This document shows, piece after piece, positions 1-64,000 of a stretch of 64,000 bases of DNA; the stretch's first letter is position 1, and every line of letters starts with the position of its first letter. This DNA comes from Candidatus Omnitrophota bacterium (GTDB lineage Bacteria; Omnitrophota; Gorgyraeia; Zapsychrales; Fredricksoniimonadaceae), in the NCBI GenBank assembly GCA_903944345.1, contig CAJARJ010000001.1:12339-76338 (forward strand). The letters run 5' to 3'. The position numbers and the translations under genes were made by a program. The notes beneath the pieces were generated by a model. The model had not been told where the DNA came from, did no database searches, and saw only the letters and a program-made list of their open reading frames with translations.

Positions 1-140
1 TCGACTTCGCTGTTAAAATCTCTCTGGTAAACCTCCCATGCCTCAGGGTCCCTGTCCAGTTCTCTCCGAAGAAAAGAGGACTGCCGACGATAATAATACA
101 GCAACCTATTTAAAGAAGGATTTTCCAGAACCAAGCTCAT
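1..140 (-). CDS. Possible 5' end of a minus-strand gene running off the window (ATG at 138-140; partial product MSLVLENPSLNRLLYYYRRQSSFLRR...), unknown function
   Basis: Open frame from ATG at 140 to the window edge with no stop; no similarity recognised. Confidence 0.25.
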   Translation of the reverse strand, partial: MSLVLENPSLNRLLYYYRRQSSFLRRELDRDPEAWEVYQRDFNSEV

Positions 141-181
141 AGCGCATCACCTCAAGTTTGACTGCTTATGACTGCTTATAT

Positions 182-215
182 AAAAAAAATCGGGCTAATA
201 TAGCCCGATTTTTAA
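182..215. terminator. Bidirectional rho-independent terminator-like hairpin (atcgggcta-ata-tagcccgat) flanked by an A-run and a T-run
   Basis: Perfect 9-bp inverted repeat at 189-209 with AAAAAAAA upstream and TTTTTAAT downstream. Confidence 0.55.
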
Positions 216-412
216 TATTTAAATGTTCTGTTGAGCGCATGCCGATAGAATCACGCACGCCCCCCAAACTCATCCTGTGCCATTCGATAACATGAAAACA
301 GGATCAAACAATTATTATGTCCTGACGTCCACATAGGTCGTTATTGTAACATAAGAAAACTTTCTTTTCAATCCTTTATCATCATCTGCATCGAAGCTGC
401 TACACACTTGCC

Positions 413-444
413 AATAAAAAACCCGCGTCTTTATGGACGCGGGT
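413..444 (-). terminator. Rho-independent terminator downstream of the small basic-protein gene
   Basis: acccgcgtc/gacgcgggt 9-bp stem (421-444) followed on the minus strand by TTTTTTTATT. Confidence 0.65.
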
Positions 445-466
445 CAGAAAAATAAGCAACAATCTA

Positions 467-667
467 TCAGGCGGATTTTTCAGCAGCAGCTGCAGCTTCT
501 GCCGCCAGCTTGGCCTTGGCCTCAGCCTCTTTCTTTGCCTGAGCCTGCCAAGCAGATTTATTAACATAATACTTTCCGTTACGATAATAACGCTTCTTGC
601 GCTTGATCGCTTTTCCGGTATTCGCACATTTGAACTTCCACTCATTCTGCGGCTTAACCTTACCCAT
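467..667 (-). CDS. Small (66 aa) highly basic Lys/Ala-rich protein, possibly nucleic-acid binding (histone H1/Hc1-like low-complexity tail)
   Basis: ORF with KRKKRYYRNGKYY and AKKEAEAKAKLAAEAAAAAEK composition; followed by two terminator hairpins. Confidence 0.5.
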   Translation of the reverse strand: MGKVKPQNEWKFKCANTGKAIKRKKRYYRNGKYYVNKSAWQAQAKKEAEAKAKLAAEAAAAAEKSA

Positions 668-894
668 GTTCTTCCTTTTTTCTCAAGAGACTATATCCTG
701 ACGGACAATTCCGCGGGAAAATTTCTGCTTGAAGCGCAAATTATACCCATCTTCCCCAAAATCCGCAAGAAAAATTTACTCTCTAGCCCAATAATACTAA
801 TCTTGCGCTTTTCCTTAAAAAACAGAACAACTGACTTGATTTCCTCCAGACCAACCCCTTGTTTTCATCCGGATATGTGCTAGACTCTAGAAGT

Positions 895-1386
895 ATGAAG
901 AACCTGTTGCCTGTTTTAATAAGTATTGTTCTCTTCGTGCCGAACGCTTGGTCGGCAGGGAAAACTGTAACCCTTAAAGACGGGTCGCGAATTAACGGTC
1001 AGATCGTAGGCATGAGTAACGGCAATTACATTCTTAAGAGTGCTGTAGGAGAAATTGCTGTCCCTGAAAATTCGGTAACCAGTATTGTTACCCAAGACGG
1101 CCTCTCTCCACAAAACACCCCTGCAGCTCAATCTAAAAACAGCACTATGAGCGCCCAAATCCAGGCTGTACAGGGGCAAATGCTTTCTGATCCGTCAATA
1201 CTCACGGACATCCAAGCCCTAGCTCAGGATCCGGACATGATCGCCGCCTTATCTGATCCGGCATTTATCCAAGCAGTACAAAACCAGGATTTGCAAACGA
1301 TTGAATCCAGCCCTCAGTTCCAGAAGCTCATGAACAATCCCGGCATCCGTGCTCTGATGGGCAAAATGGCTCCCAGCCTCGAATAA
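895..1386 (+). CDS. Secreted protein with N-terminal signal peptide and C-terminal tandem STI1/DP-like repeats (DPxxxxxxxxxxDPxxxxAxxDPxxxxA...NPxxxxLMxKM)
   Basis: MKNLLPVLISIVLFVPNAWSA signal; repeats DPSILTDIQALAQDPDMIAALSDPAFIQAVQNQDLQTIESSPQFQKLMNNPGIRALMGKM resemble STI1 heat-shock chaperonin-binding motifs; start moved to the internal ATG at the signal peptide. Confidence 0.65.
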   Translation: MKNLLPVLISIVLFVPNAWSAGKTVTLKDGSRINGQIVGMSNGNYILKSAVGEIAVPENSVTSIVTQDGLSPQNTPAAQSKNSTMSAQIQAVQGQMLSDPSILTDIQALAQDPDMIAALSDPAFIQAVQNQDLQTIESSPQFQKLMNNPGIRALMGKMAPSLE

Positions 1387-1393
1387 CATCCCT

Positions 1394-2449
1394 CTATTTT
1401 TTTTCACTTAACCGCAATTGTCCGCACGCAGCAGAAACATCCTTACCTCGCGCTCGACGCAGTGTGTAATGAAGACCAACCTCATCCAGCCGCTCTGTGA
1501 ACAACCGGATCTGATCTTTTGTCGGCGGCTTGTGACCAAATTCAGAAACAGGATTGCAAGGAATCAGATTCAGCTTGCACAACATCCCTTTCAACAATCG
1601 CCCAAGTTTTACAGCAGCTTCATCCGTGCAAGTTACCCCATCAATAAGAATATATTCAAAAGTAATCTGGCGATTGGTCTTGCGGATATATTCATGGCAG
1701 GCACGCACCAACTCCCCGACAGGATACTTCTTGTTAATCGGCATTAAAAGATTACGGGAAGCATCATCGTAACCGTGCAATGACACCGCCAGCTCAAACT
1801 GCATCCCTTGATCCGCCAATTCCTCAAAAACAGGAATCAGTCCTACTGTCGAAAGCGTTATATGCCTGGCGGCAATCCCCAATCCTTGCGGAGCATTGAT
1901 AATACGAATAGCCTTAAGAACATTGTCCAGGTTATCCAGCGGCTCACCTGTCCCCATAAACACAATATGCGACAACCTGCGCTGATGCTTGCGAGCCTCT
2001 TGCCTGACATGCAAAACCTGATAGAGAATTTCAGCACACGTCAAATTCCTGACCCAGCCACCAACCCCGCTGGCACAAAACTTGCAGCCGAACTTGCAGC
2101 CTGCCTGCGTTGAAATACAGGCCGTCACCCGTCCTGAAGTCGGGATAAGAACAGTCTCGACTTTCTGCTGATCCGTCAAATCAAAAAGAAATTTGATCGT
2201 GCCATCCACGGAAACAACCTGTCGGGCCACGACAATGGGATCAAAAAGAAAATCACCGTTCAGCCGCTGCCTTAATTCTGCCGGCAAGTTACGCATTTCA
2301 TCGAAAGACTGAACGCCTTCTTCATAAAGCCATTTAATAATCTGCCCGGCCCGGAAAGGCCGGTCAGAAAGTTCTGCGATATAAACGGAGATCTCTTCAA
2401 AAGACAGATCGTGGATATCGCGCTTGCGCGCCATCTGGCTGGGTGTCAT
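1394..2449 (-). CDS. rlmN: 23S rRNA (adenine2503-C2)-methyltransferase RlmN, radical SAM
   Basis: CKFGCKFC radical SAM cysteine motif; DGTIKFLF, VETVLIP and C-terminal SAACGQL motifs co-linear with E. coli RlmN; the track start is TTG, so ATG at 2449 is preferred. Confidence 0.9.
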   Translation of the reverse strand: MTPSQMARKRDIHDLSFEEISVYIAELSDRPFRAGQIIKWLYEEGVQSFDEMRNLPAELRQRLNGDFLFDPIVVARQVVSVDGTIKFLFDLTDQQKVETVLIPTSGRVTACISTQAGCKFGCKFCASGVGGWVRNLTCAEILYQVLHVRQEARKHQRRLSHIVFMGTGEPLDNLDNVLKAIRIINAPQGLGIAARHITLSTVGLIPVFEELADQGMQFELAVSLHGYDDASRNLLMPINKKYPVGELVRACHEYIRKTNRQITFEYILIDGVTCTDEAAVKLGRLLKGMLCKLNLIPCNPVSEFGHKPPTKDQIRLFTERLDEVGLHYTLRRARGKDVSAACGQLRLSEKK

Positions 2450-2467
2450 GGCAGTTGCCGAAAGCAA

Positions 2468-3421
2468 TTATTTCGCAGAAACAAATTGACCAATAGAACG
2501 GAATTTTTGGTAACGCTGCTCGATTAAATCGTTCGTAGAAACCGCATTCAGCCGACGAATTTGGTTCAGAATCGACTCTTTAAGCCGGACAACCACCTGC
2601 TGAGGATCGTGATGAGCTCCACCCAGAGGTTCAGGAATGATTTCATCAATAATCCCAAACTTCACCAGATGTTCTCCCGTCAATTTAAGAGCCTCGGCCG
2701 CCTCCGGGGCTTTGGTCGCGCTGCGCCAGAGAATGGACGCGCACCCTTCCGGGGAAATAACCGAATAGTAAGCATTCTGCAGAATCATCACATAATCCGC
2801 CACTGCAATCCCGAGGGCGCCACCGCTACCTCCCTCACCAATCACAACAGCAACAACCGGAGTGCGCAAGCCAGCCATATCTCTCAGGTTTTCGGCGATA
2901 GCCTGAGCCTGTCCGCGTTCTTCAGCCCCGATCCCGGGGTAGGCTCCAGGGGTATCAATAAAAACAACCACCGGAAGACCGAATTTCTCGGCCAGACGCA
3001 TGGCCCGCATGGCCTTGCGATACCCTTCGGGATGCGCACACCCGAAGTTGCGCCTCAAATTCTCTGTGGTATCCCGGCCTTTCTGCTGGCCGATAACGAC
3101 CACCATCTCATCATCAATTCGGGCAAAACCGGTGATCATGGCCTGATCATCGGCAAACAAGCGATCTCCGTGGATTTCAAGAAAATCCGTCATCATCATA
3201 CTGATATAATCCAGCGTATACGGACGCTTGGGATGCCGGGCAATCTGAATACGCTGCCAGGCTGTGAGTTTGGAATAAACCTGAGCCTTGACCAACTCCA
3301 TCTTTTCCTGTAATTTCTGGATCTCCGGCAACAAATCCACATGCTTGCCTCCCAGACTCTGCAGCTCCGCAATCTTCTTTTGTATATCTGCAACCGGTTT
3401 CTCAAAATCCAGAACGCTCAT
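2468..3421 (-). CDS. accA: Acetyl-CoA carboxylase carboxyltransferase alpha subunit
   Basis: MSVLDFEKP...IDTPGAYPGIGAEERGQAQAIAENL...GEGGSGGALGIAV motifs; GGAGG RBS upstream of the ATG at 3421. Confidence 0.9.
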   Translation of the reverse strand: MSVLDFEKPVADIQKKIAELQSLGGKHVDLLPEIQKLQEKMELVKAQVYSKLTAWQRIQIARHPKRPYTLDYISMMMTDFLEIHGDRLFADDQAMITGFARIDDEMVVVIGQQKGRDTTENLRRNFGCAHPEGYRKAMRAMRLAEKFGLPVVVFIDTPGAYPGIGAEERGQAQAIAENLRDMAGLRTPVVAVVIGEGGSGGALGIAVADYVMILQNAYYSVISPEGCASILWRSATKAPEAAEALKLTGEHLVKFGIIDEIIPEPLGGAHHDPQQVVVRLKESILNQIRRLNAVSTNDLIEQRYQKFRSIGQFVSAK

Positions 3422-3456
3422 AAGCCTCCTTGCAAAATGCCTTACTGAGGACGAAA

Positions 3457-4278
3457 TCAATCAACAACCGTCACCTCGGTGTTCCGGGGAAGAATTTTGT
3501 ACAATTCTTCGACTTCATGGTTGCGCATCCGGACGCAGCCAGCCGTAACCTGCTGACCAATCTTGTCCGGCTCCACCGTCCCATGAATACCATAACCCTC
3601 AATATCGAAACCCAACCAGCGGGTCCCCAACACATTGTCCGGGCTTTCCGGAGGAATAACGGCTCCAGCCTTGAACCAGACCGGATTTTCCAGCTTGGTT
3701 GTAATCTTGAACGTGCCCACCGGCGTAGAATTATTAGCACCGGTAGAAACATGATAGACTTTCCAGACTTCGTCGTTGCTCTTGAGTATAAGAACATTTT
3801 GTGATTTGTCGACATGCACACTAAATTTACCGTTCCAGATACGTAAGCGCTGTCCGAGCCTGACCGTATCCCCGGGAAGATTGTTCGAAACCCGGATTAA
3901 ATCCTTTGTTTCGTTATACTTGGCAGAAATCTTGCCCAAAGTGTCACCCGCAACAACTTCATGAATCGTTGTCTGGGGCGTTTGTAAACTCGAAAAAAGA
4001 ATTTCCATATTTATCCGGTACAACGCTTCCTGAACAGTTTCGATATTTTTATAATCGGAATGCTCGCTAAGAATCTGTTGAAAAACCGACTTGGCCTCAA
4101 GCTTCTTTCCTTCACCAGCCAAAGCCTCTGCCTGGGTAAAAAGATCATCCGCCGGAGATGCCGCCAGATTGATCTTGCCTCCGGCCTGCCCACAACCGGC
4201 CAGAAACAACCCGGCAGATACTACCGCCACTCCCCAGATTAACCTTAAATTTCTCACATCTTCCCCCTTGCAACTCAA
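3457..4278 (-). CDS. Lipoprotein L,D-transpeptidase (YkuD domain) with a LysM domain
   Basis: LAGC lipobox; LysM-like HEVVAGDTLGKISAKY; YkuD catalytic region GIHGT...GCVRM. Confidence 0.85.
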   Translation of the reverse strand: MSCKGEDVRNLRLIWGVAVVSAGLFLAGCGQAGGKINLAASPADDLFTQAEALAGEGKKLEAKSVFQQILSEHSDYKNIETVQEALYRINMEILFSSLQTPQTTIHEVVAGDTLGKISAKYNETKDLIRVSNNLPGDTVRLGQRLRIWNGKFSVHVDKSQNVLILKSNDEVWKVYHVSTGANNSTPVGTFKITTKLENPVWFKAGAVIPPESPDNVLGTRWLGFDIEGYGIHGTVEPDKIGQQVTAGCVRMRNHEVEELYKILPRNTEVTVVD

Positions 4279-4739
4279 TAAAAAAGAACCGTTAAGCCTA
4301 TCCCCAGCAAAGAACCGACCAGCACCTGGAAAGGAGTGTGCCCCACAAATTCCCGGATACGAATCATATCGACTTTTTGATGGAAGTACATATCATCTAC
4401 AACCCGATTAAGAATTTCTGCCTGTTCGCCCGTGGAACGCCGTACCCCCTGGGCATCAAACATGGTCACCATCGCGAAAATTGCAGCCAACGCGAAAAAA
4501 CCGGAATGAAAACCAAATTCAATTCCGCAGGCCGTGGCCAACGCAGCTACACCGGCCGCGTGGCTGGAAGGCATCCCTCCGGTTCCAATTAACCACTTAA
4601 AATTAAACCTCTTGCCTCTTATGAGGTTAGTTACAATCTTGATAAACTGCCCGACCACCCAGACCAGCAAGGTCACAATAAGAATTCTGTTGTGCGCCAG
4701 CTGCAGGAAAATCTCTTTTAATTCGGATATATTGTTCAT
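4275..4739 (-). CDS. Divergent PAP2 / DUF212-family membrane protein (acid phosphatase/vanadium haloperoxidase-related)
   Basis: GGMPSSHAA motif and multi-TM profile typical of DUF212. Confidence 0.7.
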   Translation of the reverse strand: MNNISELKEIFLQLAHNRILIVTLLVWVVGQFIKIVTNLIRGKRFNFKWLIGTGGMPSSHAAGVAALATACGIEFGFHSGFFALAAIFAMVTMFDAQGVRRSTGEQAEILNRVVDDMYFHQKVDMIRIREFVGHTPFQVLVGSLLGIGLTVLFY

Positions 4740-4897
4740 GATCCCGGACCAGGATAGGCTTTTTCTGGATTAAAAACACGAATAACGAGATGTCGGCAAA
4801 GAACGCCTGAAACTGAAGTCATTATAAAGGGGAAGAAACAAAAATCAAGCAAAAGAAGGTTCAACCCGCATTTCGACTTTCTAAAGAAAGATTCGGG

Positions 4898-7800
4898 TTA
4901 AAGGCGAATCCAGCCACCAAAAGATTTTACCGGAGCAATTCCTGTTATTACCGGGACAAGGCTGTCAATATTTACAACCTCTGAAATCATGGCCCAATCC
5001 AAAGAGAACGTTTGTCCCGAACGCTCCAAGGGAATTGCACCAGTATCCAGATCGATACCGCCATAACCAGAATCTTCCACAACGGCTGCGGGGTCTTCTA
5101 TTTCCATAAAGTCACCCCCAGAAAGGCGGGAAAAAACCCGGACTCCACCGTCTTCCCCGGTCATCCGAACAGTGTCTATCTGCTTGCTTTCATCTTCTTT
5201 TAAAGCTGCAATAAGATCATCCAGATGCAAAAGACCTTGAATCAGCGGAGCTTTCTGCGTCATTTGCTCAAACAAAAAGTCTGGCATTAACAAATGACCT
5301 GTAGAAGTCCGCCGAGTACTTTCCTCCACAAGGCTCAGTGCATTTTCTCTTGTAGCCGCGACCCGGAAGCTGCCCAAATCTTTAAGCTCGAACAAGCGTC
5401 CTGGCGTAAGCTTATAACCATCTGCAAGCATTATTGTAATCTCATCTCCACCCATCCGGGTCACGAAGTCCTCAATGCCCCAGAATCTTAACTTTTCAAC
5501 AACCCTGTTATATGCCTCTTGAAACTGAATAGTCACCCGGTCAGCCGCCGTTCTCATCAGGGCTTCCCATTGGTCTGAAGAAACCTTGCCCATGCTTTGC
5601 AAAAGAACCTGAAATTCTTCTGCATTCCGCAAACCAAGCCCCACAACATCCATCGCAATGATAGCCGGGTAACGATAACCTGACGCTCTAATGAAAAAAG
5701 CAAATTCGGAGTCTACCTCCGGCAACTTGCTGTTGCTAGAAACAAATTTCACCGCAGTATTTATAAAGGCCTCTGTCCTGGGATCATACGCTATTCTAAA
5801 ATCTTCCTGCTTGTTTCGAATCAATTCACGCAAAGCATTAACCAGAACAAGAACCCGCTGCGCACGATGCCTGGCCCGAATCGGGTCAGTTGACCACTGT
5901 TTGATATAATCTACCGTTTTCAGCAAACTGTAGTACCGCTGAAGTTTCCGATAACTTCCTTCATTGTCAATCAAAAACCGTTCATCAGGACTAAAATCCT
6001 GCCAAGCCGTTCCTTTACGTAACGGTTTCAAAATCTCCGGCTTTAACAACCCGAAAACAACGCCTTCTCGTTCTTGCTCATTAAAGAATCCTTCGCGGGT
6101 CAACTCTTGCCGCAACTGATTCTCTTCGTCAATAACCTCCTGCATATGCTCCTCATAAAACCTGGAGCTGCCGCCAAGCAGTCCTAACGCTGCGAAAGCA
6201 ATCATACGCTCTGCCTGCATAACCGCTTCTGTCTGATTTGTATATCCATCGCCAGTTTCGGCAACACGACTGATCCCATAAGGGAGCGGAAAAAGATATT
6301 CTTCATTAGGACCGGTCAAACTTATCTGCCCTGCAGAAACCTGCGGCGAGGCTAACTCCAGAGAAAGCCTTTCCGTGATCGAAGCAACTGCTCTTTGCCG
6401 GGCACGAACCACGCGCTGCTCAAACTGCAGGTCATTAAAGTCTGCATCATTATCAAAAGTGTAAATCGTGGTCTTGTAATCCGACAACACTATACGGGGG
6501 ACAAGCCCTTCGCTTTGTAAAGCTTTCGTTAAATAGGATCGTGTATCCGCAATCACAAGATTATTCAAAGATTCCCCCAGAATAGCATTAAGATCTTTAA
6601 GCCCCAAACGCCCGGGCGCACTACCCGGACGCTGAAAGACAACGACGCGCCGACCGGAGGGAATGGACATGATCCCCGCCAATGGAGCCGAGCGCAAAAG
6701 TTGCTCGATCAGCACCCTAATGTCCTCAACAGAAATCCGTACTCCTCGCCGATAGAGATCAACAGTCCGGTAAATTCTTTCTATCCAGATAATTTTGCGG
6801 GCCATACGCTGAGCATGTTCCTGCTTCTGCTCAGCCGTCAGTTCGGCCAGATCCAAAGACTCTTCCGGAACAAACTCGAACAACAACGAGGGCTCCTGAT
6901 CTTCCGGAACCAAGGCCATGCCGGTCGCAAACTCCCTGGTTACAGCCAGCAACGCTCCGGATACAACTGCATCCGCAGCTGTCTGCGCCCGATCCAAGGG
7001 AAAATTCTCAACAAAATTAACACCGCCAGAAAAATACCGCCGAGCAATAACTTCTGAATAATCAACGGACACCTCTTCCCGAATCAGAGAAAAAGCTCCC
7101 TTACGAAACGCTTCCATGTAGCGCCCGTAAAGCTGCTTACTGTCATCCGGCCCGGCCAGGTCTATGCCCTTAACCTTGTTCTGCCCGGTATAGCCGGCAT
7201 TAAGAGGACTTCCGGTCAAACCTTCCTTATACCATCTCGCCAAAATAAGCGAATGGTAAATCTGCCGTAGCGGCGCAAAATGATCCGCTTCGTTCACCGC
7301 CTGCTCCAGAAGCGGCACGATCACCTCGCGCAAGATATCATCCATCTGCAAATCCGGCATTGTCTCTGCCGCCGCCGGCTGTTCCCCGGCCTGCGAATGC
7401 GACGAGCGATACTCGCGATCCAGAAGAACCTTTAAGCGGGCTTCAAGAATAATCACCCGGCCGTTATCCTCATATATCCTGGCCTTCGCCGGAGTTACCC
7501 AGACCCTGTTTAGCACATCCGTAGGGACTTCCGTATTGCCGTACATCTCGTAGGCCTTTCGATAAACCTCGGCCCAGAAGCGCTTCCCGCTGACGCTGTC
7601 GGGATGAAGCATAGACGCGGACACCTGCTTAAGCAGATAATCCTGCGCCAGCAAATCTCTTCCCATTTCTGTTCTGGAGAAATCTTCCGGAATAATCCGG
7701 TCTTTGTCATAAGGAGAAAGGTTAACCCATAATTCGCCGGCAGGCACGGTCAGTGCCGCCAGAAAGTAGCGGATCAATCGGGCAGATTCATCTTTAAAAT

Positions 7801-8062
7801 CGTCGGGCTGACCGGAAAGGTTTCCTGTATCGAGAAGAAAGCTGAATTGAAACGGCTTTTGAGGGTCAATTTGCATGCCCTTGAGCACGGGAGGCGTCAG
7901 CGGACGGCCAGGACTGACCATGACACCAGGCATGGGCAATTGGCCAGGAACCGAAAATGTCTCGGCACGAAGCGGTAAAGGTAATGTGAAACAATAAGCT
8001 ACAACAAGAAAACTGGCAATAACCCGACGAAGAAATCCTGCAAAAAAAACAAATACCGACAT
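4898..8062 (-). CDS. Large secreted/membrane-anchored protein, paralog 1 of a three-member family (conserved about 350-aa N-terminal domain, variable middle, shared C-terminal GGIDL tail)
   Basis: Shares PPVLKG...F.F.LD.G...WVNLSPY(E/D)KDRIIPE.F..TEMGRDLLAQDY(V/L)LKQ...(Q/K)RFW..VY...NEG..F..LRQIY.SLILA.WYK...LIREE...RKYF(A/S)GG with ORFs at 8186-10573 and 20655-23990; the track start at 8095 is GTG, so ATG at 8062 is preferred. Confidence 0.8.
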   Translation of the reverse strand: MSVFVFFAGFLRRVIASFLVVAYCFTLPLPLRAETFSVPGQLPMPGVMVSPGRPLTPPVLKGMQIDPQKPFQFSFLLDTGNLSGQPDDFKDESARLIRYFLAALTVPAGELWVNLSPYDKDRIIPEDFSRTEMGRDLLAQDYLLKQVSASMLHPDSVSGKRFWAEVYRKAYEMYGNTEVPTDVLNRVWVTPAKARIYEDNGRVIILEARLKVLLDREYRSSHSQAGEQPAAAETMPDLQMDDILREVIVPLLEQAVNEADHFAPLRQIYHSLILARWYKEGLTGSPLNAGYTGQNKVKGIDLAGPDDSKQLYGRYMEAFRKGAFSLIREEVSVDYSEVIARRYFSGGVNFVENFPLDRAQTAADAVVSGALLAVTREFATGMALVPEDQEPSLLFEFVPEESLDLAELTAEQKQEHAQRMARKIIWIERIYRTVDLYRRGVRISVEDIRVLIEQLLRSAPLAGIMSIPSGRRVVVFQRPGSAPGRLGLKDLNAILGESLNNLVIADTRSYLTKALQSEGLVPRIVLSDYKTTIYTFDNDADFNDLQFEQRVVRARQRAVASITERLSLELASPQVSAGQISLTGPNEEYLFPLPYGISRVAETGDGYTNQTEAVMQAERMIAFAALGLLGGSSRFYEEHMQEVIDEENQLRQELTREGFFNEQEREGVVFGLLKPEILKPLRKGTAWQDFSPDERFLIDNEGSYRKLQRYYSLLKTVDYIKQWSTDPIRARHRAQRVLVLVNALRELIRNKQEDFRIAYDPRTEAFINTAVKFVSSNSKLPEVDSEFAFFIRASGYRYPAIIAMDVVGLGLRNAEEFQVLLQSMGKVSSDQWEALMRTAADRVTIQFQEAYNRVVEKLRFWGIEDFVTRMGGDEITIMLADGYKLTPGRLFELKDLGSFRVAATRENALSLVEESTRRTSTGHLLMPDFLFEQMTQKAPLIQGLLHLDDLIAALKEDESKQIDTVRMTGEDGGVRVFSRLSGGDFMEIEDPAAVVEDSGYGGIDLDTGAIPLERSGQTFSLDWAMISEVVNIDSLVPVITGIAPVKSFGGWIRL

Positions 8063-8185
8063 GACCTCATCCCACCTTCTATTAACCCAAATCACTAATA
8101 ATTATTTGATAAACATATAAAATATAACAAACTATATCCTGTATTATGTACTTTGGCAAGGATCGAGGAAACCCCGAATCCGAAT

Positions 8186-10573
8186 TCAGGGCCGCCCGTT
8201 TGGGAATTCGCCAAAAAACTCGGCGGCATCCAGAACTCGTATAGACCCAATAACCGGAACAAAACCAGCCGAACCTTCTGCCTGTACTGATAGCCCAGTC
8301 GAATAAAGAATATTTGCTCCTGTTTTGGAATCAGACTTATCCGAATCCATTACAACCTCCGTCAGATCAATCCCGCCTTTCGCCGCTTCAGAACTATCCC
8401 GGGCCGTCAAAGAATAACCTGTCGTCAGCAAAGAAAAAGCGGGAGCATTGCTATTGATGTTCAAAAGCAATCCGCCCGTCGCTCCCCAATACTGCGAGAC
8501 TGACACTCCCGTCGTCGGGATTATCCCGGCAGAACTTACGGGCGGATGAACATCCGGTGAAGAAAGTGTCAAGGCTGCGGGAACCTTTCCGGAAAACTGC
8601 CAGAAACTTGTCTCCTTCAGCACCTTGAGCGTCCGTATCGCAAAATGAAAAGACGATGAATTATTGATTGCCACGTCTCCCGCGGGAACAAGAACTCTCA
8701 AATTTGAACCGTATCTCTGCCGAGCGTTTTCCAGCCGGCCTGGACGGATTGAAGAAATGAGCTGCGACTGTTCGTTAGCCCCTGCGTCCAGCAGAATCGA
8801 CGGCAGGTTTAACAACCTCTTTTGGTGCTCCCGAGCTTCATCCAAGGAAATATCTGTCTCCAGATTGGAAAGATTAATCCATTTCAGAATTGTGCCCTTA
8901 AGACGCAACAGGACTGCAATCTGCTTCATAGCCGCGACATTCAAGATGTCAACATGCGCCACAATCACCCTATCCGAAGCGATAAGCGTCTTGAGGGCCC
9001 GGAATTGTTGCTCGTCTATTGCCCACAGCAAAGGAGTCCTCCCTCTGTAACGATACCCATCCTTAATGTAGGATTCAAAGCCGCCATCGCCAAACCTGAC
9101 TGGATCTGCCTCCACGAGCACTTTGCGAACAGCCGCAAGCAACCCGCCAAAATCCTCGGAGTGCTCCACCAAACGTAAAAGTTCAAAAGTCACGCGAGCC
9201 ACCTTGCTGTCAATATCAAGAATGACTATCAGGTCTGCCTCTCTTTCCAGCGCAATATCTATATTGTGAAACGAGCCTATGCCCAGATAGCCTCCGCCTT
9301 TCTCCCCAAAGCCATCAAGCCCTGCCAATAAATAATTAATATCCTCGTTCGACATCATCCATCCCTCCGAGCGGATGCTGATACCGGAATCAATCCACCT
9401 GACTCCTGGCTGCATGGCCATATCCACCTCAAGAAGAACGCCTTCTGCAGCCACCAAATTCGGCACAGAAACAAGATTGGATTCAACTATCTTCATAAGT
9501 GAGCTGACCTGGAAATGGGCTCCGCCAGCGAAATATTTCCGTGATATCAGCCCGGACAAAACATCCTCCTCTTCCCGGACCAACACGCTGACTCCCTGGC
9601 TGAATGTTTTCAGATAACGTTCCCAAATCTTCCGAGCTTCGCCGAAATCACTAATCTGAACCCCCGAAGTTTTGTTACGATCAACGTAGGCCATTGAAAA
9701 AACTGAGTGGCGCATCTTTTTCTTGTACCAGGCAGCCAGAATAAGGGATTGATAAATCTGACGAAGTTGCGAAAAATTCCGGCCCTCGTTGACTTCTTGT
9801 TCCAGAACAGGAATAACGATTTCGCGCAGGACAGATATGGCAATCTCGTTCTCTCTCTGGTCAGGTACCAGCTTATTTCCCTGGTCCGATTTCACACTTA
9901 ACCCTGGTGGGGTCGGCAAAGCGTTGTTCGATGTTGCCAGATAATCCGTCTCCAACTTAACCTTCAGGCGCGAATCCGTGATATAAACTGCGCCGACTTT
10001 AGCATTCTCGTAAACTACAACTTTATCCGGGACAATCCACACCTTGTTGAACGTATTAATAGGGATATCTGTTGTGCCATACCTTTCCTGCGCCAAAGCG
10101 TACACTCTCTGCCAGAATTTCTGACCATTCTCTCCTTGAGGAGATAACAATAACGCTGTGATCTGCTTGAGAACATAGTCCTGCGCCAGAAGGTCTCGAC
10201 CCATTTCGGTCTGCCCGAAAGCTTCGGGGATGATACGGTCTTTTTCATACGGCGAAAGGTTGACCCATAAGTCTTTCTCTGGAATGGTCAAGCTGGCCAG
10301 AAAATATTTGACCAATTTTTCGGATTCTTTTTTCAGGAGACCCTGCTCCCTGATTGACTGCAGAGTTTGCTCCCCAGGATCCAAAATAAAGTCAAATCTG
10401 AGCGGATCGTTAGGATAAACTTTAAGTCCTTTAAGGACAGGAGGATTAAACGCTGCACTCAAGGGCAACATCTGCCCCGAATCTGATGACGGAAACTGAG
10501 CCGAAACCGGACTTTCAATCTGAACAATAAAAACAGAAAGAAAAACCGAAGACAGGAATTTACGTATAAGCAT
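8186..10573 (-). CDS. Secreted protein, paralog 2 of the same family (795 aa), in tandem with paralog 1
   Basis: Signal peptide MLIRKFLSSVFLSVFIVQIESPVSA; conserved N-terminal domain and C-terminal GGIDL tail. Confidence 0.8.
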   Translation of the reverse strand: MLIRKFLSSVFLSVFIVQIESPVSAQFPSSDSGQMLPLSAAFNPPVLKGLKVYPNDPLRFDFILDPGEQTLQSIREQGLLKKESEKLVKYFLASLTIPEKDLWVNLSPYEKDRIIPEAFGQTEMGRDLLAQDYVLKQITALLLSPQGENGQKFWQRVYALAQERYGTTDIPINTFNKVWIVPDKVVVYENAKVGAVYITDSRLKVKLETDYLATSNNALPTPPGLSVKSDQGNKLVPDQRENEIAISVLREIVIPVLEQEVNEGRNFSQLRQIYQSLILAAWYKKKMRHSVFSMAYVDRNKTSGVQISDFGEARKIWERYLKTFSQGVSVLVREEEDVLSGLISRKYFAGGAHFQVSSLMKIVESNLVSVPNLVAAEGVLLEVDMAMQPGVRWIDSGISIRSEGWMMSNEDINYLLAGLDGFGEKGGGYLGIGSFHNIDIALEREADLIVILDIDSKVARVTFELLRLVEHSEDFGGLLAAVRKVLVEADPVRFGDGGFESYIKDGYRYRGRTPLLWAIDEQQFRALKTLIASDRVIVAHVDILNVAAMKQIAVLLRLKGTILKWINLSNLETDISLDEAREHQKRLLNLPSILLDAGANEQSQLISSIRPGRLENARQRYGSNLRVLVPAGDVAINNSSSFHFAIRTLKVLKETSFWQFSGKVPAALTLSSPDVHPPVSSAGIIPTTGVSVSQYWGATGGLLLNINSNAPAFSLLTTGYSLTARDSSEAAKGGIDLTEVVMDSDKSDSKTGANILYSTGLSVQAEGSAGFVPVIGSIRVLDAAEFFGEFPNGRP

Positions 10574-10689
10574 AAGAAAAATATATACGTAAAGAACGTA
10601 ATCGGCAAATAAACAAAGGATCTACTACCAAAATATCCAGTTGATATATACTTACTGCCGCCCCCTTCTTTAACTTATATGCAAATAAT

Positions 10690-10718
10690 TTGACATTTAA
10701 TCTAAACAATGCTAATCT
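10690..10718 (+). promoter_or_regulatory. Sigma70-like promoter candidate for comM (TTGACA - 17 nt - TAATCT)
   Basis: Consensus -35 hexamer at 10690-10695, 17-nt spacer, -10-like TAATCT at 10713-10718, about 50 nt upstream of the comM ATG, in an AT-rich divergent intergenic region. Confidence 0.4.
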
Positions 10719-10766
10719 TCAGTCCCCCTTTTGAATTCTTCCTGCAATTTGATAAAAGGATCTTCC

Positions 10767-12287
10767 ATGCTCGCCAAAACTTTCAGCTTTGGACTCAACG
10801 GACTGGACGCGTCCCTCATCACAATCGAAGCCGACAGCGGCCGTGGACTACCTTGCATGTCGGTAGTTGGCCTGCCCGACAGCGCCGTCAAGGAAAGCCG
10901 TGACCGCGTCCGTGCCGCCATTCGCAACTCCGGATTGGCCTGGCCTCAGGGGAGAGTCACCATCAATCTGGCTCCGGCCGACACCCGAAAGGAAGGCCCC
11001 TCCTTTGACCTGGCTATTGCTCTGGCCGTACTCGGCGCAGATGAAAAAATAGCTTTGGAAAATCTGGAACGTTTTGCTTTTCTGGGCGAGCTTTCCCTGA
11101 GCGGCAGCATCAAACCCGTTACAGGTGTTATCTCTGCCGCCATAGCAGCATCTTCGACCCCGGGGCTGCAAGGACTAATCGTTCCTGCAGAGAATGCCGC
11201 AGAAGCCGCCCTGGTCGCCGCCATTCCTGTATTCGGCTTCAGAAACATTAATGATGTTGTCCTGTTCCTCTCCAATCCCGCGAAAGGGATCCCTCAGGAT
11301 TGTCCGGAGCCATTGTCTCCTGTGCACGACAACACGCCGGATATGTCCGAAATCAAGGGACAACACCGCGCACGCCGCGCGCTTGAAGTGGCTGCCGCCG
11401 GCGGACACAATATTCTGCTTATCGGGCCGCCCGGAGGCGGGAAAACGATGCTGGCCCGCCGTTTCGCCGGCATTCTTCCGGCCATGACCCGTAGAGAATT
11501 ACTGGAAACAACCCGCATCCGCTCTGTTTGCGGCCTTCTGCGCCCCGGATCCATCCTGCAGGAGTCCCGGCCTTTTCGTTCACCTCACCACACCAGCTCG
11601 CATATTGCCCTGATCGGAGGCGGAAGCAGCCCCCGCCCCGGAGAAATCACCCTTGCTCACAATGGAGTATTGTTTCTTGATGAGCTGCCGGAGTTTTCGC
11701 GCGCTGCTCTGGAAGCCCTGCGCCAGCCCCTCGAGGAAGGGGTAGTGCACGTTTCCCGGGCCGCGCGCGCCGTGCATTTCCCCGCGCAATTTCTACTAAT
11801 AGGTGCTATGAACCCCTGTCCTTGCGGACGCGGCGGCGACCGGCAGAATTCCTGCCGTTGCAACGATGAAAACATCCGCCGTTATCTGCACAAAATATCA
11901 GGCCCTCTCATGGAAAGAATTGATTTGCACCTGCGTCTACCCGGACTAACGTCCGCAGAACTGATCGATCTGCCGTCGGGCGAAGCTTCCACCTGCATTC
12001 GCCAACGCGTCGAACAAGCCCGTTTGCTGCAGTACGCCAGACAGCATAAAACAGAAGCCATGTGCAATGCGCAACTCCCCCCTCAGAAAATAAAAGAATA
12101 CTGTTCGCTGGACAAAGAATGTCGCAATCTTCTTAAGGATGCGGTTGACAGCCTCGGACTTTCGGCCCGGGCACACGACAAGATTCTTAAAGTCGCCAGG
12201 ACAATAAGCGATCTGGCAGGAACAAGAAACATTCAAACCGAACACCTGGCAGAAGCCATCAGTTACCGGATACTCGACAGATCATAG
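10767..12287 (+). CDS. comM: YifB/ComM family Mg-chelatase-like AAA+ ATPase
   Basis: N-terminal Lon-protease-like domain, Walker A GPPGGGKTMLA, ChlI-type AAA+ core, C-terminal Cys cluster CPCGRGGDRQNSCRC. Confidence 0.9.
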   Translation: MLAKTFSFGLNGLDASLITIEADSGRGLPCMSVVGLPDSAVKESRDRVRAAIRNSGLAWPQGRVTINLAPADTRKEGPSFDLAIALAVLGADEKIALENLERFAFLGELSLSGSIKPVTGVISAAIAASSTPGLQGLIVPAENAAEAALVAAIPVFGFRNINDVVLFLSNPAKGIPQDCPEPLSPVHDNTPDMSEIKGQHRARRALEVAAAGGHNILLIGPPGGGKTMLARRFAGILPAMTRRELLETTRIRSVCGLLRPGSILQESRPFRSPHHTSSHIALIGGGSSPRPGEITLAHNGVLFLDELPEFSRAALEALRQPLEEGVVHVSRAARAVHFPAQFLLIGAMNPCPCGRGGDRQNSCRCNDENIRRYLHKISGPLMERIDLHLRLPGLTSAELIDLPSGEASTCIRQRVEQARLLQYARQHKTEAMCNAQLPPQKIKEYCSLDKECRNLLKDAVDSLGLSARAHDKILKVARTISDLAGTRNIQTEHLAEAISYRILDRS

Positions 12288-12330
12288 AACCAGGAAAAAT
12301 CCAGAATAACCATTCAGTTTCTTGTATCCG

Positions 12331-14190
12331 TCACTTCAGGTAAATCTGAAGAATTTTCAAAATCTCGCCAGTATTCTTATCGGTCAGCATAATATAAAAC
12401 GGCAAATCCGGGCAAAGACGCTCATTCCCCTGAAGTCTCAGATAAATATTTTCCCTAAAGACATCCCCTGATCGCCAAAAACGCGCCGGATAAGCACGAT
12501 ACAACAACGGGACTGAAACCATTCTGGCTGCCCCCTTGTTCCAGTCCCCAATCCAAAAGAAACGCTTCATGTCCCGCTCTGGATTCCCGGTCACAACCCA
12601 GAACAATTCCAGATGCTGCCGCCCTTCATCAAAGCGTTGGGACTTGCGCACCTGCAGCGACACCCCGGGCAAGATCTGCACCTGAGTATAAGGTCCTGCT
12701 GCGGACTCTTGCGGCAACTTCTCCCAGAGAGGAAAAATCTCTCCTTGCCGACCTTTTCTGAAAAGAACCACCGAGTCCCAGACCTCATGGCTGCTCCAGT
12801 CTTGCATAAAAAGAAACAAGCGACTGTTAAGCTCGTCGAAAGCTGGATCCCAGGAAAGAAAAGTGTCATCAAAATCAATCAACGCCTGCTCTGTATTATC
12901 CGGCAACTCGAACGGACGCAACGAAAACGTATACGTCCCATCAAGCACATGATGAAAAGAATACAACTCCCTGCGTTCGGCCGCATGAGAAAGAAAAGAG
13001 AAACTGGTTAGAAGAGGCTGACTATTATCTACCCGACCCATAACCTCGGACATAAGCTGCTTCTTTTGCGGTTGCCGCAGAGCTTCCAGAACACGGGACA
13101 CCTCCATCCGCGGTCCCAGAACCCACGAGGTTGCAGTCAGCAAGAAAACCACAGCAAGTGTCACCTTTATCCGGACAAACCGAGCCAGCCTTGGTGCGCC
13201 CAGAATCAGAGCAAAAATCAGGAAAGGCAACATCTCCGCCGTATAATGAAATTCGAGAACAAGCTCCGCACTGCGCCCGGACAACATATGCTGAAGAAAG
13301 AGCGGTAGAACGGGAATCAACCCCCTGCTCCCCAGAAAGGGTATGAAACATAATGGCCAGAACAAGGAAAACAGATAAACGAGCCTTTCCTTGCCCAGAA
13401 GCATTGCCACGACCTCCCATGGTCTGGTCAGGAAAGACCAGAAAACCTCATTGGGACTTGTTCCCCACCGGGCATAAATGGAAAAAAGATTGATCCTGTC
13501 TCCCGCAAGAGATGGCAGAACCCAATAAATGCAAACAAAAAAATAAACCAATCCCGAAAGAAACGGAATCAACACCCATTTCCAACCCCTTCTGTCCACC
13601 AGGGATAACACGCCTGTAAACATGACCACCAGGGCAATATTCTCCTGGCACAACATCCCCATCCCCGCCCAAAACATGGTTCTGTTAAAATCATGGCGGA
13701 CATAGAAATAAAGCATCCAGGCCAGAAAAAGCGCGGCAAAACATGTCGGGTGGAATTCATAAAGATTGGAATACCATAATCCGGGGTACAGCAAATAAAC
13801 AAAAAGAATCCAGCGGGCCGAAACCGTGTCCAGAAAATATCTTGCAGTCAGAAAAACTGGAACAGCACTCAACGCAAACGCAACCGTCTGCAAAACAAGC
13901 AAGGATTGCGCAACAGGGGAAAAAGGGACAAAAGGCAGTACAAGCAGGTTGATCAGATGAACATGATTGCCCAGGTAACCCGTCCCCAGAACAGAGCTTG
14001 TCCAGTCTCCCTGGGCAATATTCCACAGCGCCTGGGCGTGAACAGCAAGATCAAAGTCTCCATAAAGAAAATATTCGTACTTGAGCAAAACAAGTCCGAC
14101 CATCACTAGACTGTAAAAAAAAACCGGCGCCCACGGCCAGAGAACCATTCTGACTGCCGACAAATGTTTTAAAACGTCCTGGCGGATCAT
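12331..14190 (-). CDS. Polytopic integral membrane protein, DUF2079-like (putative membrane glycosyltransferase-like)
   Basis: About 12 predicted TM helices followed by a large soluble C-terminal domain; N-terminal YGDFDLAVHAQALWNIAQG resembles the DUF2079 signature. Confidence 0.6.
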   Translation of the reverse strand: MIRQDVLKHLSAVRMVLWPWAPVFFYSLVMVGLVLLKYEYFLYGDFDLAVHAQALWNIAQGDWTSSVLGTGYLGNHVHLINLLVLPFVPFSPVAQSLLVLQTVAFALSAVPVFLTARYFLDTVSARWILFVYLLYPGLWYSNLYEFHPTCFAALFLAWMLYFYVRHDFNRTMFWAGMGMLCQENIALVVMFTGVLSLVDRRGWKWVLIPFLSGLVYFFVCIYWVLPSLAGDRINLFSIYARWGTSPNEVFWSFLTRPWEVVAMLLGKERLVYLFSLFWPLCFIPFLGSRGLIPVLPLFLQHMLSGRSAELVLEFHYTAEMLPFLIFALILGAPRLARFVRIKVTLAVVFLLTATSWVLGPRMEVSRVLEALRQPQKKQLMSEVMGRVDNSQPLLTSFSFLSHAAERRELYSFHHVLDGTYTFSLRPFELPDNTEQALIDFDDTFLSWDPAFDELNSRLFLFMQDWSSHEVWDSVVLFRKGRQGEIFPLWEKLPQESAAGPYTQVQILPGVSLQVRKSQRFDEGRQHLELFWVVTGNPERDMKRFFWIGDWNKGAARMVSVPLLYRAYPARFWRSGDVFRENIYLRLQGNERLCPDLPFYIMLTDKNTGEILKILQIYLK

Positions 14191-14213
14191 AGCTTTACTT
14201 TAATAAATATTTT

Positions 14214-14633
14214 TTACGCCAGGGCGATATTAAAAATATCATGCCGACCCACAACTCCGACCAATATCTTGCCATCAAAAACAGGAATGGTCACTGCCCC
14301 TTTTTTGTGCAACAAGGCCAACGCTTTAAGAGCACTGTCATCTTTCTGGAGGCTTGGATAAACCGGGTCAATAAATTCGCTGACCGGACGCTCGGCAACC
14401 ACGTTCAGGGCCTGGATCTTCTGTCCTCCTTTATCCATTACATCCCCGATAATATCCATCAGGTCTTCGGTGGTAAATATCCCCAGAAGCCCCTCAGGAG
14501 ACTGTGGATCAACCACCAATACCCCATTAATCCGGTAGCGTAACAACAAGTGTGCGGTGTTTCTGATAGAAACATCCGGACGAACCTTAATTGGATGATC
14601 ATTCATGATATCCGCAACCGGTAAATTAAGCAT
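14214..14633 (-). CDS. CBS domain pair protein
   Basis: Two CBS-like motifs (VADIM...PIKV; VSEFI...PSLQ) in a 139-aa protein. Confidence 0.75.
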   Translation of the reverse strand: MLNLPVADIMNDHPIKVRPDVSIRNTAHLLLRYRINGVLVVDPQSPEGLLGIFTTEDLMDIIGDVMDKGGQKIQALNVVAERPVSEFIDPVYPSLQKDDSALKALALLHKKGAVTIPVFDGKILVGVVGRHDIFNIALA

Positions 14634-14751
14634 ATCCCTCCTTGACCCAAAGTCTCTCCCAGAATTATTTTTAAACAGCCCCCTTTAAAAATATCAAGTA
14701 ATAGCTTATACTTTAACCGGATTGGCAGGACTGTCAACTCTAAGGATATAT

Positions 14752-16293
14752 ATGATAAACAAACGACATGGTCAGTCAGTTGTTGAGTATTCTATCCTGA
14801 TCATGCTTGTCGTGATCAGTATTGTTATCGGCGGCCCATTTCTCAGAAGATCAGTTCAGGCTTTTCTCAGAACACAATCCCAGGCAGTAAAAGACGCAGA
14901 CCGCGAGAACATCCGCCAGAGTGGCAACATCCCTCCAACTCCTCCCTGCACCTGTAGCGGATGGACGGACGGCGGCTGCGGAGCCGGCATTTGTGACGAA
15001 ACCCAACGCTACTCATCACGAATCTGCACTCCCCTGGCCTGTGAACGCGAATATGCCTGTACTAGCGACGCATCCTGCTGTACCACAGGTTACAAATTTG
15101 TCGACTGCGGTTCTATTGTGGATTATTCCGCTTACGAATATCTGGAATGCCCGTGGCGCGCTAGCGTAGACCCCCAATTGTCGGCTGCAGCCTCAGCTGT
15201 CGGCCAGGCCTCCTGGGGCACATGCATGACTGCCCAAGGCGCTGACACCTTGCTTTGCGCGATTGGAGAGGCTCGCATAACGTTGCGTTGCGGCAGTGAT
15301 AACGGCAGCACCATGGTTTACGCCTGCGTTGATCAACCCGCCTGCCGTCCTGCCTGCTGGAACATAAAAGACGAAACCTCCGAACCGTCTCCCGGCTCCC
15401 AGGCCTGTCCGGCCTCCGAAGAGTATAGCCGCGGAATGATCCTGACACAGGAAGTCGCCTACCGGAAACACGGGGGGGCTCCCAGCAACACTGATATGCC
15501 CACGCGGGAACTCAAACTTTTCAAATATGAAAGTACTGACCTGTCTCCCCAGTATAATGGCGATAGCGCCTTGCGCGGCGCATGGCAAATCCCCTGGGCC
15601 TATGTTGACAGCGAAGAAGACTGCACACACGGACCAACATATTGGCCACGCGGGTGCACACGTTTTTGCACGAACGGCTATGTCCCCGGAGTAACCGCCG
15701 ACACCTGTGAGCCACCGTCCTGCGACACCAATCGCGTGCGGACAAATACAACTTATACCGGAACAGCGCCGGCTTCAGCCACCTCGCCGCTCTCTGCAAC
15801 CGGAATTGTCGAAAAAACAGAAGAACTTTCTGCCCCGCTTGGTGCTACTCTGCCCGTCAAAGGCGGAACCGCCATCAACTATAAGAGCCCGTTAATACGA
15901 GTTCCTTCGATTTTTACTTTCGACGTTTGGGCGGAAGATCTCAACTTTTACGTTGCCTGCTTTAATGCCAGCGGAGAAATCGTTGAAGAATATTATTCGA
16001 ACCCCAAACCGGTTGAGTTCTTTGAATGCCCCTCGGCAAATGCCATTGAAATCAACGACCACAAGTACTGCTACCGGGACATCTCTGGGCAAGTGTATGT
16101 GGACACCGATGACCTGATCAACCACAACATCGACCAGGCTTCCTGCGGCTGCACCAACTGTGACAATCCTGCCACGGCAACATATTCGGCTAACCAGATT
16201 TTCATCCGTGTTTTTGAGGGCGGCATGAAAGGATCCAGTGCTTTGGGAGCCCGAGTCCGTTACAACGAATTCCGGCCCTTGACAGATCCTTGA
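14752..16293 (+). CDS. Cysteine-rich (over 40 Cys) exported protein with an Flp/Fap-pilin-like class III signal and N-terminal hydrophobic segment
   Basis: N-terminus MINKRHG-QSVVEYSILIMLVVISIVIGG matches the Flp prepilin G/xxxxEY processing motif; AAGGA RBS 7 nt upstream of the ATG at 14752 (the alternative TTG at 14722 is less likely); C-terminal 480 aa Cys-rich, non-repetitive. Confidence 0.7.
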   Translation: MINKRHGQSVVEYSILIMLVVISIVIGGPFLRRSVQAFLRTQSQAVKDADRENIRQSGNIPPTPPCTCSGWTDGGCGAGICDETQRYSSRICTPLACEREYACTSDASCCTTGYKFVDCGSIVDYSAYEYLECPWRASVDPQLSAAASAVGQASWGTCMTAQGADTLLCAIGEARITLRCGSDNGSTMVYACVDQPACRPACWNIKDETSEPSPGSQACPASEEYSRGMILTQEVAYRKHGGAPSNTDMPTRELKLFKYESTDLSPQYNGDSALRGAWQIPWAYVDSEEDCTHGPTYWPRGCTRFCTNGYVPGVTADTCEPPSCDTNRVRTNTTYTGTAPASATSPLSATGIVEKTEELSAPLGATLPVKGGTAINYKSPLIRVPSIFTFDVWAEDLNFYVACFNASGEIVEEYYSNPKPVEFFECPSANAIEINDHKYCYRDISGQVYVDTDDLINHNIDQASCGCTNCDNPATATYSANQIFIRVFEGGMKGSSALGARVRYNEFRPLTDP

Positions 16294-16302
16294 TAGAAGA
16301 AG

Positions 16303-16680
16303 TTAGTTCGAAAAAAAACGGGTAAGCTTCATCAGCAACGACTCATTGTGAAAAGGCTTGGCCAGATAATCATCAGCACCGAGCTCCATCATCCGCTCCA
16401 TCTCCGCCGTATCCAGCACACCGGACACCACCAGAATCTTGATCGGATCGCTTATAGTTTCCCTGATAGACCGACATACATCATAGCCATCCATTCCAGG
16501 CATACGAATATCCAGTAAAACCAGATCAGGCTTGGAATCCGCGATCATCCGCAAAGCGGACAAGCCGTCATTGGCTGTCTCAACCACAAAATTGCCTATC
16601 ATATACAAAACCCTGCGCAATGAGGCACACATCTCAGGGTCATCATCAACAACCAGAATCCTTTTGGCAACCTTTGTCAT
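16303..16680 (-). CDS. Stand-alone response-regulator receiver (CheY-like) domain protein
   Basis: VVDDD...DLVLLDIRMPGMDGY...KPF receiver motifs with conserved Asp/Lys. Confidence 0.85.
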   Translation of the reverse strand: MTKVAKRILVVDDDPEMCASLRRVLYMIGNFVVETANDGLSALRMIADSKPDLVLLDIRMPGMDGYDVCRSIRETISDPIKILVVSGVLDTAEMERMMELGADDYLAKPFHNESLLMKLTRFFSN

Positions 16681-17033
16681 AAAACATCCTCTTTTTGTCC
16701 TGACTTAAGAAGAAAGAAACTGTAACAACGCAAGAAGTTCTCACACACTTCGGCGGGAGTATCCACCAGCTGGACTCCGGTGTGATAATACTTTTCCTTG
16801 GCCACAAAACCTGACCAAACCACTTCTGTACGAACCACCAAAAGAGGAAACTCCCTGACCTCAAGGGAAATATCAATCTTGTTCCCCGGCTCAAAAGGAG
16901 TTAACCCTGAGAAACACACGCCATGGCTGTTAATATCCACAATCCTGACCGACATGTCCCGCCCCGATACCAGCGGACGCGCCTGCGCCGGAAAATCAAC
17001 CTTGACCCTGCACCAATGACGTTTGTTAGACAT
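16677..17033 (-). CDS. PilZ domain (c-di-GMP-binding) protein, overlapping the receiver gene by 4 nt
   Basis: RHWCR...DINSHGVCF resembles the PilZ RxxxR and D/NxSxGG motifs; ATGA start/stop overlap with the downstream receiver gene. Confidence 0.65.
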   Translation of the reverse strand: MSNKRHWCRVKVDFPAQARPLVSGRDMSVRIVDINSHGVCFSGLTPFEPGNKIDISLEVREFPLLVVRTEVVWSGFVAKEKYYHTGVQLVDTPAEVCENFLRCYSFFLLKSGQKEDVL

Positions 17034-17071
17034 TGTTCTCCTCTATTGTTCGCTGATCTGCAACAAAAAAT

Positions 17072-17716
17072 TTAACGAGCAAGCTTGGTCACAAGAAAAT
17101 AACTTCCGAACAAAAGAACCATGAACGCCAGTGAAAGGATATCAAAATATTTCTCGATAAACTTTTCGATCCTCGCACCAAACAAGCGCAGCAAGCCCGC
17201 GACCAGAAAGAAACGGCCCGCTCTTCCGAATACGGAAGCCACCAACAAGATCGGAAGCGATATTCGAAACAGGCCAGCAGCAATCGTAAAAACTTTATAA
17301 GGAATCGGGGTAAAAGCTGCCGTAAAAACCGCCCAGAAAGCATTATCCGCATAAAGTTTACGAACTGTTTCTACATGCGACCCCAGATGATATGTGGAAA
17401 CAATAATCTTGCCAAGCGTTTCAAAAAGAAAGAAACCGATAAAATACCCAAATAAAGCCCCCAGTACCGATCCGGTCGTGCAAATCAGTGCGTTGCGCCA
17501 CCACGCCCTTCGATCAGCAATGACCATTGCGATCAGAAGAACATCTGGAGGAATCGGAAAAAAAGAACTTTCAATAAAAGCGATGAAAAAAAGCGCCCAG
17601 GGTGCATGCCGGGTTTTGGCCCAATGAATCGTCCAGGTATATATTCCTCTCAACCAGGCCAATGGGCCCTTGCAAGAACAACCTGAGGTTTTCTGTGAGA
17701 ACATTCTTTCCCCCAT
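17072..17716 (-). CDS. YqaA/DedA-family (VTT/SNARE-associated domain) membrane protein
   Basis: FFIAFIESSFFPIPPDVLLIAMV...GRFFLVAGLL profile typical of the YqaA family. Confidence 0.7.
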   Translation of the reverse strand: MGERMFSQKTSGCSCKGPLAWLRGIYTWTIHWAKTRHAPWALFFIAFIESSFFPIPPDVLLIAMVIADRRAWWRNALICTTGSVLGALFGYFIGFFLFETLGKIIVSTYHLGSHVETVRKLYADNAFWAVFTAAFTPIPYKVFTIAAGLFRISLPILLVASVFGRAGRFFLVAGLLRLFGARIEKFIEKYFDILSLAFMVLLFGSYFLVTKLAR

Positions 17717-17720
17717 AAAA

Positions 17721-18923
17721 TTATTGAACCTTCAAAGCAAACTTCCGGCCATATTCAACACAGCGCGCCAGATCAGCATCACTCGGCTGCCACATATTGC
17801 GGATGCCATCATCAACACACTCATAGCCAATTTCTTTAAGAATCGAATTGAGCCGCACCTGTCCCTCGCCTGACCAGCCGTAACTGCCAAAAGCCGCGGC
17901 CTTCTTTCCCTGAAAAGACAACCCTCTTAACTCCTCCAAAAGCGCTCCGACAGAAGCCAGGGCACACTTGTTATGCGAAGGAGAACCCAGAAGAAACGCT
18001 TTGGAACGAAAGATATCGGTCATAACATCATTCTTGTCGGATTTTGCCAACGAATGCACCGCCAGGACAACTTCGGAATCTGCCTCACGAATACCCTTGG
18101 CAATAGCCTCGGCCATGGCCCGGGTGGCTCCCCACATCGAATCATAGGCAATAGTAATGCGGTCCTCGCGGTACCCGTTAGCCCATAAAGCATACGCGTC
18201 AATAATCTTGTGAATATCCTTCCGCCAGCAAGCACCGTGACTGGGGCATATAATATCAATTGGCAAATCCAGCGACTTGAGCTCGCGCAGCTTGGAGTCA
18301 ACCAGTTTACTCCAGGGCGCGATAATATTAGCGTAATACTTTATGGCCTCTTTCCAGAGACTGTGCTGATCAACCAGATCAGCAAAAATCTTGTCCGTAG
18401 CCAGATGCTGACCAAAAGCATCGTTGGAAAAAAGAATATTGTCCTGTGTCAAATAAGTGAACATCGTATCCGGCCAGTGCAACATGGGCGCTTCAATAAA
18501 CATGAGCTGTTTGCCATTGCCAATGTCCAGGCGGTCACCTGTACGCACCGGTTTGAAATTCCAGTCCTTGTGAAAATGCCCCCGCAGGGATTTCACCCCG
18601 TTATGACTGCAATAAACCGGGACATCAGGAAGATGCTGCATCAAATCCACAATTGCCCCCGAATGATCAATCTCGGCATGATTAATGACAACCGCATCAA
18701 TTCTGGAAAGTTCCACTTCTGCCGGCAATTCGCGCATGAACTCGGCCGAAAAAGGAGCCCAGACCGTATCGATAAGAACGGTCTTCTGTTCTTTGATAAG
18801 ATAGGAGTTATAGGTCGAACCATGATGGGTGGACAATTCGTCGCCATGAAAACGCCGTAATTCCCAATCAACTTTCCCGACCGAATAAACATTGTTTTTA
18901 ATTTTTTTACTCATCTTGCACAC
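17721..18923 (-). CDS. Class A flavodiiron protein (rubredoxin:oxygen / nitric oxide reductase-like; metallo-beta-lactamase plus flavodoxin domains)
   Basis: Di-iron site motif HAEIDHSG, C-terminal flavodoxin-like domain, 400 aa. Confidence 0.85.
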   Translation of the reverse strand: MCKMSKKIKNNVYSVGKVDWELRRFHGDELSTHHGSTYNSYLIKEQKTVLIDTVWAPFSAEFMRELPAEVELSRIDAVVINHAEIDHSGAIVDLMQHLPDVPVYCSHNGVKSLRGHFHKDWNFKPVRTGDRLDIGNGKQLMFIEAPMLHWPDTMFTYLTQDNILFSNDAFGQHLATDKIFADLVDQHSLWKEAIKYYANIIAPWSKLVDSKLRELKSLDLPIDIICPSHGACWRKDIHKIIDAYALWANGYREDRITIAYDSMWGATRAMAEAIAKGIREADSEVVLAVHSLAKSDKNDVMTDIFRSKAFLLGSPSHNKCALASVGALLEELRGLSFQGKKAAAFGSYGWSGEGQVRLNSILKEIGYECVDDGIRNMWQPSDADLARCVEYGRKFALKVQ

Positions 18924-19013
18924 TCCTCAATAAAAATACACCCGACTCATGCTTCTTCGGGAGTCATCAAGTTATCATACTATTACGTCTAAATGAAAGC
19001 ATTTTCCTTACGC

Positions 19014-19042
19014 AAAAAAATCCCCCGGCCTGCACCGGGGGA
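19014..19042 (-). terminator. Rho-independent terminator downstream of the DEAD-box helicase gene
   Basis: tcccccgg/ccggggga 8-bp stem with a 6-nt loop followed on the minus strand by TTTTTTT. Confidence 0.65.
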
Positions 19043-19071
19043 CTTGATAAACAAAAACACCCCGTAACATT

Positions 19072-20310
19072 CTAGCGGCGGCGGAACCCTTTACGAGCAG
19101 AAAAACTACGCCCCATAAATTTCCTGTTTCCCCCCGAAGATGCGGGCGCATGCACTGAACGCACCGGCAACAAAAACTCTTCGGTCTGAACATCCGGATG
19201 CTTAATCACGGGAATATCCGCACGAATCAGACGCTGAATCGTGGTGATAGACTCAAACTGATCGGGAGTGGCAAACGAAATAGCCCGGCCTTCCATTCCT
19301 GCCCGCCCAGTGCGGCCAATACGATGCACATAATTCTCGGCATCATCCGGAAGGTCATAATTAACCACCAGCTCAATTCCCTTGACATCAATACCACGAG
19401 AGGCAATATCGGTAGCCACCAGGACACGAAAACGGCCAACTTTAAAGCCTTCCAGAGCCGCACGACGCTGGGACAAGGAACGGTCAGAATGTATTTCGGC
19501 GGCATTATGCCCCATTTTACGCAGGTCACGGGTGATTTTGCTGGCGCCATGCTTGGTCCGGCAAAAAAGCAGAACCGAACCGCGATATTGCGTAAGAATC
19601 TTGCCCAAAAGGGTCGTCTTGGCCTCACGCCGGATAATAAACAGTTCCTGGGAGACTCTTTCGGACGCTGTTCCCGAGGGAGCCACCTCAATATTCACCG
19701 GAAGCTTCATGTGCCGGGAGGCCATATACATGATCTCTTTGGGCATGGTCGCGGAAAACAGCATGGTCTGTCTTTCCTTGGGTACAAATCTGAGTATTTG
19801 CTCAATCTGGGGGGCAAACCCCATGTCCAGCATGCGATCCGCTTCATCCATAACCAGAATGCTCACATGATCAAGCTTGAGGGTATGGCGCTCGGTCACA
19901 TGATCAATCAGTCGCCCGGGCGTGGCAATAATAATTCTGGGATTACGCCGCAGCATCCGCACCTGTTCTTCCATGGATGCTCCGCCAATCAAAACCGCAG
20001 TCTGCAGAGCAAACGGAGGGGCAACCTTGCGAAAAGTTTCATCGACCTGCACGGCCAATTCGCGGGTCGGCACCAGAACCAATGCCAATCCTTGTCCTGC
20101 CGCCAGGCGCTGGACAACCGGAATGGCGAACGCGAGGGTTTTGCCCGTTCCTGTCTGAGCCACCCCCATCACATCTTTACCTTCCGTAGCAACAGGAATT
20201 GCCTTGTGCTGAATCGGAGTCGGGGTCTTGAACTTCATCCGCTCCAGAACCTCCAGCACCTTGGGGGCAATGCCGAGTCCATAAAATGTTAACGATTGCT
20301 GTTCTGTCAT
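19072..20310 (-). CDS. DEAD-box ATP-dependent RNA helicase (RhlE-like) with a basic C-terminal tail
   Basis: Q-motif TPIQ, AQTGTGKT, DEAD, SAT, HRIGRTGR motifs. Confidence 0.9.
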   Translation of the reverse strand: MTEQQSLTFYGLGIAPKVLEVLERMKFKTPTPIQHKAIPVATEGKDVMGVAQTGTGKTLAFAIPVVQRLAAGQGLALVLVPTRELAVQVDETFRKVAPPFALQTAVLIGGASMEEQVRMLRRNPRIIIATPGRLIDHVTERHTLKLDHVSILVMDEADRMLDMGFAPQIEQILRFVPKERQTMLFSATMPKEIMYMASRHMKLPVNIEVAPSGTASERVSQELFIIRREAKTTLLGKILTQYRGSVLLFCRTKHGASKITRDLRKMGHNAAEIHSDRSLSQRRAALEGFKVGRFRVLVATDIASRGIDVKGIELVVNYDLPDDAENYVHRIGRTGRAGMEGRAISFATPDQFESITTIQRLIRADIPVIKHPDVQTEEFLLPVRSVHAPASSGGNRKFMGRSFSARKGFRRR

Positions 20311-20654
20311 AAAAAGAATCCTCTTTTCCTAAAAAGGGCGTCACAGAAAACAAGCGGCATCCGGATAGGCTCCAGCCTCCCGGTCATACCTGATTTTTCA
20401 GGGTGCGCTTGTATGTCAACGCGGTAAATGGCCGACCCAAACTGTAAGGTCGCAAGTGGCAGGAGCAGGCGGCAAAACTTTTGGCACGCGATAAACTACG
20501 CCTACCCGAACAAGGTGGGTTGGACATTCAATTAATATTGGGGTAATTATACCACACGGAACGGGCGGCTGCCAGAAATATTATTTCTCCCGCGCGTTTC
20601 ACCTTATTATTTCTACAAAGTGCTTTTCTGACCTTCGCCCTTCTGGAAACCGGT

Positions 20655-23600
20655 TCACCTCTGACCATCAAAGAAAACAGCACCCCCCTGACTGGGACGA
20701 ATAGCTGCGATCTCAGGAAAAAAACCGCGACAGGACTGATACTCTTTCCACAAATCCGATCCGGAATAAAACCCTTTCCAGTCGTCCGTTCCCTGAATTT
20801 CAAGAAGATCTTCTGTTGAATTCAAATCAATACCACCAGGGGCCTCTGCTGCGTCTTCCCCTGAATCAGACATCTCTCGAATCAGGACTTGTCCGGAAGC
20901 ATCAAATTCGAACTCAAGTTTTATTGATCCATAAGAATACAATTGTCTTGTCCCGGCCTTGTACGGCCCCCTTTCATCTCCTCCCTGCCGTTGAAAAAAG
21001 AAATCGTCCCCGGATCGTCGCAACAAAAAAACAAAAGAACCGACGGGCCCCTGTTTCCTGGAGTCCCTCTCCATAGGCACCAAAGCACGCGCCTTACCAC
21101 GATAGAAAACATCCCCTGTCACAGGATCTTCGACTCTGAACCCCTCATTTCTGGAGAACGTAAAGCGCAGGCCAAGAGCCTCAAACCCTTTTTGAACGGC
21201 ATAATAAGAATTCTGTGACATCCCCGGAACACCATCAGGATAGAAAATGGGCCTTAAAGCATCCGCAATCTGAGGAGCAACGGATTGCATGCGTAAAAAA
21301 AGAAACTGCAAATCAAGACTCGGGATTTCGCCGACAAGTTCTTCGCTCATCCAGAAACCATCCGCCACCTTTGTCCCGGTAAGATTATCGTCTCTATAAT
21401 AATCACGCACAATCCTGGCGACTGCATCTATAGCCTTTTCCTGCTCGTCGGACGAGCGAAAAGATGTAAAATATATATTTATCGAATCGTGACGATTCTC
21501 CGGCGAACTGCCCGCCCCCAAAGACGGTCGACCTGATTTGTAATTCCCCTGAATCAACGGACCGGAACCGTCCTGGTCGATAAACAAACGATCCAGAGCC
21601 TGAATGCTTTGCGGATTGACCATAATATTCAGTTTCATACGACCACGCAGCGGCCCCTGGATATTATGACCACCACGAAAGACCCAACCCCCTTGCTCTG
21701 TAACCTCTATGCCCGAGGCAGAAGCCCGCAAAGCCGCCTCAAACTCAACCTCGTTCGATGCCCCGTAAGTTCTTGCTGGAGCATAAGAAGCCTCTGTAAG
21801 ATACATATAATAATCCCTTACAATCTGAAATAATACATCCCCCCATTTCTGCGGAAATCGCGTCAATTGATCAATTCTTTTTTGTTTCACGATATCTGGA
21901 TCAAGCTGCAAGCGTCGATAAACCTTATCAAATTGATCAAAAGAACTGATAAGTTGTTTCGCGCGACTCCTGTCCAGTGGCGAAGCAACAGGCATAGCGC
22001 CATCCCAATACTGTTGAAAGTCTTTTTCTTCAGTATCAAAATAATCCGATAGCGCCCTGTACACGGGCTTGTATAAAGTCGTATCGTAAAATTTTACAAG
22101 CTGGGTAGGAAACGATTGATCATCAGGTATCTTGTGGTCAAAAGTTGTCAGACTCTCTGCCCGATAAAAACTCTCTTCCCCTTGATCAAGCACTCCCCCG
22201 ATCGAATCAAAGATATGCATCTGCTCTGCACCCAGAACTTCATCCAGAGTCACCATCTTTTGGCCATATAATAATTCCACCTCAACCCTGCCAACAAACG
22301 ACTGCAAAAGACTCTCTGCCTCAGTGGTCACAAAAGGAGCCGCAACAATAAAACGGGGTCTTTCTCCTTTTGCGTTCTCCTCAAACCAGGCGTTAACCTG
22401 ATCAATGGTTCTTTTAATCTGCTGGCCTCCATACAAAGCATCGTCAAAAATTACAAAATCCCTGATCCCTGCATTGAACATTTTCCTCAACGCCCCGGTT
22501 CGGCTCTCAGATGCTCCCTGAAAGTATGATGCCATCTGAGGGGTTGTCTGCAAATCCTCTTCCACTAGCGAATAAACCCACCGGCGTGACTTGTGCTTGT
22601 CGAAATCCCACAAAACAGCATATGGCCTCTCTTTGTACGCATGCCGGAGATCATTAAACCTTGACACAAGCCTGTCCAGCTCACTCTTAAACTCGGGGAA
22701 AGAAATATGCCGCAGATTTTCAGCTATCTTTTTCTTAATTTCCCGTATTGACGAATCAGGCTCATTCTTCCACCAAGCCTCAAGCTCCTCTGTTTTCAGT
22801 CTTGGGACAAAGTCCGGTGACTGAAACAAATCAGATTTTAATCCCGGCCCCGTCCCCTTAATAACAGAGACCTCCAGGCCATCATCAACCGGATGAAGTA
22901 TTATCTCGACAAACATATCGCGCCCTGAAACATCTCCGAAGACAACCGGCGGATTTCTAAAGAGAATCGATCCCTGGGAAAAGTCCATATTCATTCCCCC
23001 GGAGAAATACTTTCTCGGGATCACTTCATCCGAATAAACATCCTTCTCTTCCCGGATCAGGTTATAGGCCCCCTGGCGAAATGATTCCGCATACCGCTGC
23101 CAGATTTTTTCCGCTTCCTTCGGATCGTCAATATTGACACCCGCTGTTTTGTTGCGGTTCACATACACCTCCGACAACAACGACTGCCAGATTTTCTTCT
23201 TGTACCATGTTGCCAAAATCAGGGACTGATAAACCTGACGCAGCCGGGCAAAGCCCTCCCCCTCATTGACCTCTTTCTCCAGTGCAGGAACGACCACCTC
23301 ACGCAGGACAGCGCGAGCTATGTCCGATCCAGCGGATACCGTCCGATCCGCTCCAAGTCCGCCTCCTGCCGCCAGATAATCCTGCTCCAGCATAACCTTC
23401 AGGCGTGACTCCGCAATGTACACCGCTCCGGCTCCGGCATTGCCGTACACCACCGCCTTGTCAGGCACAATCCACACCTTGTTGAACGTATCTATCGGAA
23501 TATCCGTAGTACCGTATTTCTCCTGTGCCAGGGCGTAGACTTTCCGCCAGAACCTCTTGCCTGTTTCCCCTTCCGGGTGCAATAACGAAGACGTGAGCTG

Positions 23601-23990
23601 TTTAAGAATATAATCCTGCTCCAGAAGATCCCGGCCCATTTCAGTCTGGCCAAACGCTTCGGGAATAATGCGGTCTTTCTCGTAAGGAGACAGGTTGACC
23701 CACAGGTCTTTTTCGGGAACAGTCAGGCTGGCGAGGAAATACCGGACGAGCTTTTCGGATTCTTTCTTGAGATCCGGTTCTGATCGCGTCCCCGGATCAA
23801 GAATGAAATCAAAGCGAAGAGGTTCTTTCGGATATACCTTAAGTCCTTTCAGCACAGCAGGTTGAAACCCTGCTCCGGAGACAGCCATCCCTCCGGCAGA
23901 AGGCAGAACGGGCTGGGATTGCCCCCAGGACAACTGCTCCAGAAAAAAGACCACCGCAAACAGAACAGACAAAACTTTCCTTATAACCAT
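20655..23990 (-). CDS. Secreted protein, paralog 3 of the three-member family (1111 aa)
   Basis: Signal peptide MVIRKVLSVLFAVVFFLEQLSWG; conserved N-terminal domain with the WVNLSPYEKDRIIPEAFGQTEMGRDLL stretch (identical to paralog 2 except one residue); C-terminal GGIDL tail. Confidence 0.8.
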   Translation of the reverse strand: MVIRKVLSVLFAVVFFLEQLSWGQSQPVLPSAGGMAVSGAGFQPAVLKGLKVYPKEPLRFDFILDPGTRSEPDLKKESEKLVRYFLASLTVPEKDLWVNLSPYEKDRIIPEAFGQTEMGRDLLEQDYILKQLTSSLLHPEGETGKRFWRKVYALAQEKYGTTDIPIDTFNKVWIVPDKAVVYGNAGAGAVYIAESRLKVMLEQDYLAAGGGLGADRTVSAGSDIARAVLREVVVPALEKEVNEGEGFARLRQVYQSLILATWYKKKIWQSLLSEVYVNRNKTAGVNIDDPKEAEKIWQRYAESFRQGAYNLIREEKDVYSDEVIPRKYFSGGMNMDFSQGSILFRNPPVVFGDVSGRDMFVEIILHPVDDGLEVSVIKGTGPGLKSDLFQSPDFVPRLKTEELEAWWKNEPDSSIREIKKKIAENLRHISFPEFKSELDRLVSRFNDLRHAYKERPYAVLWDFDKHKSRRWVYSLVEEDLQTTPQMASYFQGASESRTGALRKMFNAGIRDFVIFDDALYGGQQIKRTIDQVNAWFEENAKGERPRFIVAAPFVTTEAESLLQSFVGRVEVELLYGQKMVTLDEVLGAEQMHIFDSIGGVLDQGEESFYRAESLTTFDHKIPDDQSFPTQLVKFYDTTLYKPVYRALSDYFDTEEKDFQQYWDGAMPVASPLDRSRAKQLISSFDQFDKVYRRLQLDPDIVKQKRIDQLTRFPQKWGDVLFQIVRDYYMYLTEASYAPARTYGASNEVEFEAALRASASGIEVTEQGGWVFRGGHNIQGPLRGRMKLNIMVNPQSIQALDRLFIDQDGSGPLIQGNYKSGRPSLGAGSSPENRHDSINIYFTSFRSSDEQEKAIDAVARIVRDYYRDDNLTGTKVADGFWMSEELVGEIPSLDLQFLFLRMQSVAPQIADALRPIFYPDGVPGMSQNSYYAVQKGFEALGLRFTFSRNEGFRVEDPVTGDVFYRGKARALVPMERDSRKQGPVGSFVFLLRRSGDDFFFQRQGGDERGPYKAGTRQLYSYGSIKLEFEFDASGQVLIREMSDSGEDAAEAPGGIDLNSTEDLLEIQGTDDWKGFYSGSDLWKEYQSCRGFFPEIAAIRPSQGGAVFFDGQR

Positions 23991-24051
23991 AAGGAAAGTT
24001 TACCCTATGAAATACTCCGAAACCACTTAACCGGATCAGCCGAGAAAAGAA

Positions 24052-25962
24052 TCAGGATGAACTATCAAGAAGAGTTTCCCAGCGCTGATACGCTTCGGCA
24101 AGCTCGAAACCCAAAGCAGACGAACGCTCTTTAACCCGGGCAATTTCATCAGAAGGTTTTTTGTAGAACTCGGGGTCTGAAAGCCGCGCGCATAACTCCG
24201 CCTGCTCGCGTTCAAAGGTTTCAATCCTCGCCGGAAGCTTTTCCAGCTCGCGCTGTTCACGGTAAGAAAGCTTGGCACCCGTCACCGGCTTTTGAGCTGC
24301 GACACTCTTGATTGCAGGCGGGTTACCCGCAATGCTTTCTGGCCCTTTTTCTCCACCCGGAAAGATCGAAGCCCGCTGGGCCAGCTGATCATCGTATCCC
24401 CCCGGATACTCATTGACCGCGCCGCCCTCTTCCATAACAATCGTTGAGGTCACCACGTTGTTGATAAATTCGCGGTCATGACTGACCAGAATCAGCGTTC
24501 CGGGATATTCCAGCAAAAGCTCTTCGAGCAGTTCCAGCGTTTCCATGTCCAGATCGTTGGTCGGCTCGTCCAGCACCAAAAGATTGGCCGGACGGGTGAA
24601 CAAACGCGCCAGCAGGAGGCGGGCTCTCTCTCCACCGGAAAGAACCTTGACCGGCGTACGCGCCCGGTCTGGAGTAAAAAGAAAATCCTGCAGATAACCA
24701 ATAATATGCCTCGGCTTGCCGTTGATCAGCACCGTATCCGACTGACCGGCCACATTCTCCATCACGGTTTTTTCCTCGTCGAGCTGTTCGCGCATCTGGT
24801 CAAAATACGCCGGAATAAGAGCTGTTCCGTGACGAACGGTTCCCTTTGCCGGTTCCATCTGACCCAAAAGAATCCTGAGCAGAGTACTTTTTCCGCAACC
24901 GTTAGGGCCGATGACGCCAATACGATCTCCGCGCATGATATTGGTTGAAAAATCCCGGATAAGAACCTTGTCGCCCCAGGAATGCCCCAGACGCGAAAGC
25001 TTGGCCACCAGATGCCCGGAGATATCGGTCTCCTGCAAACGGAAACGCACTTGTCCCGGATCCTGCCTGAGTGCAGATTTCTCCTGCCGCAGCGTTTCCA
25101 GCGCCTTGACCCTGCCCTCATTGCGGCAGCGGCGGGCCTCAACCCCACGCCGGATCCAGACTTCCTCGCTGGAAAGCTTCTTTTCAAATTTCTCCAGACG
25201 GGCAGCTTCAATATTGGCCTCGACCTTCCGGTGCTCCAGAAAGGTTCGGTAATCGCAAGTCCAGCTGTAAATCCGCCCGCGATCCAGTTCAACAATCCGG
25301 CTGGCGGTCTCGGCCATAAAACGCCGGTCATGCGTTACAAAAAAAACTGTTCCGGCGAAATTTCTTATAAATCCTTCCAACCAGATAATAGAATCAATGT
25401 CCAGATGATTGGTCGGCTCATCCAGCAGCAGCAAATCGGGCGCCGAAACCAGTGCCCGCGCCAACAAGGCCCGGCGTCTGGCTCCGCCGGAAAGCTGCTC
25501 AAACCGGTCACGGGGAGAAAGCTTCATGCACGCGATAGCCTGCTCGACCTGATGATCAGTCTGCCAGCTGGCGGTGCGATCCAGTTCCGCCTGCAAACGG
25601 GAAAGCTCCTGCAACAGCTGCGGCGAAGCGCTTTTTTCAAGCAGATGGGTGACGTGATGATAATCACTCAGAAGCCGGCCCCGCTCGCCCAGGCCGGAAG
25701 CCACCACGTCAAAAACTTCTCCCTCGATGTCGCGCGGGACATCCTGCGGAACAAACGCTGTCCGCAACCCCTTCTGCCGGCTAACTCGACCATCGTCGGG
25801 GTTCATCTCCCCGGCCATCAGTCGCAGCAAGGTGGTCTTGCCGGTTCCGTTACGTCCCAAAAGAGCCGTACGTTCACCTGGCTCGAGATTAAAGCTGATC
25901 CGGTCAAACAGTAACGGTCCGCCGAAAGCCAAAGAGACATCCTGAAAGGTGACAAGCGCCAT
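24052..25962 (-). CDS. ABC-F family ATPase with two ABC domains and a C-terminal coiled-coil/DNA-binding-type extension (Uup-like)
   Basis: Two Walker A (GRNGTGKTT; GPNGCGKST) and two LSGGE signature motifs, 636 aa, no TM domain. Confidence 0.9.
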   Translation of the reverse strand: MALVTFQDVSLAFGGPLLFDRISFNLEPGERTALLGRNGTGKTTLLRLMAGEMNPDDGRVSRQKGLRTAFVPQDVPRDIEGEVFDVVASGLGERGRLLSDYHHVTHLLEKSASPQLLQELSRLQAELDRTASWQTDHQVEQAIACMKLSPRDRFEQLSGGARRRALLARALVSAPDLLLLDEPTNHLDIDSIIWLEGFIRNFAGTVFFVTHDRRFMAETASRIVELDRGRIYSWTCDYRTFLEHRKVEANIEAARLEKFEKKLSSEEVWIRRGVEARRCRNEGRVKALETLRQEKSALRQDPGQVRFRLQETDISGHLVAKLSRLGHSWGDKVLIRDFSTNIMRGDRIGVIGPNGCGKSTLLRILLGQMEPAKGTVRHGTALIPAYFDQMREQLDEEKTVMENVAGQSDTVLINGKPRHIIGYLQDFLFTPDRARTPVKVLSGGERARLLLARLFTRPANLLVLDEPTNDLDMETLELLEELLLEYPGTLILVSHDREFINNVVTSTIVMEEGGAVNEYPGGYDDQLAQRASIFPGGEKGPESIAGNPPAIKSVAAQKPVTGAKLSYREQRELEKLPARIETFEREQAELCARLSDPEFYKKPSDEIARVKERSSALGFELAEAYQRWETLLDSSS

Positions 25963-25965
25963 AAA

Positions 25966-26973
25966 CTACATAACCTTCCCGACAGCCTCAAGCAGTTCGC
26001 GATTGGTGGGATACTTCTGCATCTGTTCCAGAAGGACACTGGCCGCTTCCACAGGACTAAGCTGAACCAGCGCGCGGCGCAACAGATTGACGCGATCAAG
26101 TTCCTGGGGTTCAAGCAGCAATTCGATACGTCGGGTGCCACTCTTGGCCACATCAATAGCCGGATAAATCCTGCGGCTGGATACATCTCTGGAAAGAACA
26201 ACTTCCATGTTGCCCGTTCCCTTGAATTCCTCAAATATCACATCGTCCATACGGCTTCCTGTCTGCACAAGAATTGTAGCCAGAATGGTAAGCGACCCGC
26301 CATGCTCAATCTTGCGGGCAGCTCCGAAAATGCGTCGGGGAACTTCCAGTGCACGGGCATCAAGTCCTCCCGAGATGGTTCTTCCGCTAGAACGCCGCTC
26401 GGCATTATGTACCCTTGCCAGCCGGGTCAAGGAATCAATAAGAACCATAACATGCTGCCCTGCTCCGGCCTCGCGCATGGCCTGGCGCATAAGATCGTCA
26501 GCCGTGCGGACGTGATGCTCGTATTCCAGATCTGACGACGACCAGCGCACATCCGCGGTGACACTGCGGCGAAAATCGGTAACCTCCTCCGGGCGCTCAT
26601 CAATCAGAAGACAATACAGCTTGACCTGAGGATAAGCCCGTCCGACAGCCTGACAAATATGTTTGAGAATCGTGGTTTTGCCGGAACCGGGAGGCGCAAC
26701 TATCAGTCCGCGCTGCCCCATGCCGATTGGACAAATCAAATCCAGACCGCGCATGGTCGGATCCGCCAACCCGTCTTCCAAGCGCATCCGTGGACTGGGA
26801 TCAACCGGAATGCCTTCAAGAAACAGTCGATCAGCAGGATCCTGGGACGGCCGGGATGAAAACGCCGCCCGCGCAGGTGCCTGAACACGCGGATAATGCC
26901 GCGCGGCCGAATGCGGACGGGCATGTTGCCGCCCTCCCCGCCCTGATTTTCCATGATCATAAGGTTTTTTCAT
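25966..26973 (-). CDS. rho: Transcription termination factor Rho, apparently lacking the N-terminal primary RNA-binding (OB-fold) domain
   Basis: Co-linear with E. coli Rho from about residue 130 to the C-terminus (PIGMGQRGLIVAPPGSGKTT, LIDERPEEVT, DSLTRLARVHN, GGSLTILAT, EFKGTGNMEVVL); only 46 Arg-rich residues precede it; a stop lies 12 codons upstream of the ATG and the ATG overlaps the ygiQ stop. Confidence 0.8.
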   Translation of the reverse strand: MKKPYDHGKSGRGGRQHARPHSAARHYPRVQAPARAAFSSRPSQDPADRLFLEGIPVDPSPRMRLEDGLADPTMRGLDLICPIGMGQRGLIVAPPGSGKTTILKHICQAVGRAYPQVKLYCLLIDERPEEVTDFRRSVTADVRWSSSDLEYEHHVRTADDLMRQAMREAGAGQHVMVLIDSLTRLARVHNAERRSSGRTISGGLDARALEVPRRIFGAARKIEHGGSLTILATILVQTGSRMDDVIFEEFKGTGNMEVVLSRDVSSRRIYPAIDVAKSGTRRIELLLEPQELDRVNLLRRALVQLSPVEAASVLLEQMQKYPTNRELLEAVGKVM

Positions 26974-28766
26974 CGTCCCGGCCTCCGCATTTTCGCAACT
27001 TTCTGTTTAGCTGGTTCACGTCCAATAATCCGCATGGCCTTTTGCACCAACGAGGCGCTGCCAGCGTTCTGCGGCTGAAAAAGAGCCCGCTGCATATCTC
27101 TTTCCAACGGCTCTTTGGGCACATAAATCTTCTCGCCAGTAAAAGGATGCCGGCCGGTATGATACATGCATCCGGCCACCGTCATAGGCAACGGAATGAA
27201 ATCCTGAACCTGCTCCGGACGCATATGCCGCACAGCCAGTGCATCCGCACAAGCCACGGCCTCATTGAGTCCGCAACCGGGATGCGCACTGATAAAATAG
27301 TTCACCAGATATTTCCGGCTCTTCAACCCGCGATTGATCCGCTCAAACCTGCGCACAAATTCCTCATAGGCCGAATAGGGCGGCTTGTTCATCAGACGCA
27401 ACACAGGGTCACTGGCATGTTCGGGAGCAACCTTCAACTGCCCGCTAACATGATATTCACACAATTCCCGAAAATAAGTCTCAGCCTCGGGACGCATCAG
27501 CAGGTCGTAACGCAGACCGCTGGCGACAAAAACGTGTTTCACCCCGGGAAGCCGACGCAGGGCCCGATAAAGAGAAAGGGCTTTTGCATAGCCTGTTTCC
27601 AGGGATGGACATTTTTCCGGCATGAGACACTGCCGTTTTGCGCAAGGGCCGCTCTTGTCCCAAAGACGACAGTCCGCGCCATAAAGATTTGCCGTGGGGC
27701 CTCCGACATCACTAATTGTCCCGCGGAAAGCGGGATCTTTTGTCAGCCGCCTGGCCTCTTCAACAAGTGAACGTTCGCTGCGACTCTGAATGATCCGCCC
27801 CTGATGCATGGCCAGACCGCAAAAACTGCACTCACCACTACAGCCGCGCACCGCGGTCAATGACCAGCGTACTGTTTCCAGCCCCCGCACTCCACCAAAC
27901 TGATCATAATACGGATGCCAGTTACGCACATACGGCAATTCATAACTGGCATCCAGCTCTGCCGTAGTCAACGGACGTGCCGGTGGCAACTGCATCACAA
28001 CCCGGTCAGCATGCCGCTGGATCAAGGCCACTCCAGCCCCGGAAGTCATATGCCGGTACGCCAGAGTAAAGGCTGCGTTAAAAGCCACTTGATCCGAACT
28101 AACTTGCTCGAAGGAGGGCAATTCCTGAACTTCCGGCAACGCCCCTGTGTTCCTGACAAATACAACTGTACCGCGAACATCCTGAATGTCGGCAATACTC
28201 TCCCCGCGGTCAAGGCGGGAAACAACTTCGACCAAGGACAACTCGGCCATCCCGTAAACGATCATATCCGCCTTGGCGTCAACTAACAGCGAACGCCGTA
28301 CGGCATTATCCCAATAATCGTAATGTGCCAGGCGGCGCAAACTGGCTTCTATACCTCCCAAGATCACTGGAAGGCCTTTGAAGCAAGCACGTAACCGGCT
28401 GGTGTACACTATAGAAGCGCGGTCAGGCCGCCCGTCCGACATCCCAGAAGCCCCGTAAGCATCGTCCCGGCGCAGGCGCTTGTTGGCCGTATAATTGGCC
28501 ACCATGGAATCTACATTGCCGCCACTGACCAGCGCACACAAACGGGGACAGCCAAGACGCGAGAAATCCTTGTTGGAACGCCAATCCGGACGGGCAATAA
28601 TTCCCACCCGATAACCACGGCTCTCCAGTAATCGCCCGATCAGGGCCATACCATAGGAAGGGTGATCAACATACGCGTCTCCCGAAACCAGCAGCACATC
28701 CAGACCATCCCAGCCCCGGCGCGCCACTTCTTCGGGAAACATCGGCAAAAACGAAAAACCGGCCAT
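26970..28766 (-). CDS. ygiQ: YgiQ (UPF0313) family radical SAM protein
   Basis: N-terminal B12-binding-like domain, CSGECSFC radical SAM motif, 598 aa, Lys/Arg-rich C-terminus. Confidence 0.8.
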   Translation of the reverse strand: MAGFSFLPMFPEEVARRGWDGLDVLLVSGDAYVDHPSYGMALIGRLLESRGYRVGIIARPDWRSNKDFSRLGCPRLCALVSGGNVDSMVANYTANKRLRRDDAYGASGMSDGRPDRASIVYTSRLRACFKGLPVILGGIEASLRRLAHYDYWDNAVRRSLLVDAKADMIVYGMAELSLVEVVSRLDRGESIADIQDVRGTVVFVRNTGALPEVQELPSFEQVSSDQVAFNAAFTLAYRHMTSGAGVALIQRHADRVVMQLPPARPLTTAELDASYELPYVRNWHPYYDQFGGVRGLETVRWSLTAVRGCSGECSFCGLAMHQGRIIQSRSERSLVEEARRLTKDPAFRGTISDVGGPTANLYGADCRLWDKSGPCAKRQCLMPEKCPSLETGYAKALSLYRALRRLPGVKHVFVASGLRYDLLMRPEAETYFRELCEYHVSGQLKVAPEHASDPVLRLMNKPPYSAYEEFVRRFERINRGLKSRKYLVNYFISAHPGCGLNEAVACADALAVRHMRPEQVQDFIPLPMTVAGCMYHTGRHPFTGEKIYVPKEPLERDMQRALFQPQNAGSASLVQKAMRIIGREPAKQKVAKMRRPGR

Positions 28767-30382
28767 CAGTCGTACAAAGCCGCTCTCTGGGCTCTGATCC
28801 GCTCGTCGGCCAGATAATCGTCAAAATTTGTACCCGCCCGGTCAATACATCCCCGGGGACTCAACTCGACAATCCGGTTGGCCACTGTCTGAACCAGCTG
28901 ATGATCATGCGAAGAGAACAAAAGCGTTCCGCGAAACTTTTCCAGTCCGCGATTCAGAGCCGTGATGGATTCCAGATCCAGATGATTGGTAGGCTCATCC
29001 ATGATCAAAACATTTGGCTTAATGAGCATCATACGCGACATCATGCAGCGAACTTTCTCTCCTCCGGAAAGAACCGTCACGGGCTTAAGAGATTCCTCCC
29101 CGGAAAATAACATTCTTCCCAGAAATCCACGAATAAACTGCTCGCTGGTGTCATCGGAATACTGCCGCAACCAGTCAATCACAGTCAAAGGACGAGTGAA
29201 ATAAGCCGTATTATCTTTGGGATAATAGCCTCGTTTTGTGGTCACACCCCATTTGAAGGTCCCCTTATCCGGCTGCAGCTCTCCGGCCAGCACCTGAAAA
29301 AGTGTTGTCCGGGCCAGATCATGAGTCCCTACAAACGCCACCTTGTCACCAGGATGAATATCCAGAGAAAGCCGGTCGAACATAAGCTGCCCGTCCACGG
29401 TCTTGGACAAGCCCTCGATATGCAAAATATCGTTCCCGGCCTCGCGCTCCTGCTCGAACCCGATAAAAGGATACTGACGGGAAGAAGGCTTGATCTCGTC
29501 AACCGTCAACTTTTCCAGCATCTTCTTACGGCTGGTGGCCTGACGGGACTTGGAAAGATTGGAACTAAAGCGGGCGATAAACTCCTGCAACTCCCGACGG
29601 CGTTCCTCAATCTTTTTGTTTGCCTCGCCGCGCTGACGCAAGGCCAGCTGACTGGATTCCGACCAGAAAGAATAATTGCCGGAATAAAGCTGAATCTTGC
29701 CGAAATCAATATCGGCAATATGGGTACAAACATTGTCCAGAAAATGACGATCGTGCGAAACCACAACTGCAGTATTTTCAAAACGACTTAAGAAATCTTC
29801 AAGCCACAGGCAGGTCTCGACGTCCAGATGATTGGTCGGCTCGTCAAGCAGCAAAATATCGGGATTTCCGAACAACGCCTGCGCAAGCAGCACCCGGACT
29901 TTCTGTCCGGATTCCAGTTGCTTCATCGGCAGCTGGTGCAAAGCAACGGGAATGCCAAGATTACACAAAAGCTTGCCAGCGTCTGCCTCGGCATCCCAGC
30001 CATTGAGCTCGGCAAACTCGCTCTCCAGCTCAGAAACGCGCATCCCGTCCTCGTCAGTAAAATTCGGACGGGCATAAATCTCGTCTTTCTCCTGCGTAAC
30101 CGCGTACAAACGCTTGTGGCCCATGATGACTGTGGTCAAAACCATGCAATCATCGAAAGCAAACTGATCCTGTTTAAGAACCGAAAGTCTCTTACCGGAA
30201 GGAACAGAAACAGAACCAGCAGTAGATTCGATCTCTCCCGAAAGGATTTTTAGAAATGTGGACTTTCCGGAACCATTGGCTCCGATCAATCCATAACAAT
30301 TCCCAGGAGAAAAAACAATGCTGACATCGGAGAAAAGTTTTCGCTGGCCGTACTGGAGCGAAACACCATTGACGGTAATCAT
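28766..30382 (-). CDS. ABC-F family ATPase (second paralog, YbiT/EttA-like, 538 aa)
   Basis: Two ABC cassettes (GANGSGKST; LSGGE x2), no TM domain; 1-nt overlap with ygiQ. Confidence 0.9.
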   Translation of the reverse strand: MITVNGVSLQYGQRKLFSDVSIVFSPGNCYGLIGANGSGKSTFLKILSGEIESTAGSVSVPSGKRLSVLKQDQFAFDDCMVLTTVIMGHKRLYAVTQEKDEIYARPNFTDEDGMRVSELESEFAELNGWDAEADAGKLLCNLGIPVALHQLPMKQLESGQKVRVLLAQALFGNPDILLLDEPTNHLDVETCLWLEDFLSRFENTAVVVSHDRHFLDNVCTHIADIDFGKIQLYSGNYSFWSESSQLALRQRGEANKKIEERRRELQEFIARFSSNLSKSRQATSRKKMLEKLTVDEIKPSSRQYPFIGFEQEREAGNDILHIEGLSKTVDGQLMFDRLSLDIHPGDKVAFVGTHDLARTTLFQVLAGELQPDKGTFKWGVTTKRGYYPKDNTAYFTRPLTVIDWLRQYSDDTSEQFIRGFLGRMLFSGEESLKPVTVLSGGEKVRCMMSRMMLIKPNVLIMDEPTNHLDLESITALNRGLEKFRGTLLFSSHDHQLVQTVANRIVELSPRGCIDRAGTNFDDYLADERIRAQRAALYD

Positions 30383-30439
30383 AGAATTGTATGCCTGTTA
30401 TGCCGGATCTGCGTCCCGAATGCCCTTTGTCACCGGGCC

Positions 30440-30500
30440 AGAATGAAAGGAATCCAAACGCAACAGGCCCCTCAGCTTGACAGCCAAAGGGCCTGTTGCG
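30440..30500 (-). terminator. Rho-independent terminator downstream of the cold-shock protein gene
   Basis: 12-bp stem cgcaacaggccc/gggcctgttgcg (30459-30500) with a T-rich tract following on the minus strand. Confidence 0.5.
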
Positions 30501-30518
30501 CAACAAAAACGGAAGCTA

Positions 30519-30719
30519 TTACAGCTTCACCACGTTCTTGGCCTGCTCGCCCTTGGGGCCCTGAGCAACCTCAAACTCGACCTCCTGACCCTCAAGAAGG
30601 GTCCTTCTGCCTTCGCAGCGGATCTCGCTGTGGTGAACGAAAACATCCTTACCGGATTCAGGGGTAATAAATCCAAACCCTTTTTCGTCATTGAACCATT
30701 TCACTTTACCTTTTGCCAT
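30519..30719 (-). CDS. Cold-shock protein (CspA family, 66 aa)
   Basis: [18 protein letters not shown]...DVFVHHS RNP motifs; strong GGAGG RBS; about 270 nt of upstream non-coding leader. Confidence 0.9.
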
Positions 30720-30987
30720 TTTATTTAGTCCTCCTTCCTTCGACCTCAACTCAACCAATCTGTCCATCAGAAGCTGGAGAGGCATAATCTCCTTGTGAAC
30801 AGACATGCCACGCACGGAGAACTTCCCGCAACGTTCATCTCACATCCAAAGGGGTGATAAAATTTGCGATAATTATACATCATCTATAAATAAATGCTAC
30901 CTTTTTTTACAACTCATTTTTTCTCGACAGCGCCAGCGAAGAAAAAAACTGTCATCCCGACGGTAAAAATGATTGTTCCCGAAAAAA

Positions 30988-31338
30988 TTAAAGCTGTTCC
31001 GCTGCCAGATCCTCGGAAATACGCACCACCTGTCCTTTATATCTGGGAATAAAATGAATGTGCGCGTGCGTGATCTTTTGTCCGGCCGCTTTACCTGAAC
31101 TGACAAAAAGATTAAAACCGTCCGGGGCCAGCTCGTTCTGCAAAAGCGACTGGGTTTCCACGATCAGCTTGAACATCGCCCCCCATTCCAGCGGGCTGAA
31201 TTCCATAAAAGTAGCCACATGCCTCCGGGGGATAATCAGCGTGTGCCCCTGGGAGACCGGATTGATATCATAAACAGTAAAAGCCAGATCATTTTGCAAA
31301 ACTTTTGGTAAAGGAGAGCAAAACTCGCACTGTGCCAT
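30988..31338 (-). CDS. HIT (histidine triad) family hydrolase
   Basis: HAHIHFIPR histidine triad motif, 116 aa. Confidence 0.8.
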   Translation of the reverse strand: MAQCEFCSPLPKVLQNDLAFTVYDINPVSQGHTLIIPRRHVATFMEFSPLEWGAMFKLIVETQSLLQNELAPDGFNLFVSSGKAAGQKITHAHIHFIPRYKGQVVRISEDLAAEQL

Positions 31339-31414
31339 ACATCCTCCTCAAAGTTGTCTCTTATTGTAAGAAATCAGGCGCTCACCGGGCCATTTTCTTT
31401 TGCAGCAGGGGTAT

Positions 31415-31831
31415 TTATTCCTGCCAATTAACAACATCATCCTGCCCCTCGACCCCGTCCCGCCCAAGGGAGAACAGGTCAAAATCATGCGACCGGTGGC
31501 TGCCTGGCGATTTATACTGGTACAATCGACCCCAGGGATCAACCGGATTTTTGTCCAGATAAGGCCCTTTCCAGCGCAAAGCCGATGATGGCGCCTTGAG
31601 AAGCGCCGCCAGACCTTCTTCTGTCGTCGGAAAGGCTCCATTGTCCAACTCATACATCTTAAGAGCCGTGGCCAGATTCAGCTCCACGTCAGCCTGGGCC
31701 ACACTACGCCTGGCCTCCTCGGAACGCCCGGAAAGTTTTGGCACAATCATCGCCGCCAGAACACCGATAATGATCACCACCAACATAATCTCAACCAAAG
31801 TAAAACCTCTGCGAAAACGCCTGAAACTCAT
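31415..31831 (-). CDS. gspG: Type II secretion major pseudopilin GspG
   Basis: Class III prepilin signal RRGFTLVEIMLVVIIIGVLAAM; GspG core LDNGAFPTTEEGLAALL...WKGPYL...DPWG..Y.Y..PG...DFDL.SLG.DG; the track ORF start is extended spuriously, so ATG at 31831 with a GGAGG RBS is used. Confidence 0.85.
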   Translation of the reverse strand: MSFRRFRRGFTLVEIMLVVIIIGVLAAMIVPKLSGRSEEARRSVAQADVELNLATALKMYELDNGAFPTTEEGLAALLKAPSSALRWKGPYLDKNPVDPWGRLYQYKSPGSHRSHDFDLFSLGRDGVEGQDDVVNWQE

Positions 31832-31847
31832 AAGCCTTTGCCTCCGT

Positions 31848-32693
31848 TCAATATTCACGCCAGGAAAGAATTTTTTCCTGGCCAACAACCACTTCGTAAT
31901 CAACTCCTCTGCGGCCCAGAACATATGTCCTAACCTGCAGCCTGAGCGCTGAAGACTTGACATCCAGCGCCCCGGACAAGGACTGCAACAACGCCAGCTG
32001 GGACTGGCCCAGCATGATTTCATTTGAAAGAGTCGCAGCCAACGCGTCAGCGCTTTCAAAAAAACCGTCGTCGTCCGTCCCTTCTGTCTCGTCGGCTCCG
32101 GCACGAACCGCCAGCACCGCCTGAACCAGATTAATATCAAAACCCAACGCCCCCAGCACAACCGAAGAGGCGGTGTTAATGTTAATTTTGCTCTCACCGT
32201 AAACGGTCAAATGCTCCCGACACTGAGCCCATACCTCGGGAGTGACGCCCTCAACCAGTCGCAATTCTTCCAGAACGGCATAAGGGCGCGCTGAACGGAT
32301 AATATTTTCGGCGATGGCCTGGCTTAACCCGGGAATACGAACCAGGATCTCCTGTGTCGCGGTATTCACGTTAATCCTGGCAGTCTCATCTGCCAGGACG
32401 TATTCGGCCTTACCGGACCCCGCCGCAAAAGCCCTGGAACGACCAAGATCGGTCAAAGCATCGTACTCTTTAACCGGCTCTAGTCGCTCGTCAATGACCT
32501 CCAGCGCAGCCGAACGGGCCAGCGGCCAGCCAAGAACCAGTTCCTCATATTTCTTCAGAATGCGGATCCTGGTGGATATCCCGGAAGAAACACCCAAACC
32601 GAGAATGACAAAAAAAACCATCACCCAGAGCGCCGCGATCAGAATGCTGCCGTTATCCCGCGGGAATAAAAACAACTTTCTCGAATTCCTCAT
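31848..32693 (-). CDS. gspK: GspK-like minor pseudopilin with two helix-hairpin-helix motifs
   Basis: Hydrophobic N-terminus GSILIAALWVMVFFVILGL; HhH-like INVNTATQEILVRIPGLSQAIAENII and ININTASSVVLGALG; internal ATG chosen. Confidence 0.65.
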   Translation of the reverse strand: MRNSRKLFLFPRDNGSILIAALWVMVFFVILGLGVSSGISTRIRILKKYEELVLGWPLARSAALEVIDERLEPVKEYDALTDLGRSRAFAAGSGKAEYVLADETARINVNTATQEILVRIPGLSQAIAENIIRSARPYAVLEELRLVEGVTPEVWAQCREHLTVYGESKININTASSVVLGALGFDINLVQAVLAVRAGADETEGTDDDGFFESADALAATLSNEIMLGQSQLALLQSLSGALDVKSSALRLQVRTYVLGRRGVDYEVVVGQEKILSWREY

Positions 32694-33204
32694 CCTGATA
32701 TTTCCCCCGCAACGAAACTGCCTGGCATAACCCGAGTTCTTTGGTCCACTCTTCACTACGGGTCACCCCTTGCCCGCTGATGACCAGATATTCCAGCGAC
32801 AAGTCCGTCGCAGCCAGCATACGCTTTTCAACAGGAGTTTCCTGCCCGGCACGAATATCCGCAAGCCGCTCGACGCGCCGGACCAGACCCCCCTCGTTCA
32901 CCCTGACTTCATAGGCGACGCGAACCACCTGTCCGTCGTGAACCATCGCAAAAATAAAATGACTGCGATCACCTTCCATTCCGATCTCGGGTACGGATTG
33001 CGCCTGACGAATGTCCCGGGCCACAACTTCCAGATCAATACGGAACATATCCTGCACGCCGCTCGAACTGGTAATCCTGCTCCACAAACGCAAGCCCGAA
33101 ACCAGTACCCCGCCCAAACCTGCCGCCACGCAGCCCAGAATCACGCTGACCAGCATAATCTCGACGAGGGTAAATCCGTAGCGGCGCCGACTACTCTTTT
33201 TCAT
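32653..33204 (-). CDS. Minor pseudopilin (GspJ/PulJ-like) with an N-terminal prepilin methylation motif
   Basis: RYGFTLVEIMLVSVILGCVAAG class III signal. Confidence 0.65.
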   Translation of the reverse strand: MKKSSRRRYGFTLVEIMLVSVILGCVAAGLGGVLVSGLRLWSRITSSSGVQDMFRIDLEVVARDIRQAQSVPEIGMEGDRSHFIFAMVHDGQVVRVAYEVRVNEGGLVRRVERLADIRAGQETPVEKRMLAATDLSLEYLVISGQGVTRSEEWTKELGLCQAVSLRGKYQDEEFEKVVFIPAG

Positions 33205-33589
33205 GCACAAGAAAGCCCAGCACTTCATCCCTGGCTACCACCCCTTCCTTCCAGACTACTGACAGCAAAACCCGGCTGAGGCCAGTCTGCTGATCATCCC
33301 GACGCCAGGCAGAAACATCCTGACTGAAAACCGCCTTCCGCCCTCCGGCCATAAGCCGCGGTTCCGACGTAAAAAGCTCGTCGTCGCCCCCGGCCTCCTG
33401 CCAACGCGCAAGACCGGTATCCAGCCACACAAGAGCTGCAAAACGATTATTAAGATGATCCAGAGCGGACGCCGCCGAAAGAAATGAACGCAAAACACCG
33501 ACAATACCAACGGAAAGGATGCAGACGGCGACCATCAGCTCAACCAGGGAGAAACCGGAGCCGGCAGGCTCACTGCAACGCCAGCTCAA
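33191..33589 (-). CDS. Minor pseudopilin (GspI/H-like)
   Basis: GSGFSLVELMVAVCILSVGIVG class III signal, 132 aa. Confidence 0.7.
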   Translation of the reverse strand: MSWRCSEPAGSGFSLVELMVAVCILSVGIVGVLRSFLSAASALDHLNNRFAALVWLDTGLARWQEAGGDDELFTSEPRLMAGGRKAVFSQDVSAWRRDDQQTGLSRVLLSVVWKEGVVARDEVLGFLVHEKE

Positions 33590-34106
33590 TGGTCAACTCC
33601 CCTTTCAGCAGGGCAGCGGATTCGTCCTTGGCGCTCAAAGACAGGCGGATAATCCGAATGAGAAGACGGCTGTTTTCAACCAACCGGACAAAATCCATGA
33701 CTTTCTCCGGAGTGCCTTCCATGCGCAAATCAACCTTGAGAATTTTGCTGCGCAAAATGGCTTCCTGAGTCCCCTGTGGACTGAGATTTATAATGGAAAC
33801 CCCGGCTTCTTTGGCAATACGCTCGCTCTCGCGTAAAAGCGCCTCGGAAAGCACTCGCACATCGGACTCTTTGCCAGGCAAATACTCCTTGTAGCGGGAA
33901 TGCTCCTCCTGAATCGCCTGCGCACCCTGGCGTATGCCTAAAAGACGCACAAACTTTTCTTCGGAAGCAGACGTCTGCTGGCTGATCGCCCGGAATTTGG
34001 CACGAATATCCTTGACGATCCAGACCACCACAAACAACGTCAGCAGCAGACAAGCCGCACCGATGAGCATGACACTGTTCTTTTTATCAGACAGAAAATT
34101 GGCCAT
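33570..34106 (-). CDS. PilO/GspM-like bitopic inner-membrane assembly protein
   Basis: Single N-terminal TM, coiled-coil, periplasmic domain; located between the pilM-N fusion and the pseudopilins. Confidence 0.5.
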   Translation of the reverse strand: MANFLSDKKNSVMLIGAACLLLTLFVVVWIVKDIRAKFRAISQQTSASEEKFVRLLGIRQGAQAIQEEHSRYKEYLPGKESDVRVLSEALLRESERIAKEAGVSIINLSPQGTQEAILRSKILKVDLRMEGTPEKVMDFVRLVENSRLLIRIIRLSLSAKDESAALLKGELTIELALQ

Positions 34107-34109
34107 AAA

Positions 34110-35480
34110 TCACTCAACCGTAAAACTGACTTCGAATTCCGTCAGATCCCGATCCCTGACTTTTTTCTTACGTGTCGAACGTGTCTGGACATCGCGAAAC
34201 CGCTTGATGCCCCCCAGGCTATCAATAAACTGAAACGCTGTAGCCAGCCCGTCCGCCTGGCCGCGCAAAAAAACCTTGCCCTTTTCGTCAAGCGAAACAG
34301 CGGTAATCGCCACCGTATCCGGAATAATGGACTGAACCTCAGACACAATAACCCCGGGGGTCTGCCGGGCATTCAGATTCTTTTTAACAAAATCGGTCTT
34401 GCCCGCCTTGTCGACAACCTCAGAAAGTTCCCGCTCCAGCAGAGCAGTCTTGAACTGGACAGTTTTTAAATGACTTTCCCGAATATATACCTGTGACCAG
34501 TAAAAACCTCCGACCAGAACCAGCAGATAGCAAAACAGGCCGGAAAAGAAAACCAGATCCGCCGTATCCTTGCGCAGGGTCTTGCGAATCTGAATCTCCG
34601 GAAGCAAAAGCGTAGCCTCGGCCGAACCCTCACCGCCAAGGACAGCCATGCTGCTCACGGAAACATCGGATCCAACCCCCTTGGCAGACGACTCCACTGT
34701 AACCGGAACATCAAATTCGTCTTTAAGTTTCTGCTCCAGCAAGCCTGCCGCCTTGGCCCCACAAAGCACAATACCGGCAATCTTCTGGTTCATTTCCTCG
34801 TTATGAAACATGACCAAAGACTGCTTGACCTCGCCGATAAATTTAAGCGACGCCGACTCGAAATCGGAAATAAGGCTTCTGGCCCCGACATTGATGCTTC
34901 GGGAGAACAACAAATTATCTTTCTGCATGATTACACAGTCAGTAAAGCCTGCGTCGATGTCCAGAACCAGCATTAACGCCTCGCTGGCGGGTTGGGAGCG
35001 ATACGCGTTCCAAAGACCGTAACTGGACAAAGTCAGACGCTCAACCAGAAGCCCGGCTTTCTCGACCATAGCCACCTGTCGACGCAGAATGTCTGCCCGC
35101 ACAATAACCACCAGCACACGAGTATAACCGACCTCATCCTTGCCGATAATCCGGTGACCGCTGACCACGTCCTCTTTTTTATAAGGAACCATCCTGACAA
35201 TATTGAGATCCACCATCTGGGCAATTTCGCGCTCGTCTTCGGAAGGAAGGTGCAGATTACGAACAGTTGCGGCATTCCTGGAGATCGACAACGTCACCCG
35301 GCCCGAACGGGAGCGCCAGCGTTTGAGGCAGGAAGCCAGCGCCTGGGCCGAAAGGACATCGTTCTCCTGAACGTCTTCGGCAGCGAACTCTTCGGCACGA
35401 AAGCCTGCTCCGGCAGACTGTGCCTGGGCAACCTTGATATGCTCTCTGGAAATTTGAACAATGTAATTCTGTTTTGCCAT
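34110..35480 (-). CDS. PilM (actin-like ATPase fold)-PilN fusion protein
   Basis: About 330-aa PilM-like cytoplasmic domain, TM helix LVFFSGLFCYLLVLVGGFYW, about 110-aa PilN-like periplasmic domain. Confidence 0.7.
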   Translation of the reverse strand: MAKQNYIVQISREHIKVAQAQSAGAGFRAEEFAAEDVQENDVLSAQALASCLKRWRSRSGRVTLSISRNAATVRNLHLPSEDEREIAQMVDLNIVRMVPYKKEDVVSGHRIIGKDEVGYTRVLVVIVRADILRRQVAMVEKAGLLVERLTLSSYGLWNAYRSQPASEALMLVLDIDAGFTDCVIMQKDNLLFSRSINVGARSLISDFESASLKFIGEVKQSLVMFHNEEMNQKIAGIVLCGAKAAGLLEQKLKDEFDVPVTVESSAKGVGSDVSVSSMAVLGGEGSAEATLLLPEIQIRKTLRKDTADLVFFSGLFCYLLVLVGGFYWSQVYIRESHLKTVQFKTALLERELSEVVDKAGKTDFVKKNLNARQTPGVIVSEVQSIIPDTVAITAVSLDEKGKVFLRGQADGLATAFQFIDSLGGIKRFRDVQTRSTRKKKVRDRDLTEFEVSFTVE

Positions 35481-35484
35481 AAGA

Positions 35485-36705
35485 TCAGCTTACAAACTGG
35501 GTTATCTGGAACGTCGGCAGCAGGATCGAAAGAACAATTCCCCCAAGAACCACGCCGATAACCAGAATCAGTAACGGCTCAAGCAGGGCCGTCACAACAG
35601 CGATATCCGCTTCGATTTGCTGGGAATAGGAGGCCAGAATCTCTTCCAGAACTTCGACCAGCCGACCTGACTCCTCCCCGATTGCAATCATCTTAACAAA
35701 AAAATCCGGTAATTGTGCATAAAGGTTTAAACTTTTTGCGATACCCCCTCCATCCGCAACCGCACGGCAGGCTTTGGTCAAGCCCTCCCGAAGCCGGGGG
35801 TCTTCCATCGTCGGGACAGCCAGCTCGAACGCGGTCAAGGCCGGCACCCCGCTTTTGAGCAAAAGTACCAGTGCCCGCGTAAACTGCACCAGCTGCTGGC
35901 TTGTCATCAGTTGCCGCAAAACAGGAATGCGACGAACAACCTGCCCAAGGGCAAGGGACAGGAACGCTTTCCCCCGGGGATGGAAACAGGCCGCAACCAG
36001 TCCGACCACTCCCAGAAGAACCAGTGGCCAGGAACGATTTAGCAAAGTACTCGTCTGCAAAACAATCCGCGTCGTCAGCGGAAGCTCCCGGCCCAACCCT
36101 TCCAGCAAAGGACGCAGACGCGGTACTACAAAATTCATCAGGACAAACACGCTGAGAAAACCGACACCCCCCAACAACGACGGATACGCCAGAGCGACAC
36201 GAATGCGGCTGCGCATGGCGGCATCGCGGGACATAAAATCGTTAATCTGCTCGAGCGCGGCATCCAGCCGACCACTCGCCTCCCCCGCCCGGATAATATG
36301 CACAAACAAAGCGGAGAAATATTCCGGATAACGCGACAGCGCTTCGGAGAAAGACTTGCCCTCACGCGCCATCGCATGCAGCTGCTGGATGACATCCCGA
36401 AAAACAGGATTCTCGGTCTGCTCGTGAATAATGGCCAGGCCGGAAAGAATTTCCACCCGCGCGCGCGTCAGGGTAGTCATTTTCTTGACGAACAAAAGAA
36501 CATCTGTCTGGGTCACCCGTTTCGGACGAGCCTGACGTGGGCGCGAGGAAGGCATGGCTGCCACGCCGGATTCCGGCGCAATATGAACAGGAAAAAGCCC
36601 GAGGACAGACAGTTTGGAAACAGCATCTGCCTGGCTCTCGGCATCGATGCTGCCCTCGGTTACTTCGGTAAGATTCTTTTTTGCCTTGTAAACAAACCTG
36701 GGCAT
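35485..36705 (-). CDS. gspF: GspF/PilC family inner-membrane platform protein
   Basis: Two T2SF repeats, 406 aa, 3 TM topology. Confidence 0.85.
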   Translation of the reverse strand: MPRFVYKAKKNLTEVTEGSIDAESQADAVSKLSVLGLFPVHIAPESGVAAMPSSRPRQARPKRVTQTDVLLFVKKMTTLTRARVEILSGLAIIHEQTENPVFRDVIQQLHAMAREGKSFSEALSRYPEYFSALFVHIIRAGEASGRLDAALEQINDFMSRDAAMRSRIRVALAYPSLLGGVGFLSVFVLMNFVVPRLRPLLEGLGRELPLTTRIVLQTSTLLNRSWPLVLLGVVGLVAACFHPRGKAFLSLALGQVVRRIPVLRQLMTSQQLVQFTRALVLLLKSGVPALTAFELAVPTMEDPRLREGLTKACRAVADGGGIAKSLNLYAQLPDFFVKMIAIGEESGRLVEVLEEILASYSQQIEADIAVVTALLEPLLILVIGVVLGGIVLSILLPTFQITQFVS

Positions 36706-36710
36706 AAATT

Positions 36711-40659
<3,949 letters not shown>

Positions 40660-40662
40660 AGA

Positions 40663-42162
40663 TCAGGCCGCGGCTTCCTGGCTATTGCGTCTTATATCCC
40701 TGAAAAAGACGGCAAAGGCCTTCTCCACCGCTTCTCCCGTTTCCGGAGCAATATCCTGCGTTTCTTTGATGCGCGTGGTAACAGTCATGTCGTACTCGGT
40801 CAGAAACCGGAAGAAATTATCAATAAAACGGCGCATATGCTGGGGCGAAACCCCCTGCAGGAGATTGCGTTGATAAAGATGAAAAAGCACCATCTGCTCC
40901 TCTAGTGAAACCGGGGCAAAATTGGACTGTTTGAAAAGTTCCTGCAGAACCTCGCCGCGGCGTAAACGCGCGAGCGCTTCTTCGGAAAGATTGGTGCGCA
41001 GTTTGGTCATACGCAGCATTTCGCGATACTGGGAATATTCCAGCCTGAGCCCGGAACTGACACGCCGTATCCCCGGTCCCTGGACGCGGCTGCCGATACG
41101 CGACACCGACAAACCCAGGTCAATGGCAGGCTTGAAACCTTCATGAAACAACGGGGCGCTGATATAAATCTGCCCGTCAGTAATGGAAATAAGGTTCGTC
41201 TGGATATAGCCGGTGATATCCCCCTGCATGGTCTCGACCACAGGCAGAAAAGTCATGGAACCCCCGCCGTGCCCTGATGTCATTCGACCCGCACGCTCCA
41301 AAAGCTGGGAATGCAGATAGAAAATGTCTCCAGGATAGGCTTCGCGTCCGGAAGCTCTCTCCAGCAGCAAGGACATCTGCCGGTACACCCAGGCATGCTT
41401 GGTCAGATCATCAAAAACCACCAGGACATCACGCCCTCTGGACATAAAATATTCACCCAGAGCGGCGGCGGAATAGGGGGCCAGATACTGTTCGGCCGCA
41501 GATACTCCCACAGCGGCCGCCACGATAACTGTGTGCTCGATTGCTCCGCGTTCATTAAGCGAATTGATAATGCGCTGCAAGGCCGCCTGGGGGCCGCCAA
41601 TCCAGCAGTAAATACAAACCACCCCGGTATTCTTCTGGTTGATAATCGCATCAACACAGATCGATGTTTTCCCGGTCTGACGGTCACCAATAATCAGCTC
41701 TCTTTGCCCGCGTCCGACCGGAATGGCCAGATCAATGATCTTGACTCCGGTCGGCATCTGCTGCATAACCGGCTCGCGTTCCATGATCCCCGGAGCCTCG
41801 CGAAAGATGGCCGAACGTCCGCTGACCGTGACCGGCCCGCGCCCGTCGAGCGGATCACCCAGACTGCTGATCACCCGCCCCAGAAAACCTTCACCGACCG
41901 GAATACTGGCCTGTGCCTCGTAAGAAAGAACTTCATCGCCGACCGAAACCCCGTTCTCGTCACCGAAAATCGTGGCCATAACATCTTTTTCATCAAAACC
42001 CATGACCAGACCATGCATACCGGCGGAGAACTGCACCAGCTGGCCATAGGCACAAGTCTGCAGGCCCTTAATACGGGCAATACCGCGGCGGACATCCTTG
42101 ACCCGCCCGATCTCCCGCACATCCAGCAGGGGAACCTTGTATTGTTCCTGTATCTGTGTCAT
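40663..42162 (-). CDS. atpA: F1Fo ATP synthase alpha subunit
   Basis: GDRQTGKTSICVDAIINQ P-loop and overall co-linearity with F1 alpha. Confidence 0.95.
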   Translation of the reverse strand: MTQIQEQYKVPLLDVREIGRVKDVRRGIARIKGLQTCAYGQLVQFSAGMHGLVMGFDEKDVMATIFGDENGVSVGDEVLSYEAQASIPVGEGFLGRVISSLGDPLDGRGPVTVSGRSAIFREAPGIMEREPVMQQMPTGVKIIDLAIPVGRGQRELIIGDRQTGKTSICVDAIINQKNTGVVCIYCWIGGPQAALQRIINSLNERGAIEHTVIVAAAVGVSAAEQYLAPYSAAALGEYFMSRGRDVLVVFDDLTKHAWVYRQMSLLLERASGREAYPGDIFYLHSQLLERAGRMTSGHGGGSMTFLPVVETMQGDITGYIQTNLISITDGQIYISAPLFHEGFKPAIDLGLSVSRIGSRVQGPGIRRVSSGLRLEYSQYREMLRMTKLRTNLSEEALARLRRGEVLQELFKQSNFAPVSLEEQMVLFHLYQRNLLQGVSPQHMRRFIDNFFRFLTEYDMTVTTRIKETQDIAPETGEAVEKAFAVFFRDIRRNSQEAAA

Positions 42163-42169
42163 AGAAGTC

Positions 42170-42886
42170 TTATTTCTTCATTAACTCTGCCGCTTTTTCC
42201 AGACGACCGCGCAAACTACCGTCCATAAGCAGAGTCGAGGCACGCACCACCATGCCGCAGATAAGAGCACTGTCCTGCTCAAATTTAAGTATCGGCGGGC
42301 GCCCCATCTTACCTTCAAGCACCGCAGTGAGGTCGCTGACCCGGAAATCCTGCAAAGGATAAGCGGTAACAACGGCTATTTCGGTCATGACCGAAACCAG
42401 GGAATCCGCCGGCATAACAACAATTTCGGAAAAAAGTTCGTCGATCATTTCTTCGTGCAGGGCCCGCATGGCGCGCGAACTGAAAACCATCCTCGTCATT
42501 TGCAAACCAAAGTCCGCCGCCATAATCCTGTGGGCGGTCATAAGCTGGCGTTCCTTTTTAGCAAACTCCTCGGATTTGCGGGCCGCTTCCTGGGCAAATT
42601 TCTCTTTCATGGAAGCCGTCATTTCGCTGATCAGGCGTGCCGCCTGCTCGCGAGCTTCCTGAATAATCCGTTCGGCTTCCTCGTTGGCGCGGCGAAAAGC
42701 ATCCTCCTGCTCAAGCCGGGCCTTGACCGCCATCTCTCCCAACTCTGTTTCACGGGCAAGGTTGCGCTCATGCAAAACCTTGAGCCGGCCAAGTGCCCCG
42801 TCCAGCTGTTTCTGAAACAACTGACGCAGGAAAAGAAAAAGCAAAAAAAGCGCAACAATCTGAATAATCAGCAATTGAAGGAACAT
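42170..42886 (-). CDS. atpFH: ATP synthase b subunit fused to a truncated delta (OSCP C-terminal domain only)
   Basis: N-terminal TM plus long charged coiled coil (b-like); C-terminal ...ICGMVVRASTLLMDGSLRGRLEKAAELM matches the delta C-terminal motif; total 238 aa, so the delta N-terminal domain is absent. Confidence 0.65.
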   Translation of the reverse strand: MFLQLLIIQIVALFLLFLFLRQLFQKQLDGALGRLKVLHERNLARETELGEMAVKARLEQEDAFRRANEEAERIIQEAREQAARLISEMTASMKEKFAQEAARKSEEFAKKERQLMTAHRIMAADFGLQMTRMVFSSRAMRALHEEMIDELFSEIVVMPADSLVSVMTEIAVVTAYPLQDFRVSDLTAVLEGKMGRPPILKFEQDSALICGMVVRASTLLMDGSLRGRLEKAAELMKK

Positions 42887-42893
42887 AGGCCTC

Positions 42894-43103
42894 TCACTTG
42901 AAAAGCAGGTAGACCATCAATAAGGACATGACCGCAACCGCTTCGGCAAAAATAAAAGCCATGATCATCGCCATCAAAATCCGGGGCGAAGCAGAAGGAT
43001 TGCGTCCTACCGCAGAAACAGCGCCGTAACCAACGACTCCGATAACAGCAGCCGGCCCCAACGTACTTAACACCACAACCATGACAATGGTAATTTCTTT
43101 CAT
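42894..43103 (-). CDS. atpE: ATP synthase c subunit (proteolipid), H+-type
   Basis: Two-TM hairpin with the conserved carboxylate in IFAEAVAV; no Ser/Thr next to Glu, so not the Na+ motif. Confidence 0.9.
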   Translation of the reverse strand: MKEITIVMVVVLSTLGPAAVIGVVGYGAVSAVGRNPSASPRILMAMIMAFIFAEAVAVMSLLMVYLLFK

Positions 43104-43115
43104 ACTGCTCCCGGA

Positions 43116-43373
43116 CTAAGCGGGCTCCTCCATAACCAAAAGAGTGCCGTCGACAACCTGAGCCACTCCATGAGCGACAGGAAACGACTCCACAAGACTT
43201 CCTGCGGAAGTCAATGCCGGACGACGCAGAATAATTTCTCCGTGCACAAGACCACAAACAATATCCTGATGGGAGTCCATGACGGAAATGACACCACCAG
43301 TGCCGGGGAGGACGACTTCAACCGCCTCGTCGTCGAACACAACAGCCTGCGGTGTCAGAATACGAACCTTCAT
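43116..43373 (-). CDS. atpC: ATP synthase epsilon subunit, N-terminal beta-sandwich domain only (85 aa)
   Basis: MKVRILTPQAVVFDDEAVEVVLPGTGGVISVMDSHQD pattern typical of epsilon; lacks the C-terminal helical hairpin. Confidence 0.7.
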   Translation of the reverse strand: MKVRILTPQAVVFDDEAVEVVLPGTGGVISVMDSHQDIVCGLVHGEIILRRPALTSAGSLVESFPVAHGVAQVVDGTLLVMEEPA

Positions 43374-44167
43374 CCCTTGCCCGCAGGAGGAGCGCCTGCT
43401 GACGGGCCCTTGCGGTCAGCCCCGGTACCGGCAGCCGGAGTGTCGCCCGACGATCCTGACGCTCCGGCAACAGCGTTTAACTGCCTGAGCCAGACAAAAT
43501 AGAAACTTGCCCCCAAAATACCCAGAAAAAGCATAACGGCACCGACGAACTTGAAAATCGCTCCGGTGGAATAAGCCCGCGACTGGCTCATAAAACCACG
43601 GGCCAGATCCAGATCCGCACGAATTGACGCCAGAATATTAAGATGCTCGCGATAAGAAGAAATATGCTGTTCGGGATTGGCCGGAGGGAACCTTGCCGCT
43701 GACTCGATCTGGTCGAGCTTGAGCGTAATCTCTTTATACATGCCTTCAAAACGATCGGCATACTCTGTATTCTTGAGCTGTTTTCCTATCCGCTCCAGTT
43801 CGTGCCGAAGCGTTTCGATCTCATTAACCGGAACCGACCAGATGTCGCGCAACTCGATGTCCTGTTCAAAAGTCTCACCCGGTTTGAGCTCGAAATCACC
43901 CGACACAAAATAAGACCCCTGCTGACTATCATACACCAGCTGCAAATCACCTTTACCCAACACATCATCGGGCTTGACCTCTTTGGGCAAATACGCCTTG
44001 ATCGAAGCAATCTGCGCGTCTTCTTTAGAAGGGTTGGCAGCCATAACCTTGAGCACAATAGCCGCCCGCAGATCTCCCGGAAGACCGGTCAGAAGAAAGA
44101 GCGCTCCCGCAGACACAAAAAGGAGCCGCCACAATAGAATGCCACACGCATTATTCCTTGTACTCAT
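43370..44167 (-). CDS. Hypothetical membrane protein (N-terminal signal/TM, soluble domain, C-terminal TM, Gly/Ala/Ser/Pro-rich tail) encoded between the giant gene and atpC
   Basis: ORF with overlaps at both ends (17 nt with the giant gene, 4 nt with atpC); no family recognised. Confidence 0.5.
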   Translation of the reverse strand: MSTRNNACGILLWRLLFVSAGALFLLTGLPGDLRAAIVLKVMAANPSKEDAQIASIKAYLPKEVKPDDVLGKGDLQLVYDSQQGSYFVSGDFELKPGETFEQDIELRDIWSVPVNEIETLRHELERIGKQLKNTEYADRFEGMYKEITLKLDQIESAARFPPANPEQHISSYREHLNILASIRADLDLARGFMSQSRAYSTGAIFKFVGAVMLFLGILGASFYFVWLRQLNAVAGASGSSGDTPAAGTGADRKGPSAGAPPAGKG

Positions 44168-47100
44168 ACCATACCTGGGTTACCGGTTTGTTATTCATAT
44201 TCTCAAGAATTTTCTTGCTGACTTCCATGGCGGCCTTGAGTTCCTGGGTCTTGTTCTTGAGATAGGTCATATCTCCCTGGCGTTCCTGGGAAACATCAAG
44301 CATTTTACCGAGACTGACGCCACCCTCACCGGTTAAAGACTGGATCTGTTTGGCCATAGCTGTCAACTGTCCGAACAAAGGAGCAACCGCGGATTGCGCG
44401 GCATCCGCCGCCAGACCACCAGCTCCCTTGAAAGCGCCGGAACCCATGTCATTAATCACGGTTTCGATGGACGCAAACTGCTCGTTTAACTTGTTGACCG
44501 TGGTATTGATGCCGGAAATGCCCGATGTGGTTCCCATCAAGGCGGATACCTGGGAATAAACCTGATCCAGATCAGACATCGTGACCGTAATCGTCATGGC
44601 ATCCATAGTGCCCAACGTTGGCTCGGAACAGACAATAGTAAAGTCGCCACGCCCCCAGGACGAGTAGAAAAGAACCGGATACTGGTAAATTCCGGTTCCT
44701 GTCATCTCGGTCATCCGGGCGGAAGTAACTACCTGCAAATTTTGAGCATTGTAAACATCGATCACAGGCACCAGCCCGGAGCCGGCACGATAGCGTATGG
44801 TCAGCGTTTCGCCGGCTTTAACCGCGCTTTCGGTATTAAGAATTTCAGAACTCAACTCGCGCTGGACAGTTTCCTGCAACAGACTGATACGTTCAGGCAG
44901 TTCTGTCTGCGTCGAGAAAAGAATCTTGCGGGTTTCATTCTGCAGTTCCGTCTTGATGGACGCTATGTCTTTTGACACAACTTCTTTCATATCCTCGGAA
45001 GTGGCCGCAACCGTGGACTGAATATTGGACACCGCAGACATAAGTTGCTCGGTCGTTTCCGTGAAAAACTCGTACTGCATGATCTCTGAGCCGACATCAA
45101 TATTGGCCGCCGAAGTGTATTCACGTCCGCGATATTCAATAGTCAAAGTTGCCGGATACACCTTGCCCGCCTCGAAAGCGGTCTCAGCGAGAGTAAAATT
45201 ATACATACCTGTAGCTCCCGGAGCGGGCGAGGCCATACTGTTGCGCACAGTTTCTCCGTCAGGTTCGTAAATCTTGAACGTTGCCGTTCCCATATCGGAA
45301 CGCTCGGTTTCGTTGGTGCCGACCAGTTTCCCCTTGCGCTGAAGAGACCCGACCGCAGTCAACGAATCCGTTGCCGGAGAGAAGCTGTAGGTCAGGATAG
45401 ATTCCCATGTTACCTGGGCAGAAGCTGCATTTTCCAGATAAACAGTGACAACATAAGGCTCAACACCCTGCTTGGGCGGCGTCCAGGTGACACTGTTATC
45501 TATATACTCCTGCTTGGAGAAAAAGGTTGTATATGACCCGTAAGGATATTCTTCTGTTCTTGTAAGAGGAGAAGCCAAAGCCGTATCGGTCCAGCCGCTG
45601 GCCGGCTCGTTAACCGAAAAGTCTGTCAAATGCTGGTAAGTATCATAATCCATAACCTTGAAAACCGCTGTAGCGTAAACCAGCGCCAGATCGCTGTCGC
45701 TGGTGTCCATAGTGGTGTTGTCATCTACATCCGAAACCCTCACCCGGACATGTTCGGATTTGATGTCCGGCGTAGTCCAGTTGTAGGTTCCCGTATTGAC
45801 TGCGGTGCCAATAAAAGACCAGTTTAGGCCGTCAGTTGTATACTCCAGACGGACATTGCTTATTGTTCCCATGGTCTGCCACGTAATGGCATGCGTGGAA
45901 CGAGCCACAAGCTTCTCGCCACCATTAGGAGAAAGGATTCTGAAACCACCGCGAATACGCACATTCCCCTGGCTGGTGGCGGTGATCTGGCTGCGAACCC
46001 CATCAGTCAGACGGAACTTGATGGTGCGTCCGGTAATGGCATCCGCAGGCACAACCCAGTCATAACTTCCGGTATTGGCCAGATTGGTTTCAATAATACG
46101 GCGGGTGATAAAATTATCACTGGAATAATCCAGTGTAAGATTGGCAATAGATAACCCCGTCCATTCCCAAGTCACCGGGATGGTATCGGCCAGAACATAT
46201 TCATCGCCGGAGCCGGGAGTAAGGAAAGTCATGGTCGGCAAAGGATTGATTACAAACACATCATCCGAAACATCAAGAACGGCCGGACGGTTACCATCCA
46301 CAAGCCTTACAAGGCACTGGGTGGTTATATAATCTGGTACGGTCCAGCTATAAGATCCACTATTGGGAATACCGCCACGCACCAAGTACCAGGTGATCCC
46401 GTTGTCCGGCGAATAACTCAATAGCAGATTTTCAGACACCGTGCCCTCGGACTCCCAGCGAACAGGGCCACGGTCTCCCACCGACCAGACCTCACTGCCA
46501 TTAGGTGCCGTAATTGTGATCCCCGGAAGCGCTAGATTAAAAGCCGGTGAAGTTGCCGTAGTGGAAGGACGCGACTCGTCCATAATGCGCACCAGCGCCG
46601 TGCTAAAGACATTGTCGGGAATAGTCCAGGAATGTGAACCGGTATTATGCACTCCGGTGGCGATCTGTATCCAGGACGCGCCATTATCCACCGAATAGGA
46701 GAGGCGCAAATTGTTGGAAACACGCCCGCCATTATCTTCCCAGGTGATGTCATGTACGCTCCCCACACGCCAGACCTCGCCCCCCTCCGGATGAAGCATG
46801 GTAATCTGCGGTGCTGGAAGTATTGTAAAAGACGCATCCGACTTGTCCCAGACCGCGGAACGGTCAGCATCGGTGATGCGCACCCGCAAAGTGGCGCTGC
46901 GATCATCCGGCACCGTCCAGGCATAAGTTCCGGTGTTGGGCACACCCTGTGCAATCAGAACCACGTCGGAAACAAAATTGTCATCAGAATACTCAATTCT
47001 AAGATTATTGCTGATGGCGCCCAGGGGCTGCCAAACAATATTTTCCACATCACCCACCGAAACGATTTCCCCACCATTAGGCCAAGTTACAATAATCCTG

Positions 47101-50100
47101 GGCAGGGTAATGGCAAAAGTAAGATCCGAAGTGTCCGAAATCTGGGTCCGCAGGTTATCAGTCAACCTCAGGCGGACAGTATCAGACATATCATCCGGAA
47201 CAGTCCAAAGGTACTCCCCGGTATTGGGCGCACTGCCGGCAATGGTATGAACCGTAGCGAAGTTGTCGGTCGAATACTCCAGTTTGAGATCATTGCTAAC
47301 CGAGCCTACGGACTGCCAGGTGATGGGATACTGCATTCCGACCGGCCAAAGCTCTCCGCCGTTAGGCGAAGTTATAATTACTTTGGGCAGGGAAATCTCA
47401 AAAACCGCATCCGAAACATCAGTTGTGGCCGGACGGGTGGCATCAAAAATCTTGACCAAAGAGTTAGTAGAAAGACTATCGGGGATCATCCAGTAATAAA
47501 GGTCATTGTTGGCTACTCCGGTAGCAATGTTGTTCCAGGTGCTGCCGCCATTACTGGAATACTGCAAGGTAATATTGTCGCGCACAGCCCCGAAATCGGA
47601 ACCTTCCGAATACCAGCGAACTTCCTGGGTCGTTCCAACTGCCCACATTTCCCCGCCATTGGGCAGAACAAGGGTAATGGCAGGCGGCTTGATCGTAAAG
47701 TTGGCCGGCGAAGAAGACGTAACCGACGGATAAGACATGTCGGTAATCCGCACCCGCATCGTCTGGCTATTGGCATCGGCAACCGGCCCCCACAAGTAAT
47801 TGCCGGTATTCGACTGCCCGGTACGGAAAGTCGTCCACGTAGAACCGCCATCCGTTGAATACTCCAGCTTGAGGTTGGCGCTCAGACTTCCCACTGAAGT
47901 CCAGGTGACTGAATAATTTCCGGTCGCATACCAGGACTCGCCACCCACCGGAGAGGTCAGGGTCACTGTGGGCAGTTCAATTGCAAAAGGTGCCGGAGAA
48001 ATGCCCGCGGCCAACGCATCGTTCTGGTCTACAACCTTGATCCTGGCCGTTTCGGTTGGCTCATCCGGCACGCGCCAGGTAAAACTCCCCGTATTCGCCT
48101 GGTTAAATCCGGAAAGAGTCCAGGTCGCTCCATCATCCGTGGAATAGAAAATACTGATCTTGTTATAATCCGCACCGCTGCTATCCAGCTTGTGACCGTA
48201 AGTCCGCCAGCGAACGGTATAATCCGTCCCCATGGTGATCCGCTCGCCACCAACAGGCTGAATCAGCTCGATAGTCGTGTGCGCCAGCACCCTGAAAGCA
48301 ACGCTGGTGATCGTGACCTGGGCGCGCTGGGCATCGGTCAAACGCACGCGAACCGCAGAGCCCACGGCCCCTGGAGGAACCACCCAGGCATAAGTTCCAC
48401 TATTAGTCAAATGCTCGGCAATCAGGACAAAGTCGGTACCATTAAGACTATATTCAAGTTTAAGGTCATTTGATACGGTGCCGTCAACAGTCCAGGTGAT
48501 ATTGTTGGTATCGCCAACAACCCAGACCATATCCGCTACAGGACTGGTCAGAGTAAGAACGGGATCCACAATAGAAAATACCGGTGAAGTAAAAGAAACC
48601 TCCTGCTGGGTGCCGCGACCGGCAGGAATGCCCACCTCGGTCAATCGAACCATCATATTGGCCGAGATAATATCAGGGACCTGCCAGTTATAAGTTCCTA
48701 AGATATCGTCGTTATTCCCCGCTCCCTGAGGAGTTCCCACGGAAACCTGCGCGATTTCATGCACATCAGACTGGAAAGCATCATTTGAATATTCCAGCTT
48801 GATCTGCGAAGAAAAAATGAGCGAATTGGTCCGCCAGGAAATAGGCTTCGAGGCCCCGACACTCCAACGATCACCCAAAACCGGAGAAGAGAGGCTGAAG
48901 GCCGGTGTGGGCACAATTGAGAAAGCAGTATTGGAAAGATCCTGTATCCGATCATTGGACGGCGAAGAAATACGTACCAGCACGCTGTCGGCAAAAACAG
49001 CCGGAACGACCCACTCGTAGACACCATCATTGGGCGTGATCGCGCTGATCACGGTCCACGATGTCCCACCATTGGTAGAGTACTCGATCTTGACCACATC
49101 ATTAGGAATGGCTCCGGTGACATTCCAGGTGATATTAAACTGCCGGCCAGCTTCCAGGACTTCACCGCCATTGGGCGCGGTTACAGCCAAAGACAGCACC
49201 CGGAACGAAGCCGCACTGACATCCGCGACTGTCGGCAAATCTTCGCTGGAAATGCGCACATAACCCTGTTGACTGGGCGCGTCAGGCACAAGCCAGTTGT
49301 AGGAACCGGTATTGGACACATGCTCGGCAATAAGCGCCCAGGTATTGGCATTGTCCGCAGAATACTGGAGTTTGACCAGCCCCGATCCGCCTTCAACCTG
49401 CAAAGCCTGGGAGTTCCAGGTCACCGGATACGTCTGTCCAACCACAATAGTCTCGCCGCCGTTGGGGGCAGTGAGATTGAGGAACGCGGTGATGTAATCC
49501 AGGGAAATATCATCGAGAATGGCCGCCTGCTGGCCTTCCGAGAAAAAGAGCGCTCGGTACTGGAACCACTGATCGCTGTCCGCATCCGTATGCAGAGGGT
49601 TGATATTCTCCCCGCCCGAAGGATCCAGATAATACGTCTGCGCCCCCATAAAAGTAACACCGACACTTTCTATTGACGGGGTACGGAAAGATGACGGCTC
49701 CGAATGCAGATAAGCGCGGAAATAAAAGTTCCCCTGCGGATAAATATCCTGGAATTCGGTCAGATGCGCGTTGATCTCGGCAGACGTATTCGTCTGGGAA
49801 TAGCCACCTGTGACATCGTCCCACTGACTGCCGTCCCACCAGTGCCAGGTATAGCCATTGGGCGACACCTGATAACGAACAGTCGTTCCATAAGGCGTCA
49901 GCAGAATATCCTGCATTTGCACCAGGCTCTTCTCGTAATAAAACGTGCCGTTGACCGGTTGAATAACCGGATTGGACGAAGCATAAACGGCAATAGCGCC
50001 AACGGTCTCGGGAGTAAGCACATCAAACAAAAGGGGTTCATTTTCTACCTGTTTATGGCTTTGGTAATGAGCCAGAACCTCACGAGCCAAAAGAACACGA

Positions 50101-53100
50101 TCATAAATGCGAACCCCGTCCAGATTGCCTACAAACGGCATAGCAGCCGAAGCCTCCCGGCCCAACTGCAAATTGTCATTGTTAGTCAACATGGTCGATG
50201 TTTCCTGGGTTGAGGTGTACACCAGATTGCCGTTGACATAAATTTTGACAGTATCCACGGCCTCGTCAAAAGTGGCCACCACATGCTGCACGAGCCCCTG
50301 GGTGAGAACCGCACCGGTCGCGTGAAGTTTCTGGGTGTTGTTACGGAAAGAAAAGGCCAAAGTATCGGAATACTGATAGAGTCCGTAATTGAGACGGGAA
50401 TGCAGGTCACTGCCCTTGGCCAGAATAAGATGGTTACCCTCAATGGTCAGCGGCTGAACCCAGGCCTCCAGCGAAACCTGTCCGGTCACATCAAGCGTGG
50501 CGCTGTCGGCGGCATACCCGTAAGCCGTGGTTCCGTTAAAGGTCAGGGCCTTGGCACCCGGAAAACCCGTCAGATCCGTTGAGGACCAGGAAGTATTGAC
50601 CAAAGAAATCCGGTTATTGTTGACGGTCGCATCGGCCGTGGAAGTGCCCACCCCTTCATCAAAATGCCAGACGGCCAAAGGAGCGCCATCGATGTAATCG
50701 AAGGGACGCGCCAGCCAACCGGCCCCTCCGGAAAGGGTTACATTGTGTCCGTACAGGCTGCCATCCACTGCTGTTGAGCCGGTTGCGTCGTTAAAACGCC
50801 AGAGGCCCAGCAGCCCCGGCTCGGTGCCGGAAAGAGCACGGTAACGGCGCTCGAAAAGATCACCAACGGCCTGCTGCTCTCCCCAGACGCGCGCCTCGTC
50901 AATAAGACCCACCAGTCCGCCGCCAATCTGCAGCGGATTGGCATTGGCTGATACCGTTCCGGTCAAAGCCGAAGAAGCTTTCTCCTGGCCGTCAACAAAC
51001 AGCTTCAAACGGGCACCATCATAAGTCAAGGCCGCATGGGTAAGGGTTCCGGTCGGATAATCTCCGGTTGAAACACTGGTGCCATTGACAAACCCGGTCA
51101 GCCCCAGAGTGGTCAGCTTAAGTCCGAAAGAGCCGCTCTTGACCAGAATAGTCTGATCAGCGGGGACATCTTCGTTTTCTTCATCTCCCCAGACAGGCAC
51201 AATAACCCAGGCATTACTTAACCCGAACACCTCGTCATCCGAGAGGGCCCGGTTATAAATAGTTACCTCGTCAATGATGCCGTCAAAATAACGCGCAGCC
51301 AGGTCTGTGCTGCCTATAGCCAGGTTCTTGGACTGTACGGCCGGAAGATTGTTTAACGTGATCGACATCCCGTTGACCGACTGACCATTGATATACAGCT
51401 TGATCGAGGTTCCATCAAGCACCGCAGCGACATGGTTCCAGGTATTGCCAGCCACCGCCAGTCCCGAAGCAGACACAAAATCGTTACTGAAATTAGTAAA
51501 AGCCAGCCTCCCGTTATTTTGTACGGCCAGAACAAAAGAGTCCCGGCTGCTTCTGTTGCCCCAGCTAATGACCCCGTTCCAGGTGGTCTGAGGAAGCGTA
51601 CGCGGATAAATCCAGGCCCCCACCGACATTTCACTACCCACAGGCAAGCTTATAGTGTCCGTACGGGTCAAATTCGAGGTTCCGGTAAAGTCCAGTGCGG
51701 AACCGGAAAAGCCGGGAACCCACAAGGGCGAACCCATATCGTTAAAATCAATGGAACCCGCGAAATCTTCGGTATTATACCCGGCGTTCTCGTCCATTTT
51801 CCACCAATTGGTCAAACCGTCAACGGGCATGGCTGGCAAAGAGGTGTCTTGTTCGACCTGCGTCCCCGGATTGCCATAATACATAATAACGGTCTTGGTG
51901 CTGCGCCCGGGAACATAGGGCACCTGCACCATAAAACGAGCCTGGGCCGGTGAAGAGGACAGAATGCGATGCGGCAAAGCGGTCCCGTCAGTATCCACAA
52001 AGCGAATATCGCCATAGTCGGAGCGCATCTTGCCATCGGCATAGGCAATGTCAAACACATACAACTTGTTTTCTGCATCTGCCAACCCCGAATTGTCGAA
52101 AGTCAGGACGCGGCGATGGGCAAAACCCGGCAACCATTGCGAACGGACGACCAGGGGCGTTTCCTGCGCACCGAAAGTGACCGGCAAAGTCAGGCCCAAG
52201 GCACCTCCTTCGGTATCACCGCGGTAAACTTTCCAATTGTCAGTAAAGGCATTATAGCCTCCGCGACCGTTATGGATAATGTGCGGAACCAAGGTCGTAT
52301 TGGGGGCAAAGGTAGAGGTGTAAAGAAGTGTCCATGGATCTGAGCCGGTTGTCCGATAATAGTATTTGGCTCCCTGGGTGGGTTGAAGGGTGATCTTGAT
52401 GTCATAGGAAGTGCCAAATGTGTAATTGGTGCTTACCCGTCCACGGCTGGTGCCATTTTCATAAATATAGATAGAAGCATTGTTTTCGAAATAAATAGCG
52501 TATGGCATCTGTCCATAGCTCTGATCTGTGCCAGGTATTTTCCAGCCGATCATGGTGGCTTCGTTGGTACTGGCCTGCCTGAAGGAGGCTTCGAAAGTTG
52601 TGCCCTCGTTATAGCGCTGAAAGGTCTGTTTGGTATTTATATAAGCGTCTGACCAGTTATTATTGCCCAGCAGTCGAACCTCACCGTTCTCAAAATAAAC
52701 ACGAGAGGAGTAATTATAATTTGTGGTCATATAGGAATCAAAGTCATCGAGATACAGATAATCGCTCAACGAGTCGTCACTCTCACTGTTGGCCGCGGCA
52801 TTGCCGTAATAGAGATAAAGCTGTTTAATGCTATCCGCTGGAAGATCGGGAACCTCAAGATAAATAGTCGCCTTGCTGGCACCTAAACTGCGGATGCGGT
52901 AGCGAAGTTTATGCCGCATGTCCTTTTCCCAGAAGCGAATATCGGAGAAATCCGGTTTCATGCCCGGCTCATAATCAATCTCCATGGTCAGAACCAGATA
53001 CTCGACAGCCTCCTGCCCCGCATTATTGATATTAATTTCCTTACGATAAAGCCATCCACCAGGCCAATAATTAAGCGTATGTTCGAAACTGGATTCGACT

Positions 53101-56100
53101 GTAAGGGCGTCCGCAGGAGCGGGCGCGGCAGCAGCCACAGCCATGGCTTCTGGCACAGGCAAACTCAAACCGCTGGCATTTCGTCCGGTTTCGGGAAATG
53201 TCTTGGTCATGGTTGCACTTACACTTGAAACGGCAGACGCATCAGAACGGCCATAATAGAGGTAAATGGTTTCGACACTGTTCGCGGGCACTGCCGGCAG
53301 TTTGACCCAATAAACAGCGGTACGGTTTGCATAATCGAAGCTGACCTGATTATAGGACAAAATAGTGGTGTTATCGCTGTCGACAAAACGCACATCGGCC
53401 CCGTCATTGCGGCAGCGTTCCCAGAAACTGTCCACCGCCGCGGTCAAGGTAACCTTAACCTGATAATCAGTCAGCTCTCCGCCCAAAGAATTGTCGACCG
53501 TGATCTCGCTGCGATGCGACCATCCGGACAAGGCCGGAGAAGTCTCATTGTCCTCGACAGCGGTAAAATAATAACGCACCACATCACTGCCGGCGGAAGA
53601 AAAAGAGGTCCGGAAAAGCTGGGACACCTCGGCATCGGAAAGGTCTTTGTTGTAGATAGCCACTTCGTCCATGGCGCCCCACAAATAATTGTAACTGCCT
53701 GAGGGAGAATACCCAAGCCAGGTGTTATTACTTCCGGGAGAAAGGTTCCAGCTGCCGCTAAAAGTCTGCTTGAGCTCGCCGTCGATATATAACTTGCTGG
53801 TTGTCGAATTGGTTGTATGGGTGATCATGTGCCATTCGCCGGTTGAAATGCCCCAGCTGGTGCGCGGCGCCGTTGTTTCCGCGCCATTCACACTCAAAAT
53901 AAACTGGTTGCGGCTGTTGATCATGGTGCAATACCCCGGATTGCCGCCCCAGGAGGTGCTGGCCACCGGAATGCGCCAATTGCCATCAATATTGACAGGC
54001 AAATTAATCCAGTAGGAGAACGTGACCGGCAAACTCATTTTAAGCGAAGCAGCTCCGCCAAGATTGACATACTGATTGGAGCCGTTAAAACTCAGAGCCT
54101 TGCCGAACTTGCCGTTAACCCATACCGGATTGTTAACGATAACACCATGATTGCCCTGCCCGGAATAATCGTTAAGGGTTGATCCTGCTCCTTCGTCGAA
54201 ACGGTAATAGGCCACCAGATTGGCCATGGCCGGAATAAAATCTTCATCCGGATTGCTGGCGCTTTCGGCATCCGGCTTGCCATACTTCAAATAAATACTG
54301 GTTTTCTGCCCGGCCGGCAGAGAGAAAACCTTGACCATGGCTTCGGCCCGACGGGCGGCGTAATCGAAGTACCCCCCGTTGGAGGTTATGTTGTACCCCA
54401 ACAGATTTCCGGCGGAATCAACAAAACGGATGTCGGCGCCGTCGCTTTTGACATGTTCCCAGAAATGGGGGTTGCTGTCATTAAGCTCGATGGCAAGTCC
54501 GGCATTGACCAGATCCGCACCACTATTATTTTCCACAACAATGCGCTGGGTGTAGGCATAGTCTTCCAGCTGTTTGGCCAGACGCGCGACCCCGTCTCTG
54601 ACCTCAATCTGCGGATCATAAGAATACTCGCTGTCGGTTTCCATATCATTAAGCAAAGTTTGCGCCCCTCCCGGCCCCAGCCAGACACCCCAGGCCCCGG
54701 GCTGTCCGTTATTGTCAGGCGCGGTGCGCAACTGAAAACGGATATCACTGCCGGCCGGTATGGTGCGCGTCCAGGAAATGCCGGTCAGACGGTTAAGAGC
54801 CTGTCCGGAATTGTAAGGAGTAGAAATCAGCTCCTGATCAAACGGATAGCGGAAAAAATTAAAACTGATATCGCGCAATTGCGGCAGGTTTTGAGGGTCT
54901 TCGGTCAACAAAGACACCTGGTATTGCAAATACTGATCCCCGGGACGCACCACCGGGAAAGTGCCGGAAAGATCACTGTTTTTGGTGACCGGATTGATAT
55001 TCTCCCATTTAGACACCCCGGTCATGGCCGAGTCAAGAGCAGTTCGCACCTTGAGCTCGATCACTCCGGAGGCATTGTCACTCCAGTTGACTGTATTATA
55101 GGCAGAATTGCGCCCTACATTCTTGACAGCCGAAGTATACTGCCCCTGCTGATATAAACGGTACTTAAAGACATCGTAAAAATGTCCGTTGCCACCGCGT
55201 GTGGCATACAAAAAGTCGCCCCTGCCGGGATAGATCAGATTAGCCCCGCCGTAGAACACTGAAGGTGACGGATTAAGCTCCTGCCAGGTGTTCTGGGATA
55301 TGGAGTAGCGCAAAAACATATTGGTTCCCCAGGTATAGCCATAGTTCCCAGTAGGAATAAAATACAGATAATCGCCGCGACCAGGATAAATGAGCGATGG
55401 AGTATTCGTATCCGAGCTCATCAGAGAAATCGGAAGCTCCGCCAAAGCGGTCCAGACATTGTTATTGATTGAATACCGGTAAAACTCCGCGCCACCGTTA
55501 CCACGGGTGGCATACAAATAATTACCAAACCCCGGATAAGCCAAGCTGCCGCCAAAATTGACCGTATTGGGCACAGGGGCACCACTGGCCCACTGGTTGG
55601 TGGCAATATCATAAATCCAGAAATCGGTGCGCGAATCGCCGCGCAGGCAATACACCTTGGTGGCGGTGGCGGCAATATCGTGCCCGCTGCCAAAATTACC
55701 GCCAGGAGGAGTCAGTGCCGTCCACTGATTGAGCGTCACCGAATAACGGGCAAAATCGGTACGATTGCGCCCGCGGGTAGTGTAAAGATAATCGCCAGTT
55801 CCGCTATAGGTTAAAGCCGCCCCCCACTCATCCCAGGCCCAGGCCAGATTGGCATAAGGCGAATTGAGGGTAACAAAATTACGTGTACTCAGACTGTATT
55901 TCCAGAAGCCCTGATGCCCGCCGAAATAAAGCAGATCCTCATCGGGACCAGAACCGAATACCCCGTAATTGTAAATGCTCCAGGTACTGGGATGCCCCAC
56001 TGGCTGATCCCAGTCATTGGCGCTCATGGAATAACGCGCCAGAAGACCAAAAGCCGAATCAAAGTAATAAATAAAGTCGCCGCTGCCCGGGTAAAACATG

Positions 56101-58907
56101 TCGCCGTCATTGCTGGTATAGGCGTAATTACGGGAAGACGGCGCCAAAGCAGTCCAGGCATTGTTGGCAATCGAATAGGACGCAAACCGGTTTTGATAGC
56201 TAAGCCAGTAAATATTGTCGCCGCTGCCCGGATAAAGCAAGGCCTGAGCGTTATGACCGCCGGCCGGAGCCGAAGCTAAAGTGGTCCAGGCATTCGCGCC
56301 GATATTGTAACGGTAAAAATTACTGGCCGCATTACCCACTTTCCAATAAAGCATATTGTTGGCTTGATCCACAGCAAAAGTGTTACCCCGTCCTTGATTA
56401 TTGATTATTGCATAAGGCAAATCTACCAACCCAGTCCATGTGTTGGAAGAAATCGTGTATTTCATGAACTTGCGACCACTCTCGGTCGTAGGATGCAGGC
56501 CATACCCGGCAGCGGCAAACAGCTGATCTCCGGCTCCTTCAAATTGAGATTCTAGTACAATTGGCAAAGGCGAATCCGCCATGGCCGCCCAGACATTGTT
56601 GACAAAATCATAGCGCCACAAGTTTGTTTCGCCCCGGCCTTCCAGAACATAGACATAATTTCCGGTGCCCGGATAAGTGGCCTTGCTGCCCCAGCCCAGC
56701 ATAAAAGGCGCCACAACAAACCCGGTCCATTTCTTTTGGGAAAGAGAATATTTCCAGATTGCAGTGGAGTCATTGCCGTAAAACATGTACACCGTGTCAG
56801 CATCCACAAGAACCGTGCTGCCATACGCCGGAGACTGGATATCGCGGTAACGCAAATTCCAGGAGTTGGTGGAAATAGTGTAAACACCCATGTCCCGTTC
56901 GCCGGCACGCGCGATATAAACCTTGTCTCCCTGAGCGACCAACGCCGCATAAGCATCGCCGCACCATAACGGGGTGGAGGGTAAAACTTCCCAGGTATTG
57001 CTTGCGATATCGTAGCGGGCAAAAGAATAAGCCGTGCCAAAAAAAGCGTAAATGTAATTGCCGCTGCCGGGCCAAACCAATTCACTTTTATCATAAAACA
57101 TAAACGGCGCATCAGCCATGCGCGTCCAAGTATTATTGGTTGTCTGATAGCGCCAGAATTTGCGGTTGTAAGCTCCGTTGGAATAACCGGTGGCGGCAAA
57201 AACATAATTTCCGGCTCCCGGCGCATACGGATAAACCATGGCTCCGCCATAATGCACATACTCCGGGGAAGGCAAATCGGCCACACCAGTATCGTCCCAG
57301 ACATTGGATGAAGGGTCATAGCGCCAGAAAGTGGCCGTCTGGTTACCACGAAAACCGTAAATGTAGGTGCCGTCACTGGCCAGGGAGCCGCCATAATAAA
57401 TAGGAGAGGGCACTGAGGCCAGCGTGATCCAGGTGTTATCCGCCGGATTATACCGGGCAAAACCGGAATTAAGATTACCCTGCTGGGCATAGACACGTCC
57501 GCCGTGATGCACCAACGCATGCCCTTGATACTGGGCAGCCCAGGGCATGGCCGTCAACGCTACCCAGTTATTGTTAACCAGAGAATAACGCGCAAACTCG
57601 GCCGAATTGTGCCCGCTGGACGCATAAATATAATTGGCGCCGTCCGAAATCATGCGCGCGTACGTCTGTAACCAGGTGTTGGCCCGCGGCCCCATGAGCT
57701 CGTCCCATTTGGCAGCCACCGGGTCGAAATGCAGGGGCCGGACATAATTGCCCATTGACAAGAAATTGAGGCGACCGCCAACGCCAGGATCGTAAAAAAT
57801 GCCGCGATAGGGGTAGATCGGAATTGAGGCATTGGCCGTTCCCGAATAAAGATCATCCCACTGGGCGGTAACATAATTGTAGCGGGCAAACTGTCCCAGG
57901 CGATCATCCTCCCGCCAGGCATAAAGATAGTTGCCTCCCGGATGCTGCAAATTACCCACTCCAACCGGAGAGGAAGTAAGCCCTACCCACTGATTACCCG
58001 AGATGGAATAACGCGACAAGGTTGTGCCGGTACTGGAAAACATGGCCAGCAAATCCGAACCCGAGCCGGTATAAACCAGACCCGCTCCCCGAGTCACAGC
58101 CACCGGAGTGTTAGCCATATTGGCCCACGTATTGGAAGCAATCGTATAAGCAAAAGCGCGCGTGGTAGCTGCCCCGGCCAGACAGTAAACTTTTGTTCCG
58201 TCTGAAGCCATGGCCGCACCATAACCGATAAAAGTGGAGGCATCCGCCAGACGAGTCCAGGTATCGGTGGAGATGGAATATTTATAAAACTGTTTGGTGT
58301 TGGCCCCGCGGGTGACATAAAGAAAATCCCCGCCGGTAGTCGGATAGGCAAAAGCTGCCCCGGTTCCGATGGGCACAGGCATGTCGGCCAGAAACGTCCA
58401 GGTTTCTGCAGCTATGTCGTAACGCCCCAGCTTGTTGTTGCGCCAAATGGCGTAAATGTAATTGCCGGCCCGAACCCAGGGTGACCACCAGGACAAGGAC
58501 GGCATTTCCGGTAAAGAGCTCCAGTCGCCCGGACGCAAACCAAAGGGGTCTTCGGAAGTAGTCTGCAGGGTCAGATAGGCATCGGCACCGGTACCATCAA
58601 CCTCAACCAGATACGGAATGCCGGAAGCAAAATCAGCGTCCGTAGTGTCGGTTAAAGCCAGCAGCTGGGGAACTCCGGTAAGAACACCGTTAAAGGAATT
58701 GTCAATATAACTATCTTTGGAATAAAAAAGCGACCAGCCTGTTTTGTTGGCCGGATGCAGAGCCAGACCCGCAAGAGACGCTCCGCCCGTCCAGTTGGTC
58801 TGGTGAAAAACATCGCTTTCCTGGGCAGGCAGAGGGCGGTCATTGCAAAAAAGCATAGCCCCCAGAAGAAGCGGAAGCAGCAGTCGGCGAAAATATATCA
58901 CAAACAA
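44151..58907 (-). CDS. Giant (4918 aa) secreted multi-domain surface/adhesin-like protein: signal peptide, about 23 Kelch-like propeller blades, DUF2341-like and LamG/ConA-like domains, about 13 Ig-like repeats, 600-aa C-terminal region
   Basis: Single uninterrupted 14,757-nt ORF; N-terminal signal MFVIYFRRLLLPLLLGAMLF; repeated Y.YSI..N.W..LA..P blades; DUF2341-like modules ending IYLYYG; LamG-like modules (LVAYYRFDEGAGSTLNDYSGQGNHG...); about 95-aa repeats (L/I)TSPNGGE.W..G....ITW...G...N.LKLEYStDgG.TW..IA....NTG.Y.W.VPD. Confidence 0.9.
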   Translation of the reverse strand: MFVIYFRRLLLPLLLGAMLFCNDRPLPAQESDVFHQTNWTGGASLAGLALHPANKTGWSLFYSKDSYIDNSFNGVLTGVPQLLALTDTTDADFASGIPYLVEVDGTGADAYLTLQTTSEDPFGLRPGDWSSLPEMPSLSWWSPWVRAGNYIYAIWRNNKLGRYDIAAETWTFLADMPVPIGTGAAFAYPTTGGDFLYVTRGANTKQFYKYSISTDTWTRLADASTFIGYGAAMASDGTKVYCLAGAATTRAFAYTIASNTWANMANTPVAVTRGAGLVYTGSGSDLLAMFSSTGTTLSRYSISGNQWVGLTSSPVGVGNLQHPGGNYLYAWREDDRLGQFARYNYVTAQWDDLYSGTANASIPIYPYRGIFYDPGVGGRLNFLSMGNYVRPLHFDPVAAKWDELMGPRANTWLQTYARMISDGANYIYASSGHNSAEFARYSLVNNNWVALTAMPWAAQYQGHALVHHGGRVYAQQGNLNSGFARYNPADNTWITLASVPSPIYYGGSLASDGTYIYGFRGNQTATFWRYDPSSNVWDDTGVADLPSPEYVHYGGAMVYPYAPGAGNYVFAATGYSNGAYNRKFWRYQTTNNTWTRMADAPFMFYDKSELVWPGSGNYIYAFFGTAYSFARYDIASNTWEVLPSTPLWCGDAYAALVAQGDKVYIARAGERDMGVYTISTNSWNLRYRDIQSPAYGSTVLVDADTVYMFYGNDSTAIWKYSLSQKKWTGFVVAPFMLGWGSKATYPGTGNYVYVLEGRGETNLWRYDFVNNVWAAMADSPLPIVLESQFEGAGDQLFAAAGYGLHPTTESGRKFMKYTISSNTWTGLVDLPYAIINNQGRGNTFAVDQANNMLYWKVGNAASNFYRYNIGANAWTTLASAPAGGHNAQALLYPGSGDNIYWLSYQNRFASYSIANNAWTALAPSSRNYAYTSNDGDMFYPGSGDFIYYFDSAFGLLARYSMSANDWDQPVGHPSTWSIYNYGVFGSGPDEDLLYFGGHQGFWKYSLSTRNFVTLNSPYANLAWAWDEWGAALTYSGTGDYLYTTRGRNRTDFARYSVTLNQWTALTPPGGNFGSGHDIAATATKVYCLRGDSRTDFWIYDIATNQWASGAPVPNTVNFGGSLAYPGFGNYLYATRGNGGAEFYRYSINNNVWTALAELPISLMSSDTNTPSLIYPGRGDYLYFIPTGNYGYTWGTNMFLRYSISQNTWQELNPSPSVFYGGANLIYPGRGDFLYATRGGNGHFYDVFKYRLYQQGQYTSAVKNVGRNSAYNTVNWSDNASGVIELKVRTALDSAMTGVSKWENINPVTKNSDLSGTFPVVRPGDQYLQYQVSLLTEDPQNLPQLRDISFNFFRYPFDQELISTPYNSGQALNRLTGISWTRTIPAGSDIRFQLRTAPDNNGQPGAWGVWLGPGGAQTLLNDMETDSEYSYDPQIEVRDGVARLAKQLEDYAYTQRIVVENNSGADLVNAGLAIELNDSNPHFWEHVKSDGADIRFVDSAGNLLGYNITSNGGYFDYAARRAEAMVKVFSLPAGQKTSIYLKYGKPDAESASNPDEDFIPAMANLVAYYRFDEGAGSTLNDYSGQGNHGVIVNNPVWVNGKFGKALSFNGSNQYVNLGGAASLKMSLPVTFSYWINLPVNIDGNWRIPVASTSWGGNPGYCTMINSRNQFILSVNGAETTAPRTSWGISTGEWHMITHTTNSTTSKLYIDGELKQTFSGSWNLSPGSNNTWLGYSPSGSYNYLWGAMDEVAIYNKDLSDAEVSQLFRTSFSSAGSDVVRYYFTAVEDNETSPALSGWSHRSEITVDNSLGGELTDYQVKVTLTAAVDSFWERCRNDGADVRFVDSDNTTILSYNQVSFDYANRTAVYWVKLPAVPANSVETIYLYYGRSDASAVSSVSATMTKTFPETGRNASGLSLPVPEAMAVAAAAPAPADALTVESSFEHTLNYWPGGWLYRKEININNAGQEAVEYLVLTMEIDYEPGMKPDFSDIRFWEKDMRHKLRYRIRSLGASKATIYLEVPDLPADSIKQLYLYYGNAAANSESDDSLSDYLYLDDFDSYMTTNYNYSSRVYFENGEVRLLGNNNWSDAYINTKQTFQRYNEGTTFEASFRQASTNEATMIGWKIPGTDQSYGQMPYAIYFENNASIYIYENGTSRGRVSTNYTFGTSYDIKITLQPTQGAKYYYRTTGSDPWTLLYTSTFAPNTTLVPHIIHNGRGGYNAFTDNWKVYRGDTEGGALGLTLPVTFGAQETPLVVRSQWLPGFAHRRVLTFDNSGLADAENKLYVFDIAYADGKMRSDYGDIRFVDTDGTALPHRILSSSPAQARFMVQVPYVPGRSTKTVIMYYGNPGTQVEQDTSLPAMPVDGLTNWWKMDENAGYNTEDFAGSIDFNDMGSPLWVPGFSGSALDFTGTSNLTRTDTISLPVGSEMSVGAWIYPRTLPQTTWNGVISWGNRSSRDSFVLAVQNNGRLAFTNFSNDFVSASGLAVAGNTWNHVAAVLDGTSIKLYINGQSVNGMSITLNNLPAVQSKNLAIGSTDLAARYFDGIIDEVTIYNRALSDDEVFGLSNAWVIVPVWGDEENEDVPADQTILVKSGSFGLKLTTLGLTGFVNGTSVSTGDYPTGTLTHAALTYDGARLKLFVDGQEKASSALTGTVSANANPLQIGGGLVGLIDEARVWGEQQAVGDLFERRYRALSGTEPGLLGLWRFNDATGSTAVDGSLYGHNVTLSGGAGWLARPFDYIDGAPLAVWHFDEGVGTSTADATVNNNRISLVNTSWSSTDLTGFPGAKALTFNGTTAYGYAADSATLDVTGQVSLEAWVQPLTIEGNHLILAKGSDLHSRLNYGLYQYSDTLAFSFRNNTQKLHATGAVLTQGLVQHVVATFDEAVDTVKIYVNGNLVYTSTQETSTMLTNNDNLQLGREASAAMPFVGNLDGVRIYDRVLLAREVLAHYQSHKQVENEPLLFDVLTPETVGAIAVYASSNPVIQPVNGTFYYEKSLVQMQDILLTPYGTTVRYQVSPNGYTWHWWDGSQWDDVTGGYSQTNTSAEINAHLTEFQDIYPQGNFYFRAYLHSEPSSFRTPSIESVGVTFMGAQTYYLDPSGGENINPLHTDADSDQWFQYRALFFSEGQQAAILDDISLDYITAFLNLTAPNGGETIVVGQTYPVTWNSQALQVEGGSGLVKLQYSADNANTWALIAEHVSNTGSYNWLVPDAPSQQGYVRISSEDLPTVADVSAASFRVLSLAVTAPNGGEVLEAGRQFNITWNVTGAIPNDVVKIEYSTNGGTSWTVISAITPNDGVYEWVVPAVFADSVLVRISSPSNDRIQDLSNTAFSIVPTPAFSLSSPVLGDRWSVGASKPISWRTNSLIFSSQIKLEYSNDAFQSDVHEIAQVSVGTPQGAGNNDDILGTYNWQVPDIISANMMVRLTEVGIPAGRGTQQEVSFTSPVFSIVDPVLTLTSPVADMVWVVGDTNNITWTVDGTVSNDLKLEYSLNGTDFVLIAEHLTNSGTYAWVVPPGAVGSAVRVRLTDAQRAQVTITSVAFRVLAHTTIELIQPVGGERITMGTDYTVRWRTYGHKLDSSGADYNKISIFYSTDDGATWTLSGFNQANTGSFTWRVPDEPTETARIKVVDQNDALAAGISPAPFAIELPTVTLTSPVGGESWYATGNYSVTWTSVGSLSANLKLEYSTDGGSTWTTFRTGQSNTGNYLWGPVADANSQTMRVRITDMSYPSVTSSSPANFTIKPPAITLVLPNGGEMWAVGTTQEVRWYSEGSDFGAVRDNITLQYSSNGGSTWNNIATGVANNDLYYWMIPDSLSTNSLVKIFDATRPATTDVSDAVFEISLPKVIITSPNGGELWPVGMQYPITWQSVGSVSNDLKLEYSTDNFATVHTIAGSAPNTGEYLWTVPDDMSDTVRLRLTDNLRTQISDTSDLTFAITLPRIIVTWPNGGEIVSVGDVENIVWQPLGAISNNLRIEYSDDNFVSDVVLIAQGVPNTGTYAWTVPDDRSATLRVRITDADRSAVWDKSDASFTILPAPQITMLHPEGGEVWRVGSVHDITWEDNGGRVSNNLRLSYSVDNGASWIQIATGVHNTGSHSWTIPDNVFSTALVRIMDESRPSTTATSPAFNLALPGITITAPNGSEVWSVGDRGPVRWESEGTVSENLLLSYSPDNGITWYLVRGGIPNSGSYSWTVPDYITTQCLVRLVDGNRPAVLDVSDDVFVINPLPTMTFLTPGSGDEYVLADTIPVTWEWTGLSIANLTLDYSSDNFITRRIIETNLANTGSYDWVVPADAITGRTIKFRLTDGVRSQITATSQGNVRIRGGFRILSPNGGEKLVARSTHAITWQTMGTISNVRLEYTTDGLNWSFIGTAVNTGTYNWTTPDIKSEHVRVRVSDVDDNTTMDTSDSDLALVYATAVFKVMDYDTYQHLTDFSVNEPASGWTDTALASPLTRTEEYPYGSYTTFFSKQEYIDNSVTWTPPKQGVEPYVVTVYLENAASAQVTWESILTYSFSPATDSLTAVGSLQRKGKLVGTNETERSDMGTATFKIYEPDGETVRNSMASPAPGATGMYNFTLAETAFEAGKVYPATLTIEYRGREYTSAANIDVGSEIMQYEFFTETTEQLMSAVSNIQSTVAATSEDMKEVVSKDIASIKTELQNETRKILFSTQTELPERISLLQETVQRELSSEILNTESAVKAGETLTIRYRAGSGLVPVIDVYNAQNLQVVTSARMTEMTGTGIYQYPVLFYSSWGRGDFTIVCSEPTLGTMDAMTITVTMSDLDQVYSQVSALMGTTSGISGINTTVNKLNEQFASIETVINDMGSGAFKGAGGLAADAAQSAVAPLFGQLTAMAKQIQSLTGEGGVSLGKMLDVSQERQGDMTYLKNKTQELKAAMEVSKKILENMNNKPVTQVWYEYKE
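45700..49580 (-). repeat. Array of about 13 Ig-like / Kre9-KNH-like beta-sandwich repeats (about 95 aa) in the giant protein
   Basis: PNGGE(x)W/ITW/LEYS.D.G.TW/NTG.Y.W.VPD pattern repeated; amino-acid repeats diverged, not identical at DNA level; boundaries approximate. Confidence 0.65.
50300..54500 (-). repeat. Alternating DUF2341-like (4 copies) and LamG/ConA-like (4 copies) modules in the giant protein
   Basis: Four units ending (I/V)YLYYG/MYYGNPG with D(I/V)RF(V/W)D cores; four units with the W..DEG.G....D.SG motif and a V.IYN.ALSD.EV tail; boundaries approximate. Confidence 0.55.
55150..58600 (-). repeat. Coding repeat array: about 23 Kelch/galactose-oxidase-like beta-propeller blades (about 50 aa each) in the giant protein
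   Basis: Recurring ...F.RY.I..NTW..LA.MP... units; boundaries approximate. Confidence 0.6.
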
Positions 58908-58931
58908 CTCCAGTTCTCCCCCACCAAAGTA

Positions 58932-59237
58932 TTATTGTCCACGCTGGGCCTGTGCGGCAAGCAACTGCTGCTGTAACTGTTCTACCCGGCGAGCCATCGC
59001 CTGGTAGGACACGCGGTCGGCACTGTATTTCTGTTCCAGATCGGCGGCTATCTTTTTATGTTCCTCCGCAAGCTTCTGTTTGAATTCCGCGCGGCAAGAC
59101 GAAGCCTCCCTCTGAAAACGGGCGGTTTCGGTGCCGGCACGAAAAACGAAAAACCCAAGAACAAGGATAACACCCAGACACAGCAATTGCCAGACGCCCG
59201 GGCGGGAACAGCATCCGTTATTTTTTGTCGTCGTCAT
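58932..59237 (-). CDS. Small membrane-anchored coiled-coil protein (101 aa)
   Basis: Single TM WQLLCLGVILVLGFFVF followed by a Gln/Ala/Glu-rich helix; sits between the TPR genes and the giant gene. Confidence 0.45.
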   Translation of the reverse strand: MTTTKNNGCCSRPGVWQLLCLGVILVLGFFVFRAGTETARFQREASSCRAEFKQKLAEEHKKIAADLEQKYSADRVSYQAMARRVEQLQQQLLAAQAQRGQ

Positions 59238-60036
59238 TAGCTGACCTCCGCTTCTGATCCTTGCGTCCGCCTGAACCCAGATCCAGATCGTACATACGAT
59301 TAATGGTTTCCTGCACCCAGACCGCGTCTTCAGCGTCGGGCCTCAGCTCCAGATAACGGCGAAAATGCAGGGCCGCGCGATTATAATTGGCCTCGACGTT
59401 TTTGTACATAAGCGCCAGATTGTAGTGCGCATCGGCATTGGTGCCGTCACTCTTGATCGCTTCCTCGTACTCGCGCATGGAATCGCGCATAAAGCCTGCC
59501 TTGGCATAGGCAACACCGAGGTCGTAGTGATAAAGACTGCGTTCTTTCTGAATGGTTTCTTCGTGTTTACGGACACTGTTTAGCAAACGCTGACGCTGCA
59601 GGCGCAAAGCCTTTTGCTCTTTCTCGCGATGGGTGAGAATGCGTTTGAGCTGGGCGTCCATATCGGTCTGAATTTTTGTAATCTCGTCCTTGTTGGTGCC
59701 GATCAGCCCGTCAACCCGCTTGAGCCGGGAAGAAAGATCTTCCCGTTCTTTTTCAAGATCATTGTTGCGGGTCATATATTTGAGTGTTTCGGACTGTATT
59801 CTTTCTTTTTCCTGAAGAATAAGCTCCTTTTCCTTCTTGAGCTGCAGGGCCGCTGTTTCGGCCTTGCCCAGGAGAGACTTCATGTTATCCAGGCGGCGTT
59901 CAACAGACTGGCGGGAGGTAAAAAGAAAATAACAGCCCAACGCCAAGCCAAGGCACAACACACCGGATATCAGTGCCAGCCAAAACCGCGAATCGAAGAA
60001 ATTTTTTGCAGATGTCTGGTTCATACCTATTCCCAT
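59218..60036 (-). CDS. Membrane-anchored coiled-coil plus TPR protein (272 aa), tandem paralog of the next gene
   Basis: N-terminal TM, about 150-aa coiled coil, two TPR units (YHYDLGVAYAKAG...HYNLALMYKNV), KR/D-rich tail. Confidence 0.6.
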   Translation of the reverse strand: MGIGMNQTSAKNFFDSRFWLALISGVLCLGLALGCYFLFTSRQSVERRLDNMKSLLGKAETAALQLKKEKELILQEKERIQSETLKYMTRNNDLEKEREDLSSRLKRVDGLIGTNKDEITKIQTDMDAQLKRILTHREKEQKALRLQRQRLLNSVRKHEETIQKERSLYHYDLGVAYAKAGFMRDSMREYEEAIKSDGTNADAHYNLALMYKNVEANYNRAALHFRRYLELRPDAEDAVWVQETINRMYDLDLGSGGRKDQKRRSANDDDKK

Positions 60037-60749
60037 TTGTTGCGGGCCTTGATAGTGTTGATCAGATATTCGACTTCCTTGGTGTTTGACGCGTACGGCA
60101 AGAGCGAAAGATATTCGTTAAGATGCCGAACCGACCCCTCGTCGTTGCCGAGAGCGGCAAACAACATCCCCAGCGCGTAGTGCGACTTGTGATCCTTGGG
60201 ATCCAGAACCAGGGCCTTGTCGTAAGCCAGGATCGCTTCACGCAACATGTGGGCATCGGCATAGGAAGCCCCGACATCCCGGTATATCGAAGATTTTTCG
60301 CGGTCAAACCCGTCGCGCACCAGGTTAAGACGCCGCCGCAATTTGAGATTGTCGGCTTCCAGTGCCTGGCGTTCCTGCTCCAGTTTGGTCAGCTTGCCCT
60401 GTAAAGCCTTGATTTCGGCCTGGGCCAGGCCTTCCTTGCGGGACGCAAGAGCCAACTCGTTCTTGAAACTGTCGTGCTCGGCCTTGAGTGACTGAGCTTC
60501 CAGCGCCAGTCCCTCGGCCCTGGTCTCGGCTTTGCGCACAGCAGCAGTTTTGGCTTTCAGGGTGTCACGCTCCCTGCCGCAGGCCGCCAGCGATTCCTGC
60601 AAATCCAGAACTTTTTCTTCGAGCATGCCCACGACAGGCTGCTGCTCATTTCCGCCGGCACCAGCGGGCAGCTGATCCTGCGCGGAGGCGGTAACCGCCT
60701 GGCACAAACAAAAGGCGCAAATCCATGAGATTATTATCCTGCGACGCAT
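60027..60749 (-). CDS. Signal-peptide coiled-coil plus TPR protein (240 aa), candidate secretin-associated pilotin-like factor
   Basis: Signal MRRRIIISWICAFCLCQAVTASA, coiled coil, TPR units (YRDVGASYADAH...HYALGMLFAALG); immediately downstream of the secretin gene. Confidence 0.55.
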   Translation of the reverse strand: MRRRIIISWICAFCLCQAVTASAQDQLPAGAGGNEQQPVVGMLEEKVLDLQESLAACGRERDTLKAKTAAVRKAETRAEGLALEAQSLKAEHDSFKNELALASRKEGLAQAEIKALQGKLTKLEQERQALEADNLKLRRRLNLVRDGFDREKSSIYRDVGASYADAHMLREAILAYDKALVLDPKDHKSHYALGMLFAALGNDEGSVRHLNEYLSLLPYASNTKEVEYLINTIKARNKWE

Positions 60750-60762
60750 ATCTTCCCCTCGT

Positions 60763-62511
60763 TTAGAATGACCTGATGCCCTTCATACGGATATCCATCT
60801 CTTCTGACTCAACTTCCTGGGCTTCGGGCGGCACACGCGTTGTGTGTCCGTCAAAGCCTTCGGGACCCCGTGCGGGAGCTGTCTGCCTGACCTGGTCAAG
60901 CCCATCCTCTATAAGACGCTCTCTGGTTTGCACAGACGCAATGTCCGGAGGAACAATATCGTCGGTTTCCAGCCCCTTGATCGGGACATCTCCGGGAATG
61001 ATTCTGGGTGTAATAAAAATAATCAGCTCGGTCTTTTTACGCTGCTTGCCTTTGGCTCCAAAAGCACTGCCCAGTACCGGCAGCCGGGAAAGAACCGGAA
61101 TACCTGTTGTATCTTCACGCTTGTCTTCCTTCATAAGGCCGGCAATCATGATCATGGTGCCATCCTTGACCTTGACCACGGTGGACGCCTCGGAAGTTTC
61201 CACAATCGGAATGCGGCTGCCCAAAGCAGTCGTAATAATCTCGCGCACCGAGCTGACTTCAGGCTTGATCTTGAGGACAACATAACGATCCTTGCTGATC
61301 GAAGGCTCGACCTTCAGCTTGACACCAACATCGGTAAACTGGATGTTTTCAGACGTGACTGTGGTGGAATCGCCCTGGCTGAGCGACTGGGTGACATACG
61401 CTTCGCGTGAACCAACCATGATACTGGCTTCCTGATTGTTGGTCACAGAAATCCGCGGTTGGGAAAGAACTTTGGTATCCCCGAGTGTTTCCAGAAACTG
61501 GATGGCGGCAGTGTATTTGTCGGACTCAAGAGAACCCACGGTGACCTTAAGCTGATCGGTCCCCAGACCGGGCGAAGGCGTAAACGAAGAAGCCAGCGGA
61601 AAGGTTCCCTCGACCTTGGCATTATCCAGAGAAGCCCCCATAATTTTCGACCAGTTGATGCCCCGCAGATATTCCTTCTTGAGTGTGACCTGGACTATTT
61701 CGCCTTCTATAAAAACCTGGCGAGTTGGTTCGTCAAAAGCGCGAACCATGGAGCGCACCTTGTCCATGCGCTCGGGCAGATCGGAAACAACCAGTTTATG
61801 CGAGCGCTCGTCAACATAGATTTCGCCTACTCCGGGGGTAAGCACGCCCGACAAAAGGGCTTTAACATCGGCCGGGACGGAATACTGCAACTCAAAGATT
61901 TCGACCTGAAGCGGGCGATCCAGACGCGCAATGGTTTCGGCAATGAGAGGCATCTTTTCGGGAATATCAATTACAAAAAGCGAGCCGGTGTTCTCGTCGA
62001 CCACAATCTTGCCGATGTCAGACTTGAGCTGACCCAAAGCCTCGAAAACAACCTGTGGCTTGGTGTAGGCCAGCTTGAAGAAACGCACCATACGCTTTTC
62101 GTTAAACTTCTTGCCGTAGGCACGCTCGTATTCGGAGGTAGTCATGACATTGATAATGCGGCCATTTTTTTCGTAAGCCAAATCCTGGCTGAACATAACA
62201 ACATCCAGCGCATCCTCGTAACTGAGATTGTTCAGATAAATGTTGATGCGGCCGGAAACGCTACGGGTGGGAACGATAGTAACTCCCATTTTAACCGAAA
62301 GGACGCGTAGAAATTCGTTTATGTCGATTCCCTTGAGATCCAGGGATATTTTCTGGTCGACAGAATTCTGATCGAGCAATTTCTCGACCGAAACCGCCGA
62401 AGGTCCGCCTTGTTCCGATGCTCCGGAAGCCCCCTGGGCCCGGATTGCCGGAGAAGGAAACGCAAGCGATACCGCCAGAACTGCTGGGATAACAAATGAC
62501 CGTCTGTTCAT
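60763..62511 (-). CDS. Secretin (GspD/PilQ family outer-membrane channel)
   Basis: Signal peptide, N-domains, C-terminal secretin domain (...VLSQPRISVTNNQEASIMVG...TELIIFITPRII). Confidence 0.9.
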   Translation of the reverse strand: MNRRSFVIPAVLAVSLAFPSPAIRAQGASGASEQGGPSAVSVEKLLDQNSVDQKISLDLKGIDINEFLRVLSVKMGVTIVPTRSVSGRINIYLNNLSYEDALDVVMFSQDLAYEKNGRIINVMTTSEYERAYGKKFNEKRMVRFFKLAYTKPQVVFEALGQLKSDIGKIVVDENTGSLFVIDIPEKMPLIAETIARLDRPLQVEIFELQYSVPADVKALLSGVLTPGVGEIYVDERSHKLVVSDLPERMDKVRSMVRAFDEPTRQVFIEGEIVQVTLKKEYLRGINWSKIMGASLDNAKVEGTFPLASSFTPSPGLGTDQLKVTVGSLESDKYTAAIQFLETLGDTKVLSQPRISVTNNQEASIMVGSREAYVTQSLSQGDSTTVTSENIQFTDVGVKLKVEPSISKDRYVVLKIKPEVSSVREIITTALGSRIPIVETSEASTVVKVKDGTMIMIAGLMKEDKREDTTGIPVLSRLPVLGSAFGAKGKQRKKTELIIFITPRIIPGDVPIKGLETDDIVPPDIASVQTRERLIEDGLDQVRQTAPARGPEGFDGHTTRVPPEAQEVESEEMDIRMKGIRSF

Positions 62512-62540
62512 AACGTTCAGAGCACAACCTCCGTCCTAGG

Positions 62541-63152
62541 TTACCTCAGATCCCACACTTTGCCGTTTTTTTCGATGACGACACTGTCTCTTTTTATTTC
62601 GTTGACCTTGAAATTGCCGATTGCATCGTTTCTGGCAACCAGATAAGTTTTTTGTTCCTGGACATTCTCAACCATAGCCTGAGGGGTATCAGACCAGAGA
62701 ATACCCACCAGTCTGAATTCCGCGATTTCCTCACGGTCGCCTATCACATCGCCACCCTCAGTCCGGGCTACCGGAACCAGAGAAAAAATATTTCTTTTCT
62801 TGAGCAGAAACTGAACTCTGGTGAAATCAGCACCAGCGGTCTTTTCGTATTTGATTCCGCTGCCAACCGGCGCCGTCTCGATCCGGCGTAAATCCTGTCC
62901 CGCTTTTTCGCTGGCATAAAGAAAATATCCGGCGAAAACAGCTGTAAGAACAATACAAAGAACGACGAGCAAGGGAATAAGCCCCTTGGTTTTCCAAGGC
63001 GCATTGGCCATCATAAGCGCCTTGCTGGAACGGAAGGAAATACTGCGAACCTGATCTGTGCCGACGGCAGCTGTCCGGCCTTCGAGACCCGGGGGCGGCT
63101 TGAGCGCTGACGCCTGCTTTTCTTCCTGCATTTTTGTTGTTCCCCGAAGCAA
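62541..63152 (-). CDS. Bitopic membrane protein, PilP/GspC-like candidate secretin-interacting component
   Basis: Single TM LIPLLVVLCIVLTAVFAGYFLY then a beta-rich periplasmic domain; immediately upstream of the secretin gene. Confidence 0.45.
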   Translation of the reverse strand: MLRGTTKMQEEKQASALKPPPGLEGRTAAVGTDQVRSISFRSSKALMMANAPWKTKGLIPLLVVLCIVLTAVFAGYFLYASEKAGQDLRRIETAPVGSGIKYEKTAGADFTRVQFLLKKRNIFSLVPVARTEGGDVIGDREEIAEFRLVGILWSDTPQAMVENVQEQKTYLVARNDAIGNFKVNEIKRDSVVIEKNGKVWDLR

Positions 63153-63262
63153 TGGCCAAGATCAAACAATGAACGCGCATTTATGATTCTCTCTTAGGTT
63201 ATATAAGCAATCGCTCCAGCACAAGAGATTTTCTTTTTTTTTATGTTCCTGTGTTGTGCGGA

Positions 63263-63985
63263 CTAAAACCGCCGGGCCAATCCGAGCCGCCCGCCAAGCA
63301 GCACATCCCTCCCGGTCAAGGGGCTTTTCCTGGCTCCGGCGCCCAGCCATTCGGTTCCAAGTCCGGTCATTATCACCCAGTTGCGGGATATCCCGCAGAA
63401 GAACGTTGTCCCGGCAAAAAAGTGTCCGGTCGTGCCTGCCCGGTACTCCGGCCGGTCGGGGCGCACTTCATCCGGCCTGACCCCGAAATAATAATCTTCC
63501 AGCCTGGCGGAATGCAGCCGACCGCCCGCAGAAAAAGACAAGCGCCAGTATTTCGAAATGAATTTCTTTTCCAGGCCAAGTTCGGCCGAAGGCCCCGCGT
63601 GCCGGCCGGAAATATCTGCCGCCACCTTGCCCTCCAGAAACAAATTCTGCGTAAAGGGCAGTTCGAGAGAGGCCCCCAACCCGGCATCAAAAGATTTCTC
63701 CCGGTCGTTCATCCCCTCCAAAGCGTCGCTGTCCCCGGCACTATAACCCATCATGCGTGGTGCCGCCAGAATCCTCAACTCCAGAGGTGCGCGATCATAA
63801 AAACGAAAAGACAATTCGGTGCCTTTGAGCGCGACAGGCCCCGCCGACCAGACGAACAGCGGCAGGATGAAAGTCTTGTTGTCCATTCCCTTGTACGGGC
63901 TGGCCGAAATGAAAGCCCCCAGGCCAAGCAGTCTAATCTCCTCGGCCAGAGACACACCGGAGACAAATAAAAGACCAGCCAACAT
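63263..63985 (-). CDS. MipA/OmpV family outer-membrane beta-barrel protein
   Basis: Short signal, alternating amphipathic beta-strand pattern, C-terminal ...GGRLGLARRF typical of MipA/OmpV; the true start may lie beyond the window edge. Confidence 0.7.
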   Translation of the reverse strand: MLAGLLFVSGVSLAEEIRLLGLGAFISASPYKGMDNKTFILPLFVWSAGPVALKGTELSFRFYDRAPLELRILAAPRMMGYSAGDSDALEGMNDREKSFDAGLGASLELPFTQNLFLEGKVAADISGRHAGPSAELGLEKKFISKYWRLSFSAGGRLHSARLEDYYFGVRPDEVRPDRPEYRAGTTGHFFAGTTFFCGISRNWVIMTGLGTEWLGAGARKSPLTGRDVLLGGRLGLARRF

Positions 63986-64000
63986 TATCGATGCCTGTAA

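Follow-up and report, generated by a model that had tools for sequence, protein, structure and literature searches.

Gene content and packing of the array

The stretch of DNA analyzed here (the window; 64,000 nt), from an uncultured Omnitrophota bacterium, carries an unbroken minus-strand run of 21 genes, to which all coordinates below refer. It extends from position 63152 down to position 31415, with no spacing above 29 nt according to the ORF calls. Read in that direction, the first ten intergenic distances are 29, 13, -10, -20, 24, -17, -4, 12, 7, and 7 nt and the last ten are 3, 8, -4, 5, 4, 3, -20, -38, -41, and 16 nt. These values bear out the original prediction of a co-directional array with tiny gaps or overlaps. 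The start-stop overlaps that it had described, between a hypothetical 265-aa ORF (here termed H265) and atpC and between atpD and gspE, are real, with ATGA at each junction (43370 to 43373 and 38387 to 38390, respectively). Such spacing is compatible with co-transcription; consensus promoter and terminator scans of the array performed no better than those of shuffled sequence. About 40 of the 45 genes of the window lie on the minus strand, so shared direction by itself is unremarkable. What goes beyond chance in the array is its tight packing together with its conserved synteny. Pfam and NCBIfam profile searches on each gene upheld all of the predicted family calls.

The array begins with a gene for a GspC/PilP-like inner-membrane protein (62541 to 63152) that pairs one transmembrane (TM) helix with an HR-like domain at the C terminus and weakly matched T2SSC (Pfam, E = 1e-3) and GspC (NCBIfam, E = 6e-4). 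It is followed by a secretin gene of the GspD/PilQ/MshL type (60763 to 62511; Secretin, 157 bits, plus two Secretin_N domains), whose product scored 234 bits against the NCBIfam PilQ model and 223 bits against the GspD model, both under the cut-off. Homologs of this secretin at E<=1e-40 number 705, and proteins from Omnitrophota rank first among them. The next genes encode a periplasmic coiled-coil and TPR protein with a signal peptide (60027 to 60749; TPR_2, TPR_1, and TPR_11 matches), a membrane-anchored coiled-coil and TPR protein with one N-terminal TM helix (59218 to 60036; TPR_11 and TPR_17 matches), and a protein of 101 aa (58932 to 59237) that combines a coiled coil with a single TM helix and for which the profile searches returned no family match.

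Downstream of these genes lies a giant gene (44151 to 58907) whose 4,918-aa product is predicted to be a Sec-exported, beta-rich surface protein with a helical C terminus. Pfam domains comprise a Kelch propeller, four DUF2341 domains, four LamG_3 domains, and Kre9_KNH Ig-like repeats; the protein has an N-terminal signal peptide and is otherwise without a TM helix. Large DUF2341 proteins are recurrent in type IV pilus loci. H265 (43370 to 44167), encoded next, had no family match in the Pfam and NCBIfam searches and belongs to a family with 953 cluster representatives. An AF2 model (pLDDT, 83) shows a signal peptide, a beta-sandwich, a three-helix bundle, and a C-terminal TM helix, the layout of a type I membrane protein.

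At the other end of the array, beyond the ATPase genes, are the platform and pseudopilin genes. The first encodes a GspE/PilB/MshE-type assembly ATPase (36711 to 38390; T2SSE, 424 bits) with an N-terminal c-di-GMP-binding MshEN domain (56 bits), and the c-di-GMP motif model NF053729 gave 51 bits, over its cut-off of 38. In relatives, a REC-GGDEF gene lies inside the module in 34 loci. The platform protein (35485 to 36705) has two T2SSF domains (178 bits) and scored 311 bits against the GspF model versus 240 bits against PilC. It is followed by a PilM-PilN fusion with a GspL-like architecture (34110 to 35480; PilM_2 and PilN, with pilM at 81 bits) and by a GspM/PilO-like bitopic protein (33570 to 34106; weak GspM match, E = 1.6e-5), the orthologs of which in relatives match PilO or T2SSM_b. 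Three minor pseudopilins come next: a 132-aa protein with an N_methyl motif and a conserved position (33191 to 33589), a GspJ-like 191-aa protein with an N_methyl motif and a weak T2SSJ match (32653 to 33228), and a GspK-like 281-aa protein (31848 to 32693) that matched T2SSK and HHH_3 and scored 49.5 bits against T2SS_GspK, under the cut-off. The array ends with the 138-aa major pseudopilin GspG (31415 to 31831; typeII_sec_gspG, 146.5 bits against a cut-off of 88.85; T2SSG, 108 bits). The limits given here for GspG and GspK correct earlier ones.

An F-type ATPase lacking a local a subunit

Six genes between H265 and gspE encode F-type ATPase subunits. Epsilon (43116 to 43373; ATP-synt_DE_N, 42.8 bits) is an 85-aa protein consisting of the N-terminal beta-sandwich domain alone, and its family, at 75 to 107 aa, is without the C-terminal helices. 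The Fo c subunit (42894 to 43103; read from the sequence, with a PF00137 gene call) has 69 aa, two TM helices, a GRNP loop, and a Glu in helix 2; neither this Glu nor the RNP loop varies within the family (35/35 members). A 129-aa ORF considered as the c gene was rejected as out of frame. The 238-aa b/delta subunit (42170 to 42886) is a fused peripheral-stalk protein in which an N-terminal TM helix and a b-type helix are joined to the C-terminal domain of delta. ATP-synt_B matched residues 6 to 132, and OSCP matched residues 168 to 234 (profile positions 103 to 170). The fusion is kept in 40 sequences.

Alpha (40663 to 42162) exceeded the cut-offs of the atpA equivalogs (536 and 561 bits), has canonical bacterial alpha subunits as its best PDB matches, and conserves both its P-loop and its Arg finger (SVSRIG). 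Beta, the catalytic subunit (38387 to 39787), scored 565 bits against the atpD equivalog (cut-off, 463) and contains Walker A (GGAGLGKT), GVGERVRE, and VLFFMDN, with the catalytic Glu conserved. The rotor shaft, gamma (39796 to 40659), is divergent: it scored 74 bits against PF00231, over the cut-off of 39.9, and only 55 bits against TIGR01146, for which the cut-off is 194; it matched PDB gamma subunits down to an E value of about 1e-6 and forms a distinct family. No polytopic ORF resembling an a subunit was found in the window or in about 75 related loci, for which up to 10 kb of flanking sequence was covered. By its sequence, then, this is a specialized F-type enzyme with intact catalytic residues. 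Since the invariant carboxylate of the c subunit is expected for ion translocation, which needs a stator channel, the genome may encode an a subunit elsewhere, or else the I subunit of a V-type enzyme.

Conservation of the array and fusion of the giant protein to H265

About 130 loci, drawn from both genomes and metagenomes of Omnitrophota, keep the order giant gene, gene for a protein of ~260 aa, epsilon-c-b/delta-alpha-gamma-beta, GspE-F-L-M, and pseudopilins, even where gamma identity is only 31 to 40%. Among 52 non-self loci anchored on gamma, epsilon was followed by c in 33/34, c by b/delta in 36/36, b/delta by alpha in 39/40, alpha by gamma in 44/46, gamma by beta in 47/47, GspE by GspF in 36/37, and the giant gene directly by H265 in 23/24; the order held even at 31 to 46% gamma identity. 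We looked for relatives with contiguous gsp genes, which the original prediction had named as evidence against itself, and found beta directly ahead of GspE in 37 of 43 gamma-anchored loci and separated from it by one ORF in 5 more. The array is thus not a lineage-specific insertion; its layout is conserved across the phylum, in support of the predicted single module of giant, atp, and gsp/pil genes. A reciprocal search of JGI metagenomes anchored on H265, counting loci with enough sequence, placed a giant homolog upstream of H265 in 46/46 loci and the ATPase downstream of it in 41/41. The three parts are not always adjacent, since Velamenicoccus-type loci (L054 to L057) have the ATPase and inner-membrane platform genes with no giant gene or H265 directly upstream.

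The secretin half was compared with three distant relatives (L059 to L061). In all three, a GspC/PilP-like ortholog lies ahead of the secretin gene, TPR genes follow, including that of the membrane-anchored coiled-coil protein, and a homolog of the 101-aa protein (about 92 to 106 aa) comes after them. This homolog adjoins the giant gene directly in L059; in L060, a transposase gene lies between the two. No giant gene follows it in L061, although the secretin half is present there. The succession from GspC through the secretin, TPR, and ~100-aa genes to the giant gene therefore occurs in two of the three.

In the proteins P0179, P0171, P0173, and P0178 of relatives, the mature part of H265 (residues 36 to 230) is fused in frame behind the giant ortholog. 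The P0179 protein aligns to giant residues 10 to 4917 and then directly to H265 residues 36 to 230. These fusions identify H265 as the predicted membrane anchor of the giant protein and, because they join its C terminus to H265, argue against free cargo and for attachment of the giant to the inner membrane. The original prediction had offered cargo, a fiber tip, or a surface structure; of these, cargo is weakened, and a tethered surface structure or fiber has become likelier than release of the protein as a substrate.

Possible function of the module

Seymour et al. (2023; PMC10066038) described, for every class of Omnitrophota, "symbiotic" loci that pair an F-type ATPase with a type-4a pilus, the ATPases forming a non-respiratory clade apart from the respiratory Omnitrophota ATPases. 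The co-location, part of an arrangement that the original prediction did not recognize from described loci, was thus already published; the accessible literature yielded no mention of the absent a subunit, of the c-ring being retained, or of the link between the giant and its anchor.

We favor, with somewhat better than even confidence, the hypothesis that three parts encoded by this Omnitrophota-wide module come together as one envelope machine in which the ATPase does mechanical work. The first part would be a type II secretion-like, type IV filament apparatus comprising GspC, the secretin, the TPR proteins, GspE, GspF, the GspL-like PilMN fusion, GspM, I/J/K-type minor pseudopilins, and GspG. 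The second would be the giant DUF2341/LamG/Kelch protein, Sec-exported, held at the inner membrane by H265, and deployed by the apparatus through the secretin as a tethered fiber or adhesin. The third would be a dedicated rotary ATPase that combines a c-ring and a fused b/delta stalk with a divergent gamma and an alpha3beta3 capable of catalysis, and that lacks both an a subunit and the inhibitory domain of epsilon. Rather than making ATP, it would hydrolyze it and so act mechanically on the apparatus or on the giant in its tethered form, perhaps by rotating, extending, or retracting it while the cell attaches to a host or to prey; gene order suggests that it may physically contact the secretion apparatus. 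Mycoplasma F1-like ATPases are already known to power surface machinery. A 2026 preprint lists alpha/beta in 125/176 complete genomes and a canonical gamma in only 30/176, which we read to mean that this module is frequently the sole F-type system.

Alternatively, the atp genes might encode an ordinary proton-coupled ATP synthase, with the a subunit elsewhere, brought into the operon by co-regulation or operon drift. The equivalog scores of alpha and beta against housekeeping models, their canonical F1 matches in the PDB, and the retained ion-binding Glu of c fit this reading. Split atp operons also occur in other bacteria; in those known, however, a and c normally travel together, whereas the array here has c without a. 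The absence of a from so many loci, the substandard gamma score, the truncated epsilon, and a position between H265 and gspE that is kept despite gamma divergence make this explanation unlikely, as do the separate respiratory clade in the phylum (PMC10066038) and the V-type ATP synthases described for Ace Lake Omnitrophota. The same features of a, gamma, and epsilon, together with that clade, count against the original designation of this enzyme as the cell's F-type ATPase; it probably serves the machine as a motor instead. By the preprint counts, these alpha and beta genes may be the sole F-type genes in many complete Omnitrophota genomes, which would suit an ordinary synthase.

It is similarly doubtful that the locus specifies, after Seymour et al., a type-4a pilus for twitching or gliding on host cells with a Mycoplasma type 2/3 F1-like ATPase as gliding motor, even though the published alpha-subunit phylogeny and co-location statistics (PMC10066038), the PilM/PilN/PilO-type alignment complex, and the powering of gliding by the Mycoplasma type 2 ATPase are in its favor. 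Alpha and beta scored higher against canonical models (536 to 565 bits) than against the Mycoplasma models MMOB1660/1670 (428 to 442 bits; cut-offs, 600 to 850) and MSC_0618/0619 (347 to 396 bits; cut-offs, 520 to 570). The Mycoplasma type 2 complex as isolated has no c or b/delta homolog, whereas the Omnitrophota array has both genes; type 2/3 clusters in general are not known to have either. No PilT retraction ATPase was found in any locus examined, the major pilin exceeds the GspG cut-off, and the array also contains genes resembling GspK, GspM, and GspC. Least probable of all is that type II secretion releases the giant as a conventional soluble substrate, with the ATPase genes as functionally unrelated passengers. 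The giant's Sec signal peptide, its lack of a TM helix of its own, and its place within a type II secretion-like cluster would agree with export of this kind, but several relatives fuse it in frame to TM-anchored H265, and H265, the giant gene, and the ATPase were always linked in the H265-anchored search.

Gene content and conservation of the array

ORF listing of the window revealed 21 consecutive genes between 31415 and 63152, all on the minus strand and separated by gaps of no more than 29 nt. ATGA start/stop overlaps were read at 43370-43373 and 38387-38390, and in the window's ORF calls the gspE start codon is overlapped by the beta stop codon. Since same-strand orientation is the rule across the whole window, only the tight packing and the conservation of the array are meaningful. 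Pfam and NCBIfam scans bore out the family assignments of the original prediction, in order and with minor corrections. The array opens with a GspC/PilP-like gene (a weak match), the secretin gene, and genes for two coiled-coil/TPR proteins and a 101-aa coiled-coil membrane protein. These are followed by the gene for a 4918-aa giant protein (44151-58907, minus strand) with a Kelch propeller, four DUF2341 and four LamG_3 domains, and Ig-like repeats and then by that for a 265-aa protein (H265; 43370-44167, minus strand) with no family match in the Pfam and NCBIfam scans. Six atp genes come next (epsilon, c, fused b/delta, alpha, gamma, and beta), and the array ends with genes for GspE, GspF, a PilM/PilN fusion (PilMN), a GspM/PilO-like protein, two minor pseudopilins, GspK, and GspG. 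Relative to the canonical gsp order, the inserted genes fall between gspD and gspE. Gene calls gave corrected sizes of 138 aa for GspG and 281 aa for GspK. The true c subunit is a 69-aa ORF (42894-43103, minus strand) according to both the sequence and the gene call; a 129-aa ORF at 42868-43257 was rejected as atpE because it is out of frame. Promoter and terminator scans yielded counts no different from those for shuffled sequence, with none inside the junctions, and these counts weigh neither for nor against read-through across the junctions.

To compare relatives, ORFs were called in all fetched loci and labeled by iterated profile searches seeded with the window's proteins. A gamma-homolog profile retrieved 46 loci from a species-level genome collection; most were Omnitrophota metagenome-assembled genomes, including the complete genome of “Candidatus Velamenicoccus archaeovorus” LiM, and the remainder were labeled uncultured Planctomycetales/Planctomycetia, uncultured bacterium, or Parcubacteria. 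The secretin's top homologs carry the names Omnitrophica or Omnitrophota, and metagenome contigs as long as 630 kb also encode proteins identical to those of the window. We counted adjacencies in 52 gamma-anchored loci, leaving out copies of the window. Within the ATPase, direct neighbors were epsilon and c in 33/34 loci, c and b/delta in 36/36, b/delta and alpha in 39/40, alpha and gamma in 44/46, and gamma and beta in 47/47. At the junction to the secretion genes, beta and GspE were directly adjacent in 37 of 43 loci and separated by one ORF in 5 more, and the order continued through GspE-GspF (36/37), GspF-PilMN (33/35), and PilMN-PilO (33/33). The giant gene directly adjoined the H265 gene in 23 of 24 loci. 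This gene order persisted down to 31-34% gamma identity.

A reciprocal, separate scan of JGI metagenomes was anchored on H265. ATPase genes were present in all 41 loci with at least 3.5 kb of downstream sequence, and a giant homolog was present in all 46 with at least 1.5 kb of upstream sequence. The upstream half was kept in two loci reached via secretin orthologs at 55-64% identity (L059 and L060), where the order is an AAA_22 ATPase, GspC, secretin, TPR genes, an ~100-aa gene, and a 4.5-4.9-kaa Kelch/DUF2341/LamG protein. The original prediction had set the idea of one module against that of a lineage-specific insert. With the order kept in gamma-anchored loci, in H265-anchored loci, and in the upstream half, comparative genomics supports the former and not the latter.

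Relatives also vary. In most of them, a REC-GGDEF diguanylate cyclase gene and/or a Peptidase_MA_2 gene lies between the anchor and epsilon; the window has neither gene between H265 and epsilon. Velamenicoccus-type loci carry GGDEF, ATPase, and platform genes with no giant gene directly upstream, and in one locus (L061) the secretin half is present and the giant gene is absent. An apparent lack of alpha, c, and epsilon in CP070797.1 (L022) was dismissed, as a run of N's interrupts alpha. In JGI Ga0247841_10000281 (L072), the secretin, TPR, and ~100-aa genes lie between Peptidase_MA_2 and epsilon, which puts them downstream rather than upstream of the giant gene. In JGI Ga0074199_1000090 (L139), gamma appears to lead straight into PilMN, and no beta, GspE, GspF, or b/delta was called, which could reflect a deletion or an assembly artifact. 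A contig labeled Parcubacteria-group bacterium (LCKE01000030.1; L048) carries the alpha-gamma-beta-GspE-F-L-M-pseudopilin block and represents either misbinning or an occurrence of the module outside Omnitrophota.

Subunits of the ATPase

The alpha and beta subunits exceeded the NCBIfam equivalog cutoffs for atpA and atpD, the best PDB matches were ordinary bacterial alpha subunits, and the Walker A motif, the catalytic Glu of GxGERxRE, the Walker B motif, and the Arg finger of alpha SVSRIG are kept across the family. By these measures, alpha and beta are close to canonical F1. Gamma scored above the Pfam threshold but reached only 55 bits against an NCBIfam cutoff of 194, and it matched PDB gammas only at an E value of ~1e-6. 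Epsilon (35 bits against an NCBIfam cutoff of 67) consists of the N-terminal beta-sandwich domain alone, at 75-107 aa across the family. The C-terminal helices of canonical epsilon inhibit hydrolysis, and this inhibitory part is missing here. The b subunit is fused to the C-terminal part of delta, with only positions 103-170 of the delta profile matched, and the fusion matches OSCP and ATP-synt_B, not FliH. Conservation of the c subunit is high: the RNP loop is kept, and helix 2 carries a Glu that is invariant in 35/35 sequences. Compared with a canonical F1Fo ATP synthase, the set retains the catalytic P-loop, Glu, and Arg finger in alpha/beta and the membrane-embedded carboxylate in c, and gamma, full-length epsilon, and full delta fall short at family thresholds. 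A 2026 preprint reported alpha/beta in 125 of 176 complete Omnitrophota genomes but gamma in just 30, and its authors judged the complex to be incomplete; a divergent gamma may explain the “missing” subunit better than an incomplete complex does.

The ion-channel a subunit is not encoded locally. Profile scans gave no match to ATP-synt_A (PF00119) anywhere in the window, and among ~130 loci, no ORF within the module other than GspF has three or more hydrophobic segments. H265 was ruled out as a cryptic a subunit: it has one transmembrane (TM) helix and no conserved charged membrane residue and is mostly periplasmic. It is possible that a is encoded elsewhere in the genome, the main argument being that the Glu of the c subunit is invariant. 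The gamma counts of the 2026 preprint suggest, on the other side, that a canonical F operon is missing from most genomes with the module. A published KO table is weak evidence: for one genome it has entries for K02111 and K02112 and none for K02108, but KofamScan also misses the divergent c and gamma there. The source data of Seymour et al. (2023) list F-type alpha/beta (K02111 and K02112) together with V-type subunits I/K (K02123 and K02124) for genome 221, with neither V-type A/B nor F-type a listed. This is a lead on whether such an ATPase, without an a subunit, could be served by a V-type stator subunit.

The original prediction took these genes to encode the cell's ATP synthase. With a absent locally, gamma divergent, and epsilon short, that reading is not supported, and Omnitrophota alpha/beta genes should not count in metabolic reconstructions as evidence of chemiosmotic ATP synthesis.

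The giant protein, its anchor, and the secretion machinery

An exhaustive profile search expanded the H265 family to 953 cluster representatives, and in many members the domain forms the C terminus of a very long protein. The alignment of one such homolog, P0179 (4564 aa), spans residues 10-4917 of the window's giant; from its very next residue on, P0179 aligns to residues 36-230 of H265, precisely what is left of H265 once the signal peptide is removed. The same fusion of giant and H265 occurs in P0171, P0173, and P0178. On this Rosetta-stone evidence, the giant and H265 are predicted to be two halves of one type I membrane protein, which would tether the giant to the inner membrane and make a released cargo less likely than a tethered fiber, adhesin, or surface structure. 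Among the roles originally offered for the giant, the fusions in relatives thus favor a surface structure and count against cargo. Large DUF2341 proteins recur in type IV pilus-like loci of archaea and Patescibacteria and have been proposed to be tip adhesins. The H265 family also contains many proteins of 420-690 aa (e.g., P0175-P0177 and P0234) in which the N-terminal beta-sandwich/helical part of the H265 domain occurs two to four times in tandem.

Among the secretion proteins, GspG scored above its equivalog cutoff, and the secretin, T2SSE, and T2SSF matches were above Pfam thresholds; GspK-, GspJ-, GspM-, and GspC-like matches were weak and below cutoff. The major pilin matches GspG and not PilA. 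The platform protein scored 311 bits as GspF versus 240 bits as PilC, the PilM-PilN fusion reproduces the architecture of GspL and fills its role, and GspE carries the MshEN c-di-GMP-binding motif above cutoff. No PilT-type second ATPase was found in the window or in any locus, and no prepilin peptidase was found in the cluster. We describe the predicted machine as a type II secretion system (T2SS)/MSH-like type IV filament machine and not a classical type IVa pilus (T4aP), given the GspG score, the preference for GspF over PilC, the GspL-like fusion, the lack of PilT, and the MshEN motif.

The GspE motif, along with the in-cluster REC-GGDEF genes of relatives, suggests that the machine may be under c-di-GMP control. 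An Rfam scan of the window gave no match and thus no c-di-GMP riboswitch. Approximately 14 kb downstream of the module, at 16303-17033 on the minus strand, genes for a stand-alone response-regulator receiver (125 aa) and a PilZ-domain protein (118 aa) overlap by 4 nt. This pair may be the organism's c-di-GMP input, since relatives carry REC-GGDEF within the module and GspE is expected to bind c-di-GMP.

Known systems, a proposed mechanism, and other genes of the window

Colocation of an F-type ATPase with pilus genes in Omnitrophota has already been published, and the present locus belongs to a published but experimentally uncharacterized kind. Seymour et al. (2023, Nat Microbiol, PMC10066038) reported a nonrespiratory F-type ATPase adjoining type-4a pilus genes in many Omnitrophota (56 of 111 Velamenicoccia species, with colocation within 10 kb on 57 of 66 contigs, and every class represented), grouped its alpha subunit with Mycoplasma type 2/3 ATPases, and proposed a role in host-cell attachment or motility. 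As in those loci, alpha/beta here adjoin GspE/PilB, platform, and pilin genes in an Omnitrophota host, lying within 10 kb of the type IV filament assembly genes, and the locus of “Ca. Velamenicoccus archaeovorus” LiM that they cite was recovered in our search (L054) as a member of the same gamma family. This shared family and the divergent gamma indirectly support a place for the present alpha in their nonrespiratory clade. The available text of that paper differs from our description in not saying which subunits are encoded (c, b/delta, and a short epsilon) and which is missing (a) and in not describing the ~260-aa anchor, the giant DUF2341 protein, or the upstream secretin half. Whereas its classification is Mycoplasma type 2/3 plus T4aP, profile scores here favor canonical F1 ancestry and T2SS-like pseudopilins. 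The literature that we reviewed gave no account of the retention of c and b/delta without a, of the giant-anchor pair as an obligate neighbor, of its fusion, or of the upstream secretin half.

The type 2 (gliding motor) and type 3 (MIB-MIP) ATPases of Mycoplasma are likewise alpha3beta3-gamma-type rotary ATPases that serve a surface machine rather than bioenergetics, and they, too, have no known a subunit. Their clusters in general are not known to carry c, b, or delta genes or to occur outside Mollicutes. Isolation of the type 2 complex yielded no homolog of c or b/delta, and the beta subunit is extended at its N terminus. In the present module, by contrast, c and b/delta are retained, alpha/beta are near canonical, and the bacterium, which has an outer-membrane secretin, pairs the ATPase with a type IV filament machine. 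Scores against the MMOB1660/1670 models (428 and 442 bits; cutoffs, 600 and 850) and the MSC_0618/0619 models (347 and 396 bits; cutoffs, 520 and 570) were below the canonical atpA/atpD scores, and so membership in the Mycoplasma families is not supported by the profiles. The functional analogy, with F1 recruited to drive surface machinery, still stands.

The N-ATPase (AtpDCQRBEFAG) is similarly a second, specialized F-type operon, in which b is long and delta is not encoded separately, and b/delta gave a weak full-length match to alt_F1F0_F0_B. Unlike the module, however, the N-ATPase has an a subunit, AtpQ/R, and an Na+-type c, and neither a nor AtpQ/R is present here; scores against the alt_F1F0 models were 506-524 bits (cutoff, 750). 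The FliH-FliI-FliJ complex of flagella and type III secretion systems also serves a secretion apparatus, its F1-related ATPase being combined with a shaft that resembles gamma and a stalk protein that resembles b/delta. FliH was reportedly considered by Pallen et al. in 2006 to be related to a fusion of b and delta. The module differs in having true alpha, beta, gamma, epsilon, c, and b/delta subunits rather than a homohexamer, in having no type III secretion gate proteins, and in its type IV filament partner. With the T2SS and the MSHA pilus it shares GspD, F, and G, a GspL-like PilMN, weakly matching GspC-, GspK-, and GspM-like proteins, and a GspE with an MshE-type c-di-GMP domain; its TPR proteins resemble MshN, and the AAA_22 ATPase of relatives resembles MshM/ExeA. 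It departs from them in the ~21 kb of TPR genes, giant, anchor, and six atp genes between gspD and gspE, in the lack of GspH, GspN, and prepilin peptidase genes in the cluster, and in that most components score below equivalog cutoffs. In contrast to the T4aP, it has no PilT-type retraction ATPase in the window or any of the loci, and its major pilin is not of the PilA type. The “T2SS-like locus next to giant genes” of West-Roberts (2023) is of the Tad/RcpC type, adjoins proteins of >30,000 aa, and was rejected as the same system.

The three gene sets are inherited together, and the F1 catalytic machinery is, judging from its motifs, intact. We consider it rather probable that the ATPase works for the envelope machine and does so in the hydrolysis direction. 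Gamma, epsilon, and the c-ring would be turned against the b/delta stalk, either the secretion platform or the tethered giant would receive the work, and a pseudopilus driven by c-di-GMP-activated GspE would push the giant fiber through the secretin. A bolder version, which we regard as unlikely, is that F1, c-ring, and b/delta without a form an ATP-driven membrane rotor that feeds torque into the envelope rather than into an ion gradient. Torque might then be passed on by the GspF/GspL/GspM platform or by H265, whose C-terminal TM helix would lodge inside the c-ring or against it. V-ATPase c-rings do accommodate type I membrane proteins; by that analogy, the H265 helix could associate with the c-ring, a specific coupling that we hold to be doubtful. 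By either route, the giant adhesin fiber or the pseudopilus could be made to rotate, extend, or retract.

Textbooks present rotary ATPases as energy converters, and the F1-like enzymes of Mycoplasma are the only ones that we know to have been turned into motors of surface machinery. The module seems to be a second, independent rotary-ATPase surface motor, belonging to a machine that includes an outer-membrane secretin, in which the c-ring and stalk were kept, the proton channel was dropped, and the remainder was wired to a T2SS-like machine and a giant tethered adhesin. The membrane rotor, if real, would add a third mode of use for F-type ATPases and offer a living parallel to the proposed F-ATPase origin of the type III secretion ATPase complex. 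The module is found across a whole phylum of ultrasmall, probably predatory or parasitic bacteria and is therefore likely to be central to host contact. The ATPase-platform core is present in one enrichment culture, “Ca. Velamenicoccus archaeovorus” LiM, where this surprising anatomy can be tested.

Several other features of the window were recorded. A 335-aa Rho homolog (25966-26973, minus strand) matches Rho models at positions 131-412 only and appears to have no N-terminal RNA-binding domain; it scored 371 bits on NF006886 and below cutoff on the short-form Rho2 model, and its stop codon overlaps the start of the next gene. Three large ORFs on the minus strand gave marginal matches or none: one of 1065 aa (4898-8095), one of 795 aa (8186-10573) that matches DUF7790, and one of 1111 aa (20655-23990) with a subthreshold PRTase-CE match. 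Most of the window shows a strongly negative GC skew (-0.10 to -0.20), which comes near zero (-0.05 to +0.02) over the giant and the secretin half (44000-62000 versus 1-44000), although the genes are on the same strand; the Gly/Thr/Ser-rich composition of the giant may be the cause.
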